Assembly (NCBI GenBank): GCA_977016875.1
Contig: CDRNST010000382.1
Location: 1,798,001-1,862,000, forward strand
Direction: 5' to 3'
Source: Pavona decussata
Taxonomy: Eukaryota
DNA: 64,000 nt
Under the pieces are notes generated by a model. It was not told where the DNA came from, did no database searches, and saw nothing but the letters and a program-made list of their open reading frames with translations. Shown here one piece after another: positions 1-64,000 of the stretch (position 1 is the first letter of the stretch; the number at the start of each line of letters is the position of its first letter). The translations under genes were made by a program, and so were the position numbers.

Positions 1-133
1 AAGAAGATACAAGGTGTTTTATCATAATATAAGCTACGAGTTCACCTTTTGCTTGATTTTGTTATTTTAAAGCTATAAACATGAGAGAAATGTTACTTCA
101 GTTTAAATTAATTTAAGATAGGAAAAAGCTCAC

Positions 134-511
134 CTGAAAACTTCCTCGTAGATAACAATGTTGTTTTTCAGGGCCATTACCGACGTAGCAGTGATAAACG
201 AACTATTACCATCAACAGCAATAACTTCTGTCACACCATAGCGAATCAGTTTCTCGTTTTGGTCAAAATGAAGTTTATGGCCAAAGTATTCGGCATAATA
301 AGGTATTGGATTCAAATGACGGTTAGTTGAAGTTTGCCGTTCTTGATGGTACTGTGGATTGACACGTTTAAGTGCTTGTCCAACTCTGTTTACTCCTATT
401 TTCAGGCCTCTTGAATGCCTGATGTGCCCCGTCATCATTTTTCTTCCATAAGAAGGTCCAACCTAACATAGAGGTAGAAAGTAGAGACCCCATAAAACGA
501 CGCCTGATTGC

Positions 512-564
<53 letters not shown>

Positions 565-1181
565 ATAGTAGTAGTAGTAGTGTACCAGAACCATTTCCAG
601 TAGCAGTAGAAGTGGCAGTATTATGTTCATGCGAAACTTAAAGAAGCCATTGCCCACTTTCGACATTTCGTGAATTTGATTAGCTCTTATTCTAAATACG
701 TCCGAAATGAAGTTGCCTGAACCTAATTTATCATCGTTTTCTCCATACACAGTGTCTTTTACCACTGATGCATTTTACTACAGATCAAAATGGCTGCAAA
801 TTCGCATGAAAGAGCCAATACTCTTTGAAAAGATTAACAAGTTTTTCCTAACATGGAAAGAAAACTGAACCGATTATTCTCCACTGTTGAATTCACTACG
901 GGAAATGGGTTAGAACGAAATTTAGGGAAAATTGAAATAAGCTTACTAACCTCAGCAACCGCCGACAAGACTACCGCGTCCAAATCTTCTCTCGATAAGT
1001 TACGATTACGAGAATGAATATTATTTCTCGCACAAAATCTTCGAACCGTTCTTTCAGACAACCCTACAACTTCTGGATAAACTTGCTTTAAAATTATACT
1101 TATTTCATTGTGGGTTTTCTTTTCGACTTCCACCAGTTGTCTTACATACTCAACTGCATTCATGCTTTCTAACGCGGCCAT
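134..1181 (-). CDS. IS3EU-like integrase-core (DDE) transposase, exon 1 (1181-951) and exon 2 (462-134); continues off the left edge
   Basis: Exon 1 is HTH-like (LSERTVRRFC). Donor GTTAGT at 950 and acceptor tatgttAG at 463 join in frame to give AE-VGPSYGRKMMTG...YFGHKLHFDQNEKL..YGVTEVIAVDG, typical of eukaryotic IS3-like integrase-core proteins. Next donor GTGAG at 133. Confidence 0.75.
513..582. repeat. (TAG)n microsatellite in intron 1 of the integrase gene
   Basis: About 23 AGT/TAG units; they produce the spurious poly-Tyr ORF 463..765. Confidence 0.95.
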
Positions 1182-1459
1182 CTTGATTCAAAAGACCTGC
1201 CAATTTACTGTACATACTCGGAGTTTGGAACTGCTGACCAAACAGACCTCGAAGCAGCCAGGACACTGGCTAGTCTTGAGTCTAAGCACCCCCTCCCCCA
1301 ACTCCTTAGTACCCCCCCTTCTTTCTTCCCTCTTTCCCTGTCCCCATATTCGTTAATGTCTGTTAACGCCTTAGCACCCCCCAACTCCTTAGTACCCCCT
1401 TCCTGTTTCCCTCTTTCCTTGTCCCCATACTCATTGATGTCTTGTTTCTTTTCGTCAAC

Positions 1460-1946
1460 AACAAAAAAGGAAAAACGGAAGTTAATGTGCGTTTTTCGTT
1501 TTTCACTCCCTCTTACATATAAAACGACAAAAGGAAAAACGGAAGTTGACTTCCTTTTTTTCGTTTTCGTTTACATACAAAACGAAAAAAGGAAAAACGG
1601 AAGTTGACTTCCGTTTTTCGATTTTCGTTTTCGTTAACACACAAAACGACAAAAGGAAAAAAGGAAGTTGACTTCCGTTTTTTCGTTTTTCGCTTTTTGT
1701 TTACATAAAAACGACAAAAGGAAAAACAGAAGTTGACTTCCGTTTTTCGATTTCGTTTACATACAAAACGACAAAAGGAAAAACGGAAGCTGACTTCCGT
1801 TTTTTCGTTTTTCATTTTCGTTTACACATAAAACGACAAAACGAAAAATGGAAGTTGACTTCCGTTTTTTGTTTTTCGTTTTTTGTTTACATAAAAAAGA
1901 CAAATGGAAAAACGGAAGTTGACTTCCGTTATTTCGTTTTTCGTTT
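1460..1946. repeat. Tandem array of about 8 units of about 62 bp, each with an internal palindrome; probable subterminal repeats of the IS3EU-like element
   Basis: Recurring AAAACGACAAAAGGAAAAACGGAAGT-TG-ACTTCCGTTTTT(CGTTTT)n TACA unit just upstream of the minus-strand transposase. Confidence 0.85.
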
Positions 1947-2360
1947 AATGACTCCTTCATTTGCCAAAGGAGAAATTGTCTTTTGATTTTCTAGTAAATT
2001 TAGGACATTTGGGCGTTTTCCATGGACTCAAACAGTTGTTTACAGTGCAAAATTATGAAAATGTAGAAAAGGATATGTTGCAAGCCAAAACAGTTTGATC
2101 GTTTGAGATACTTAGGAAAGGAAAACAAAATAAGGTATCGATTTTACTGTTTTCTGTTCTTTATCTAGGAAAAGTAAACCAAAAATATTGAATGGCCGAA
2201 ACGTGCACGGACCGTCCTGACTGGGTGAAATCAGCTTGTGAGATTTGCGGATGCCAGTTCAATTATCTGACAAGGTGGTCAAGCACAAAAAGTGTTTTAG
2301 TAAACCGTCCAAATCTTTCGTTGGGGCAACTCTAGTGCAAAAAGACAACAATAAACTTAA

Positions 2361-2631
2361 AGGACCCTAGTCAGCCTCCGATATTTTCACGGGGGGTGAC
2401 AACTCTACAAACGCTGTTTCGGGAGACAGCCAAAATTGTTCCGGGAATCTGGAGATTTTCCATTGATATTGCATGGTGAAGCAAAATCTTATTGCTTTGT
2501 GTTCCTGAAAGTATGTGTCATTATCCTTAGTAGTTTCACAGTGATTTCGTTCATTTCGATATGCTCTGAATAAAATATAATAGCCAAACTCTCGCATATA
2601 AACATATATAGGCGTGGCTGGCTAGGGCCCT
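2361..2631. mobile_element. Kolobok-type MITE (271 bp)
   Basis: TTAA|AGGACCCTAGTCAGCC ... GGCTGGCTAGGGCCCT|TTAA: imperfect TIRs, AGG termini, TTAA TSD. Confidence 0.8.
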
Positions 2632-3151
2632 TTAATGCATACCTCGTGAAATTTCTCAGGACTAACACGTTTCGGGACAACACTAGCAGTGTTCGAATAA
2701 GTGATGTTTACTCCGAAGTTGAGCTGATCTTAGCGCGCGCGTGATTCTTTCTTCGGCTACATTTCTGTGTAGACCATTATAGAGTTGCCACAAGTCGTCT
2801 TCTTATGCACCGAAAGAGTGACCAACAAGGCGACGGAGTCGTGAGCCGAGCGCCTGACTGGACTCCCACGAAAACGGACTTTGAGAAAGTCTAACCTATC
2901 CCATGTCGGCCGGTACAGAGCCAGTGCTAACCAATGACGAGATCCGCATGGGCTCTCTTAACATACTGCAATACTGACAAGGTGAGAAAAGCAGATCGTG
3001 GGATAGGCAAGTCGAAGTCCTTAGCTTTATTGCGACAACTTGAAACTGGTGTACTGAGTACACCTTAATTTTGTCATATACGCTGGCCTCCTCTGTAACT
3101 GATTTGCGAATGAATGGGGCAATGTAGTTTGGAAACAGTGCAATCCAAACG

Positions 3152-3229
3152 TAGCCTGGACCCACGCAGTCGTCATTTTAGGGGACATCGTATTACCTGC
3201 TCCCCTAAAAGCGACTGCGTGGGAGTATA
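3152..3229. mobile_element. Short palindromic MITE, Academ-like
   Basis: Arms CCCACGCAGTCG..TTTTAGGGGA / TCCCCTAAAAGCGACTGCGTGGG; starts with TAG; flanks ATCCAAACG and ACCCAAACG (8/9 match, 9-bp TSD). Confidence 0.6.
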
Positions 3230-3984
3230 ACCCAAACGTGACTAGTATTTGTCTTTTTCGTCGCTGGTGTTTTGAACTTTGAACTAATCACTACATAAAT
3301 CAATAAGTGAGCTTAGCAATCTTTTACATAGGTATACGCCGTGACCGCAGGCCTATTGCGGAAGCTACCGAGGCGACACCAAAAACAGTATGAGAAACTG
3401 CAAGCATTGGATCGAGCCCGAGGGGATTAGGGGGGGGGGGGGGGGGCTCTACTCATAGTACACGGTATGTGTTAAACGATAGTAAGAGTTAAGATTTAGG
3501 TGTGAAAGGCTTGTCCTTTTGCACAGTTCAGATTCAGAACATAAAATAACTTTATTATATTACATCAGGAGCTACATTTAGGCCTATAGACGCACTGAAT
3601 TCATACTTGGCATCTACAGACGTCAGCCCTATTAGATCTCAGCTAAAACGCTCATTGGAAAATGCGAACGGACGAACTTTGATGGTGGTCAAGGGGTGGC
3701 TCCTGTCAGGTACATGCCAAGAAATAACACCAAATGAGACAAGCGCCCTGTCCCGCGCAATACATTCACCAGACACGCTGCGTCGCCAGCTCTCTAGTGA
3801 TAAACATTCTGATGTCGCAGCACACCGTTGATGTGCTAAACGAACTTAAAGAGGAGTTTGCATTGACTGTGAAGCAAGCAAAGGCAAACATCTTTACATC
3901 GTCATGAGAGGCCCACATACCGGCACTCTATCAACCAAGATGCTGCAAGGGTTGACGTCCTAGAGCGACCTGAAGAGTTATCAG

Positions 3985-4461
3985 CAGGGGCACCCAACGA
4001 CAGTTTTCTCTTAGATCCTTTGAAACGCTATTTAAATAAAAATAAATAAATAAATAAATAGGAACCACGGAGTGGCTCTTCTCTCCACTGTTTCCAGGTC
4101 GAATTGGAATTTGGTAATGTTGGTTTTTTAGGCTATCTGGAGTGCCTTTAAAGTTCTGTAGGTTCATTTTAGGCTGCGCTATAATATTTTTATCTGTTCG
4201 GTCATTCTAGGGAACTTCGGTCTTTTCGAAACTACTAGGGCATTTTTGTCCATTTCTCAAAAACGTTAGGTCTTATTTCCTTTCCGAAAATCTTAGCTGA
4301 CCTTTTTTCCCCAAAACGACATTTTTATCAATCCCAAAACAATAGGCCTTAAATTTTCCATATCACGAAAGTTCGAGGTGAAAATTCCCCTCAGAAAATT
4401 GTAGGGGATTAAGGGCCTTCCGAACAGATAATTTACCGAAACCATCCGTTGGGTGCCCCTG
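3985..4461. mobile_element. Non-autonomous DNA transposon, P-element-like
   Basis: Perfect 15-bp TIRs CAGGGGCACCCAACG / CGTTGGGTGCCCCTG; 7-bp TSD TTATCAG on both sides. Confidence 0.8.
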
Positions 4462-6320
4462 TTATCAGTTTTGGTTGTCCGAAAACCAAAGTGCGCGATT
4501 CAGTAAACATGGTATATTCCTTCGCATGTCAGCATAGCTCAGAGCCTATCTAGAATGATAAAAGAAGCAGAGACCGATACAACGTAGAATTACGGTTTAA
4601 AGGTTACCATATTAAGGCTGGCCAAACCAGCCTTCTTCAGGTATAATGAAAATTTACATTGGGACATACGCTTACATATCTGCAGACAAATATTTGCGCA
4701 ATAGCGGAACTACGTTAAACTAAATTGATTGACAGTATAAAATATGAAGCAAATGACAATAATAATAACAAAAAATAAAAAACGAAGAAATGTACTAGTT
4801 TTTTTTTTTCCTTTTATTATTTTTTTTATTTTTTTTTAGGATGCGCATGTCAGCAGTGAGGAGTGATTTTTTTCTGGCTGATAACATTGTTTTGTCCCAT
4901 CCTCAAGAGAACAGTCAGGGATGAGACCGTAGTGACTTTTGCACGAAGGCGAAAACCAAGGCGTTAATAGTTAGTGGTTCTAACAAGAAAAGTGTTCCCC
5001 TAGGTTTCACCTCATTAAAATGCAGAGTATCATACTTTAGCAAGGCTTGCTTTGTGGCTCAGTCCTTTTGGTGTGTATAGATGATAAAAACATTCGACTA
5101 TAAATCATCGGTCCTGTCCACACTTTGGTAAAGATTTCATTGTTTTTAATTTGTTTTTTTTGTTTTTGTTTTCAGCATGTCAGGACACGTTTCCCATGTG
5201 TTTTTCACCCAACATAGTCAAACCTAACGTCACGTGAATTAAAAAAAGCGTGACATTTTATTACGTGACTTATGCCATAAACAGAGTTGAATTGATTCAC
5301 GAGCGCTTTCGCTTCAAGTAAATCCTGCGAACGGATCTCGAAGCGACAGCTCGAAACAAAAACATCGTTTCGAAATTCAAAGAAAATCCAACTCATCTCC
5401 ATTTTAAACGATCTTCAAGTCGAAAAGAAGTGGTCCGATGGTTAGTCATTTGAGTTTATTGTCGCTCCATCGCAATAAGCGATGATAATTTCTCTTCTTG
5501 ACTTCACACATCAAGATGGCTATATAATAATGAAAGGATACACACACAACCAAATATCTTATTTAGACAATGCCTTATTGCAGTTAGCAAAACATGACCT
5601 TTCACTGGTGGTTTAAAGGGGAATGCCGAGGTAAACTACATGAAATTTCAATAGTTTCTCTTCATACTGGTTGCAGTCATGTGCAGTTTGTTTACACGTT
5701 GATATTGCGATTTTCGTGCTTTTGAGACCGCTAATGCTCGGCGCTGGTATAAAGCCCGAAGCTATTTTTTAAACCTGGTTTTAGAGCGATACTTCCTCAA
5801 TCTATAATTCTAAATTTGAAGGGTTTTAGTATTTTACCGGATCGCGAAATTTTCTATTAAAAAAGTGCGCCAAATTCAGAACTTGGAGGGAGCGAATTTT
5901 TGAGATTTTTTTGTGGCTCCTCATGACCAGGAAAATTCATCCACTGAAGTATTTTTGGACTCAGATACTTAATAAACACTTCAAAAGTAAATTTTCAAGA
6001 AGAAAACTGGGTTTTCTTTGATGCAAATTGAACAGAACGAAGTTTACGAGAAGGTGTGAACCATGTTTATTTCGGGTGTTTTTCAAACCACGAGGGGCCG
6101 TCACTGTTTTTTCTATTTTTTCCGGTTTAAAAAATATATTTCAGGAAAAAAATCCCACCACGTTTTTGAAACTAGTATGGAGTATCTCTGGACGGAATAT
6201 GCAGGGTTTTGATTTTTTCATCATGTGCCACTTTTTTATGATTTCGCTCGGTCTTAGTAGACATTCCCTCTTAAGTCCTTTTTAATGAATAAAAAAAGGA
6301 AAAGGAGATAAGGTAGCAAA

Positions 6321-6461
6321 NNNNNNNNNNNNNNNNNNNNNNNNNNNNNNNNNNNNNNNNNNNNNNNNNNNNNNNNNNNNNNNNNNNNNNNNNNNNNNNN
6401 NNNNNNNNNNNNNNNNNNNNNNNNNNNNNNNNNNNNNNNNNNNNNNNNNNNNNNNNNNNNN
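6321..6461. other. Assembly gap
   Basis: Run of N. Confidence 1.
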
Positions 6462-6879
6462 CGGTGTCCTATTCAACAGGAGGTACAAGTTTTCATTCAG
6501 GGTTGATTATGACAAAGATGTGAGAGATGAGGACACTTTTGAATCATATTATTTACTATAATGCTATACCTGTATAAAAAACAGTGTAATGTGGAATATT
6601 GTTATGAGTGTAAATTTTTTGGTGGTTTAGAGTGTTTAAAGACATTTTTACCAGTTAATTTGTCCAATTTTCCATTACCATTACTTTGGATATATTCTTG
6701 TATGTATTTCTATTTTTGTTATACCTTGCCTGTGAAATACATTAACTGTCATGAGTGGAATTCCTGACTGTATTGTAGTATATTTTGTATGCATGTTAAT
6801 ATACTGATTTATACATGTTACATGTATGCTTATGGAAAAGTACACTTAAATCATATTTTAGTTTGGAGCCAAATGTAGC

Positions 6880-7132
6880 AATATTCAATTCGTCTAATTT
6901 TATATTCAGTTTTGTATTATATATATTCAACTATGTGTTTAATATTTAACCTGTATTCAACATCGAACATGCTTTTTAACATTCAACCCATTATTTAACA
7001 TTCAAATCTCCAATTAATGTTCAACTATTGATTTAATATCCAACGATTCACTCAACTATTCATTTAACATTCAATTCTTTGTTCAACATTCAACTATTCA
7101 TTTGACATTTAACTATTCATTCAATTCAACTT
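6880..7132. repeat. Degenerate ATTCAAC/TTAACATTCAA short-repeat tract
   Basis: More than 10 copies of ATTCAA(C/T) variants; may be transposon subterminal repeats. Confidence 0.6.
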
Positions 7133-7252
7133 TCTTGAGCCCTCACTATCTTTGGTCAGTGTTAACATCAGTCCTCATGCATGACATACCTATTGAAAGC
7201 CTTCTGGATAGTCAAGTGCTCACTCCTTCCCGCGTTTAAGTCATCGAATTAG

Positions 7253-8690
7253 AATGGAGGAAAATCTACGTTTATTATCAAGCTGCTTGAACCAGGCAAT
7301 CCAAGTAGTAAAGGAACTTGCTACAAATAGCGGTAGAAATGTTGTTGTTGGTACTTCTTTTGACACGGCTTTGACAAGCACAAATACAGCCATGACATCG
7401 GTGGGACAAGCTATCACTAGAGCTTGAGCAATGACGCACCAGTCTACTGCCAGAGGTTTGTACTCATGTTTATACAGTCGAGAACGTCTTTGAACCTCGT
7501 CGTCCACTTACACTGCCCCCGAAGAGAGCAAAAGTTGAAACAAAGAAGGTATTTGAAATAAATGTGATGGCATATTTCCAGCCTGGTAAATGAATGAGAA
7601 TGATGTATTATTCCAGAGAGTGACACAGGCATACTCGGAAAAAAGAAATCCGAGTGCTCCTACCAGGAGTCGAACCTAAGACCTTCCGATTACTAGTTCG
7701 GATGCTCTACCACTGAGCTACAGGAGACTCGTGGGAGCTAAGGCCATTAAACTAGGTTCATGGGACAAATATCCTGCATACTGCTAGGATTTAAATGTTG
7801 AATGTGTGGTAAATGAAATAAATGTGATGGTATATTTCCAGCCTGGTAAATGAATGACGCACCAGTCTACTGCCAGAGGTTTGTACTCATGTTTATACAG
7901 TCGAGAACGTCTTTGAACCTCGTCGTCCACTTACACTGCCCCCGAAGAGAGCAAAAGTTGAAACAAAGAAGGTATTTGAAATAAATGTGATGGTATATTT
8001 CCAGCCTGGTAAATGAATGAGAATGATGTATTATTCCAGAGAGTGACACAGGCATACTCGGAAAAAAGAAATCCGAGTGCTCCTACCAGGAGTCGAACCT
8101 TAGACCTTCCGATTACTAGTTCGGATGCTCTACCACTGAGCTACAGGAGACTCGTGGGAGCTAAGGCCATTAAACTAGGTTCATGGGACAAATATCCTGC
8201 ATACTGCTAGGATTTAAATGTTGAATGTGTGGTAAATGAAATAAATGTGATGGTATATTTCCAGCCTGGTAACTGAATGAGAATGATGTATTATTCCAGA
8301 AAGTGACACAGGCATACTCGGAAAAAAGAAACCAGAGTGCTCCTATCAGGAGTCGAACCTAAGACCTTCTGATTACTAGTTCAGATGCTCTACCACTGAG
8401 CTACAGGAGACTCATGGGAGCTAAAGAAGGTATTTGAATGTGTTGGTGAAGGTGGATGACGATAACGAAGAGGCTTACTCCAATAGCGTTCACTCGGATA
8501 GTTCGATGTTGAGGGTTGAAAGTACTGTATTAAGAGGCTTTATAACTCTTAGCACAGAAGGTAATGAACAGGCCTATTAGAAAGGTATTGTCTGATGCTA
8601 TTCAGATGAAGTATCCAACCGTGGCAAGTAAGGACCTAGTCTTTCTAGAGGCAAACCGGAGAAGACTAACACAACCAGTGAACTGTCACA
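7253..8690 (+). pseudogene. Decayed ORF of unknown, probably transposon-associated, protein interrupted by the SINE-like insertion
   Basis: MEENLRLLSSCLNQAIQVVKEL...AITRA*AM...SRERL*T... Two internal TGA stops; protein-like sequence resumes after the TSD at 8423-8438. Confidence 0.4.
7558..8422 (-). mobile_element. tRNA-derived SINE-like element with 260-bp monomer; tRNA-like heads at 7655-7727, 8078-8150 and 8338-8410
   Basis: Minus strand has A box TAGCTCAGTGG, B box GGTTCGACTCC and a cloverleaf with CTAGTAA (Thr-AGT-like) loop. 16-bp TSD AAAGAAGGTATTTGAA at 7542-7557 (copy at 7965-7980) and 8423-8438. Confidence 0.85.
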
Positions 8691-9152
8691 TTATGATACA
8701 GTTGAGTTGTATTGAGAGAGCTGATCGAGAGGGAAAGTGACAACATCTATGAGTTTAATAATTTTCTAGTGTGTGAACTCAGGTAATTTAGTAAGCAGCA
8801 CAAGATTTTGTACTAAACTTATAAAATTTTTGTGGGTTAATCTTCAGATTACTGAGTTAAAGGTACGAGGTAAATGTAACAGAAACATGACTGTTGACTT
8901 CCAGCAAGAAAAGATTGTGAGTCAGATGTGACATAAAAAGGATTGAATGTGAATGCAGAGCATCCTCAATAGCGCTGTGCACTATTACTGAAAATAGATT
9001 TTGTCACGGGAGATCAAAAGAGACCCCCCGCATAGACTCAGACAAACACTGGGATGTGATAGAGGAAAATGTATAAGAGAGTACTGCCATAGCAATACCA
9101 AAAAGCGAAAAACTTAGTGAAATCGCGCAGTTAGCGTCCAAGACGGACCGAA

Positions 9153-9825
9153 ATGGTAAGCACCCAACACTGCTGTTGGGGTGGATGCAAAACAGATGCA
9201 AGGTATCCTGACAAGTGGCGGAAATCCCTCTAAGAGGTTGAGCAATCAGGGAAGACTTATTCATTCCATTTCTGAAACCAACACAAGATATCGCGCAGTG
9301 CAAGCGTTGGCTAGCTGCTTGTTCACAGGATTTCTTTACGGAGAAAAACATAACCAGGAACACATATATTTGTGCTCTTCACTGGCCCAGAGAGAAAGGT
9401 CCAAAAGCCGAATTTCCTGATTCACTGAAAGCAAATCTAACACTAGCGCAAACAAGTCGAGCAAGGGCTCTAAAGAGAAAGCCACCGAAATCAAGAGTGG
9501 AGCCAGTGGCAAAGAAAGGGAAGTTTTTCGTCGAGAACTTTGACAAGCAGTTAAGAAAAGACGATTGCGATCTGCTAGAATTTGTAGAATCTTGTTCGGT
9601 AATCGATGAATCGGTGGTTTGTTTAATCCATAAACAATGTGATGATCATGATGATGTGACGATGACACTCGAACCACTCATTTATGAGGATCACACAGGA
9701 AAGCTGGTTTCTAATCAAGGCTCTCATACTGTATATTCCAAATACCAATTGTCTGCCAAGGTCGAGACCATGATTTTAAAGAATGAAGTATTCACCATGA
9801 AACTTCAGGCTCCCAAAATAGTAAG
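9153..9825 (+). pseudogene. THAP-domain N-terminus of a decayed ISL2EU/Harbinger-type transposase
   Basis: MVSTQHCCWGGCKTD...FIPF.KP...CKRWLAAC...NITRNTYICALHWP, a C2CH THAP pattern with stops and frameshifts. Confidence 0.7.
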
Positions 9826-9924
9826 TAAGTAGTCTGTCATAGGGGAACATCGTGCGAGATTCAGGTCTTATAAGTTTGGTTTGGTATGTCACAACTATGG
9901 CACACAACACTTTTGAAAGGGTAG

Positions 9925-10255
9925 GTGAATAGATGAAATTGTATGACATCAATTGGTCCAAATGCGTAGCATTTTCCAGTGGCAATGCATCAGTTATGAT
10001 GGGTAAAGACAACAGCATCTACACAAGAATAGCTGATTCAAATCAAGATATATATTCTGTTGGTTGCGTGTCATTTATCTTGTTCGTGTGCTAAGAAAGC
10101 AGCAAAATTAATTGTCAGTAAACCTGGAACAGTTAGTTATTGATCTCTACTATCATTTTGACAAAAGTTCTAAGCGAAAAGAAATTTTCAAAACCTATCA
10201 AGAATCCTGTGATGTCGAGACAAGAAAGATCTTAGAACACAGCAGCACACGATTG
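9925..10255 (+). pseudogene. hAT transposase fragment
   Basis: CVAFSSGNASVMMGK, IYSVGCV(C)HL, IDLYYHFDKSSKRKE and KILEHSSTR match hAT D-NA..M.G / CxxH / TRW motifs. Confidence 0.7.
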
Positions 10256-12439
10256 TGAAATTTTTAATTCAGAAAACAGGGCCTTACATCAGGCATATTT
10301 AGAGCGGAAATTACCTTGTACCCATGTTGTAGGGCCAGGTGGAGCATTTTTTGAAGAATCTGTGCTTGTGCAGCATTATAGGGCAAAACACTCTGCGGAT
10401 CACATTAAATGTTTAGTTGAAAGTAGCAAGCGGGCAAGTTAAGCAATAATTTAGAGTCAGGCATGGCAAAGAAACAAAGCAACAAGTACAACGGTTTGCC
10501 ACTTTTCGTCTGGCCTAGGTTTGTAGCTTCTAGAATTGTACGTACCGTTAAACTTGGAGTATTTAAGTCCTCATTTCCACATGTTTAAAATATTTGCTAT
10601 GCACGATTTGTCCCAAGTTTGTGTTTATATTTTTACAGTCTTTTTATATTCACTCAGGGCTATGAATGTTTTATGGTTTTCATACTTAAAATTGAAATTG
10701 TTTCTTGAGATCCAACGGAATGTGTCAAGTTAGCAGGAATAACGCTTTTGCACTTTGGACAACTGAGGGGTTATGGGGAAGGGAACCCGGAAGTCATCCA
10801 GGTTCAAACATGCATGGTCTATGCGTTCGCTTCAACCTATGGCACTCAAAAAGGATTGTCAACGAAAAGCCAAATTCCAGTTGTCATTACTGAGGCCATT
10901 TTCGTTAAAAGGGTTAGCAAGCTGTCTTGCTTTATAGTTTTAATTGTTTTATATTGCATTACAATACAACCCAGGCATATTTTATAGGCAACTATGATAA
11001 AAAAGTTAAAATCAGTAGCATTTCAAATTGATTAGAATTACCATCAAACAGACTATAAGTTCCCAGTAAAATCCAGTGGCTAAAATTGTGTGACATTAGC
11101 TGATTTGACTGTTACAAGTTACATGTTCACTAATATTTTCATTGCTTGCTATTGCATGGATGATTTTATTAATACAAATGAGGTCTGCTGCACTGAACTG
11201 ATGTGTGGTTTTTGAACTTTTAATATTTTATTGAATTGAATAAAGTTCCCGTCCCCTCTCCCCCTGCCTCTCCCATTGAAATAAAAATAAGTCACATTTC
11301 ACCTGTAATTGCAGTCGAGGTCTACTGTCACCGAAATGATATGTGGTTTTTGAACAAAATGTGTGTTTATTTAACTTTTGCTGTGGTGTTGTGGTTACTT
11401 TTATTTGTTATTATCATTTTTTTTTTGTTATTACGTTTAAGAATCATTGTCTGAGAAAACCAGGCAGAGGTGAAAGATGGGGGTGGGCCGATTTCCTTCA
11501 AACTTTCACCATTTCATGTCTGTCTGAAATGATAATGAATTATGCTATTTAGCAATTCTCTTGCTGATTTAGCAATTCTGTTGCTGTTGCGTTTCGTAGT
11601 TTGACCACCCCCCCACCCCCCCGTTTTGACCCTCACCAACCCTGATGTCATGCAAAATATATGCAGAATTTGAAGCTCAATAAAATATATTTCGCGACAT
11701 TTCTGGGGACTCATATCGATAACTTGTATTGTTTACCATCTAAAAACCTTTGTTAAAGGAAAATATCCCGACTTAACATAAAACTTAATTTTTTTATAGA
11801 ATTTTGCAATTTCCTTACGATTGCGAAAATGTCTTGGGCCAAATGTGAGGGAATTTCGAAACTGTTTTTCTCAGAGATGCTGCGTTCCTTTCCAAATATT
11901 TCATAATATTTTTTAAGCCAAACACCTGTTCTCCCAAAATCAGCAAACTCTAACTTGAGCCATTAAAATGCATTTGCATGAGCCACGCTCAAAGTGAAAG
12001 GTGACTCGGTATTTTTGCCATACAGTTCCACAGCGGGTTTGGATAAGCTCGATGAAACTATTTTAACTCTTCAAGGTAGAACTTCCCTGGAAGATTTAGT
12101 TAAGAAACGCTTTGGGCAGGAATAATATCAAATTGGTGTTAGCTCACACTTGATTTGATTAAGCGTGACAAGTCATGGTATTTGACAATTGTCAAACGTG
12201 ATCACAAACAGAAGACATTTCTCACTTTTTTTTTTTACATTTGCATTTTAAACTTGGTAACAACAAGCATTTCCCTCAAACTATATTAAGTCTTGGAGTC
12301 AGTCTGTTGTTGATAATTGTTAATTAAAACAAACACAGCATCAAATACCTGTGAAACTTGCCACGGCAAGAGAAGCTTGATTACCGAACCTTTGGTATGT
12401 TCCTTACATAACAGACAATTGAAAGAACAACAAATCTTT

Positions 12440-12830
12440 CTTCTGTATAAATGCGTTGGGTTCCGCCATGGATCTGAAGTGCTCTATGTGGTCTGTGCAT
12501 CCAGCTTGTGGCGCTGAAGGTGTTGGTTTGAAGATTTGTCCCTTGCTATCCTATACAGTCCTGTACATCCTCGTCAGTCTTGGTTGGGAAGAAAGCGTGG
12601 CGCGACGGGTTCAAAGATCTCCGAAACCGATTTGATTCTCAACAGAGCAGGAAAATTTGATGTCCCTGAAGAAGAGAAGAGAGGAATGACTGTTTGCCCC
12701 AGACATCGCAAGAACCTTACAACAGACTGGATCGGCCAAAAACAGACTATGCATTGCCACCCAAATAATAAGGGACAACGAAAGGGTAATACACAAACCC
12801 GATGGGTAAATAGCAAGATGTCACAAGGCA
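12440..12830 (+). pseudogene. Cys-rich fragment of a DNA-transposon-associated protein, family uncertain
   Basis: SETDLILNRAGKF...MTVCPRHR..LTTDW...CHP pattern, with no continuation. Confidence 0.35.
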
Positions 12831-13625
12831 TGAAAGTCTTGAAGCATTCTTGACTAGACTTATTAAATTTGTCTCAGTACTTTGATAATTTTCGAGAAGC
12901 AGGGTTTGATGACCTGGAGACAGCAGTCACACTATTGGAGGACGAACTAGAGCACACACAAGCAAGAGCTGCCTTTAAACTTTGAGAAGCTTCGCCAACC
13001 AACTACTTCTTCTCAGTCTTCTCACTCAAGTCATCCTCAGCTGGGAAAGCCAAGGATTTCACTGCAGGCAAAACTTACATTTCAAAGCGGTAGATTAACT
13101 GCAGAGTTCCCCAAAGAACCATCAGACCCAGAAGTACCCTGGAAGAGATTCATGATTCCCCAACCAAGATTTCCCACGCAGTATTTTTATCACAGTATTC
13201 TTCCACAAGTGTATGAGTCAGCCCAGCCACATCTACTGGCCCAGTTCAAAAGCTACTGGATTGAAGAAAGGAGAGACAGATGGAAGAGGAAACGGCTGCC
13301 GAATAGTTTGACAGTTTCAGTGACAAGAATAACCGACCTGTTGGAGAAAAATTTTATTACTTGAAGGAGAAGGTCATTCCAAAGCGGCACTTTTTCCCCT
13401 TTTGTCAATAGAAAGATAATGTAAACATTAGGTACCCACCAAAGTTTCAGCTTCCAAAGAGCTTTCTATCCTTATGAAATCTTTGCTAAGAGTAGCCCAA
13501 AAATCGTGCACGAGCGCCGCCATCTTGGAATATACTTAGCAGCCTGGCGATGCTTGTGTGACGTCATTGAGTTTAACATGAAGTTTCGCGGGAAGCTTGA
13601 ACACTCGACTTGTAATTTTGCAGTC

Positions 13626-16600
13626 ATGCCTTTTTGTTCAGCACCGTACTGTTCAAATAGGTCTCAAAGAGACGGCAAAAAAGGTATTTCGTTCCATCGT
13701 TTACCAGTAAAAAGAAAACACTTGGCAAAGCAATGGCTAATCAAGCTTGGCCAGGACAAAAAGTTCTTGCCAAAAGTAGAACACTTGTATGTTTATTCCG
13801 ATCACTTCACTGAGGATTGTTTTGAAGTGGACCACCGACATAATCTCCTCGGTGGTAAAACTCGCAAAAAGGAAGAAAAAACCAGACGCAGTTCCAACCA
13901 TTTTCAAGAAGTCTAGTTCCATTAAAAAGCAAGCTGCGAGCGAACGGAGACTAGCAAGTAAACGGAGAAAAGAGGTAAGTTATATTTCTTTCTTCAAATA
14001 AGCTTTATGTTCAAAATTGTTCTCTTCTTGTTTTATAAACGGCTAACATGAGGGCACGTTTTCCTTAATTGATTTCTTAAGCCAGCCACAGCTTATCAGA
14101 ACCTGAAAAATAGTCCAGATGAACATTTTCTAGCCGCTTTGAATTTTACCGTTATTTGCTCACAAAGCACAGCATTCGAGAAGAGCTTGTCTCATAGGTG
14201 CCGCATTGTTTTTGTTGTTGTTTAAAGGCGACAGAAAGCCAAAATTTGCCAAGGTTTAGTAGACTACGTGTTACTCTTTCGCTTTCTTGATCATACATCG
14301 CTGGTTAACTGTTTATTTCAGGCAGTTGAGTCCATAATCGAGAAGTCGAGGGCAGAGGAAATGACTGAAGTGCCTGCAAGACCATATGAAGATAGCTGGG
14401 CTATAGTAGAACTACTTGAGGCTGGTCCTGATAGCCATTTTTTCGTGAATGTCGACCAAACAGGCATGATTGGCAACAACTGTGGAATCAAGGTTGATCC
14501 CGCAGCTGTTAAACATTGTGTTGATGTAGGGACAGAAACGGAACCTATCCTTGAGTCAATCATGAAGCATTTTGTTGATGTCAGGACACAAACGGACCCA
14601 CCCAGAGAACTCATCATGGTCTCTGAAAACCCAGTGGTTCAAACCATTATGACACCCGAGGAAAAGCGTAAGAAAGTTGCAATGGACCACACATATGGCA
14701 AAACAAAGCTGGATTGTGCCCCTGAGAATGTTTTAACAAAGCCTGACCCTGAAATTAGTCCACTTGATGATGACCCGGAGATGCCTGATCTGTCTGACGA
14801 GGAATGGTACGATGACATAGGTGACACAGGGTCAATCTGCAGCTCAAACGCCTCAGACGAAGAATGGCTTCCTGATTCTGAAGGGGAGGATTCCGACGAT
14901 GAAAACAAAGAATATTCTGAGGATCCAAGTAGCAATTGGCTTGAAGACAACGAGCAATCGAGCAACGAGAGAAGGTCAATTGTGTTTGACAGCTGTTTGA
15001 AACAGTTGTTTCAGATTTGCAGAAATTGTGGTGATGTTCTGAAAAAAGCTTATCTAAAGGAGAGAGGAAGCCTAATTTGTGTTACTACCGTGTGCATAGC
15101 TGGTCACACCGAGCTTTGGTTTTCTCAACCGTTTACGAAGGGAACGGCAACGGGAAACCTTATTTGCGCTGGCGGAATTCTTTTCACAGGAAATCACTTT
15201 TCGAGAGCAAGTGCGCTTATGAGTGCGTGTAACATCAGGTTCTTTAAGAAAGGAAGAAGTATCTTTGGCCAGTGGTCAACAATGGTTACCTTACCCAGCA
15301 GAACGAAATTCTGCCGTCATTTAGGGGACACCCTCTTGCGCTTGCCAGGGACAGACTATGTAACAGTCCAGAGCACAACGCAAAGTATGGAACTTACAGC
15401 TTGATAGAGGTGACTACCGAAAAGATTGTCGATTTTTTCCTTGTGCAAGTATCAGAAGTTGCCAACTCTAATTGCATGGAGACGGAGGGACTGAAGAGGT
15501 GCCTTGACAAGTTAGAACCGGATGGGCAACTCATTGACATGTTAGCTACAGACAGGTAATAAACGTTTACCGGGTACAGGTACCTTATCCAGGTAAAAGG
15601 ACTCTGCAATAATTAGTAGGAGGGAGGGGGATGTTTGAGAAATGCGAACGAGATGGTGAAAAGCATGGCTTTACCCCCTTAACCCAGACAAAAAATTTAA
15701 ATACCAACCGCCCCGCATACCAAAACTAGATGAGACTACACACAAACCCGCGTCTCGTGGTCTTACAATTCCTCACTTCATATTGAGACAACTACCTTGT
15801 TTACTTACAATGCCTCGTACTGTTCCAACAATTAATTTGCATGACATTTTCATTGGGTTTGAACAATACTTCAAAGCCACTCTCCATTTCCACCAATTAT
15901 GCATGTCTCAGAATCTGTTCAGCTAGCTCTTGCTTACTTCCGCCGACGTTTAGACCCTGTTGTTTTAAATACAGTCTAAGCTGCTTACTTGTCACGGCTT
16001 GAGTACCTTTAGATCTGTCCAGCAAATATCTCGTCAATATTGCAATGTGAGTTTTACCCCATGTATCGTTTGACACTAGTAGAAGACAACTTCCCTTGTA
16101 CAAACAATTGAAGATTGTGTTAATTTGTTTTATTCATATTTAGAAGTACAGGCTTACCAGTTAAAATCGCCGCGTCTGAGAAAATGGTTTCCCTCCGAAC
16201 CCATGCGTCGTGTCTCCTCGTTGGCCGCTTTTTTAGACGATTTCGACTATTTCGGAGAGAAGTGATAACCTGCTAATTTGGGTAACAAATCGCCATTTGA
16301 GATTAAGTAGAGATTACATAAGAGGACATTCGTACTGGCTCGTAAACTCTTGTACATTGCGTTCGATTACACAGTACACAGTGATAAGTACGCAAATTTA
16401 ATTGACATCGGTATTTCGGTGAATGAACATTCCTTTTTTATTTAATATGAAGGCACGTCCAAGTTGCTGCTATGACGAGAAATGACAAGACCAACATCAA
16501 ACACAGATTCAACCCATGGCATTTGGCAAAGTCCGTCCGCAAAGATCTTGTTGCGGCTTCTAAGAAAAAAGAGTGCTCGGACCTTGTGCCGTGGATAGCA

Positions 16601-17271
16601 TCTGTTGTTAATCACCTTTCGTGGTGCGCAGCTTCGTCGGACAGGGATCAGCTACTTTGTCAGGAGAAATGGAAGTCAGTTGTGTATCACGTGGCCGGCA
16701 TTCATGAATGGCCGGAATTTCTGTCGTTCTCTGCGTGCAAGCACGAAGAACTGACAAGCGAGCAGAGGAGAAACAAGGTAAGGCTTCCAATTGGATCTCC
16801 TGCCCACAGTGCCTTGAAGGAAGTGGTATGGAAAGCAAAACTCCTCAAGGATGTCTGTCTCCTAGCGGATTTTATTCAAACCGGATGTTTGGAAGTATTC
16901 CATGGCTCCATGGCTAAGAAGTATGTACAGAAGAATCAACACTATTCTTACAATGGCATGAAGAGCAGAACGCAGCTTGGTATAATTGATCACAACTGCA
17001 ATGTAGGTAGAAAAGTGGCAACCACCATGTCAGGAGAACAGCGCTACAATTGCGTCTATCCACAGCTACAGAAGCATTGGGTTGCCAACCCGTATACGAA
17101 GAAAAGTCGTTCCAGTTTGTCCACGATCTTCTGCACGACACAATTTCATTGAAGCTGGGTGTCATTAATGTTCCCCAACTGGAAAGGCCAGCCCTACCGC
17201 AAAACATTGCACCAACTCCTCGTGGTAGCAAAGAAGACTTAATTGCAAGGCAGGTGTCAAGGTTCCATTAA
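13626..17271 (+). pseudogene. Kolobok THAP-DDE transposase; exons 13626-13974, 14322-15555 and 16453-17271; frameshifted
   Basis: THAP (MPFCSAPYCSNR..FHRLP..VYSDHF). Kolobok motifs LARDRLCNSPEHNAKYGTYS, SNCMETEG, ATDR|H (restored across a phase-2 intron), FNPWHLAKS, TGCLEVFHG, GIIDHNCNVGR. Frameshifts near 13870, 15250 and 17087. Confidence 0.9.
15897..16010 (-). pseudogene. SAP-domain fragment inside transposase intron 2
   Basis: VTSKQLRLYLKQQGLNVGGSKQELAEQI fits the SAP consensus L..L...GL...G.K.EL..RI. Confidence 0.5.
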
Positions 17272-17601
17272 GATACGCCTGAATGCTTTCAACTTACCAT
17301 AAATGTTCGAATTACCGGTTTTGCATAGGAGAAGGGACAGGTGACCTATTTACATAATGAAAACCTACAATGGCAGTTCTTAGAACTGCTCTGTCAAGGC
17401 AAACAACAGAGAACTCATTGTGCTCTGTAATGCAACGTATCCCTGTTTACACAAGAAAAAGAAAAATATTAAGATTTGGGCCAATTAATATCTAGACAAT
17501 CACTGGAACACTTTTGAATGGTCTCGGTCCTGGGGGAGAGCCAAGATGGACGGCAGCGTTTTTGAGTAGTCCGTCCTGTGTAGCTCTCCGCTTCGTAATA
17601 A

Positions 17602-18495
17602 ATGGCTGAAAAGGTAAGCGAATGCGACGAAAGTCCGCCCATCACTGGAGGGAAGAGAGTTGAAAGGCCTAGTAGCAGCAGCTCGCCCGAAATTCCTCCA
17701 AATAAGACTGCAAAGACTACAGAGCACATGGTCGAGCATGTCAATCTGTCGAGTATCTGGATCGCACTGAACAAAATACAACAGAACACTGACGAGCTTC
17801 TTAAAGAGAACAGAGCTTTGCGCAAGCAACACGAAGAACTGCAGAAGTCGCTAGAGTTCCACATTGACAAACTGGAAAAATTAGAGGCGGAGAATAACAA
17901 GCTGAAACAAGATGTGAGCTCGCTCAAGAAAGAAGTTCGCAAAGCAGAAGATGAAGTTGCCGACTTAAACGACGATCTAGATGGTCTAAAAAGCGATCTG
18001 GACACCGCTATATGCCAAATAGACGATTTTGAACAATACACTAGAAAACATAATCTCGAAATTCACGGCATTCCTGAGTCTTCAGAAGAAAATCTGTCTG
18101 ACAAGATCATCAAGCTTGGAAAGGTTCTCAATGTACATATTGTCAACAACGACATCGACATCTGTCATAGAATGGCTACGAGAAGATCTAACGGCGGTAC
18201 AAGACCAATCATTGTACGATTCAGATCATACAGAGCCAAAAATGAACTCTATAAATCCAAGAAGCACCTGAAGTCAGTAAGTTTAAACAACTATTTTCAT
18301 AATGCAGGAGCTGTTTATATTAATGAGAACTTAACTAACTATAGGCGTGAACTGTTCGCTAAAGTAAGAAAAGCTAAAAAGATCAACAACTGGCATAGCG
18401 CCTGGACCATTGACGGCAAAATTTTCGTCAGGAAGTCCCAAAGCGATCAAGTACATAGAGTATATGAAGTCGAAGATTTGGACAATATTCGTTAG
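17602..18495 (+). CDS. LINE ORF1 (coiled coil plus RRM/CTD-like region)
   Basis: Intact 297 aa; heptad region, EQYTRKHNLEIHGIPE, IDICHR, RPIIVRF, VYINENLT. Confidence 0.9.
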   Translation: MAEKVSECDESPPITGGKRVERPSSSSSPEIPPNKTAKTTEHMVEHVNLSSIWIALNKIQQNTDELLKENRALRKQHEELQKSLEFHIDKLEKLEAENNKLKQDVSSLKKEVRKAEDEVADLNDDLDGLKSDLDTAICQIDDFEQYTRKHNLEIHGIPESSEENLSDKIIKLGKVLNVHIVNNDIDICHRMATRRSNGGTRPIIVRFRSYRAKNELYKSKKHLKSVSLNNYFHNAGAVYINENLTNYRRELFAKVRKAKKINNWHSAWTIDGKIFVRKSQSDQVHRVYEVEDLDNIR

Positions 18496-18923
18496 GTTAT
18501 AATCAAATATTTTTCTTTCCCACCCTCTCCCACATGTAACATAACATTATTCAAACGTTCCCTTTCAAAACCCTCGCTTCCCTTTCGCTTCATCAATTAA
18601 TTATTTAAATTTTGGCGGAGAGTTTTGTAGAAGGGTTTTGTCTCTTTTCAACATGCCTTTAAAAAATGGCACTTATTCCCTTCTAGACAATAAGCTGCTT
18701 CGCAGTTTAATTAGTGTTTCTATTATGTTAAGTGTTAGTTGCCATAGTACACTTGTTGTACTCATCGTGATTTGTACCCGCCTTACTCAACGTATTGTAA
18801 ATTGTTGTCAGCGCATACACCATCTGCACAAAACATTTCCATCGCAAGGCTAAACGCTATCGAACGTTGCAAGCTGTGGTTCATGAATTGCGTTAGAAAG
18901 AAATTCATAAATCTAGTGTGTAT

Positions 18924-21900
18924 ATGACCTTAAATGCAGTTTCTCTTAATGCAAGAGGCCTCAACAAATCTATCAAAAGAAGAAAACTTTTCCGGTGGCT
19001 TCATATTAGAAAATTTGATGTAATTTTTCTGCAAGAGACGTACAGCGATGCTAGCTTGGAAAATTTTTGGCGAGCAGAATGGGGAGGTGACATTTTCTTT
19101 GCGCACGGCTCAAAACACAGTAGAGGTGTTATGATTCTTTTCAGTCCCTCGCTCAGCAAAGAGGTGACGAATGTTACTGCAGATAAAAACGGCAGATTTA
19201 TTATTGTAAACACCACCGTCAACGAAGACGAATTGTGCCTCGTTAATATTTATGCCCCAAATGACCAAAACCAGCAAATTTCATTTTTTCAGAAGATAAC
19301 CGATTCTATTCGTGGCCAGCAAACTGACAAAATTCTTATTGGTGGAGATTTTAACTGCCCACTGTCCGCTCCCGATAAATTTGGAGGTGAAGACATTCAA
19401 TTCAAAAAAAGTGTAATACATTCGATCGACGAACTCCGTTGCAACTATGACCTAGTTGATCCCTGGCGAGAACGACATCCACATGATACACAGTTTACGT
19501 GGAGAAATAGCTCCGGGAAAATCAAATGTAGACTGGATTTCTGGCTCATCTCGAAGCATTTATTATGCCGCGTTTCGAAAACCGACATTTTCGCCTATCA
19601 TGATTCAGATCACTCCCCTGTCACCATCTCGATCAAGCCTGAAGACAAACAAGAAGAAAGAGGCCCAGGCTACTGGAAATTTAATAATTCACTCTTAGAA
19701 AATGAAGATTTCCTCACAAAAATAAGCTTCATCATCAAACACGCCACCCAAAAACACAAGGATGTTGCTGATAAAAGGTTATTTTGGAAAATGTTGAAAA
19801 TGGAGATCCGGATATTTGCAATTCGTTTTGCGAAAAAGAAAGCCAACGCTGAAAGAAGCACGGAATTGAACCTCCTCCAAAAGCTAGCGAAAATCAGCTC
19901 ACGTATCGACGAAACCCCAGAAAATAGCTCCCTTGTAAACAAGGCTAGAAAACTCAAGATCGAATTAGATGAAATTGCCGTGCAAAAAACTAAAGGGTCT
20001 ATTATCCGGAGTAGGGCTAGATGGTATGAATTAGGAGAAAAATGCAACAAATACTTTTTTAACTTAGAAAAAAGAAGTTATGTAAAGAAACATATAACAA
20101 AGCTGAGGACACCTGACGGTAGCACTGTAGAGGATCCAAAAACTATATTAACCGCCATGAAAAATTTTTACAATCAGCTTTACACCTCTCAAAACCAGCT
20201 TTCAGCTGAACGCTTTTCTACCTTTTTCGATTGTGAATCCTTACCAAAACTCGACAGCACAAAGCAAGACCTTTGCGAAGGTCTGATAACCGCAGAGGAA
20301 TGCCTTGCCGCGTTGAAAACGTTTCAACCTAACAAGACTCCTGGCACAGATGGGTTAACAGCAGAATTTTACCTTCGTTTCTGGCCCGATGTTTCTGGTC
20401 CTTTGATAGACTGCTTCAATCACAGTGCCTCACTAGGAGAACTTTCTATCTCTCAGAGTCAAGGAATCATCTCCCTGATCCCAAAAAAGAATAAAGATCC
20501 TCTTCTGTTAAAAAATTGGCGCCCTATTTCTCTTCTAAACACAGACTACAAATTAGCAACCAAATGTATTGCGAAACGTTTAGAGAAAGTACTTCCGTAC
20601 TTGATAAACGGTGATCAAACTGGGTACATCAAAGGTAGATTTATTGGTGAAAATATTCGCTTAATTTCGGATATAATTGAACAATATGAAAACAAGGACG
20701 GAATGATACTTTTCCTTGACTTTGAAAAGGCCTTTGATTCTTTAGAATGGGACTTTCTCTTTAAAGTGCTTAACACTATGAATTTCGGTCCAAGTTTCCT
20801 CTGGATCAAAACGTTTTACACCAACATTTCTAACTGTGTTGTAAATAATGGCTACTCGTCGGAATTTTTTTCTCTCCAAAGGGGTGTTAGACAGGGTTGT
20901 CCTCTTTCAGGTTTACTCTTTGTTCTAGCTGTGGAGCCACTCGCCCACCAAATAAGAATCGATGAATCAATCAAAGGACTTGAAAACGGAAATAAGATCA
21001 CTAAACTCAGTATGTACGCTGACGACACCACCGCTTTCATTCGCGACGATTCATCCGCGGTGTCCCTCCTAACTCTTCCCGATCAGTTCGGTGACCTTTC
21101 CGGCTTGAAAATCAATAAGTCTAAAACCGAGGGTCTTTGGCTTGGTCCTTTGAAAAGCCGACTAGGCAAAGAAGAACCTTTTGGCATTTCATGGCCGAAG
21201 CAATACGTCATTGCGCTTGGAATCGCTTTCCCTTATCATGTTCAGGTTGGGAATAAAATCAATTTCGACGAGAGGCTTGCCAAACTCAAAAAAGTTCTAA
21301 ATACTTGGTCAAGTAGACATTTAACGATCTTAGGCAGAATTGCCATCGTCAAAAACTTAGCTCTCGCCAAACTTGTTTATAGTTGTTCCATATTAAATGT
21401 TCCCAAAGAATTTGTAAAAGAAGTCAACAGCAATATCTTCTCTTTTATTTGGAAATTTAAGCCAGATAAAGTCAAAAGAAAAACTCTGACCGGCCCAATA
21501 AGCCACGGCGGTCTTAATATGCTCAATTTTGCTGACGTTGTTAAATCGCTCAAGACTTCGTGGGTTAATCGTTACTGTCTAGCAAATGACCGCCATTGGT
21601 GTGCCCTCCTTGATTCGCTTTTAGGTAAGGTCGGTGGAACTCTCTTATTTCAATGTAACTACGATCTTAAATTACTCGACTTCAAAAATCTCTGTTTTTT
21701 ATAAAGACGTTTTAGCTGTATGGCAAGAGCTCAATTTCAAAGATCCACGTAACGCAAATGAATACAAACAAGAAATCATTTGGAACAATCGGTTTATAAA
21801 GATAAACGGAAAATCGTTTTATTATAGATCATGGGCTAATAAAGGCATTTTGAAAATAAGCGACCTCCTAAACATCCATGGCCAGTTCCTTTCGTTCGAA

Positions 21901-22635
21901 AACTTCAAATGCAAATATAGCGTTCGCTCTACTTTTCTCGATTATGCTGGTGTTCTTGCGGCAATCCCTAAAATTTGGAAAAGCGAAATCGTAGGTAATT
22001 TCACTAAGAGCGAGAACGAACCAGTTCCATCCCTTGACATCTCCTCTACAAAAAAAGCCCGTGTGATGCTTGCAGAAAGATCCTTTTCTCCCACCATCGT
22101 TGAAATCAATCTTAGAAAACAAGGGTTGAATGTAAAGGCAGTATACGAGCTTCCTTTTAAAGTCACAGTCGAAAACAAACTGAGGAGCTTCCAATTCAAA
22201 CTAATTCATAACATCATACCCACTAATCACTCTCTTTACAAAATGAATATAAAGGCTTCTCCAGAATGTGAACGCTGCCTCTTTCCGAACGAAACGCTTA
22301 TTCACATGCTTTGCGAATGCCCCGACGTTAAAATCTTTTGGAAAGACATAATGTGGTGGAATGCTAAGCGCTCTGACAACATTAGTCCTAGGAATACTGA
22401 AATCCTGTACGGTTACAAACCTGAAACGACCACCTTCTACGCGTTAAACCATTATCTTCTTATTGCTAAATATCATGTTTTTCTTGCAAGAAACCAGTCT
22501 GAGACTCCAAATTTAAAGGTCTTTCTTGCCTTACTAGACAGCAAGATCAAATGTGAAAGGCAAATAGCCATTAGAAATTCTAATTATGAAAAATATAGAG
22601 CTAAGTGGACCACTCTCAGCAACTACGATGCGTGA
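18924..22635 (+). pseudogene. LINE ORF2 (APE endonuclease, reverse transcriptase, C-terminal Cys/His motif) with one frameshift near 21690
   Basis: SLNARGL, LQET, NIYAPN, GGDFN, RLDF, SDH; RT motifs NWRPISLLN, LDFEKAFD, GVRQGCPLS, YADD; CERC..ETLIHMLCEC in the second frame (21634..22635). Confidence 0.93.
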
Positions 22636-25031
22636 AGCACTTTAAGTATGAAAGTTGAATAAGGGGAATCTTTTATTATCTCTTGTATGTGTGGGTGGGG
22701 TGCGTGTGTGTGTATGTGTGTGTGTGTTGTGTTAGCATCGTATGTAGCATGACGTAGCACGGGTATTTATTTCATAATTAGTTAAAAAGAATACAAGCAA
22801 TGTGAGTACAATTTCTGTAAGTAGGTCAAGCAATGTAATGTAGTAATAGTAGTGTAACTCAAATAGTCATGTAACGTAGTATTGTTTGTATGTGTCGTTG
22901 CTATGAATAAAAAAAAAAAACAAACAAAAAAACACTTTTGAATGGAAGACCGCCCTGTTCATAGTTACACCCCCACTGTCATAGCACTGCTTCACAGCTA
23001 GCTGCTAGGGATTTTAAGTGTTAAGTTTTCTCAGTAAATTTGGTTTTGTATTAACGAAAGCAACAAAATAAATGAAGACGTCTAAGCATCAAGTGACAAG
23101 ACTACATTATTTCCCAAAAAAATGTAATATTCAGTGAAGATTACAAAACCAAAAAATAGAAAATAGAACAAGAAATCGTCGTATCCTGAAAAATACTGGT
23201 TAGCAAAGTACCTTCAAGCTTGTTTTCCGACTCCGGTTCTTCTACAAAACAAACGCACTCTCTTGCGGTCTCCCACACTTTGCATCTCCCGCACAAGCAC
23301 CAATTCAAGTTCAACAGTCTTTTTACTCCGTCGTTCTCCTTATCATAGCCTTTGTTTCCTTCGTCAACGTCGCCTACACGCTCGGCCTCGAAACGATACG
23401 GCTCAGCCATTTTCGTTGAACTCAATGACAACACGCAAGCATCGCCAGGCTGCTAAGTATATTCCAAGATGGCGGTGCTCGTGCACGATTTTTGGGCTAC
23501 TTTGAGCAAGGATTTCATAAGGATAGAAAGCTCTTTGGAAGTTAAAACTTCGGTGAGTACCTAAAGTTTACATTATCTTTCTTTTGACAAAAGGGAAAAA
23601 AGTGCCGTTTTGGAATGACCTTCTCCTTTGAGTAAGGTCATTGCCAGTTCCTTTCAGGCTGCAGGATGTTCCAACCTGTGTGCCTGCCAAGAAAGAAGTT
23701 GAGCAAAGAATCAAACAAGCGGAATTAATCGAGGCAAAGTTACAGCAGCAGAAAGAAAACCTGTTTGAGCCATCGTCTACAAAGCTAAAATCATGGGCCA
23801 AAGAGCAGTTTTCTTACATTCAAGAAACATTATCAGCCACTATCGGTCTCAAAAGCCAATTAGAAGCTGTCTGAGAAGACGTCCAACAAACTCAAAGAAC
23901 TTGCAAAAAGGCACAAGTTCAGCCTTCCCAGTGCAGAAAGAAGACGGAAACATAAACGTGCCCACCATAATGCTGAAAAGGCCAAGAAAAGTAAAATGAA
24001 AGCACAAAATAAAGAAGGCAAGATGTACTCAGCAAGCTCTGTTGCAGCAAAGAAGTTATGATGGAAGTTGCAGATGTAAATGATGGAGGTGATATCAATT
24101 TGAAGAAGGCATTGGAAGTTGGGGAAGCTAATTTACCTTTCCTTACCACACTTAAGCCTCGCCCCCACTACAATGCCCTCTTGTTTCTGCACAAGAATGT
24201 TTTTTTTTTCGCTCCAAGCTTGACAGTGCGCATGGAGGAACAACTTCAATCGATGGAAGACAAAATAAAAAAAAATTTTCAAAGGATATTTTACAGTCTT
24301 TATCAGAGGATAATGACTGAAATGATTCTGAGGAAAATTAATGTACTGACTTTTTCTTTCACAACTACTATAACATTTAGTTGATGTTAAAAACTAACAG
24401 GCGTTGCAAAGATGTGAGAAGCCTCATGTCTAGTAAATTTTCTCAGTACGTCGCTTCGATCCTTTTCTACTTGTAGACACATGTAAAAATTATATGTATC
24501 AACTTTACATACATTACAATGCTAAAGCTTGGACCTCCACGTTTAAATCAAGGTATCTATTCCTCAGTTTACTATCCAGTTAAATCTGACAGTCAGAAAA
24601 GTTAGCAAACATCGTTTTTTGTGAGAATTCGTCATTTGCGCTTAGCTTGTTTATAAAGTTTGGAAAGTACGGTTTGTTGTAAATATCATGTTGATAATAT
24701 TAAAAAGTTTGTTTGATATAGTTAGCTGTAGTACAAGAATATTTAACAGGATTAATACTTTGAAGTGACGAAGTGTCTTTCTTATTGCTATCATTAAAGG
24801 AATTTTTTTCAGAACCCGGTCATTCTGCTTTTTAAAATACTCATAGCCCGTTGTTTCAGGGGCGGAATTTTTCATGGCCCGGTCACTTTTTATCCAACCT
24901 TGTCATCCGCATAAATAATGAATCATCCCTTAATAAATTAAAATGAATTAATCGCTGAAATTTGAACAAAACCACAAAATCAGTCTAAAAAACTGACTAA
25001 TTCCTTTTTATTTCTTGTCATACTTTTCTAG

Positions 25032-25500
25032 TTGCAAGAACTTGGATTACAGGGAACCTATACCCATGGTCAGGGGATGTATTCTCTTTTTTAAAAGATA
25101 ATGGCAACGCCTTTCCTTCCGGAAGATGACATAGCACCTGTTTTCGAGAGGGTTCAGCAAAAAGCAACAACAGCACCGCTCCAGCAGTTTGTGCTGTACG
25201 CGAAGGACACTTGGATACAAAGCACCACCTGGCTACCCGCAGCCTACCGGGTATACTGCCAGTCCATCCGCATGAATAATGATGTGGAGGGATGGCACAA
25301 TGGGGTCAAGGTAAATGCTAGCTTCCTTTGTACATGCTCATCTCGCTGCTACGTGAAGAATCGCCAGTCTTCACATCAGATTAGTATCTGAATGCAAACT
25401 TCGCCGCATCCAAAGAAAGTCGTATTGCAAACTGCAAGTAAGAATGGTCAACCTATGGGATGAGTTTGAGGGGTTTGAAAGACAGCTGTTGAAGGCTACT
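25032..25500 (+). pseudogene. MULE/Mutator transposase C-terminal fragment
   Basis: QELGLQ...IMATPFLP...LYAKDTWI...IRMNNDVEGWHN, matching the MULE RTNN.VEGWH catalytic-Glu motif. Confidence 0.75.
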
Positions 25501-27052
25501 CCTATCTCTATGGCCCTCACGCAGATTAGACCAGCAGTACTCCATTCCATCTCTGACCTGCCGCTTTGTGGCGCGGGTCATTTTGAACGGCTCCTTTGGC
25601 TAGATTTTAGGATGAGAACGACTTTCTCAGTTTTTTTCTTTTCTTTTCTTGATTTTCGCAATTTTAGCTGTTTTAAATGACCGATAATAATCCGCTTATA
25701 TTTTTAATAAGAGTTGTTTTTTCGTCCTCAAGGACCGTATTTTAACTTCCAAATATATTTTTAGTGACGATGCATTGAATTGTAAACAAACTCTGTGAAG
25801 GTCATAACCAATATCATCTCTTATTTTACGCTTTTCTTTCTTTTTTTCTGTCAACTGCGTGGCAACAGAAGTCACTAGGCTATTAAAATTTGATTAAAAA
25901 TAGCAAGCAAATTCGATACACCGACAGGGCGAACTCGGTTGAATGTAAGGGTTGAACTTGTAATGTGAGGGGCGAACTCAAAATGTGGCGCTCGAACAGG
26001 ATGAACTCAACAGGGAGCAAAACCTCCATAACAAGTTTACAGAATAAGCCCACCATGCTTTGATAGCTGACCAAAGAACCTTCGTCTCCATTTTTTTAAC
26101 ATGGCTTGAGGCTGCAAGCCATTTTCTGAAGAGATTGAATTCACTTTCAAGTGTAAAGTGAAACCTCTGGCATGTTGGAGTCATTGTAAACAGTGTGATA
26201 ACAAATCACTGAAGATGACATTTACAAAAACCGGTTGCCATGCCAATTTCATACCATGATGTCTCGTTGTCTCAAATGGAATTGTTTATGCAAGGTGTTG
26301 ATGAAGGAAGTGAAAGTCTTGTTTTACTGTACTTATGCTTAGACTTGAAAATTCGCAGCACTCTTCAAAACAGGCTTCGAAAATTCGAAGTAATCTTTGA
26401 AATCTGGAAAGACTTCCTTCAAAAATTTTGTGAATCTTCTTGAATTGTCGTTCCAATTTTTGCTGGAACGTTGGCATACAATTTCGTAAATATCGAGTCA
26501 TTAACGCTTTTGAAAATTCGCCTTAAGTTCGGCGATAAAAAAATTACTGGCTTTCATCGAAAAAAAAGGTGAAATGTCTCGAAATTCGTAAATTTCACTC
26601 TCATTACTTTTGCACAGTACTGTATAGGTTATTACCTGTATCAGCGACAATGTACTGGAGATCAACGTAAAAATATCACCCACAATTTGGGTATGAAGAG
26701 AGAAAACATTTGCCGTGGTACAGGACCAGTCAACCTTCTCATTGGAATTGACCAAGCCTGCATGCACAAATGTGAAACAAGACAAGCCAGAGCATCTGGT
26801 GGCAAGAAAATGGGTTTTGGGAAGAGCGTAAAAGTAACAAATGATTGAAAAACTATATGTTCACCTTAAACCAGGGCACGGTTGCTTGAAGCCACAATTA
26901 GCGCTAATCCACAATTAAATATGCTAATCGCCGATTAAATCTTAACATCCGATAAGTTCCTGTCGTTCAAAGCCTGATTATCCCCAGCCAACAATTAAAT
27001 AAAGCGTTAAATTTAACCCTGCTCTCTGGGTGGATTCAGTCCTTAATCCGCC

Positions 27053-30000
27053 GAAAAAACCCACACAACAAGAACATCATACATGAATTGCAAGTAGAAA
27101 AATCTCGTCTGAAAAAAATTATGACATATAGGACAAAAGGTGCGATCCTCAGAAGTAAAGTGAGATGGCACGAGGATGGTGAGCGCAATACAAAATACTT
27201 CTATTCCCTGGAAAAACGAAATTACACCAGTAAGGCAATAAAAAGAATAAAAATTGCTGAAAACGTGTACACAGAAGATCAATTCAACATTCTAGATAAA
27301 GAAAAATGCTCCTATGAATCTCTTTACAAAACCAAGAACATAGATACTAAAAATTTAAAAAATTCCCCCTTCTTTCATCTAGAAAACATTACTCCTTTAA
27401 ACGAAGATGAAAGGCTATCCTGTGAAGGTCAAATCACCTCTGAAGAATGCTATAACGCTCTTAAAGTCGGATTTTAAAGTCGGAAAAACTCCCGGTACTG
27501 ACGGATTTCCTGCTGAATTTTATCGCTTCTTCATGCCTGAAATCCATAAAGAAATGACGGAAAGTTTTAATTTTGCGTTTCAATCTCGAAATTTGTCTAT
27601 ATCCTAAAGGAGAGGTATTATCTCACTTATCCCCAAAAAATTTAAAGACAAAACTATGTTAGAGAACTTGCGGCCTATATCGCTCTTAAATGTTGATTAT
27701 AAAATCGTCACTAAAGCCATCGCTCAAAGACTTGAAAAGGTTCTTCAAAGCCTTATAAACCCCGATCAAACTGGTTAGGTGAAGGGCCGTTACATTGGTG
27801 AAAGTGTTCGGCTAATACAAGACATAATAGAGCATACAAACTTGACAGGAAAAAAAAGGGATCGCTATATTTCTAGATTTTAAAAAAGCTTTTGACTCGA
27901 TTGAATGGCCTTACCTCAAAGCCGCCATTAACGTTTTCAATTTTGGACCTGATATCCTAAACTGGATCAACATGTTTTACAATGACGTGTCTAGCTGTGT
28001 ATTAAACAATGGCAACGCTTCCACGTTCTTTCCTCTTCAACACGGTGTACGACAAGGATGTCCTTTATCAGGAGTCCTGTTTGTTCTAGGAATCGAACTT
28101 TTTGGAAGAGCTTTAAAAAACAATCTGTCCATCAAAGGAATTATGGTAAACAATCGTGAAATAAAAGTAACACAATATGCTGATGATACCACTGTTTTCG
28201 TCCGTGATCGAGATTCTGTCGTCCAACTGTTAGACCTCCTTCAAAATTTTAGCCTCCTTTCTGGATTGGAAATAAACACCACTTAAACTGAGACAATGTG
28301 GCTTGGGCAATGGAAAAATAATGAAGACACGCCCTTTGGTTTTAAATGGCCAAAGGAGCCAATACTCTCTCTCGGAATCTTTTTCTCGCACACTTGCGGA
28401 AGAGCTAAATTTTGGTGCTAAAGTCAAGAATTGGAACAAACTTTAAACACCTGGAAAAGATGAAAACTAACGCTCTATGGAAAAATTAACATAGTTAAAA
28501 CACTAGGCCTGTCAAAACTGATATATAACAGGTCTGTTTTAAATGTCCCCAAGCAATACGTAGAACAAATAAATAAGATTACTTTTAATTTCATCTGGGA
28601 CGGCAAGCCCGCCAAAATTAAAGGAAGCACAATCATAGGAGAAAGAACGAAAGGCGGGTTAAAAATGTGCGACTTCGCAATCATGGAGAAAGCTTTGAAA
28701 ATTGCGTGCATTAAAAGAATCCAAAACGAGGTACCCTCCTCTTGAAAAATTATTCCTCATGTTATGGTCCAACAACACGGTAACCTCTTTTTCTTAACCA
28801 GATGCAATTACGATCTTAAGATGCTCTCGCTGGAAAACCTTTCCCCTTTCTACCGTTCAATTCTGTTGTATTGGCATGACTTCAAAAAGTCGAAGAAAAA
28901 TGAGGTAGACTTTAACCCATTACGCACCGTGCCGGCCAAAACCGGCCGCGATTTTGGGCGCATTTGCGCGCACTCCACGATTTGAGCCTACCTCCCCTAG
29001 AAGGGAATTTTTTGTCCCCTATTGTTCTCATTGTCTTCAGAAAGGACTGACCAATCAGAATCCACTTACTGCGCATATATTTTTAGGTCTTAGGGGGGCC
29101 CAGATAAAAAAACCTTTTTGCCTTTAGGAATTGGTGTCCTATTTCAATTTTTGTTGCCTCGTGGGCCGCGCAGCTAAATTTTAAGTCGCCGATTTTCGCT
29201 TTTTCCGAAAGAAAACACACCTTTTCGAAATGGTAAATTGAAAGAAGAACTGCTAAGGAATACTCAACAGTTTCGACAGCGAAAATCCGAGAAATAACGG
29301 CGAAGAAATTGCGCTTCGAGTACGAATTGTTGTTTTATCCAGGCGACGAGCGAGCGGACAGCTCAAATCATTGTTCAAGCCACGGACTTTCCGCAAAATT
29401 TTAGAGCACTTCTGGACATTCAACAGCCAAAAAATTACAGGTTTGATTGTGAATTTGTACTGAAATACTACTCTAATTGATCGATTCTTTGTACTCTGAA
29501 CAGTTTTTGCGAAATATTTGAAAAGCGTGCCCCGCACAGGTCGATAAATTCGCTTCGAATTGGACTTGTTCTTCCTTCAAATCGCTTGCGCGTCGCTCGT
29601 CTCGCATTTATAATTATACGCGTTTCTTTCTAAGGCGTAAACAAAGACTTTTCTGAATAAATTTTTAATTTAAAAAAGCTTTCTGTGTGTTTTTCTTTCT
29701 ATTTTTATTGAGAAAACGTGACAACTGTGTAATCTTGCGTAAACAAACACATGCTCTCGAGACTGATCAAATTTCACCCACGTGACGCGCGGATCAAATT
29801 ACATCGAAATTTCGGAAATTTTTACCCTCAAGTTTGTTTTTTGGAAAATTTTTAATTGGCAACTAGGGTATTTTATTCCATAATTAGTAATTTTAACTAT
29901 CTTAGACCAAAGGGGTGTTGTTTTTTTTGCCCTGTAAGTTATGTTTTTTTACTGCACATGGGGTAGGAAATAACCACTTTGCCAATTTTGCTGACTTTTG

Positions 30001-31253
30001 GAAAACCTCTGGAAACGGCTGGTGCTTAATGGGTTAAAAATGAAATGCTTTGGAACAATCGCAATATTTTAATTGATAAGAAACCGAATTTTTACAAAAG
30101 ATGGTTTTCCTACAACATCGTCTACGTACGTGATTTATTTAACAGACACCGAAATCTCTGCAGCTACTCTGAGTTTAAGACTTTGTATAACCTACAGGTG
30201 CCCTTTACAACATTTTATGGTTTGTTAGATGCCATTCCATCTTTGTGGAAAAAACAATACCTCTGCAGAATCACACCAACGCTGAAGAAAACTCCGTCAC
30301 AAACTTGTCCACTAACTCTATCTACTCGTCAATCTTACTGGATACATTTGAACCACCAACCTCCCAAAATAAAATTTTGAGACATGGCTTTACCGAAAAA
30401 ACACTTGACAAAGTATACCAGTTACCGTTTAAAATTACAAAAGAGGTCAAACTAGTGATGTTTCAGTATAAAATTATACATAACATACTACCCACCCAAT
30501 TTAGCTTACACCGCGATGGAATAGCCGAAAGTGACATCTGTCCTCTCTGCAAAAATGAGAGACAAACCTTATACCACTTGTTCGTCCTCTGCACCGAAGT
30601 GCACTCTTTCTGGAATACATTTCAAGACTGGTGGCTACAAAAGACCCATGATAAGCTTTCTTTAAATCAAAGTAATTTACTTTATGGCTTTTTCGAAAAA
30701 TCTGCATATTGGCAGGCTTTAAACTACTCAATACTCATAGCAAAATACCACATCTTCTGTACAAGCAAAGGCGGGAGTTTACTGAGCTTCCAGGGCTTCC
30801 TTTTACGACTTTCCGATAAAATTCAGACTCTACAACAGATTGCTGTCGCTAATGAGTGTTTGTCAAATTTTAGACTTAGATGGGCATTTCTTCTTCCTTA
30901 AAAATTGCTTTATATAACTACATATTTTTTCTTTTAATTTAGTAAGAATCTTTAGCAGTTGCTTTCTAGCTTGATCATTTCACATTCACTGTAAACTTTG
31001 TAAAAATTGTATTTGATGTAAAGTAATGTTTTGTTAGTAAAATACGAAAAAGTGTTCACTAAAAGACAAAGCGTTATTCCTGTAAGTAGTGTGAACATTG
31101 TAAGCACTTTTAGTTTTTTAAGTATAGTAAGTATTGTTAACAAAGTAGATATAGTCGTTATGGTTAATACTCTGTGTATTGTAAGTAATGTTATTAGTGC
31201 TCAGTTTTGTAAATCTCATGTCATGTATGCAAATAAAAATTGTTAAAAAAAAA
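27053..31253 (+). mobile_element. 5'-truncated, decayed L1/Tx1 LINE (ORF2 RT and C-terminus), interrupted at 28912
   Basis: GAILRSKVRWHEDGERNTKYF, KTPGTDG, GVRQGCPLS, QYADD, CPLCKNERQTLYHLFVLC; several stops and frameshifts; AATAAA at 31232 then A tail. Confidence 0.9.
28916..30033. mobile_element. Non-autonomous piggyBac-type element (1118 bp)
   Basis: TTAA|CCCATTACGCACC ... GGTGCTTAATGGG|TTAA. Removing it restores the LINE frame (EVDF-KNEMLWNN). Confidence 0.9.
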
Positions 31254-31789
31254 TGAATATCTACCTTAAATTTTCATATCAAAACAACACAACACACAAG
31301 AGAATTGAAAACAACGTTTAAAAAATATTTTTTAGAAACTGATTATCGTTCCTTAATTCTGTACCGTGTCTCACTGCATGAAATTATGGGTACTTGTTGT
31401 CCCTTATTTAGGTTGTACACAATCAATACACAAAAGTCGTATACCTAAAATATGAGGACGTTGGTATGAAGTATAAGATGGATCGAAAGTTTTGAACAAA
31501 TACAGTAAACATACGCATATAGGAACCTATGATTTCGGGTTTCAGGTAGATCAAGTACTTATTTACCGGGCGCTTAGTGAGAAATCAGCCTGAAATTGTT
31601 CTCAAAATTTGTTTCAGAACTACTATACATGATACATTACTAGAGGTTTAAGTAACATACCATGTTTTATTACTTACACTAATAGATAAATTTCAAATAA
31701 AAAAGAAATAAAAACAGTACTATTACTAAATAAGAAAAAATAAAAAAAGAAACAAAATGGTGGATTTGTGGTATGGGTGTTGATGTGCG

Positions 31790-32310
31790 AGAAGAGAGGA
31801 AACAAAGACAGTTTAGGCACATCGGGTTTACGAATTGATGGATACACGGATAAAGAACTACGAGCAAGGTAGCGCCTTTGGAAACATTCCATACTGTACA
31901 TTACCAACCTTTTGGCAGAGAATCTGGCACCTTTTGGCAGACAACCAACCAAAATCACCTTCCATCCCCTCTTCAACAAGTCCTAATTTCTCTGCGCTTT
32001 TACGCAAGTGGCACCCTTTCTTCAAGTGGTGGGAGACACCATTAGCATTGATAAGTCGACAATGTCACGAGTGGTGACGAATGTATCTCTTGCACTTCTG
32101 CGAAACAACAAGAGTACATCAAGTGGCCAAAAGAACAGCCAGAGGTCAGCAATGCAAAAACGGCCTTTTACCAGCGAGGAGGATTCCCGTTATCGGATGC
32201 GTCGATGGCATGCATATCAGAATCCAAGCACCCAACAAAAATGAGGATAACTATGAAAAACCAAAAGGTTTCCTTTCATCAATGTCCAAGGAATACGTAA
32301 CCATGAAGGC
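31790..32310 (+). pseudogene. Harbinger/PIF (HARBI1-like) transposase fragment
   Basis: FYASG..QVVGDTISIDKSTMSRVV, FPVIGCVDGMHIRIQAP and KGF.SINVQG, with frameshifts. Confidence 0.8.
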
Positions 32311-32805
32311 AAGTGATGCTAGTTTTAAAATCATAGCTTACATTGCGAAATGGACGACCATTGCACTTGCACCCAAAAATGACTTTAGTTAACCTTCATG
32401 TAACATACAATCAATTACACTTTGCCCTGAAAGTAAGATTATCCAAATACTAACCGCGTGTAAACAAAGCTAGTACATATCATTTAAATTATACTAAACA
32501 TTGGTCACATTCCTACTGATTGATTGCCGTGATCATTTCACCAAAATGCAATCTTGTAAAACAGTAATTCCATAGTTTTTAAATTTTTGATTTAACGTAA
32601 CTATTTTGTAAATTACTGAATAATTTTTTACCAAGTTAAAATAATGTATGTATAAAGTGGCAACTTTATTAGTTAACATGTTTACCAAATGGTCATTCAT
32701 GTGCGCCAAGGAGCAGTTGTGTTCTCCTTTATCAATTTAGCGCCAGCCATTTTGTTCGCTGAATCATAACCAGGCATGAGGGAAAAACGTGGGAACCGAC
32801 AAACT

Positions 32806-32946
32806 CCTGTTCACACCAGTGCCTGTGCCCAGGAACGGTGCCCAAGCACAGTGCCCAGATTTTTGCTTGGGCACCCACAAAAAGCTCTGTTCAGACTAGT
32901 GCTTGTGCCCGAGAACCAGGAACAGGGACCTAGTCTGAAAGGGGCC
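32806..32946. mobile_element. Partial Harbinger-like MITE
   Basis: GTGCCCA/TGGGCAC internal repeats; ends CTAGTCTGAAAGGGGCC. Confidence 0.4.
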
Positions 32947-34000
32947 ATAGACACAGTTATACAGATTGACTCCCTAGGCCTCACTGCACACCCAGAAAAA
33001 TTGGTCTTCAACCCTTCCCAACAACTGGTAATTCTGGGTTTTGTAGCCAATTCGGTCACTATGACCATAACGCTAACTAGGGAAAAGGCATTGGCACTCC
33101 AAGATGCATGTAAGGCGCTCTTAGACACCCCTTCTCCAACTATAAGAGAAGTTGCTTGTGTCTTCGGGAAGATAGTTTCTTCTTTTCCGGGGGTAATGTA
33201 CGTCCCTCTCCACGATCACCACACAGAACAAGACAAAAATTTGCGCCTTATGGAACAATCTGTGGAATTGTAATAGAAATGTCTTTTTCTGAGGGCGAAA
33301 TCAGAGCTTGATTGGTGGGTAGTTAATGTGATGACATCCACGAATAATGTCATGACTCGGGATGGAACAGTGTGCGCGCTAACAACAAATGCCTCTGATG
33401 AAGGCTGGGGAGCAGTGTATGAAACAAAGACAACAGGAGGCCTCTGGTCCTCAGACGAAAAGAGACACCACATAAACTACCTTGAACTCCTAGCCATTTT
33501 TCTGGGCTTAAAAGCTTTCTGTAGTGCGCCCAGTCATATGCATATTAGCCTCAAGATGGATAACATTAACCACACAGGAATGAGCCATTCCGAACAATAG
33601 CACACATTGAATAATGAAATTTGAGACTGGTGCATATCAAGCAACGTTTGGTTTAGCATCGCACATATTGCAGGGAAATGTAATGTTGATCACAATTAAT
33701 CAAGAAGTTGCAATTTATACCAGAAATTGATTTGTTTGTTTCTCATCTAAACTACAGTTATGTGCTGTACCATGCTGCCCCACGAGCAATAGCCATTTAT
33801 ACAATTTCCATTCCCTGGAGTGGTAAAAAATTTTATGCTTTTCCTCCCTTTAGTGTCATAACTTCCTTTCTAAGGAAGATACAGGAGGACAGCACCAAAG
33901 GAATATGCCTGCTGCCAAACTGGCCGATGCAACTGTGGTTTCCAAAAGCAATGCAAATGATCTCAAGACCACCAGTCAAGTATAAAGCCCCCAAGACGCA
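32947..34000 (+). pseudogene. DIRS1-like retrotransposon fragment (RT C-terminus, RNase H, adenine-methyltransferase-like domain)
   Basis: HPEKLVFNPSQQLVILGF, LTTNASDEGWGA, HINYLELLA, IAHIAGKCNV, PEIDLFVS, FYAFPPFS, LPNWPMQLWF. Confidence 0.85.
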
Positions 34001-34329
34001 GATGTCTCTGTTCTCCTTGTTTTATTATAACAGAGAGGTGCACCTATTTTTTGAAGGTGAGAAAGGGGCAAGTGGTGGCACCAGAAATGACACCAAACTT
34101 CCAAACCGGGGGACATTCGAGACACTGAAAAACTGTGTGGAATATTACGTTCAAAGGAAGATGAGTAACAAAGTCATATAAAACAACTTATTACAAGCGT
34201 TGGAGGGAAAAGAGTGTTGTATGCCATGATGGTGACAGTCATATTTCTGTCTTGCTGGATGAATATCCTTTGAGATAACCCAGTGGCAAAAAAGAGTGAG
34301 AAGTACAATGTACTTTGACTTTGGTTTGG

Positions 34330-34730
34330 ATGATAAAGATAAGCCAAAGTGCTTATTTCAGTTGAATAAAATCCATTTTCGTCTCCTTTTCACAGCTTCT
34401 GATCTTGTATCACCGTAGAAGGGAATTTGGTGGATGTAAATCCCCCTTTTTCTCGTCTCTCGTCGCTACAGCCGAACACAAGACAAGGCAGCACCATGTT
34501 TTCTTCCTTCGCACAAGAAAAACACTGAAACCCGCAAAAGCAGCATTCTTGTATTGGCGTCACAGGTCCACTATCCCTAGGCTCCCGCCTTGCGTGGTTA
34601 AATTTCACGTCTTTGACCGCCTCAAACGAGGGGAAGAAAAATCGATAACGAGTTAATTTTTTCGATTTTCATACGAGAACGACATGAAGATTCGATCAAG
34701 CAAATAAAAAAAATCCGTCATATACACTTT
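34330..34730 (-). pseudogene. Possible THAP start next to a Kolobok-like terminus
   Basis: MVLPCLVFGCS.. on the minus strand; sequence ends CCGTCATATACACT|TTAA near 34730; partner end not found. Confidence 0.3.
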
Positions 34731-37700
34731 AAATCAAGACATTTTTTAATTTAATCTAATGATTCACCAAAATCATTCATTCTTTTTTATTCAATTTAAT
34801 CTCTTAAAAATAAAATATGTTATAATAATACATAGCCGGGAAACCCACAATTTCGACTTTTACAACCTCTGGAGACCATTGTTTTTAACTCAGCACTTTT
34901 TTCTCTTTTTATCTCTAACCAAATTATATTTAGGGAATCAATTTTGAATCGTTCTTACATAAAACAATTTTGAATCTTGTTGAATATAAGATTTGGAAAA
35001 TCAAAATCACAATTCAGTCACTTGATTAGTGTCTTACATGTTAAAAGAAATGTTTGGAATACATGCGTATTTATCTTGCAAGAGATCCGTTTAATTATTC
35101 CATTGTGTGACATTCTCAGAAAAACAGGTAGTTGATGATCACATTGTATTGGACTTTCCTGCTTATGTCTTAATTTAGTCTATTGTTTCCAAGGTCATAT
35201 GATTGTCATATGTCAGGAAGTTGTTGCCTATGAAATAGAATTTTTACTCGCCTTGATTCATCAAGCGTATCCAACAATTGTGGTAGATCGGGTGACCCAA
35301 AAACATCTGGCCAATAGTGAAGAACGGGTTTAGCTTCCTCAGATTTGCTGTCATTTAGCAGTTCAACTGCATAATCTCGCTGTAGACAACAATTTGAATA
35401 CAACTTCATCAAATAATCAGCAAATAACCGGACCTTGTCATTCAAAAAAGCCACATTTCAGTAGTAAACCCATCAATTATTTCCTCATCTACATCTTTCT
35501 CATAACCAGTGTCATAAGTATCTTCCCAGTCCATATCATCATCAAACGAATCAGATATACTTGTTTGACTCTCAGCCATTCTAAAGGTTTAACTAAATTT
35601 TACATCTGGTGCTTGATTTATTGTCTTGGTTTTTGGATTTACTTTTTGACGCCGTCACCTGTTACACTGACATCATCACCTCGCATCCGCTCCCTCATGC
35701 GTGACTCATATTCCACTCACATTAGGTCAAAGCATCACAAACAAATTTCATCGCTTGAAACAAATTTCTTCACTTTTTAAACAGTATAATATCGTTCGTT
35801 ATTTCCTCGTTTCATGTTGTGTATATCATTCGTTTTCATTAAGAAATGCCTGTGAAATGCAGAGGTCGAGGTTGCAAGCGTTCTTCTGCCGAAAGCTTCG
35901 TAGAAAAACTTCGCCAAGAGGTAGATCGTTCCTTATCAGCTGAGAATGGTGTTCTGGAAGCCTTCTGTAAATTGTTTTCAACGCAGCTGAATATGGATTG
36001 AATCAAGTGTCTGCCATCCAAAGTACTAGCTCTTCATTTGTCAGCGATGTATTAGCAATGTGTGGTGTCTTTCGTCTCCTCGTCCATGGCTGAGCTGCGT
36101 TCTTCCCGTATCCATTCATACTGAGACAGTGGGCAAGTTCACAGGACTTTCCTTGAACGAGGCGAGTATTATCTTCCCATTCGTCATTTGGCAGTTTTAT
36201 AATACCTCTAAGCCACTTATTTAACTTAAGACTATCGATGAAACAAAAGGTCCATTCAAAAATCGGGAAACTAAGAAAAGTAAACGATGTTTTTACGGGC
36301 TTCCCTTCTTTATGAGGCTTGTTCGGTCATTGAGAAGGCCAGACCTTGCTGCAGTCTCGATAACAGCTGTGTGGAAAATGGCGTCCCTCTACTGTTGACT
36401 CCGCTGTGTGGTTTATGTTCAATGTGCAACCGTACGATAACGGAACACAACAGACCCATTGATGTTTTGGTTTATGGCCTCTGTGTAAAGGCGAATGGCC
36501 TGAAGTTTTGCCTTCGCTGTGATCCATGCGACGTCAATTATAATTACGATTGATATGGCAACAGGACTAGTGGCTGGAGTTTGTATGAAGAGAGCAGACC
36601 TTTAGTGGAGGCTACCGATGTCTGCTTTCTTGATAGGAAGCTCCTGGAATTCTAGTGCACTTTGGCGTGAGTTTTTTATTCATTTGTTAAAAGGTTTAAG
36701 GTGACTACCAAGAGTTTTAACAAAAAAGATCTACACTAACTATCATGAGTTGCAAAAGCGTAATTTTCTTGTCTGGCAAATTTTGTTTCACGAGATTTAT
36801 CAGTACAGTGTAAGGATGCTTATCTATATTTTGAGCTTCCTTCGGTGAAATATTTTTAAACTTTGCTATATTGTAGAAATGGTTAACTGCAACATTGAAG
36901 GAAAAAACATAGGGTCGTTCAGACGGTTTTTCCAATATCACGCATTTTCATATATTTATCTATTAAACTTAATCGCCCTGACAGATTTTTTTCCAAAACG
37001 AATTTATCAAAGGCAGCGTTTGTGTCTCAAAATTTGCGAAGTTTTTTAAAAATTCGCTGAAGGCAACGTAAGAGCATCCACTGTTAATTTTCCTTTTTTT
37101 GCTTTTAATCGTAAAATACCTACGTTTTCATAGTTCACCAAAGTTTGCATCATCAGCGTGTGCAGCTATAAAACTGTATGAAGCTACGTTAACCTTATAA
37201 AAGATTACATTTTTCTCTATGTTTGTGTGCAGTTAACCTTTTTTTTATTGTGCGCTTTGGTTTAATTTTTTATAGTTACCGCCAATTATAATTGTTCCTT
37301 TGTTCTCCGCCTCGTTTTTCTTAAGAAATTGATCACATGCATTTTAGAACCAAAACAACACGTCACGAGAAACCTTGCAGAACATGACAAGACCCTTCAT
37401 CAGTCTAAAAAATATTTCGTAAGTAAACATACCTGTCCAAGGTCATTGCCAGCAGTGTACACACTGGAAGGGCACTCATGAGTTGGAAAATTCAGGTGTT
37501 ATGCACAACACTTGCCAGAACCTGATTGACTAATTTTTCGTTTTTCTTACTCAATTGAGAAAAGCACCCATTAGATGTTTGTAAACCTCACTTAAAAAGA
37601 GGGCTCCACTTGTCAATAATGCCACTTGTCACTAGAGATACACACAGTCACAGGACATAACTCACCATATATTCTACCACCTAATTATTTTTTCCTGTAT

Positions 37701-38090
37701 ATGGTGCGCCGTATGGAGAAGAGTGAATAGAGGGGGCATTTTACTGGGAGGAAAATTTTATTAGCAAACAGGAAGGCTTATAATTGGGGAGGGAGTTGGG
37801 GGCCTCATAACTGAGAGGCTTATATCACAGTTCATCATCTTTACAAAATATCGATGGTGAATATTTCCCAGCCATGTCAAGGTCATTTCTTGTAGTGGTT
37901 TTTGTAAGCCGTTCTGTTACTTGAACAGTATTTCAAGATTTACTTTTTGCTTGGCATAAAAATATGTTATTCGCAGCAATCAGGGCAACACATTGTATTT
38001 TATTATTATACAAAATTGGTCCAACAGATTCAGGCATACCTACCATATTTTTAGCATTTGGTATGGTCCAACTAGCTGCCCATGGCACCA

Positions 38091-38430
38091 GCAGACGTTG
38101 TAGCCACCAACGAGAGGGAACAGGCAGACATTGTGGCCACCAACACGAGGGCACCGACAGGCATTGTGGCCACAAACACGGGGGCACCCGCAGACATTGT
38201 GGCCACCAACACGAGGGCGCCGACAGACATTGTGGCCACCAACACAGGGGCCTCGGCAGACATTATGGCCACCAACACAGGGGCCTCGGCAGACATTATG
38301 GCCACCAACACGAGGGCACCAGCAAACATTATGGCCACCAACACAGGGGCACCAGTAGACATTGTGGCCACCAACAGGAAGGCAGCGGCGGACATTGTGG
38401 CCACCAACACGGGGGCCTCTGCAGACATAC
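38091..38430. repeat. 33-bp minisatellite, about 10 copies
   Basis: Unit approximately GCAGACATTGTGGCCACCAACACGGGGGCACCG; stop-free in several frames. Confidence 0.95.
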
Positions 38431-38476
38431 TTGACACAAAAAAAGAGTGGCTGATAGTATACAATTATACTGTATA

Positions 38477-38733
38477 CAGCTGTTTCGACAAAGGTTGTCC
38501 AAAAAAGCGTAAAAGCGTACGGGACAATGCCGAAAGGTAGTCTGGGAAATACGTAATAAATTTCAATAAAAGCTCAGAATCCATAATGCCTCAACCGTAC
38601 AGGGAAGATTTGAAATGACGGGCAATATGGATTCTGAGGTTTATCGAAATTTATTGGTATTTCGCAGACTACCTTTCGGCACTGTTGCGTACGCTTTTAC
38701 GCTTTTCTTGGACAACCTTTGTCGAAACAGCTG
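38477..38733. mobile_element. Palindromic Tc1/mariner-type MITE
   Basis: TA|CAGCTGTTTCGACAAAGGTTGTCC ... GGACAACCTTTGTCGAAACAGCTG|TA, with arms of about 115 bp. Confidence 0.85.
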
Positions 38734-38970
38734 TATACATTTAGTTCTGCTAATTCAAAAATGTATTAACTAATTCTTCAATTATTTTAGGTACTGCACT
38801 ACTTGCAAAGCAAGCCTCTCAGTTATTATCCCCCCTGGTTATAAGCCCCCCGATTATAATCTCACCTGTATGCTAATAGGAATTTCCACCCGGTAAAATC
38901 CCCACTCTATTCATTCTTCTCCATACGGGGTACCATATAGAGGAAAAAATAATTAGGTGGTAGAATCTAT

Positions 38971-39310
38971 GGTGAGTTACGTCTTGTGACGGCGAGTTAC
39001 ATCTCGTGACGGTGTGTAACATCTAGTGACGGCAAGTTGCGTCTTGTGACGCTGAGTTACATCTTGTGACGGTGTGTAACGTTTAGTGACAATGAGTTAA
39101 AACTGGTGAAGGTGTGTAACGTCTAGTGACGGTAAGTCATGTCTTGTGACGGTGTCTAATGTTTTGTGATGGCGAGTTACATATTATAACGGTGTGTAAC
39201 AACTAGTGACAGTAAGTTACGTCTTGTGATTGTGAGTTATGTCTAGTGACGGTGTGTAACGTCTTGTGATGGTGAGTTACATCTTGTGACGGTGTGTAAC
39301 GTCTTGTGTT
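38971..39310. repeat. 20-bp tandem repeat, about 17 copies
   Basis: Unit GGTG(T/A)GT(A/T)ACGTCTTGTGAC at strict 20-bp period. Confidence 0.95.
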
Positions 39311-39564
39311 GGCTGCTATCCACTATGCATGTATCCTGTTCCGGCCAGCGGTTCAGTAAGTGGGGAAATTCCCTTTTTTTCCACTAGTTTTCTAGCTGTC
39401 TTTTGCGCAGTCCCTATTCTCTTTGCACCTTCATGACCTTCTCCTGAGCATGGCGATTTTGTGTTACCACTTGTAACGTTATGTGACACGTCACAAAATT
39501 TATACACCTGCGCACTTTTCCTAGCGTTCATTTTGATGTTCCAAATGTACTTCCAGAAGGCGAC

Positions 39565-39954
39565 ATGAGTTTTGCCGAATATGAAACTCATACTCAAGAC
39601 TGTGAGAACTGTTTTAAGAGTGTTGAGAACTATGTCATTCAAAATGCTTTTTCATATGGTGCGTGGTTGAGTAAAGCATCTGATGAGTTTCAAAACGATA
39701 AGAAACATGGTCTTATTTTAGGCAATTTTGGTGACTTGATGAACCAACAATGTAAGGTGAAACCAAGACGGGCATGGCAACTACGGGAATTTTACAAACT
39801 TTTCTCAGCTTATAAAAAAGTATTACGTTGTAAGTTGTCATTTATATGGTTTGATAAGAATGGGTTGTCTGTTGTCAAATATTTTGAAAGTCAACCAGCT
39901 GTAGCAATGCCTTGGAAACATGAAATAGACTGTGCTTGCGGCAGTTGTATGTAG
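39565..39954 (+). CDS. Hypothetical protein (129 aa or 3' part of a longer ORF), possibly virus/Polinton-associated
   Basis: Protein-like composition. C-terminal WKHEIDCACGSC is duplicated downstream as WTHETDCACGTC (about 40055-40090). Confidence 0.35.
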   Translation: MSFAEYETHTQDCENCFKSVENYVIQNAFSYGAWLSKASDEFQNDKKHGLILGNFGDLMNQQCKVKPRRAWQLREFYKLFSAYKKVLRCKLSFIWFDKNGLSVVKYFESQPAVAMPWKHEIDCACGSCM

Positions 39955-40472
39955 GCCGGCACAGTGCCGTGACCTCACATTGTTCAGTAGAAATAAATGT
40001 GAACATTGAAGCAATGGACTATTTAGGTAGGTTGATACAGCAATGGCAGAATCATGGACACATGAAACAGACTGTGCTTGTGGGACATGTACACCTGCAC
40101 AGCCATGTCGTGACGTATGCACCTATCTCTTAGTAACATTGCATTTTGTACACATCAATCGACCATCCATGTCCAATATACACAAAGAGATACAATTCGT
40201 CAAAACACCCTCACCAATCGTATCATTGGTAAAAGATTACGATTTGTCAAACAAGCCTCACGATTTGTACTATTGGAACAAATGGTAAGCTCCTCAGTCG
40301 ATCGGTGTACCATTTGTTAACTGCATCTTATTAACACATGCATGCTGGCGAAAATGAATGGTCAATTGGTACCATTGGTACAAATGGAAAAGTAGTCAGT
40401 CGATTGGTTAACCATTGGAATCTGCATCTCAAAACAAACGTCATGACTTCAATCTTCCTTGATCTATAAGCG

Positions 40473-40810
40473 ATATACCTCGTCCTTTAATGCATGAGCC
40501 GAAACAAGCGCACTACACATGAATATATCTCATTCTTTACTCCACGAACAGAAACAAGCATGCTACACATGAATATATCTCGTTCTTTACTACATGAGCC
40601 AAAACAAGTGCGCTACACATGAATATAACTTGTTCTTTAATTCATGAGCCGAGGAGAGCGCACTACACATGAATATATCTCTTTCTTTAATCCATGAGTT
40701 GAAACAAGCGCACTACACAAGAAACTATCTCGTTCTTTAATCCATGAGCCGAAACAAGCGTGCTACACATGAAGATATCTCGTTCTTTAATCAACAGAGC
40801 AGAAACAATC
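40473..40810. repeat. 50-bp tandem repeat, about 6.5 copies
   Basis: Unit CATGAGCCGAAACAAGCGCACTACACATGAATATATCTCGTTCTTTAATC at 40493, 40543, 40593, 40643, 40693 and 40743. Confidence 0.92.
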
Positions 40811-42400
40811 GCGAGGTAGTATTGACAGACTTCATACTGTTTATAATTTTGAACAGCTTTCGCTGATCTATATCCCCAATGCTATAAAATTGCTTTTCAT
40901 TATTTTGTTCCATGTATGACTGTAAAGAGTACAGTTGTTTTGGGTTATACAATAACATCTTATCGAATACTATACATTTATATGAACTTGTAACAATTTT
41001 CTTTATTTTCATGCTATCATCAATGCCTTTACCCACTAATCGGTTCAACGTAACCGCATCATGACCGTCTTTTTTTAGGTCTTGACACAGTTTGTTATAT
41101 GGGCATTTTTAAAATTTCTAAAAGGGTATTTTTATTCAGTTTAGTACATGATGTTTTCCCAAACCCTGGGAGGCTTCCAGCAATAAAAACGTTTCTGCCT
41201 TTCATGATGTTAAACAATTCTCGGGTATCATACTCATTTTTCACAACATCCTCTATGATTTCAACATCTTGTATCTCTGGTAGTTTGTTGTCAATACATT
41301 CGACCTTTGAATCAACCATGAATTTGAAAGATTCTAATTTACGGCATCCAATTTTATCAGATAAGTCAAAAAATTATTTTACCATTTTGATGTTTTTACC
41401 TGTGTTGTCAATCATGAAAGAGTCTGTTTTGATACCTTGCATTGTATTTTTGCATAGATAAGCTTCTTATATGTTTGATAGTTTTTCAGATCTCGAATTT
41501 CATATATCAATTCCTTGATTGGGAGAAAACCGTTTATTAACTCTTGTTTCTCGGATACTGATAATACATGAATTGTATCTTTCAGACTGTTTTGTTTCTC
41601 AATACATCGTCTGCATCGTTATCAAATTCATCATTCTCTTTAACAATAATCGTTTCTTCCTCAGTGATAAAATATATTTGTCCACGGTTTAACTTTGTTT
41701 GGTGATAAAATGCTTTGTTATAGTTTTTGAACCCCTTGCATATAGATATAGCCTTTGATTTTTTTCTTGATATGGCCCAAAGTTTTATTTACAATGAATT
41801 TTTTCAGACCTGTGGGTAATTCACATTCCTATAAGTTATGACAAGGTCTTCACTGTTTGGTATCACTAGGTTTGATGGTTTCTTGTAATACAGTACATGG
41901 AAGTTCTTATTGATTCTGTTCAACTGGCATCATAACACCTTGAATATGTGCCTAAAAACAGTATTGGGCTTGTATTTGGTCCTACCCTTACAATATACTG
42001 GGTAAAATTGTTGATTTTGTGGTCATCATACTTCTGCCATAAATCAAAGTGATTGAACACTGGATAATACTTTTGTCTTCATGAAATTGCTTGTATAGGC
42101 GTTCCTTGAGTCAACGCCATAAAGGGGTTTTGTTATAGTAGCCCGTTTTGGGTTCTTTAATAATATTTATTCAATATTTTTGGTCACGTTGTAGAATGAC
42201 ATATTATCAGGGCACATCAGACCGTTATTGAATTTGTCATCTGCTTCGTGATATTTCATGAAATTTTCCCCATTGATCCATACATCTGAATCACTTTGTT
42301 TGCTATCGAATAACATTAAATTAAAGACTCTCCGTCTACCAAGATGCAATGCGCGCGTCAGCAGAGGTTTCAAATGATATGAAACCTCGAATTTTCACTT
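40800..42400 (-). pseudogene. Decayed family-B DNA polymerase-like plus SF1 helicase gene (Polinton-like-virus type)
   Basis: In order: motif A GVDSRNAYTS (about 42110), motif B KFIVNKTLG (about 41790), NGFLPIKELIY, motif C GIKTDS (about 41430), Walker A GSLPGFGKT (about 41165), CIVFD (about 40965), IGDIDQ (about 40870). Confidence 0.65.
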
Positions 42401-43398
42401 TGTGTGATTGTAGCCAGTTTCATCCTGTAAAATCAGAGCCATCCTTCGGTGTTACTGAACAGCTAGTGTTGTTTTTAAATAGTCTTGATAATATTCTTTA
42501 TCACAAAGCAGATATTTTCTGCTTAATCGAAGATTTGCGACGGCTTCTATTGGTTAAACGATCTAGAGGTGACATCTAGATTGTGTTAATGGTGACCTTG
42601 AGAAGTCACCGTGGAAGACTTCGGAGACCTGAGGCCTTAAAAGTAATATATTTGAGAGAGTCAGTTTGCGACAACTGCAGGACAAGGAAAAGTGCCTTGG
42701 GATACGCTAAACTGGCCAACTGCGAGTTTGCTGAAGTTTTACTGCAGTAAGTGACACTGTGATCATCTATGTTTAGAACACATGTTGGTCTTTCATATTC
42801 ACGAACCTGATCATTATTGAATGCATATATCCTGTTGATAATATTCTCTGTTAACGTCTTGCATTCAATAGTACTTTACTTGCCATTGGCTTAGTCCAAG
42901 ACATATGTCGAACTATAAAAGGTCTAGTAAAAGTCTGAGTATCACTCGCTTGCCGTATTACCTACTGTAAGGTCTACCTTTAGTGTCTGTATTTTGTAAC
43001 TATGACTCGTCCACGTGGGACTCTAGAAGCTGCAACTGGTTTTGCTCGCAAACAGGAAAATCTCTCGTCCTTATCCACTGAGGTGCTTCGTCCATGCCTT
43101 CAGGCCCTGAATCTAACGATAACTGGTGGAAAAACAGATTTGGTTTCGCGCTTACAGGCTGTTCAACATCCTTGTGCGGCTACTCGTACAAAGCCCGGTT
43201 GCATACAGAAACACTCGGCTTGGTAGTGTAAACAACGTTTCACTGAAAGCCAACCACCTGTTGCTGAGTTCGACGGGGATGCCAGCGAGGTTTTGTCCAA
43301 TGATCTCCTCGATTTTCCTCAGTCTGGTTTTCGGGCCGACCAGGAGACGTCGCCTTCTTCACAACCGTTGACTGAGACACAAATGGCTGCCATTCAGG

Positions 43399-43581
43399 NN
43401 NNNNNNNNNNNNNNNNNNNNNNNNNNNNNNNNNNNNNNNNNNNNNNNNNNNNNNNNNNNNNNNNNNNNNNNNNNNNNNNNNNNNNNNNNNNNNNNNNNNN
43501 NNNNNNNNNNNNNNNNNNNNNNNNNNNNNNNNNNNNNNNNNNNNNNNNNNNNNNNNNNNNNNNNNNNNNNNNNNNNNNNNN
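43399..43581. other. Assembly gap
   Basis: Run of N. Confidence 1.
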
Positions 43582-45450
43582 CAGCCCAAAGGCTGGATTA
43601 CGGACTGTACAATATATAATACTAAATAAAATACGAGAAAGGACAAAAAAAAACTACAATAGCCGCTGCAGAGTTTTCCTTTCCAGCCCACCTATCTCGC
43701 CAACGCTACGCCTGCCACAACGCAAACCAGGTACAGCTACTCCTCTGGGCCTTACTCGCCCCCCTAGACAAGGGCTTAACAGACAAGATTCTATGGGGTG
43801 ACTACATTGACTTTACAATGTTATTGCCAGATTCATTAACTCGGCCCCAGACTCCCGACATCCAGCTTCGGTTAAATGACTCGGTCCCAGGCTCCTCTGC
43901 CCCTCTGACCATGGTACGCAAACAGAAACCTGACCTGTTATTGACACTTTTCATAGTGGTTAGATGCATACACCGCCTATATGTTAGTGATTGTTGAGTA
44001 GCACCCTCAGCTATTGCTCCAGCTTCCAAAATACCAACAAACCATATGCAGAGCAGCTACAAAATTCAAGGGTCCACCATTCCTCTCGTATAATGAACAG
44101 TTCCGTCGTAGGGCCGTTTACGATCAAAGTCTCAATTGGTACCAGGTTGGTTTGGAACACTGGACCGTGACCTTCTCTGGCCTTGCTCTGGTCTTGTCTG
44201 CTCCAGCCAGACCACAGCCAAAGCGACTGCCCCAGTGCTTACCCGTCCCACCCACAGCCCAAGAGCGGACCAGTCTGCTTTTGCTTCAACCGGTCATGTG
44301 GGTGTGCCTCCAGTCCTTCCGTGTTCCGGCACGTCTGCCGTCAATGTCGGTCTCCTGCCCACTCCATTATCACCTGCCCCAGCAGCTCCTCCCAAGAGCT
44401 GTCAAAGACACAGTGGTTCTAACAGCTCCATCGACAGAAGCAAGAGATAAAGTCGATTTTGTTGCCCAGGACTCTGTACCATCAGTATCCACCCCTCTTA
44501 ATGTAGTTGTTTTAGAACGGGAACTTTCTCTGCACCCTGATCGTAATTTTGTTAGTAACTCAATTAATTCTCTTGGTTATAGTACACATGTCAGCTACAC
44601 CGGTCCTCATAAACCCCGGGTCTCTTGAAATCTCATATCAACTATTCAGCATTCCGACGTGGTTTCATGTAATCTTCGCAAGGAGCTTAGTTTGGGTCGT
44701 GTGGCAGGGCCATTTAATTCCCCTCCCCTCCCTAATCTCCAATGTCACCCTGTGGGTGTGGTACCCAAAAAACACTCTTCAGAATGGCGCACGATATATC
44801 ACTTATCCTACCCAGAGGGCAATAGTATAAACGATCATATCCCTGACGACCCCTACACTCTCCAGTATGTTCAGGTGGACGATGCCATACATATCCTCCA
44901 GTCCCTGGGCCCGGGTTCTTTCATGACTAAAACTGATCCTAGAACAGCCTTTTCCCTTATCCCCACTCAATCTGTTGGTTGGCACCTCCTTGGGATACAC
45001 TGGCAGAACCAATACTATGTTGATCTCTACCTCCCGTTTGGGCTTCGCTCAGCTCCTTACCTCTTTAATCAGCTTTCCGATTCCTTAGAATGGATATTAA
45101 AGCACAATTACAGGTTGCGGCATGCCTGGTATATTCTGGACGATTTTTTTATCCCTTAACAATCCCACGTGCGGTGCCTCACCAGTTTGAGTACGCTTCT
45201 ATGCCTTTTCATGTCCATGGGTGCTCCGGTAGTCGCGTCAAAAACCCTGGGCCCTCCCAAGTACTTGACTTTATGGGTATTGCCCTAGATACAGTGCTTA
45301 TAGAGGCCAGGCTTCCCAAGGACAAACTTCAATGCACCCAGGAATAGACAATATTCGTATTCCCTGACGTTCCTGGGACGAGGCTAATGCGGGGAAAAGT
45401 TAAATGGACGTGCAGTGTTTATGTTGTCTTTTCTTCCATTTTGCTTGAAA

Positions 45451-47373
45451 ATGCCGAAACATCACTGTTGTGCCTACAATTGTACCAATAGTGAGACAAA
45501 GAAAAAGGACCCAGTCAAATACCCAGAAGTTGCAAGTGTTACTTTTCACTGTTTCCCATCAAACGACGAAAACAAACAGTACGCTCCCGGAATGAGTGAG
45601 CAAGAAATACGTCGGAGGTGGATCGCGGCATGCCGGCTGGAAAGCCTAAATGTCACAAGGCATACTTGAATACGTTGTAAACACTTTGAAGGAGGTCTAG
45701 GGCCAACAAAGGCAAACCCTGTCCCTAGGATATTTGATTTTCCTAAACACCTGCAGCGAAAAGTAGTGAAACAACGCCAGGATCCGGAGATGAGACAATT
45801 GAAGAATACTTTCACAACAAACAGAATTCAGAAGGCAAGCAAACCTGGCCAATCAAAGGTTCGCAAACACAACGAAAGTGTTATAGGCGAAGAAATCGGT
45901 AGTCAGGATTTGTTGCTTGCGACACCGGAGTTACATTACAATGAGATCGGTGATCAGCATCTGTTGCTGGAAAAACCTCAGCCAGCAGAACTTAACGTGC
46001 GTCCTAAGATAATCAAAGACGGTTTAGTATATCATGATGAAGCTGTCCAGACAGACTTTACGGCACAACAAATCACCAGAATGGAACAGGCGACCTCTAA
46101 ACAGCGAGAATTAAAAAGATATTTGTTTTTGGAGGATGTGCAACGAGATGATAGTTCAGTCAGGTTTTATACTGGCTTACCATCACTCTCGTGTCTGCTC
46201 ATGTTATTTTGATTTTCTCAACCCCATGCAAATTGCATGAAATACTGGGACGGAAAGAATAAGACACAAGCAGAAACATATCAGGTAAAACTATAGTAAT
46301 TATATATCTTTATTGCTCTGTAAAAAAATCCAACTATATTTCCTCATTCCTTTCCAGCAGTAAAACCCATCCTATCTGTCTTTCAAGTACATGTGTAAGT
46401 AAAGTGAGAGTCGAAGCAAAGCAATTTTGGAAAAGAAAATTTTTTTCCTGCTTTACACCACTAAACTGCCTGTTCTCCAGCCTGGGCCATATATTTGTAT
46501 AGGATATGCTTGTTGATCATTAGCAATAGAATAGCAATAACTGCAAAAAGTAAATGCAAGGAGTTCTGATTTGTCTCTGTTTATTGTTTCTAAAGGAGAA
46601 TGCTGGCAAGGGTAAACCTGGCCGCAAAAGGCAGCTACCTTTATTTGCTGAGTTTGTGATGGTATTGGTCTGCCTTCAATTGGGTTTGCTTCAGAGACAA
46701 ATTGCAGATATATTCGGCATTTCCCAGGCATCAGTTTCAAAAATCTCTACAACTTGGATAACCATGTTATACCATGTGTTCAAACAAGTACTCATAAGAT
46801 GGCCATCTAAACAGCTGGTTAAAAAGCATTTACCAAAATTCTTTTCCAAGTATCCAAGAACACGTGTTATTATTGATTGTACAGAATTAAGGGTTGAGAA
46901 ACCTAGTGCCCTCTCTTCTCAAAAAGTCAGTTGGAGTGATTACAATAGCCAAAATACATTCAAATTACTTGTTGGAATCACCCCTTCAGGAGCATTTAGT
47001 TTCGTCTCTGATCTTTACTCTGGGGCAATGTGACTGTGCAATAACTATCAGGTCGGGCTTAATTGAAAAGCTAGAGCCAACGGATGATCTCATGGCTGAT
47101 CGGGGATTTAATCTAAGAGACCTTGTCACCAAGAGAAATGCAACACTGAATATACCCCCATTTGCAAAGGGGAAGCAATTGTCAACGACAGCATGCACTA
47201 AAACAATAAGGATAGCATCTCTTAGAATTCACGTCGAGAGAGCTATTCAGCGAATGAAAAAGTTCAGATTATTGCAAGGGGTCATCCCCATTAGTATTGC
47301 TGCAGTGGCTAACCACACTGTATTTGTCTGTGCAGCTCTTTGTAACTTGCTAAAACCACTTGTTAAAAAGTAA
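45451..47373 (+). pseudogene. ISL2EU transposase (THAP, HTH, DDE_Tnp_4-like); intron about 46285-46596
   Basis: MPKHHCCAYNCTN..RRRWIAAC..CKHF, RFYTGLPS, IADIFGISQASVS, VIIDCTE, TFKLLVGITPSG, MADRGF, RIHVERAIQRMK; one stop and frameshifts. Confidence 0.9.
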
Positions 47374-47458
47374 ATGCCATTATTTACATATAAGACATAT
47401 ATAACAAAACTGTTGCCTTAAAGAAGCCTGATTTCCTAGGAAGCCCAATAAAATTATG

Positions 47459-47459
<1 letters not shown>

Positions 47460-47516
<57 letters not shown>
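47460..47516. repeat. (TA)n microsatellite
   Basis: About 28 TA units between the two convergent ISL2EU genes. Confidence 0.95.
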
Positions 47517-47520
<4 letters not shown>

Positions 47521-47655
47521 CTTGGCAGTGTAATCTAAAAAAAAAAATTTGTTATTTAGTAGTTTTCTTTTTCCCAATAGAGCTTTGCTATGATACCTTA
47601 ACATAAATCAATGTAATGGTAATAATTAAAAAGTTTCTCTAGAAGTCAACACGTT

Positions 47656-49533
47656 CTAGTCCAAGTTGAACTCTTGGATAACCAAGTTCATAGACAAGGA
47701 ATGTGTCAAAAAATAATTCAATTTTTTTAAGTATAGGAGACCAAATTTCACTTTTTCAAAAAACAAACCTCCATCAGTCCCCTGGGCTATGAGAACTCCC
47801 CAGTGATATTCTGTACCAAACATTTGCTGATACAACTGAAAATAATACTTGTGGTTTTTGTTAAGCTGAATAATTACAGTATTGTTGTGTTGCACCTTCA
47901 AACATATGTGTTGCTTTAAAAGGACACCTGTCAAAGTTTCACCAGGTTTAACTTGAATGTACTTAGACTCAGCAACCCCAGGGGTGCTTTTTTTCTTCAT
48001 CAGTAATAATGCCATCTGTTTTGCTGATAAAAAAGCCACACTTTGTAATAGAGACTCCTTTCTTCCCCTCGCTGTTTAGCTTGTTTATAAATGCTTCTGC
48101 AATGTTATCTTCATTTTGTAGTCCTTGTAGCATTGCAGTGGATTGGGGGTATTGTTCACCAATAACTCCTTTATTGTTTTTGATGGGGAAGTAGTTGGCT
48201 TGAAGCTTGCCACCCTTTTACATTTAGATGCTGTTACTCTGCCCTTTCTGTACAAAAACCAGTCAGATTTTTGACTTTGAAGCTTTGTTTTCTTTTCAAT
48301 AAAGCTTATTTCATCTTCAGTGAAGTTTAGTTTTCTCTTTATTCCCTGTGCCTTTTGCTTAATTTCATCAACACTTGGGGGGTGGTTTCTGAAAGGAGAT
48401 GTACATTCCAAGTGAAATGGTTGTTCTTGGATAGATGGATTATCACTTGTCAAAGGTGGCTCACTTGCATTATTTTGTTCTGTAATTTCTCTAGTGGCTT
48501 CAGTTGCTTCATTTAATCCAGGATCAGGTAATAAATGAAGGCCTACTGCTGAAGGAACTTTGTTAAAAAGCAATCCTCTGAACTGTTCAAGTAGATTCTC
48601 ATTGATTACAGTTGCCTTTGGGCGTGGATCATAATTCCTGGTTGAAGGCTTCACTGCCTTTTTCTTTTTCTTACCGATTTCAGGTTTGGTTAAGGTCATG
48701 TCTTCTAAATTACAAGCTTCATTGTGTGTCCTCTTTCTTCCTTTCCATAGGCATTTTTCGCCAGTGCAAGTGACCACTTCGTTTTGTCGAAAGTGTCTTC
48801 AAGTTCAATGAGTGCAGCACCTATGTGACGGCAAGCCCCATCAGAGCTGTTAAGTGAAAGAAGGTGCAAGTTGTTAAACGATGAAATACAAGGAGTATTA
48901 AACAATCGATCCCATGGTTGTATCATGTAACTTAAAGTATAATCACAAAGAAAACCAGTTGCACTTACCCGCCGATGCAAGGACAGTGTGCAGAGAGAAC
49001 AACACCACCACTGTGGATAATTAGCCAACCATCATACGTCGGCTTGTTTCCTAAAGGTGTTTTCTCTCGTTCCGTAGATTTAACAGAGAATTTTATGATG
49101 TGGTGTTCAAAATAGATGTTTTTGTTCCTTTGTAGATTGTACACATGTCCATCCCAGTGTACCGGTACCCCTCGAGAGACTTGTACGCCTTCAGGGATTC
49201 TTGGTCACATCCCTTCTTGTTTATCAAATAGCAGTATAAATCTTCCCAGGCAAAGTTTGGGGCATCTGAAAAATCAGTGCTCCAGTCAGAATGGAGGTTT
49301 AAAGGATTCGGGATTGTACCATCTTTTGTAAACAACTTAGCATTCACAACATCAGTTATGGACTCATTGTCCTCCGTCAATTCGAGAGCAAGTTCGTGAG
49401 CTTTTTCCGTCAGTTCGACTGATTCTTCCTTTTTTTTGTTGGAGACAGATATTCCTCGAGCTTGCAGGTATTTTTTAAGTTCTGGAACCTTCCAGTTTTT
49501 AAAATTTACTTCCTTTTCCACCAAACCAGCCAT
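47656..49533 (-). pseudogene. ISL2EU YqaJ/lambda-exonuclease-like protein with SAP and SWIM domains
   Basis: SAP (WKVPELKKYLQARGI), SWIM (AHCPCIGG|..ACRHIGA), YqaJ (QSQKSDWFLYRKGRVTAS, ESKY, YYFQLYQQM); frameshifted. Confidence 0.85.
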
Positions 49534-51119
49534 AATTTTCCGTAACTTTCTTGTATTTTCGCGGCAACTTTCCCCGCATTAGCCTCGCATTGATGCGAAA
49601 GGGCTCACTCGTCCCAGGGCCAACGGGGAATACGAATATCGTCTATTACTCAACTCTTTTACCCAGCGCTGCTCCGTATGCTTAGTAGAGGTCCAATCCC
49701 TTATCAGAATTCATCAATTCGCACATAAGGTAGTAGTTCCTGGGCCCACCTTTCTGCAGCATATGATAAACCTAACAAAGGGGGTTCGTAGCCACTTTCA
49801 CCATATCCGTCTAAACAAAGAGTTTTTCAAGGACCTAACCATGTGGAAAGCTTTCCTTGCTGGGTGACATGAGAGGTCTTTCTTTTTAGACACCACAGTT
49901 AGCCCTTCTCTGGATTTGGAATTGTATACTGATTGGGCCAGTTCTATTGGTGTTGAGGGTTACTGCAATGGTCAATGGTTTCAGAGAAGGTGCCCCCCTC
50001 ATCTTCAGTGGGACTCAACTCTGGGTATCAGTATAGAGTGGCAAAAAGGTTTCCCGATAGTTGTTGCATGCGCTATCTGATTCCTGCATTTCTTGGGGAA
50101 ACGAATTCAATTTTGGTGCGACAACATATCAGTCATTGCTATCATTAACTCAGGCCATTCATAGCCCCCTTGAATCATGGACCTTCCTAGGTTCCTTGTC
50201 CTCATCTCCATGAAACATAATTTCTATGTCAGAGCTTGTTACGTCCCCGGGGTGTCCAACGCAATTGCTGATGCCCTCTCACGTTTTCAGGATGCGCGGC
50301 TCCGGGGCCAGACCTGCATCCTCCGTCAACCTGTTACTCTGGGCGTGCTGCTGGCTATTCAGCCCAAACTTTGCACTAGGTTGGGGGAACAGGATTTTTC
50401 AATGATTTGGGCGCTCTTTACCCTAGCCTTTTCTGGGTGTTTTCGGTGTAGTGAATTCACGTACCAAGGGACCTTTACGTTTCGCCCTCAGTTTGATTTA
50501 ACTGCCCACTATGTATCATTTCATCCCAGCCTGGCTTGCCCGCAGCATATGTCAATTTTTCTTAAGGCTTCAAAGACTCATGCCTTTCACCAAGGGCAAG
50601 TAGGTATACGCAGTCACTGCTATACGCAATTATTTTTCTAGCTGCTCCTCCCATGAGCCGCTTTTTGTCTTTCAGTTGGGCCACTTACCAGGTCGGTGGT
50701 TGTCAACATCCTACGGGATGCAGCCCGCAATGCTGGCATACCCCATAATTCCCTCAAAGGGCACAGTTTTTGGTTTCAGTGCTGCTTTAACAGTGGCCAC
50801 TGCAGGCTTACCAGACTGGCTTATTAAAGTCTTAGGAAGGTGGTCTTCAGACTGCTATCAGCTTTACATACGCAGGCCCCGCAATGTGTTGATGTCTGCT
50901 GTGCCGTGCATGGCCGGCGTTACTTTCCCGTGATTTTTGTCATTAGTTGGCTTGGGGGACTCTTCCTTCAGTGGCGGTTAAGTCTCTCAGCGACTTCCCC
51001 AAGCTTTGCGTTTTTAGGTTATTTTTAGCTCTAACCTTGAAACTCGTTATATGCCTTTATCCGGCGCATGCCGGCGGAGTAGGCTCGGACGGGGGATGGA
51101 ATGTCACTGAAACCTTACG

Positions 51120-51738
51120 ACTTCTGCGCAGTGAGGTAGAAAACAGAGAAAGATGCGAAGGAGTGAGAGCCCTTGCCCTAAAAGAAAATTTATACAGTCC
51201 AGAAGATTGAAGGAACACAAGATCGCCGAAATCGGGAACAACAAGCGTGTCAGCATTGTTTTCTGGAAACCAGCCTTCAAATACAACACATTGTACATTT
51301 TCCAAGCAACCACACCCAAGAGCAAGTTGCCACATAGTGACCAACAAAGCAGCAAGGAGAGAATGCCTAAAAAGCAGGGTCATTGTTTTGTTTGTCTAAA
51401 AAGAAGCCATCTTGCGAGAGATTGCCCATCAAAATATGGCTTGTTTAAAGTGTTCTGGGAGACATCACGTTAGTCTGTGTGAGATGGACATGGGACCACA
51501 ACAACGACAGCCAGAATCGATAGTTAGCCAAAACAATGGAAATACTGCCAACACAAGAGCCTCGTACCTGGGATAGCATGATTCGATTTTGCTACAAACT
51601 GCACAAGCCGTCATAGGAACTGGAAACTCTTCAACTGGAATAAGAGCGAGATTTATTTTGACTTAGGAGACAGAAGAGTTACACCACTCAATGCACACGT
51701 GACCAGCTAAACCTCAAAAACAATCAGCAAAGAATTGC
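51120..51738 (+). pseudogene. BEL/Pao gag zinc knuckle and protease fragment
   Basis: GHCFVCLKRSHLARDCPSK..C..C..RHHVSLC; ILLQTAQAVI..ARFIL. Confidence 0.7.
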
Positions 51739-52878
51739 TGTTAGGGACATTTCGAGTTGCATTACATTATGTACGTTCTGACAATTATCACGTGTTATGT
51801 GATGCAGCATGGTTGAACTCGGACTCTCTGCTATTGAACTTGACTCGAGACGCGTTGAGATTTGTCGAGATAGTTTTGTATTGTAAAAGGTTTACGGTCG
51901 TGGAATAGAATCTACATTTTGGTCCTCTGAGCCGAATATTCGCATTGGTGTAATAATTGGACTGTAATCGGAAACAGTGTTGTGAAATTTGCAAGAGACT
52001 CGTCAAAACTTGGAAACATTTGACAGGAATTATATTGATAAAAAAACTTGAACTGGAAGAATTATGGATGGAAGAATAAAGAGTTAAAGAAGAGAAAAAG
52101 AACCCTCAAGACAAGTATTACGAAGCTTCTAAATGAATAAGCCAAGGAAAACAAGGAAAATGTCATGGCAAAAGTACAGGACATCGACAAGCGATGGGAT
52201 GGTAGAGCGGATTCGAATCCCAAAGTTTTCGGGCGACAAGAAAGGATATCAGTCATGGTGGGCAGCGTTTTCCAGTTGTGTGGATAAAACAGCTCAGTAT
52301 AAAACCTTACAGCTTAAAAGTTGATTAGAAAGGGAAGTGGCCAAAATGGTGAAAGAGCTTGGTTACTCCGATCATGCGAACGAAGCAGCTAAGGCAAGGT
52401 TGAATCGAAAGTATGGGGAAAACAGGCGACAGGTTCAAGGCCATATCGATGAGCTACGTAAGATGAGGTAAATAAACGCTGATAATCCAAAAGACCTAGA
52501 AAGATTAGCCGACAAAGTGGAGAGGACTGTGGTTTCTTTAACGGAAAATAAAAAGTTTGAGTACCAGGTATAAGTATCAGAAATTAAGCATGGTTTGTCC
52601 AGTGTGGGAAGTGAACAAGGAAAGAGCTCAACTAAGTCTTATTTCGGGACCACAGAAGAGAAACATAAATGTCCCTGTAAAGTGTGCAACCCAAAACACC
52701 CAATTTGGAAACGTGTTATGTTCAAGGGAATGGAACCTAGAAAGTAGAGATGGCGAAGAAACTCGGACTGTGTTACAATCGCTTGGGGAAAGGGCACCTT
52801 GGTGACTCATGTACTTGGAGCAGAGAGTGTGGAATTGACGGATGTAAAGACAGACACCTTCGGTTACTTCACAAGTTG
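51739..52878 (+). mobile_element. 5' part of a second BEL/Pao element: putative LTR (51739-51916), PBS and gag
   Basis: TG...CA followed by TGGTCCTCTGAGCCG (51920), resembling the complement of the tRNA-Tyr 3' end. Gag IPKFSGDKKGYQSWWAAF, ARLNRKYG and knuckles CYNRLGKGHLGDSC..CGIDGCKDRH. Confidence 0.75.
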
Positions 52879-54380
52879 TGTAGAGGTAACCGCTATCATC
52901 TACTAATCACTGGAAACTTCAAAACAAAAAGCGGTAATATCGTGAAAGCATCACAGACCTACATCTATGAGTGGCTAAATAAATGGATGACAAAAGAAGG
53001 AAGACCAAAAGCATCATGCAAAGCAGTAAAGTATTTTGATAATTATATCGAATACTTAAAAGCTTTCCCACACCAAACTCGTGCGTACAGCCAAGACATG
53101 ATTGACCTCACTGAAGAAGGTTATTTCAATCCAACAGAAGAACAATGGAACACTTATCTACTGCACACAAACAACACGCAAGAGGAAATGGAAGATCAAA
53201 TGGAAATGACACCAAAGATTAAATTAACACCACCTGACAAGACTTTCATTGAGATAAAAGATTATCTTAATGAATCTGGTGCACGCAATCAAAAGGCAAT
53301 AGTACGATGGGCACACAAATTACCACAGAATGACCCCAGGTAACAACACATCACCATCCAGTTATTTCGCCGCAAAGAACTTTGATTAACATGTTGACTG
53401 AGCCCTCCAGGCTAATCGGATTGAAAGAACCGCAGACAACTGGCGCCAGAGATTAGAAGATCACAAGCCAAGATAAAACATGATGTCTATCGCTGAATCA
53501 ATAGCACTAATTAAAGAATGGCACCAACACAATGAATTCCAGATGGAAACAGAAGACAGCGGTAACCAGAGCGTGACAGCCACCTTTGATGCTATTCTAA
53601 GCAAGAAGAGTGAGAAAGTGAATAAAATAGTGCTATTTGGAGGCTCCAACGCTGGAAAATCCATTATCTTGAAATCGGCATTTGAAGTATTCGCAGATGT
53701 CAACTACATGTACCAGGGGGTGGCAGACAATTTCATGTTTGAAGGAGTGGAGGACACTGAAGTATGCATATGGGAAGAAGCACTACTCTCCGCAGAACAG
53801 CAAGAAACCATCAAACTCATCATGGAAAGCGCAGAAACAGCAGCTGCAGCAAAGTACCGCAAGAATGTTCAAATAGATCGCGTGCCGCTGGGAATAACAT
53901 GCAATGTATTACCATGGGTCATGATCCCTGGCGCAGCCCACAAGAAAGCATTCGAAAACAGATTAATCATCTTCAAGTGCACGGAAATGCCACAACTAAA
54001 TGATTACGCAGGAAAAGGGAGAATAAATCCACAGACGTGGCTCCACATTGACACAGTGTATTGGCACAGGCAAGAAGGTAAGTTGGGTTGATTACATACG
54101 GGGGTGATGTAGAACTTATTTAATATTAGCTTTACTTCACAACCTGAATGTAATCTTCTGAATACAACTTACAGGTGATGAACAAGAAGAGTCAGACTAC
54201 TGGGACGGAGACAGTGAAGACGGCGAGCTCCTATCATCCACGACTGATTCCACAATCAACTACTGCTTATCACGCAACGCCATCACAATCGTGGAGCACA
54301 ACAGAATCGTACCAGAAGAGAACCCACGGACTCTTAGTGTACTTAGTACAAGATGGACTGAGACCGAGGAGGAGAGTTGA
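52879..54380 (+). pseudogene. Endogenous parvovirus/densovirus-like NS1 (HUH-like N-terminus plus SF3 helicase)
   Basis: YHLLITG and YIEYLK (RCR motif II/III-like); Walker A GGSNAGKS, Walker B VCIWEE, B' IKLIMES..KY, motif C ITCN; stop at 53341 and frameshifts; candidate intron 54078-54174. Confidence 0.82.
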
Positions 54381-54409
54381 ACTCCAATGTGGATTCAGGT
54401 CAGCCAGTA

Positions 54410-54980
54410 AAGTCAGTACCACAAGAACCTCACACAATTCCTTTAAAATCACAACGTAGACATAGAGTTTGAATCAAAAACACACCTATCAAAAACAACA
54501 TCACTAACACTTCAGTTCAATGGAACTGGTATTCCATCCCTTATCAAGACCAACGCTGGTATTGGACACCAAGAAAACGTGGAAAAGCAATGATTTTTGA
54601 ACTCATGCGTCTAAAAGACATCTCTTTTAAATACACAGGCTTTAACGCTCAATTTGATGTTCAATTAACACTTTCAACTGGAACTAAGGTAGATGCACAT
54701 CCCACTGGGATGCCCAACCTTTGGACATACATAGACTCAAAAAAAAAAACTCCCCCCCCCCCCCCCCAAAAAAAAAAAACTCCGTGGCAATGGATGAAAA
54801 GAGCTTGTCAACAATCCTCTGCAACAAAGGAGATGCAACAACCAGCGAACTCAAACTCTGGCAGTGCAAAAACAACAGCTACACAGCTCAAACACCTGGA
54901 AGCAGGCCATCAACAAATTCTGATGATTTTCTCATCTGGGAAGATGTTGAAATTGTCAATCAACCAGAATTCCGCGAGAT
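54410..54980 (+). pseudogene. Parvoviral capsid (VP) N-terminal fragment
   Basis: Directly downstream of NS1 on the same strand. WNWYSIPYQDQRWYWTP..MRLKDISFKYTGF resembles the parvoviral jelly-roll W..IPY....Y.TP segment; frameshifted. Confidence 0.6.
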
Positions 54981-55039
54981 GATTCGAAACACATGTCTAT
55001 CTTTTCTCCTGTCTCATTCGACTTTGATATTTTTTTAGG

Positions 55040-58000
55040 CTGCTTTATCTAGCCAAAAAGAATTTGTCCCTGAGGCTGAAGGTGATCTACAAGATGAAGT
55101 TTGTGGAGTATTCGATGATCCAGTTGAAAGTGACAGTTTCCCTAAACATCTTGAAGGGAAACCATCCGATGACAAAGCTTGTCAGGTCCCAGCTGCCCAC
55201 AATCGCAGGTCTACGAATGTGTTGGTCCCCAAAGGAAGATTGACCTTAGGAATGAAATTATGAGTAAAATAGACATGCTGCTAGGAAACTAGGTGAGCAC
55301 GGAACTCAGGCCATCATGAGAGATATTCTTAGAACCAAAAAATTCAGAGCTCAGTTTGCTGATGTATTTAATAGCCACCAGAAAAAAGAGCAGTGATGAT
55401 AAACTGTTGAGGCCATTAGCCAAGGACTACATTGCGATCAAAGATAAAGACAGCAGCCGACTGATACGGAGACAGGGTGCAAAAGTAACTAGCAAACTTC
55501 TAATTGGTGACAGTATGAAAGGGAATAACCTCAATGTGAGTGGAGTGGGACAAGGAAGAAATCGAGTTGAGACTGTGTGAGCTATTGGACGTGTCAGTAA
55601 GTTTGGGGATGAAGGGAGGAGGCTGTTGTCAATTGTAGCCCAGGACTTTATATCTGAAATTCAGAAGTATTTTTCTTGCTCAAGACCACCATCACTGCAG
55701 CAAGAGTGTATGCCACATTGTTTGGAAAAGGTGGTGTCCCCCATGATGGTCTTTCATTTACCAGACAGGCAGTAAGCCCAGAAATCGTACCTGAATTTCA
55801 AAATTTATCAACCAAGATGACATCTCAAGGCCTTCTTCATGTAGAAGTGTGCTTGTTGATGGAAAGGAAACTGCGGTCAGATATTGGCAGTGTGACATCA
55901 ACGATGTTATCCAGCAATATCAGCTTCAGTTCCCTGATGGTCTGAAGAGGACCTACATTTATTCTCATCTGCATAGAAATTTTAGAATGAACACAATGCT
56001 GGCAGGTCTTTGCAACCTGTGTGATGACTTTGGTCATTCCAACTTTGAATCCGTACACCTGCGCCTAGATGACCTCAAAAAAGTTGGTGTGTTACCTGCC
56101 ACTGCTCATTCTGAATTTGTCTCAGCCACAAGACAGTACCAAAAGGTTCTGAAGGTGGAAGTAGAAATACATGTACAGCACAATATTGGTATCATATGAA
56201 AAATGCTGAATCTGCAGTCAGGGATGGAAATATTGAAATCTAAACTGGTCTGACACTGACTAATTTACTCAATGTCCAACACTCATAAAACATAATTAAG
56301 TTAGTTTTTAATGAACTTTGTACATGCTGTTTTGTACATTAGTCACCATCAGACCAGTTCAGATTTCATCAGGGAAGGGGTTAGGCCAAACTTTAGAACT
56401 GATAAACTAAAGAAGTCTAAATTATATAGGAATTTAAGATAATTGAAATAGCTAAAAAACTACGTTCTTAGGACGTTGCGAATTTGTAGACCTGGGTATT
56501 GTGCAATGAGCTTCAGGTGAAGGATGCTAAAAAAATCAGATTGAACAGTTTAGATTTGGTTAAGACTAATGTTCTCTTAATACAAGGCTATCAATTACCT
56601 GCCCCAAGTCTTCAGAAGAGAAATATTCAAAGTAATTCACTGAACCATTTGATTAAAATGAATATGACAAGATAGATTTCCCCTAAGCAAAGTACACAGG
56701 CCTTATGGATGGTCTACTAGGGCAAGGCCATGACTGATTATTATGGGTCAGGTTCACCCATCAAGAACAAATAACAGGAACAAAGCACCTAGCCCCCAAA
56801 ACAGTAGGGACTGACAGTAGTGCCAGTATGATTACAAGCTTACAAAAGATGTGGCACTACTGGTTATTGTTTTAAAAAGTAATATTTTGACGTTCATCGT
56901 CTATAGGAAACTGAATCTAGGTTGTACCTTTGTTACTTAGGGCATTTACAAATTTCATCTTTAACATCCTAATATATTTAGGTAGCCTATAAGAAATATT
57001 TCTTGTGTTCCTTGTTTAAGATTTTTTTTTCTCATTTTGTTGGGCATTTTGTTTCCTCTCTTTTGTGGTTTAGCTGGAGAGGCATTCTGCTTGTGCTGAG
57101 TTGCACTTGGATTATGCTCTGGGGCACTGTTCCAAGGAACACAACCAGCATTCCTTCAACATAGATGAATTTCACAAGATCCGGAAAGGAGTTGAAGAAT
57201 CTTTGGAACAAATTGATCTGCCCAGAAAGAAGAATCTTTGGAACAAATTGTTGATCTGCCCAGAAAGGTTTCCTTCTTCAAGTCCTGGGAACAAATTGTT
57301 TCAAACCATAATGAGTACCTTGCACTCATAGTCCGCACAAAACACCAGGGGAGCTACTATTGCCATGTTCTTGCAAACCTTTGTCCTGGTGAGATCGTCG
57401 TAATCATCCATTACGAGATGAAAGTTGAGCTCAGGCTTAGGACTCGTGAAAACTAACGAGAGTGGTATGAAAAGAGGGGAATTTCTCTCCATGGTTTCGT
57501 AGTAATTGCACAGGTTTGCTCTTGGCCGGACAGTGTTTATCTACTAGATAAAATGTGAGCAGGCTATCTGTATGAGCCATTGTAAAATTCATTAATTATT
57601 CATCAAAGTAATGACCAATTGATAGGTGGTATTTGAGTCACATGTTCACCTCTGTAGATCCCAATCATTAACTTTTGATACAGATCTCTACTGATTAAAA
57701 TGCACAACACAACACATTCAATAATTATCTATTGTTTCATTTCACAAATACAATCTACATGGGCTTTACAAGGGTATTTAAAATTTTCCTTTTTCAGATT
57801 TTGCTGTGAAGTGCAACCTAAGTTTTTGTACATGTAACCAATTTGACTTTGTAAACTTGTACATCCCATTTGATTTGATTTTTTACTATTTTTTAGGTGG
57901 TTGAGGGACAGAGAAAGACAGAAGTAATTGACTAATGGTCTGAAGATACCAAGCAAGATACCTGGTTTACGCAAAGTGCCCTTGACATTGGTTTCAGATG

Positions 58001-58045
58001 GTTGGAAACTGTTTACCCAGGATTTTCAGTCTACTTGTTTTCTGG
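55040..58045 (+). pseudogene. Intron-containing DDE transposase relic, Sola3-like
   Basis: RRLLSIVA, AARVYA..G.G, LAGLCNLCDDFG, IIHYEMK..REN*REWYEKRGISLHG and KQDTWFT match the D..MK..RE.Q.EW.GKRG.S.H motif as I recall it for Sola3; superfamily uncertain. Confidence 0.6.
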
Positions 58046-58214
58046 AATGTTTTTTTGTTAAGAAAAATGTGTAGTACCTGAATAAGTTACGTAGTACATG
58101 ATAGTAGCTTGTCAACATGATGTGGGGCACATGGTGTCATAATTCGTTCTTTCTTTCCATTACAAAACTGTTAAAGGTTCTTTGCTATTCCTATACATGA
58201 AAGATTTAAAGAAA

Positions 58215-58542
58215 TAGATGGTGTTAAAGTGGGTTACAAACCTTGCAATGTTTTGCGCACGCATTCCCGAGACCAAAGGACAAACCTTCTCCTGTGCAGT
58301 GCCGAGGTGTTGTTTACAAGGTCGGCTGTGTTGATTGCAACTTCATTTATTATGGACAGACTGACCGAGCCTTGGAAACAAGGTTAAAAGAATATAAACA
58401 GGCAGTTCGGGTTGGAGAAAATAACTCCAAAATTACACAACAGGTGAACCAGTTTGTCCATAATATAGACTTCGACCATGTGACAATTGTAGACAAGGCT
58501 CGTAATTTTCACGAGAGACTTTTCCTCGAGGCTTGGTATTAA
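58215..58542 (+). pseudogene. Penelope-like element GIY-YIG endonuclease fragment
   Basis: PKDK..GVVYKVGCVDCNFIYYGQTDRALETRLKE..RLFLEAW. Confidence 0.85.
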
Positions 58543-59269
58543 TTAACTAACGGTGTTTCTACTGTTAACAATAGTCAGTGCCAAACAAAACTTTTTTAGT
58601 TCTAATGACACCTTCCATGTTAAGGAATTTATTATAAATGTATTTGAGTTGTTTTGTTATTGGTGAATGAGTCAAACTATGGTTTGTCAATTTTCAATTC
58701 CATTCACACGAGCTATTGTGGACACTTCATCTTTTTCTTAGGATCATGGGACTTCTCTTCCACCACGTAAATACACATTTAAACATTAATACCAGTGAGT
58801 TAATTGAATAAGGTACTTGGTACTCATGAGAAGACCTTCATCTCTGGTGAACCTTTAAATTTGTCTTAGATATCTTTAAGGTTAAAATGCACTGGACTCA
58901 GAACCAGGCCAAGAAAACTATAAAACACCACAACAGTTCAAGGACCATGCAAGGATATGGGCAAGGTTCTTTCGAGTGGTACATCATGATGAGGTAATTG
59001 TGTTCTTTGCATTGAAAACCTACGTTAAAGAAGCTTGCAAATTCTCTATCTATAAAGCGGGACAAAGATAAGCATGATATCCGAGATAGGAAGAGTCATC
59101 ACTTGCAACGGTTTTAATCGAGCAAACGAGAGACTGCTTGCAGTCTATTCCTTGGCTACGATTTGAGAAAGAGAAGTCTTTAAATTAATCTGGGATGTAA
59201 AAACATTGAAACCACTTGAAATACAAGGTAAGTACCATTATATATTTTTTCTCCATATTTTCCGTTTTA

Positions 59270-59490
59270 GGATGTGACTCCACACATACATGGTAAGGTC
59301 CATTTCTCCACCGTGTTGATTTTTTTTAAAATGATTTCCAATCTTACAGTCATTTATAAAAGAACTAATTAAACCCTGGTGAAAAATCTATTTTGTTTTA
59401 CTTCAGCTCTAGTGTATCATGTCCCTCAGTTCCTCGAGAAATGTGGAGGACTTTCCATTTTCAATTGTCAGCGAGTAGAAAAGAAAAAAT
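59270..59490 (+). pseudogene. C-terminal fragment of a RAG1/Transib-like DDE transposase (two exons)
   Basis: DVTPHIH|ALVYHVPQFLEKCGGLSIFNCQRVEKK resembles the T.Y.H...H.P....G....F...E motif; GT-AG intron about 59293-59407. Confidence 0.45.
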
Positions 59491-59960
59491 CACCAGCAGT
59501 CACGAATGTTCCACCAGGGAACACAAAATGGGAGGACGGAAATCCAGCTACACAAAGCAAGTCATGGTTAAAGAAATCAGGAAAATTTATGCCAGAGTAA
59601 AGAATCTCTACAGAACAAAGAGAACATATCAGAGAAGGGGGCATACAGAGAACGATCCTGGAGCTCTGCACCTTTACACTCACCAGAATTTGGAGGAGGG
59701 CTAGAAAGACAAGACAATACACGATTTTTATTTTTGGGCAATAGATAATTGTGTTAAAAATGAATGAAAGGTTAGACCCCAGACATGGACACCATAAGTG
59801 AGAAAAGGATAGATGAGAGTAATACATCATGATAAGAATATGGTTGTCGACAAAATGTCGCACTTTTCACAAGATATCTACTGTTTATGAGTTTCAAACA
59901 AAGTTAATTGATAATTGATATGACTTTTCCATGTCAAGTTGGAAGCAAATGTTATGCCTA

Positions 59961-60234
59961 CAATCATCGAAAAAATTCTTGGGAAGGTTCCAAAGTTCTG
60001 CCTCGATTACACTTTCCTCCCCTCCCCTGTTTCAATGTTGAGCTTAAAAAGTCGATGTTGAGGCGTATATGGATTGTTGGGAATCCAACTTTGAACAGGG
60101 GGGCAGGGGGGAAGGGGAGACGACAAACAAAGGCCTAAACTTGCAAAAGTAATAAATGTGCCGATCTCCATAACAGAGACCCACTTTCTGTCACCTTCTT
60201 GAGTAACCTTCCCAAAAAGAATTGTCGTTGATTG
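59961..60234. mobile_element. MITE with imperfect TIRs
   Basis: CAATCATCGAAAAAATTCTTGGGAAGGTT versus AACCTTCCCAAAAAAGAATTGTCGTTGATTG; inner palindrome CCCCTGTT..AACAGGGG. Confidence 0.6.
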
Positions 60235-60649
60235 TCTGCCGAAATGGTGTTTGGACGTTGGGTCTCTATACTTTGTGAAAGTTTTCTAAGAAAAATTTCC
60301 ACACCTTATTTCTAAGATGTGATGCGAGCTACAGTTTATGTTATGTTGTTCTCCTTGTTTCGCAAAGGAATTTTACTTTTGGTAATTAATGTTTACTTTA
60401 AAGGAAGTGTACAATTGTATTTTTCTAAATACCTTCATGTGTAGCATATTCATATAATTTACTTCTATTACGTTTGATTTCCCTGTAAACCACAAAGTTC
60501 ATTGCGGAACAGAATACAGGTGTCCATTTCCAGTCCTTAACATTATTTTAGGGTGTTGGGGGGGGAGGGTGTGCGAATCGTTATGTCGGTAGACGGATAT
60601 GCTTATCTCAAGGAGTGGCGTCGCTTCCGTCTCTTTTAGTGTTTACAAT

Positions 60650-61982
60650 ATGGCAAGCCTTAACCACCACGATGTTAGAGAATGCGAGCAGCGACTGGTT
60701 TATTTAATTACCTACAATAGGCCGGATCTAGACAAAATACCTACAGCCTTTTCCGAAGTAGTAGAGCAGGCATGGACGGCGGTAACAGGTGTAAAGTTGA
60801 AACAATGGGTTGTTGCGCTGGAATACCACTCTGATGCAAGTTCCTCTGAAGCATGGAACAGCTCCCATCTTCACATGGTGCTCGAGCTGGAGAAGCGAAC
60901 AAGGTGGACGAGAGTACGCAAGTTTCTAGGCAACTCATTTGGCATCAAAGTCAATTTCAGTTCGCATCACACGTACTACTCTGCATACAAATATACTACG
61001 AAGGATGACGTAGAGGCTGTACATTCCAATTTCCACCCAGATTTAACAAGTGCACCACCTCCCAAAACAGAACAAGCTATCCATAACGGGAACAGTTCTG
61101 GCAAAAGGAAGAATCCCGCAAAGCAGTCACAAAAGCGTGGCCTTTCTGCCTATCAAGTTGCAGAATTGATTCAGGCAAAGAAAATAACTTCGCAACTCCA
61201 ACTTATGGCTTTTGTAGCAGCACAGAATCGAGAGGGAAAGAAAGATTTGTCTGCATTTATTTGCAATCGAGGAGGAAAAGTTGTTGACGAGTGTTTAGCT
61301 GTTGCCCTAGAGTTGTCTACAGTGGAAGAGAAGTATGCAAGAAGGCAGAAGTCGCACCTTCAACTCCTACAGGAAATGAAGGACCCAAACTGTGTAGCTG
61401 GTTGTAACGGCCAATGGCTACAAGCCGCTTATACCTTACTGCAAAAAAAATGAAATTGCAGTAAGCGTGTTTTCCACAGCAGTGTTTACGTTATTGCAAC
61501 AAGGGATGGGCAAGTACAGAAATTTATTTATTTATGGAGCTGCCAACTGTGGGAAAACTTTCAAGCTTTCCCTGCTAAAGGAAATCTACAACACGTTTTG
61601 TTACCCTGCAACCGCCACATTCGCTTGGGTTGGCGCGGAAGAAGCGGAGATTATTTTACTTACCAACTTCCGCTGGAAACCATCAATAATAGCGTGGGCT
61701 GACATGCTGTAACTACTAGAAGGGGATATCGTGCATTTACTAGCTCCTAAAAATTTTTCCAAGCGTGACATTAAGCTTGGCAAAGATACCCCGGTGTTTG
61801 CAACGGCTGACCCGCCAATTGTTTTTATCAAAGGAGGGGCAATTTGCCACTCAAACACCGAAATAATGGATGTCCGTTGGCAATTTTTCCATTACTGGCG
61901 ACAAATTCCCCCAGCGGGGCAACTACATTTAGTGCCTTGTGGACATTGCTTTGCTCAACTGATTTCACAACACAATAATTGA
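60650..61982 (+). pseudogene. HUH endonuclease (Rep) plus SF3 helicase, CRESS/parvovirus-like rolling-circle initiator
   Basis: Motif I VYLITY, II HLHMVL, III YKYTTK; Walker A YGAANCGKT, degenerate B IILLTNFRW, C PVFAT. Only an A8 frameshift (61443-61450) and one TAA (61710) interrupt about 443 codons. Confidence 0.85.
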
Positions 61983-62120
61983 CTTGCTGACAACCACAAC
62001 ATTACCAACTTGATCTTCTTATCGCTTACATCAATACTCCACCGCTGGGAAAAACATTACTCCATTTTTTTTTATTGAAATTAGCAATTTAAATATTGCC
62101 AAAACTGAAGTAAGCACATT

Positions 62121-63506
62121 TGTGACCTTGCACAGGAAAACGTACTTTAACGCTTTTCCGTTAAACGGGTAAAAACGGACGGATAGGTAACGGATGGTTA
62201 ACGGCTTCCAAAGCGTTCTAACGTTTTGTTCTAACGTTCTAACGGATAGTGCGCAATGCCTAACGGATTGCAAAAGCGTTTTAACGGTTGCGCAATCTGT
62301 TCTAACGGATAGCTTGAGCCGTTAAACGGTTGAACAAAATATCTAATGGATGATGTAAAGGCGTTAAACGGTTTGCTTAACGGCCACCTGAAAGCGTTTA
62401 ACGGTGGAGTTATGACGAAAAAAGCGCAGCCGACTGCAAAAACAATGCATTAGAAGCGAAAACCCGAGACGAAACGATTGAAAGAAACAAGTGAAGGGAC
62501 TCAAACCAAATTAAACCCAACATTGCCCACAAACCAAACAGACTGACAGACTGAAGAGAGGCTTTTCTTAACCGAATAAAAGATCAAACCTAGGCGAGAA
62601 AATAATCGAGTTGCTCATTGTTAGCTTATGAACTTGAGTCCCGACACACTAATTCGAATTTTCGAAGAGAAAAATAATTATTTTCACTGCTCTTAGAATC
62701 TGACTTCCAAGGTAAGTTACCCAGATAGTAAAATGTCAGCCGTTCAACTCCTCTAGGACCGGAAAAGTAGGAAATTAGAACAACGCATTGGATGAAAACA
62801 AAGATTATGTCTTTGTTTTTCTGTGAGCTGTCATAGTAAACAACTAGTACTTTATGCAAATTTGTTGAGCAAAATATCAATCGACCATCTGTTCATTGTT
62901 TTACTCTAATTTGCCGTGCACTACAGTGATCTTTATTCATCGACTTGACAGGTAGGTTTTGGTCGCTGTAGTTCCAATCTGAATTTAATTTATCTTATAA
63001 TCGAACCGAAGGGCATTATGTCCTTATTTATTTATTTACTTTTTTTTTTTTTTTCGTTTCCCGGACTCGGGGTCAATAGTGCATCAAACTAATCGTGACA
63101 CTTCACGGGACACAGTTATTTCTCGACGTCATATTGTAGAGCAAGTGGACTTGGGAATTAAAAAAAAGATTCATATTAACCGTTTTTGTGACATCGTTAA
63201 GCGGATAGACTTAAGGATGGAGAGCGCTTCATCTGTTCTAACGGATGCAAAGTTTCTTAACGGCTACTTTACCCGTTAAACGGATGCTGGATTTTCCTAA
63301 CGGCTTACTCAGCCGCTCTAACGGCTACCAAATTCTCTTTAACGGCTACGCTAACGGTTCTAACGGTTTGATGTGAACGTTTAACGGGTACGCTAACGCC
63401 TCTAACGTTTTTGATAAAGTTCTTTAACGGATGACTAACGGATACTTAACGGCATTGCCCGTTTAACGGATAAGCGTTAAAGTACGTTTTCCTGTGCAAG
63501 GTCACA
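62121..63506. mobile_element. Non-autonomous TIR transposon with TAACGG subterminal arrays
   Basis: About 49-bp TIRs TGTGACCTTGCACAGGAAAACGTACTTTAACGCTT.TCCGTTAAACGGG; dense TAACGG motifs at 62145-62410 and 63170-63480; at most a TT TSD. Confidence 0.85.
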
Positions 63507-64000
63507 TTTTCTAAATGTACTTTAGCTATGTACTGTGTAGTGTTCCAATCTAAAAAAATCATTGCTCTTTTAAGGGTGAAATGAAACATTACTCCATAAA
63601 TGCACATTAAATTAAATAGCTTGAAGTATTTAATATTAAAAAACACAACCGTTTGTGGAGTATTGTTGCGAATATCGGTAACAGCAGGGTGATTTGACAA
63701 ATTAATGACATGTATGATGAATTCAATGACTATTAAACGCATTTGCATTGAAATTGTAGTAAAAAGAGAGAAAGCTTGCCGAATTTTTAAGCATTTTGCT
63801 GTGGAGTAATGTTGCTCTCGTTTGTTCACAGCTCTCAATAATAACTGTGATTGACAGGTGACGCCATGAAAAAGCGGACTAATTAAAGTAACAATTTGTT
63901 ATCATTCCCTTTTATTGTACACATAGCTAAAATAGCGAGTTTTCAACATGTCTTAACAAAGATTGTATATATCAGCTAACTAATTATATCAGAATGTTTA

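Follow-up and report, generated by a model that had tools for sequence, protein, structure and literature searches.

Largely co-oriented relics of mobile elements and virus-like genes in a gene-free block of an anthozoan-like genome

Co-oriented trap loci are known in detail chiefly from Drosophila and mosquitoes. EVE-bearing piRNA clusters of Aedes reportedly hold virus-gene relics among co-oriented transposon fragments, and these EVEs are said to be mostly RNA-virus-derived and to yield antisense piRNAs. The flamenco and flam-like clusters of Drosophila are gene-poor, nested fragment arrays lying mostly on one strand; they span 0.2-1 Mb, owe their bias to Gypsy-type endogenous retroviruses, and both their promoter and their piRNAs have been established experimentally (PMC10643416, PMC10495008). 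Such clusters are defined by abundant, uniquely mapping, 1U-biased small RNAs of 24-31 nt from one strand and by a long precursor transcript that starts at a promoter at one end. Candidate flam-like loci can be recognised by strand bias alone (PMC10643416). In Nematostella vectensis, the one cnidarian studied in depth, unistranded clusters are the rule (PMC5731801), and the piRNA clusters of reef corals were described as transposon-poor and often genic (PMC13343488). A transposon orientation bias is not described in the available parts of either source. Unrelated elements are also co-oriented in introns, where the antisense bias is a footprint of transcription (PMC3517506, PMC1794541).

Here, a window of DNA with a total length of 64,000 nucleotides was analyzed, whose nearest named relatives point to an anthozoan-like host. 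It contains a block of ~53 kb which, like the flam-like loci, is a gene-poor array of nested fragments mostly on one strand. Unlike those loci, the block mixes LINEs, DNA transposons, retroelement scraps and virus-like genes, and it is known from sequence alone. With the clusters of Nematostella and reef corals it shares the probable anthozoan origin and a size in the range of kb to tens of kb; those clusters are, however, defined by small RNAs (PMC5731801, PMC13343488). In contrast to the Aedes clusters, just two replicase-like relics are present, one of them from a coral multi-copy family. As in intronic antisense bias, unrelated elements are co-oriented, but the search for an enclosing gene found none, and the host-like ORFs on either side lie on the relics' own strand. 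The reading we favour, with a probability of roughly 0.45, is that of an ordinary transposon graveyard in which the excess of one orientation arose by chance. The features of the block are as follows (E-values are those of Pfam matches; labels in quotation marks are from the earlier note on this DNA).

9242..9829, plus strand: THAP-like zinc-finger relic, the leftmost plus-strand relic of the block (THAP E=6.6e-4, below gathering score)
13361..23629, plus strand: single THAP-domain DNA transposon (TIRs ~215 bp, THAP E=4.5e-12)
17522..22931, plus strand: LINE-A, a non-LTR retrotransposon (Exo_endo_phos 9e-15, RVT_1 2.7e-37, zf-RVT 1.9e-9)
27016..30919, plus strand: LINE-B, a 5'-truncated LINE (RVT_1 3.3e-23, zf-RVT 7e-9, tblastn with LINE proteins)
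28911..30038, orientation undefined: non-coding piggyBac-like MITE (18-nt TIRs, TTAA)
31987..32389, plus strand: Harbinger/PIF-like DDE fragment (by eye, motif in translation; no Pfam match at E<=0.01)
32770..34178, plus strand: retroelement RT/RNase H relic, a "DIRS/Ngaro"-type item (RT_RNaseH_2 E=5e-4; ORF cluster of 2, haplotypes only)
34393..34668, minus strand: putative THAP-like finger start (by eye, from translation; no Pfam match)
39481..40090, plus strand: cysteine-rich ORF, present in both haplotypes (no Pfam match)
40794..41373, minus strand: P-loop helicase-like relic, possibly the "PolB-helicase" (by eye, Walker-A-like motif; no Pfam match)
42984..43223, plus strand: SAP-domain fragment, adjoining the N run on its left (SAP E=2.6e-4)
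43399..43581, no strand: N run, both sides bridged in the same orientation by a gapless contig of ENA assembly ERZ25073805
43626..45344, plus strand: retroelement-like relic (weak reverse-transcriptase match, RVT_1 E=2.9e-4)
45388..47370, plus strand: Harbinger/PIF-type transposase gene, in at least 4 ORF pieces (THAP 1.5e-6, HTH_Tnp_4 4.5e-10, DDE_Tnp_4 1.8e-21)
47659..49578, minus strand: SAP + YqaJ/alkaline-exonuclease-like relic, convergent with the preceding gene (SAP 2.2e-5, Viral_alk_exo 3e-3)
49583..50930, plus strand: RNase-H-like + tyrosine-recombinase-like relic, a "DIRS/Ngaro"-type item (by eye, from translations; no Pfam match; ORF cluster of 2)
51135..51470, plus strand: gag-like CCHC zinc-knuckle fragment (weak, zf-CCHC_5 E=5.5e-3)
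53477..54088, plus strand: Parvovirus-NS1/Rep-type SF3 helicase domain, a single uninterrupted ORF (Parvo_NS1 6.2e-10)
58228..58539, plus strand: GIY-YIG nuclease fragment, the "Penelope" item (GIY-YIG E=1.3e-3, below gathering score; no RT found beside it)
60542..61979, plus strand: Rep-like gene relic (38 relatives, one with PF01057; weak SF3 helicase match)

For the strand comparison, 111 ORFs of the window (68 on the plus and 43 on the minus strand) were scanned with Pfam. Transposon-type or virus-type domains were matched by 16 plus-strand ORFs versus 2 on the minus strand. When matching ORFs were grouped into independent insertions, the tool-supported coding relics between ~9.2 and 62.0 kb amounted to 12:1 in favour of the plus strand (binomial p=0.0034), a ratio that requires six sub-threshold Pfam matches. 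ORF units of at least 150 aa, counted without annotation, gave 11:1 (p=0.0063), inclusion of the leads seen only by eye gave ~16:3 (p=0.0044), and the strong hits alone gave 6:1, which is not significant. Between 7250 and 62000, stop-to-stop ORFs of at least 150 aa number 24 on the plus and 4 on the minus strand, and those of at least 60 aa are nearly even (144 versus 139). Thus, real coding relics, rather than noise, account for the plus-strand excess. All seven retroelement relics are on the plus strand, and the DNA transposons and both virus-like relics share the bias; co-orientation reaches ~85-92% across element classes. In simulations with free block boundaries and 15-22 ordered elements, however, comparable bias occurred in a fraction of 0.012-0.044 of windows. 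The plus-strand bias is real, yet smaller and less secure than the strong bias previously claimed. The SAP/YqaJ relic is the sole minus-strand relic with tool support, the THAP start and the P-loop helicase-like relic having been seen by eye only.

The THAP-domain transposon has an inverted repeat (13357-13577 and 23415-23635, 92%) that encloses three co-oriented coding regions. The entries at 13.4-17.2 kb that had been listed separately as THAP, hAT and Kolobok are this one element with its ~215-bp TIRs. An internal deletion has removed ~1.4 kb of it, and LINE-A interrupts it; the second coding region contains 1 frame change and 2 stops, the third 1 frame change. Its 26 relatives include Acropora and Oculina proteins, and in related copies of 6.2 kb (L001-L003) the genes follow the same order. 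Close to the right end of the element lies a small ORF on the opposite strand that recurs in related copies and was thus not taken as an independent relic. LINE-A, which is nested in this transposon and co-oriented with it, carries a poly(A) tail, a 14-bp target-site duplication, an intact ORF1 and a full-length ORF2 with one frameshift and zero stops. It is 93% identical to the 1239-aa representative of a cluster of 248 members (at 90% or more), with intact copies elsewhere, and is a young element. LINE-B, of the same clade at 41% aa identity to LINE-A relatives, is judged old, with no fewer than 3 frame changes and 7 stops; it is split by the MITE, which is present in the window copy and missing from the locus's other copy. 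The TSD of LINE-A and the TTAA of the MITE contradict, for both resolved insertions, the earlier description of fragments abutting without TSDs. For the labels BEL, Sola3, ISL2EU, IS3EU, RAG1-like, PolB, MULE and DIRS/Ngaro, either no tool support or weak domain matches were obtained.

Both virus-like relics are on the plus strand (n=2 only). The NS1/Rep-type helicase matches AAV Rep40/Rep68 (6e-8) and NS1 (1e-5) in the PDB, and its ORF is also found in the locus's other copies. Neither a nuclease domain nor a capsid gene was recognised around it; plus-strand ORFs lie at 52.7-56.2 kb. The Rep-like relic, whose sequence proved unrelated to the NS1-like one, is nearly full length compared with relatives of 443-486 aa and carries 1 frameshift and 2-3 stops. 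Named matches occur in Porites harrisoni and Oculina patagonica, and a fold search was unspecific. With 264 members on 36 contigs, the family is present in many copies in coral genomes, which makes a viral origin uncertain; it may itself be a mobile element rather than a virus.

That the pattern was created by the assembly, through recopying of one segment or a misjoin at an N run, is effectively refuted by the sequence comparisons. The window does hold two N runs (6321-6461 and 43399-43581), but the gapless contig crosses the latter with an anchor spacing of 7329 bp versus 7326 bp in the window, so that the two sides are contiguous and the length of the run is right to ~3 bp. ORFs listed as crossing this run are artefacts, and since the reading frame over it is undecidable, no relic was counted across it. 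Self-BLAST revealed no duplicated coding segments within the block, the relics not being copies of one another. A second haplotype contig and a second individual are both collinear with the locus, at 98.3-98.9%.

In agreement with the earlier note, the Pfam scan found no host-type domains inside the block, and the gene-free interval extends over ~69 kb between a RING-type (~-2 kb) and a BTB-type (~67 kb) host-like ORF, both on the plus strand. At seven background loci, host genes occur every 5-10 kb, unlike in this interval. One may ask whether the block lies within a giant intron, a lncRNA or another long unit transcribed from the minus strand, from which sense insertions were purged on account of the terminators and splice sites they carry, all without piRNA processing. 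It is well established that transposons within transcribed regions tend to lie antisense (PMC3517506, PMC1794541, PMC3088655), and the retroelements show the cleanest bias here. This explanation, including the removal of sense insertions, nevertheless appears improbable to us: no minus-strand host-type exon, and thus no enclosing host gene, was found in the flanks examined (10 kb left, 7.4 kb right), the nearest host-like ORFs are on the plus strand, and an intron longer than 60 kb would be highly unusual given the gene spacing at the background loci. In addition, AATAAA hexamers show no depletion on the minus strand (51 observed versus ~35 expected), which speaks against a long minus-strand transcript of either kind and in favour of a graveyard.

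Alternatively, the insertion machinery itself might set the orientation, by target-primed reverse transcription relative to the local replication direction or by nesting in a fixed orientation. The co-orientation of every retroelement relic, and of LINE-A with the enclosing THAP element, would fit. Replication-linked orientation biases known so far are weak. As the same bias is shared by DNA transposons and virus-like relics with unrelated integration mechanisms, and a single nesting event is resolvable, we consider this explanation very improbable.

A flamenco-type unistrand piRNA source locus in an anthozoan, recognised from the genome alone, is possible, though less probable than a graveyard. 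A long minus-strand transcript would start near 62-65 kb, a stretch without distinctive composition, run leftward and be processed into piRNAs antisense to the plus-strand relics; insertions of opposite orientation would have been lost, as they would either yield no antisense guides or cut the precursor short. Such a cluster is compatible with the genomic signature: the co-orientation in every element class is accompanied by diverse, nested and non-duplicated content, and the block would, tentatively, supply antisense copies of an active LINE, of many extinct elements and of two unrelated ssDNA-virus-type replicase genes. Moreover, unistranded clusters make up at least 402 of the 457 in Nematostella (PMC5731801), and strand-bias scans of Drosophila genome sequence alone foretold flam-like clusters that were validated (PMC10643416), which also counts against a chance origin. 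On the other hand, the significance is modest once boundaries are corrected, and 53 kb without a single dominant retroviral class is far below the 227-1085 kb of flam-like loci (PMC10643416). Transposon density is low in the coral clusters described to date (PMC13343488). Every relic except LINE-A and the THAP element (23 family members) falls into clusters of 2-4 sequences representing haplotypes only; these relics are therefore old, without close active relatives, and piRNAs from them would lack close targets. Minus-strand features lie directly beyond both boundaries (a tRNA-like array at 7.65-8.41 kb and a DDE_3 match at ~64.1 kb); they could bound a piRNA block, and they also suit boundaries chosen after the fact.

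In the graveyard reading, an insertion-tolerant, gene-free interval would have taken up independent insertions of unrelated mobile elements and two virus-like genes, which would then have decayed in place. The relics, their independence, the TSD-bearing nesting, the spread of ages and the persistence in two haplotypes are observed; we infer the absence of any filter on orientation. Orientation would have been random at each insertion, the plus-strand excess of 12:1 to 16:3 would reflect sampling together with block boundaries drawn post hoc, and no function would be implied by it. The fall to 6:1 with strong matches and the 1.2-4.4% of simulated windows with such a bias, in a scan that covered many windows, argue in this direction. 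So does a 22:16 lean to one strand of the long ORFs around other copies of the LINE-A family (LINE excluded), caused by the clumping of multi-ORF units. Against chance stand the spread of the bias over all classes, the unusual lack of genes and the nominal p of 0.003-0.006.

Overall, if the orientation is due to chance, the block is a caution, as 1-4% of transposon-rich windows should yield a count of 12:1 when a single block is picked by hand; strand bias thus needs a genome-wide null before a functional reading. If it is a piRNA source, co-oriented trap loci would predate bilaterians and would be predictable from assemblies of unstudied holobionts. The block would then be a concrete locus for piRNA-based memory of ssDNA-virus-like genes in corals, and a heritable memory based on small RNAs, directed against transposons and perhaps ssDNA viruses too, would exist outside Bilateria.

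Most coding relics between about 9.2 and 62.0 kb of the window, in the following referred to as the block, are read on the plus strand. For broken genes the outer bounds are given; leads by eye are motifs seen in translation without a Pfam match.

Features of the block (window positions, strand, description)
9.2-9.8 kb, plus: weak THAP relic
13361-23629, plus: single DNA transposon with a THAP domain and two conserved coding regions without Pfam family (THAP element)
17522-22931, plus: LINE-A, a non-LTR retrotransposon nested in the THAP element, with poly(A) tail and 14-bp target-site duplication
about 25.1-25.4 kb, plus: MULE-like motif, lead by eye
27016-30919, plus: LINE-B, an old, 5'-truncated and much broken non-LTR retrotransposon
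28911-30038, listed without strand: non-coding piggyBac-like MITE of 1.1 kb with 18-nt inverted ends and TTAA
32.0-32.4 kb, plus: second Harbinger-like fragment, lead by eye
32.8-34.2 kb, plus: weak RT/RNase H scrap
34.4-34.7 kb, minus: THAP start, lead by eye
40.8-41.4 kb, minus: P-loop helicase scrap, lead by eye
43.0-43.2 kb, plus: weak SAP fragment
within 43.6-45.3 kb, plus: weak RT match
45.4-47.4 kb, plus: Harbinger-type transposase in at least four pieces, strong matches to THAP, HTH_Tnp_4 and DDE_Tnp_4
47.66-49.58 kb, minus: SAP and YqaJ-like exonuclease gene, the sole tool-supported minus-strand relic
49.6-50.9 kb, plus: RNase H and tyrosine-recombinase scrap, lead by eye
51.1-51.5 kb, plus: weak gag knuckle
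53477-54088, plus: parvovirus-type SF3 helicase domain in one open ORF (Parvo_NS1, 6e-10)
58.2-58.5 kb, plus: weak GIY-YIG fragment
60542-61979, plus: nearly full-length Rep-like gene with one frameshift and two to three stops

Independently of any annotation, stop-to-stop ORFs of at least 150 amino acids in the interval 7250-62000 number 24 on the plus and 4 on the minus strand. With a threshold of at least 100 amino acids the counts are 48 and 28, and with at least 60 amino acids 144 and 139. Thus, the plus-strand excess is found only at lengths rarely reached by ORFs in random sequence of such composition. Two of the four long minus-strand ORFs are spurious, one being the antisense shadow of LINE-A ORF1 and the other lying inside a 66-bp tandem repeat (38084-38440), from which two likewise spurious plus-strand ORFs originate. 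Merged into units, the long ORFs amount to 11 on the plus strand and one on the minus strand. Among the 111 window ORFs scanned (68 plus, 43 minus), transposon-type or virus-type Pfam domains were found in 16 plus-strand and 2 minus-strand ORFs, and the comparison of 51 shorter ORFs with Pfam added four matches, all of them weak. When the window was searched by tblastn with 242 proteins, neither strand yielded additional fragments of LINEs, the Rep-like gene or the THAP element, and three long unassigned plus-strand ORFs gave no match in a PDB sequence search. A cysteine-rich plus-strand ORF of unknown family (39481-40090) has remained open in both haplotypes, and one short Logan contig contains it as well.

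The THAP, "hAT" and "Kolobok" items listed separately in the earlier note belong to one insertion (13361-23629), whose inverted ends of about 215 bp are 92% identical, and neither of the two latter class names is supported. Among corals, Acropora millepora and Oculina patagonica have relatives of this element, and others come from ENA and Logan assemblies; related 6.2-kb copies at three loci (L001-L003) contain the same three co-oriented genes together with small opposite-strand ORFs. Since the AlphaFold model of its 392-aa ORF (pLDDT 44) was too poor for a fold search, the superfamily was left unassigned. The BEL, Sola3, ISL2EU, IS3EU, RAG1-like and PolB labels of the same note found no confirmation in Pfam, whose coverage of such families is poor. 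The SAP and YqaJ-like gene is convergent with the Harbinger-type gene and may be the partner gene of that element, but was counted as an independent relic.

At an identity of at least 90%, the cluster sizes are 248 for LINE-A and 23 for the THAP element, and only allelic copies were found for all other relics, which are therefore old and unique. In LINE-A, ORF1 is intact, and ORF2 retains its full length, is interrupted by a single frameshift and contains no stop; the latter shares 93% identity with the 1239-aa representative of a 248-member cluster, and intact 1239-aa ORF2 copies are found at at least seven other loci. The LINE-A family is young. One of its intact copies is situated about 3 kb upstream of ORFs with a Piwi domain (L011 and L020, loci around other LINE-A copies). 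LINE-B is split by the MITE, which the other copy of the locus (L010) lacks, showing recent DNA-transposon activity inside the block.

The two virus-like replicase relics have no sequence relationship to each other. The SF3 helicase relic matches AAV Rep40/68 and NS1 in the PDB. The Rep-like gene is part of an uncharacterised protein family (443-486 aa) with multiple copies in coral genomes; one cluster comprises 264 members on 36 contigs, and named relatives occur in Porites harrisoni and Oculina patagonica. Most family members (P0087-P0123) lack a Pfam domain, while one carries Parvo_NS1 (PF01057). This family may represent a mobile element, possibly of a new kind, rather than an endogenous virus. 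A full-length relative gave no match in a PDB sequence search, and the model of the N-terminal part (pLDDT 67) yielded only generic ferredoxin-like fold matches, with a geminivirus Rep as a weak match at rank 27. The predicted fold would be compatible with an HUH nuclease but is not proof of one.

Furthermore, the integrity of the assembly was assessed. GC content is 33-47% across the window, which contains two runs of N, at 6321-6461, just left of the start of the 7250-62000 interval, and at 43399-43581; the counterpart of the first run necessarily lies within locus L007. By exact look-ups of window ORFs, the window was located at about 773,912-837,911 of the gapless ENA contig ctg133194 (ERZ25073805, 1,040,869 bp), with the block at about 783,100-835,900. 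The end of locus L006 (window 43273, record 817184) and the start of locus L004 (window 50599-50600, record 824513) are 7329 bp apart in the record and 7326 bp in the window. As these distances agree and the orientation is the same, the flanks of the second run are contiguous and its length is accurate to within about 3 bp. At this precision the reading frame across the run is undecidable; the flanks were therefore handled separately and no relic spanning the run was counted. ORFs listed across Ns are artefacts. Single-base indels against ctg133194 (1-3 bp over several kb) show that the window was taken from a sister assembly or from a version differing slightly. Identical proteins are also encoded on a 1.55-Mb contig.

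Self-BLAST detected no duplicated coding segments within the window. At 98.3-98.9% identity, the relics recur in unchanged order on another contig of the same sample and on two contigs of a second sample, and the copies differ only in the MITE and one tandem duplication. In L010 (12900-18375) an extra tandem duplicate of the 3.6-kb segment 36857-40459 is found, including the 66-bp tandem repeat. As to INDEPENDENCE and reality, the array is real and predates the haplotype split. That the block is an artefact is considered next to negligible.

The surroundings of the block were inspected in the window and in its flanks, 9.9 kb on the left and 7.4 kb on the right.

Features around the block (position, strand, description)
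about 2 kb left of the window (L007, 12402-12890), plus: RING-finger ORF, nearest host-like sequence on the left
7654-7727, 8077-8150 and 8337-8410, minus: three tRNA-like sequences (44-51 bits), the only Rfam matches
about 64.1-64.6 kb, minus: DDE_3 (Tc1/mariner-type) relic
about 66.9-67.3 kb (L004, 16314-16724), plus: BTB-domain ORF, nearest host-like sequence on the right

Both host-like ORFs lie outside the window, and the gene-free interval extends over about 69 kb, compared with background loci where host genes (kinase, ABC transporter, GPCR, Piwi) occur every 5-10 kb. Antisense bias of transposons in transcribed regions has causes unrelated to piRNAs (PMC3517506, PMC1794541), and the block might lie within a different kind of minus-strand transcription unit. 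However, no minus-strand host exon was seen in the window and both flanks, and such a unit is judged improbable. On the minus strand the poly(A) hexamer AATAAA shows no depletion (51 observed versus about 35 expected); on the plus strand 47 were observed versus about 45 expected. The tRNA-like sequences have an odd anticodon loop and occur once per unit of a 423-bp tandem repeat (7430-8424), which may represent a tRNA-derived repeat or an array of decayed tRNA genes, situated at the left edge of the block on the opposite strand.

Binomial p values are 0.0034 for the 12:1 ratio of tool-supported independent relics, 0.0063 for the 11:1 of merged ORF units and 0.0044 for the 16:3 reached when leads by eye are included, and 0.012-0.0015 for the 16:4 to 20:4 counted originally; the strong matches alone give 6:1, which is not significant. 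The block boundaries were picked after the data had been seen, and minus-strand features lie just outside both of them, the tRNA-like array (7.65-8.41 kb) on the left and the DDE_3 transposase (about 64.1 kb) on the right; a minus-strand scrap resembling an integrase lies about 0.5 kb beyond the left end of the window. When 15-22 ordered elements were simulated with freely placed boundaries, 1.2-4.4% of cases contained a stretch biased to at least this degree. At ten 20-kb loci around other LINE copies, long ORFs outside the LINE are distributed 22:16, compared to 21:4 in the window after subtraction of the three LINE-A ORFs (Fisher p=0.05), although this null is weak because the sample is small and gene-rich. 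Thus, of the strong bias originally described, the plus-strand excess as such is real in the sequence (12:1 or 11:1), but for a single window it exceeds chance only modestly, and it does not withstand a scan of many windows. A mechanistic insertion bias as its cause is regarded as very unlikely.

In flamenco-type clusters fragments are oriented against the direction of cluster transcription, and scans for strand bias have led to flam-like loci that were validated (PMC10643416). At least 457 piRNA clusters are described for Nematostella, 402 of them unistranded (PMC5731801). In three corals, 47-107 clusters with transposon density below expectation are described (PMC13343488). The piRNA-cluster interpretation of the earlier note is neither supported nor excluded; that the block is a minus-strand piRNA source is considered less likely than not. 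Our rating of these explanations is based on the per-window chance of 1-4% and on the probably small share of orientation-filtered clusters among transposon-dense windows. Overall, we tentatively favor, with a probability of about 45%, that this block of the Pavona decussata genome is an ordinary transposon graveyard with a chance excess of one orientation.
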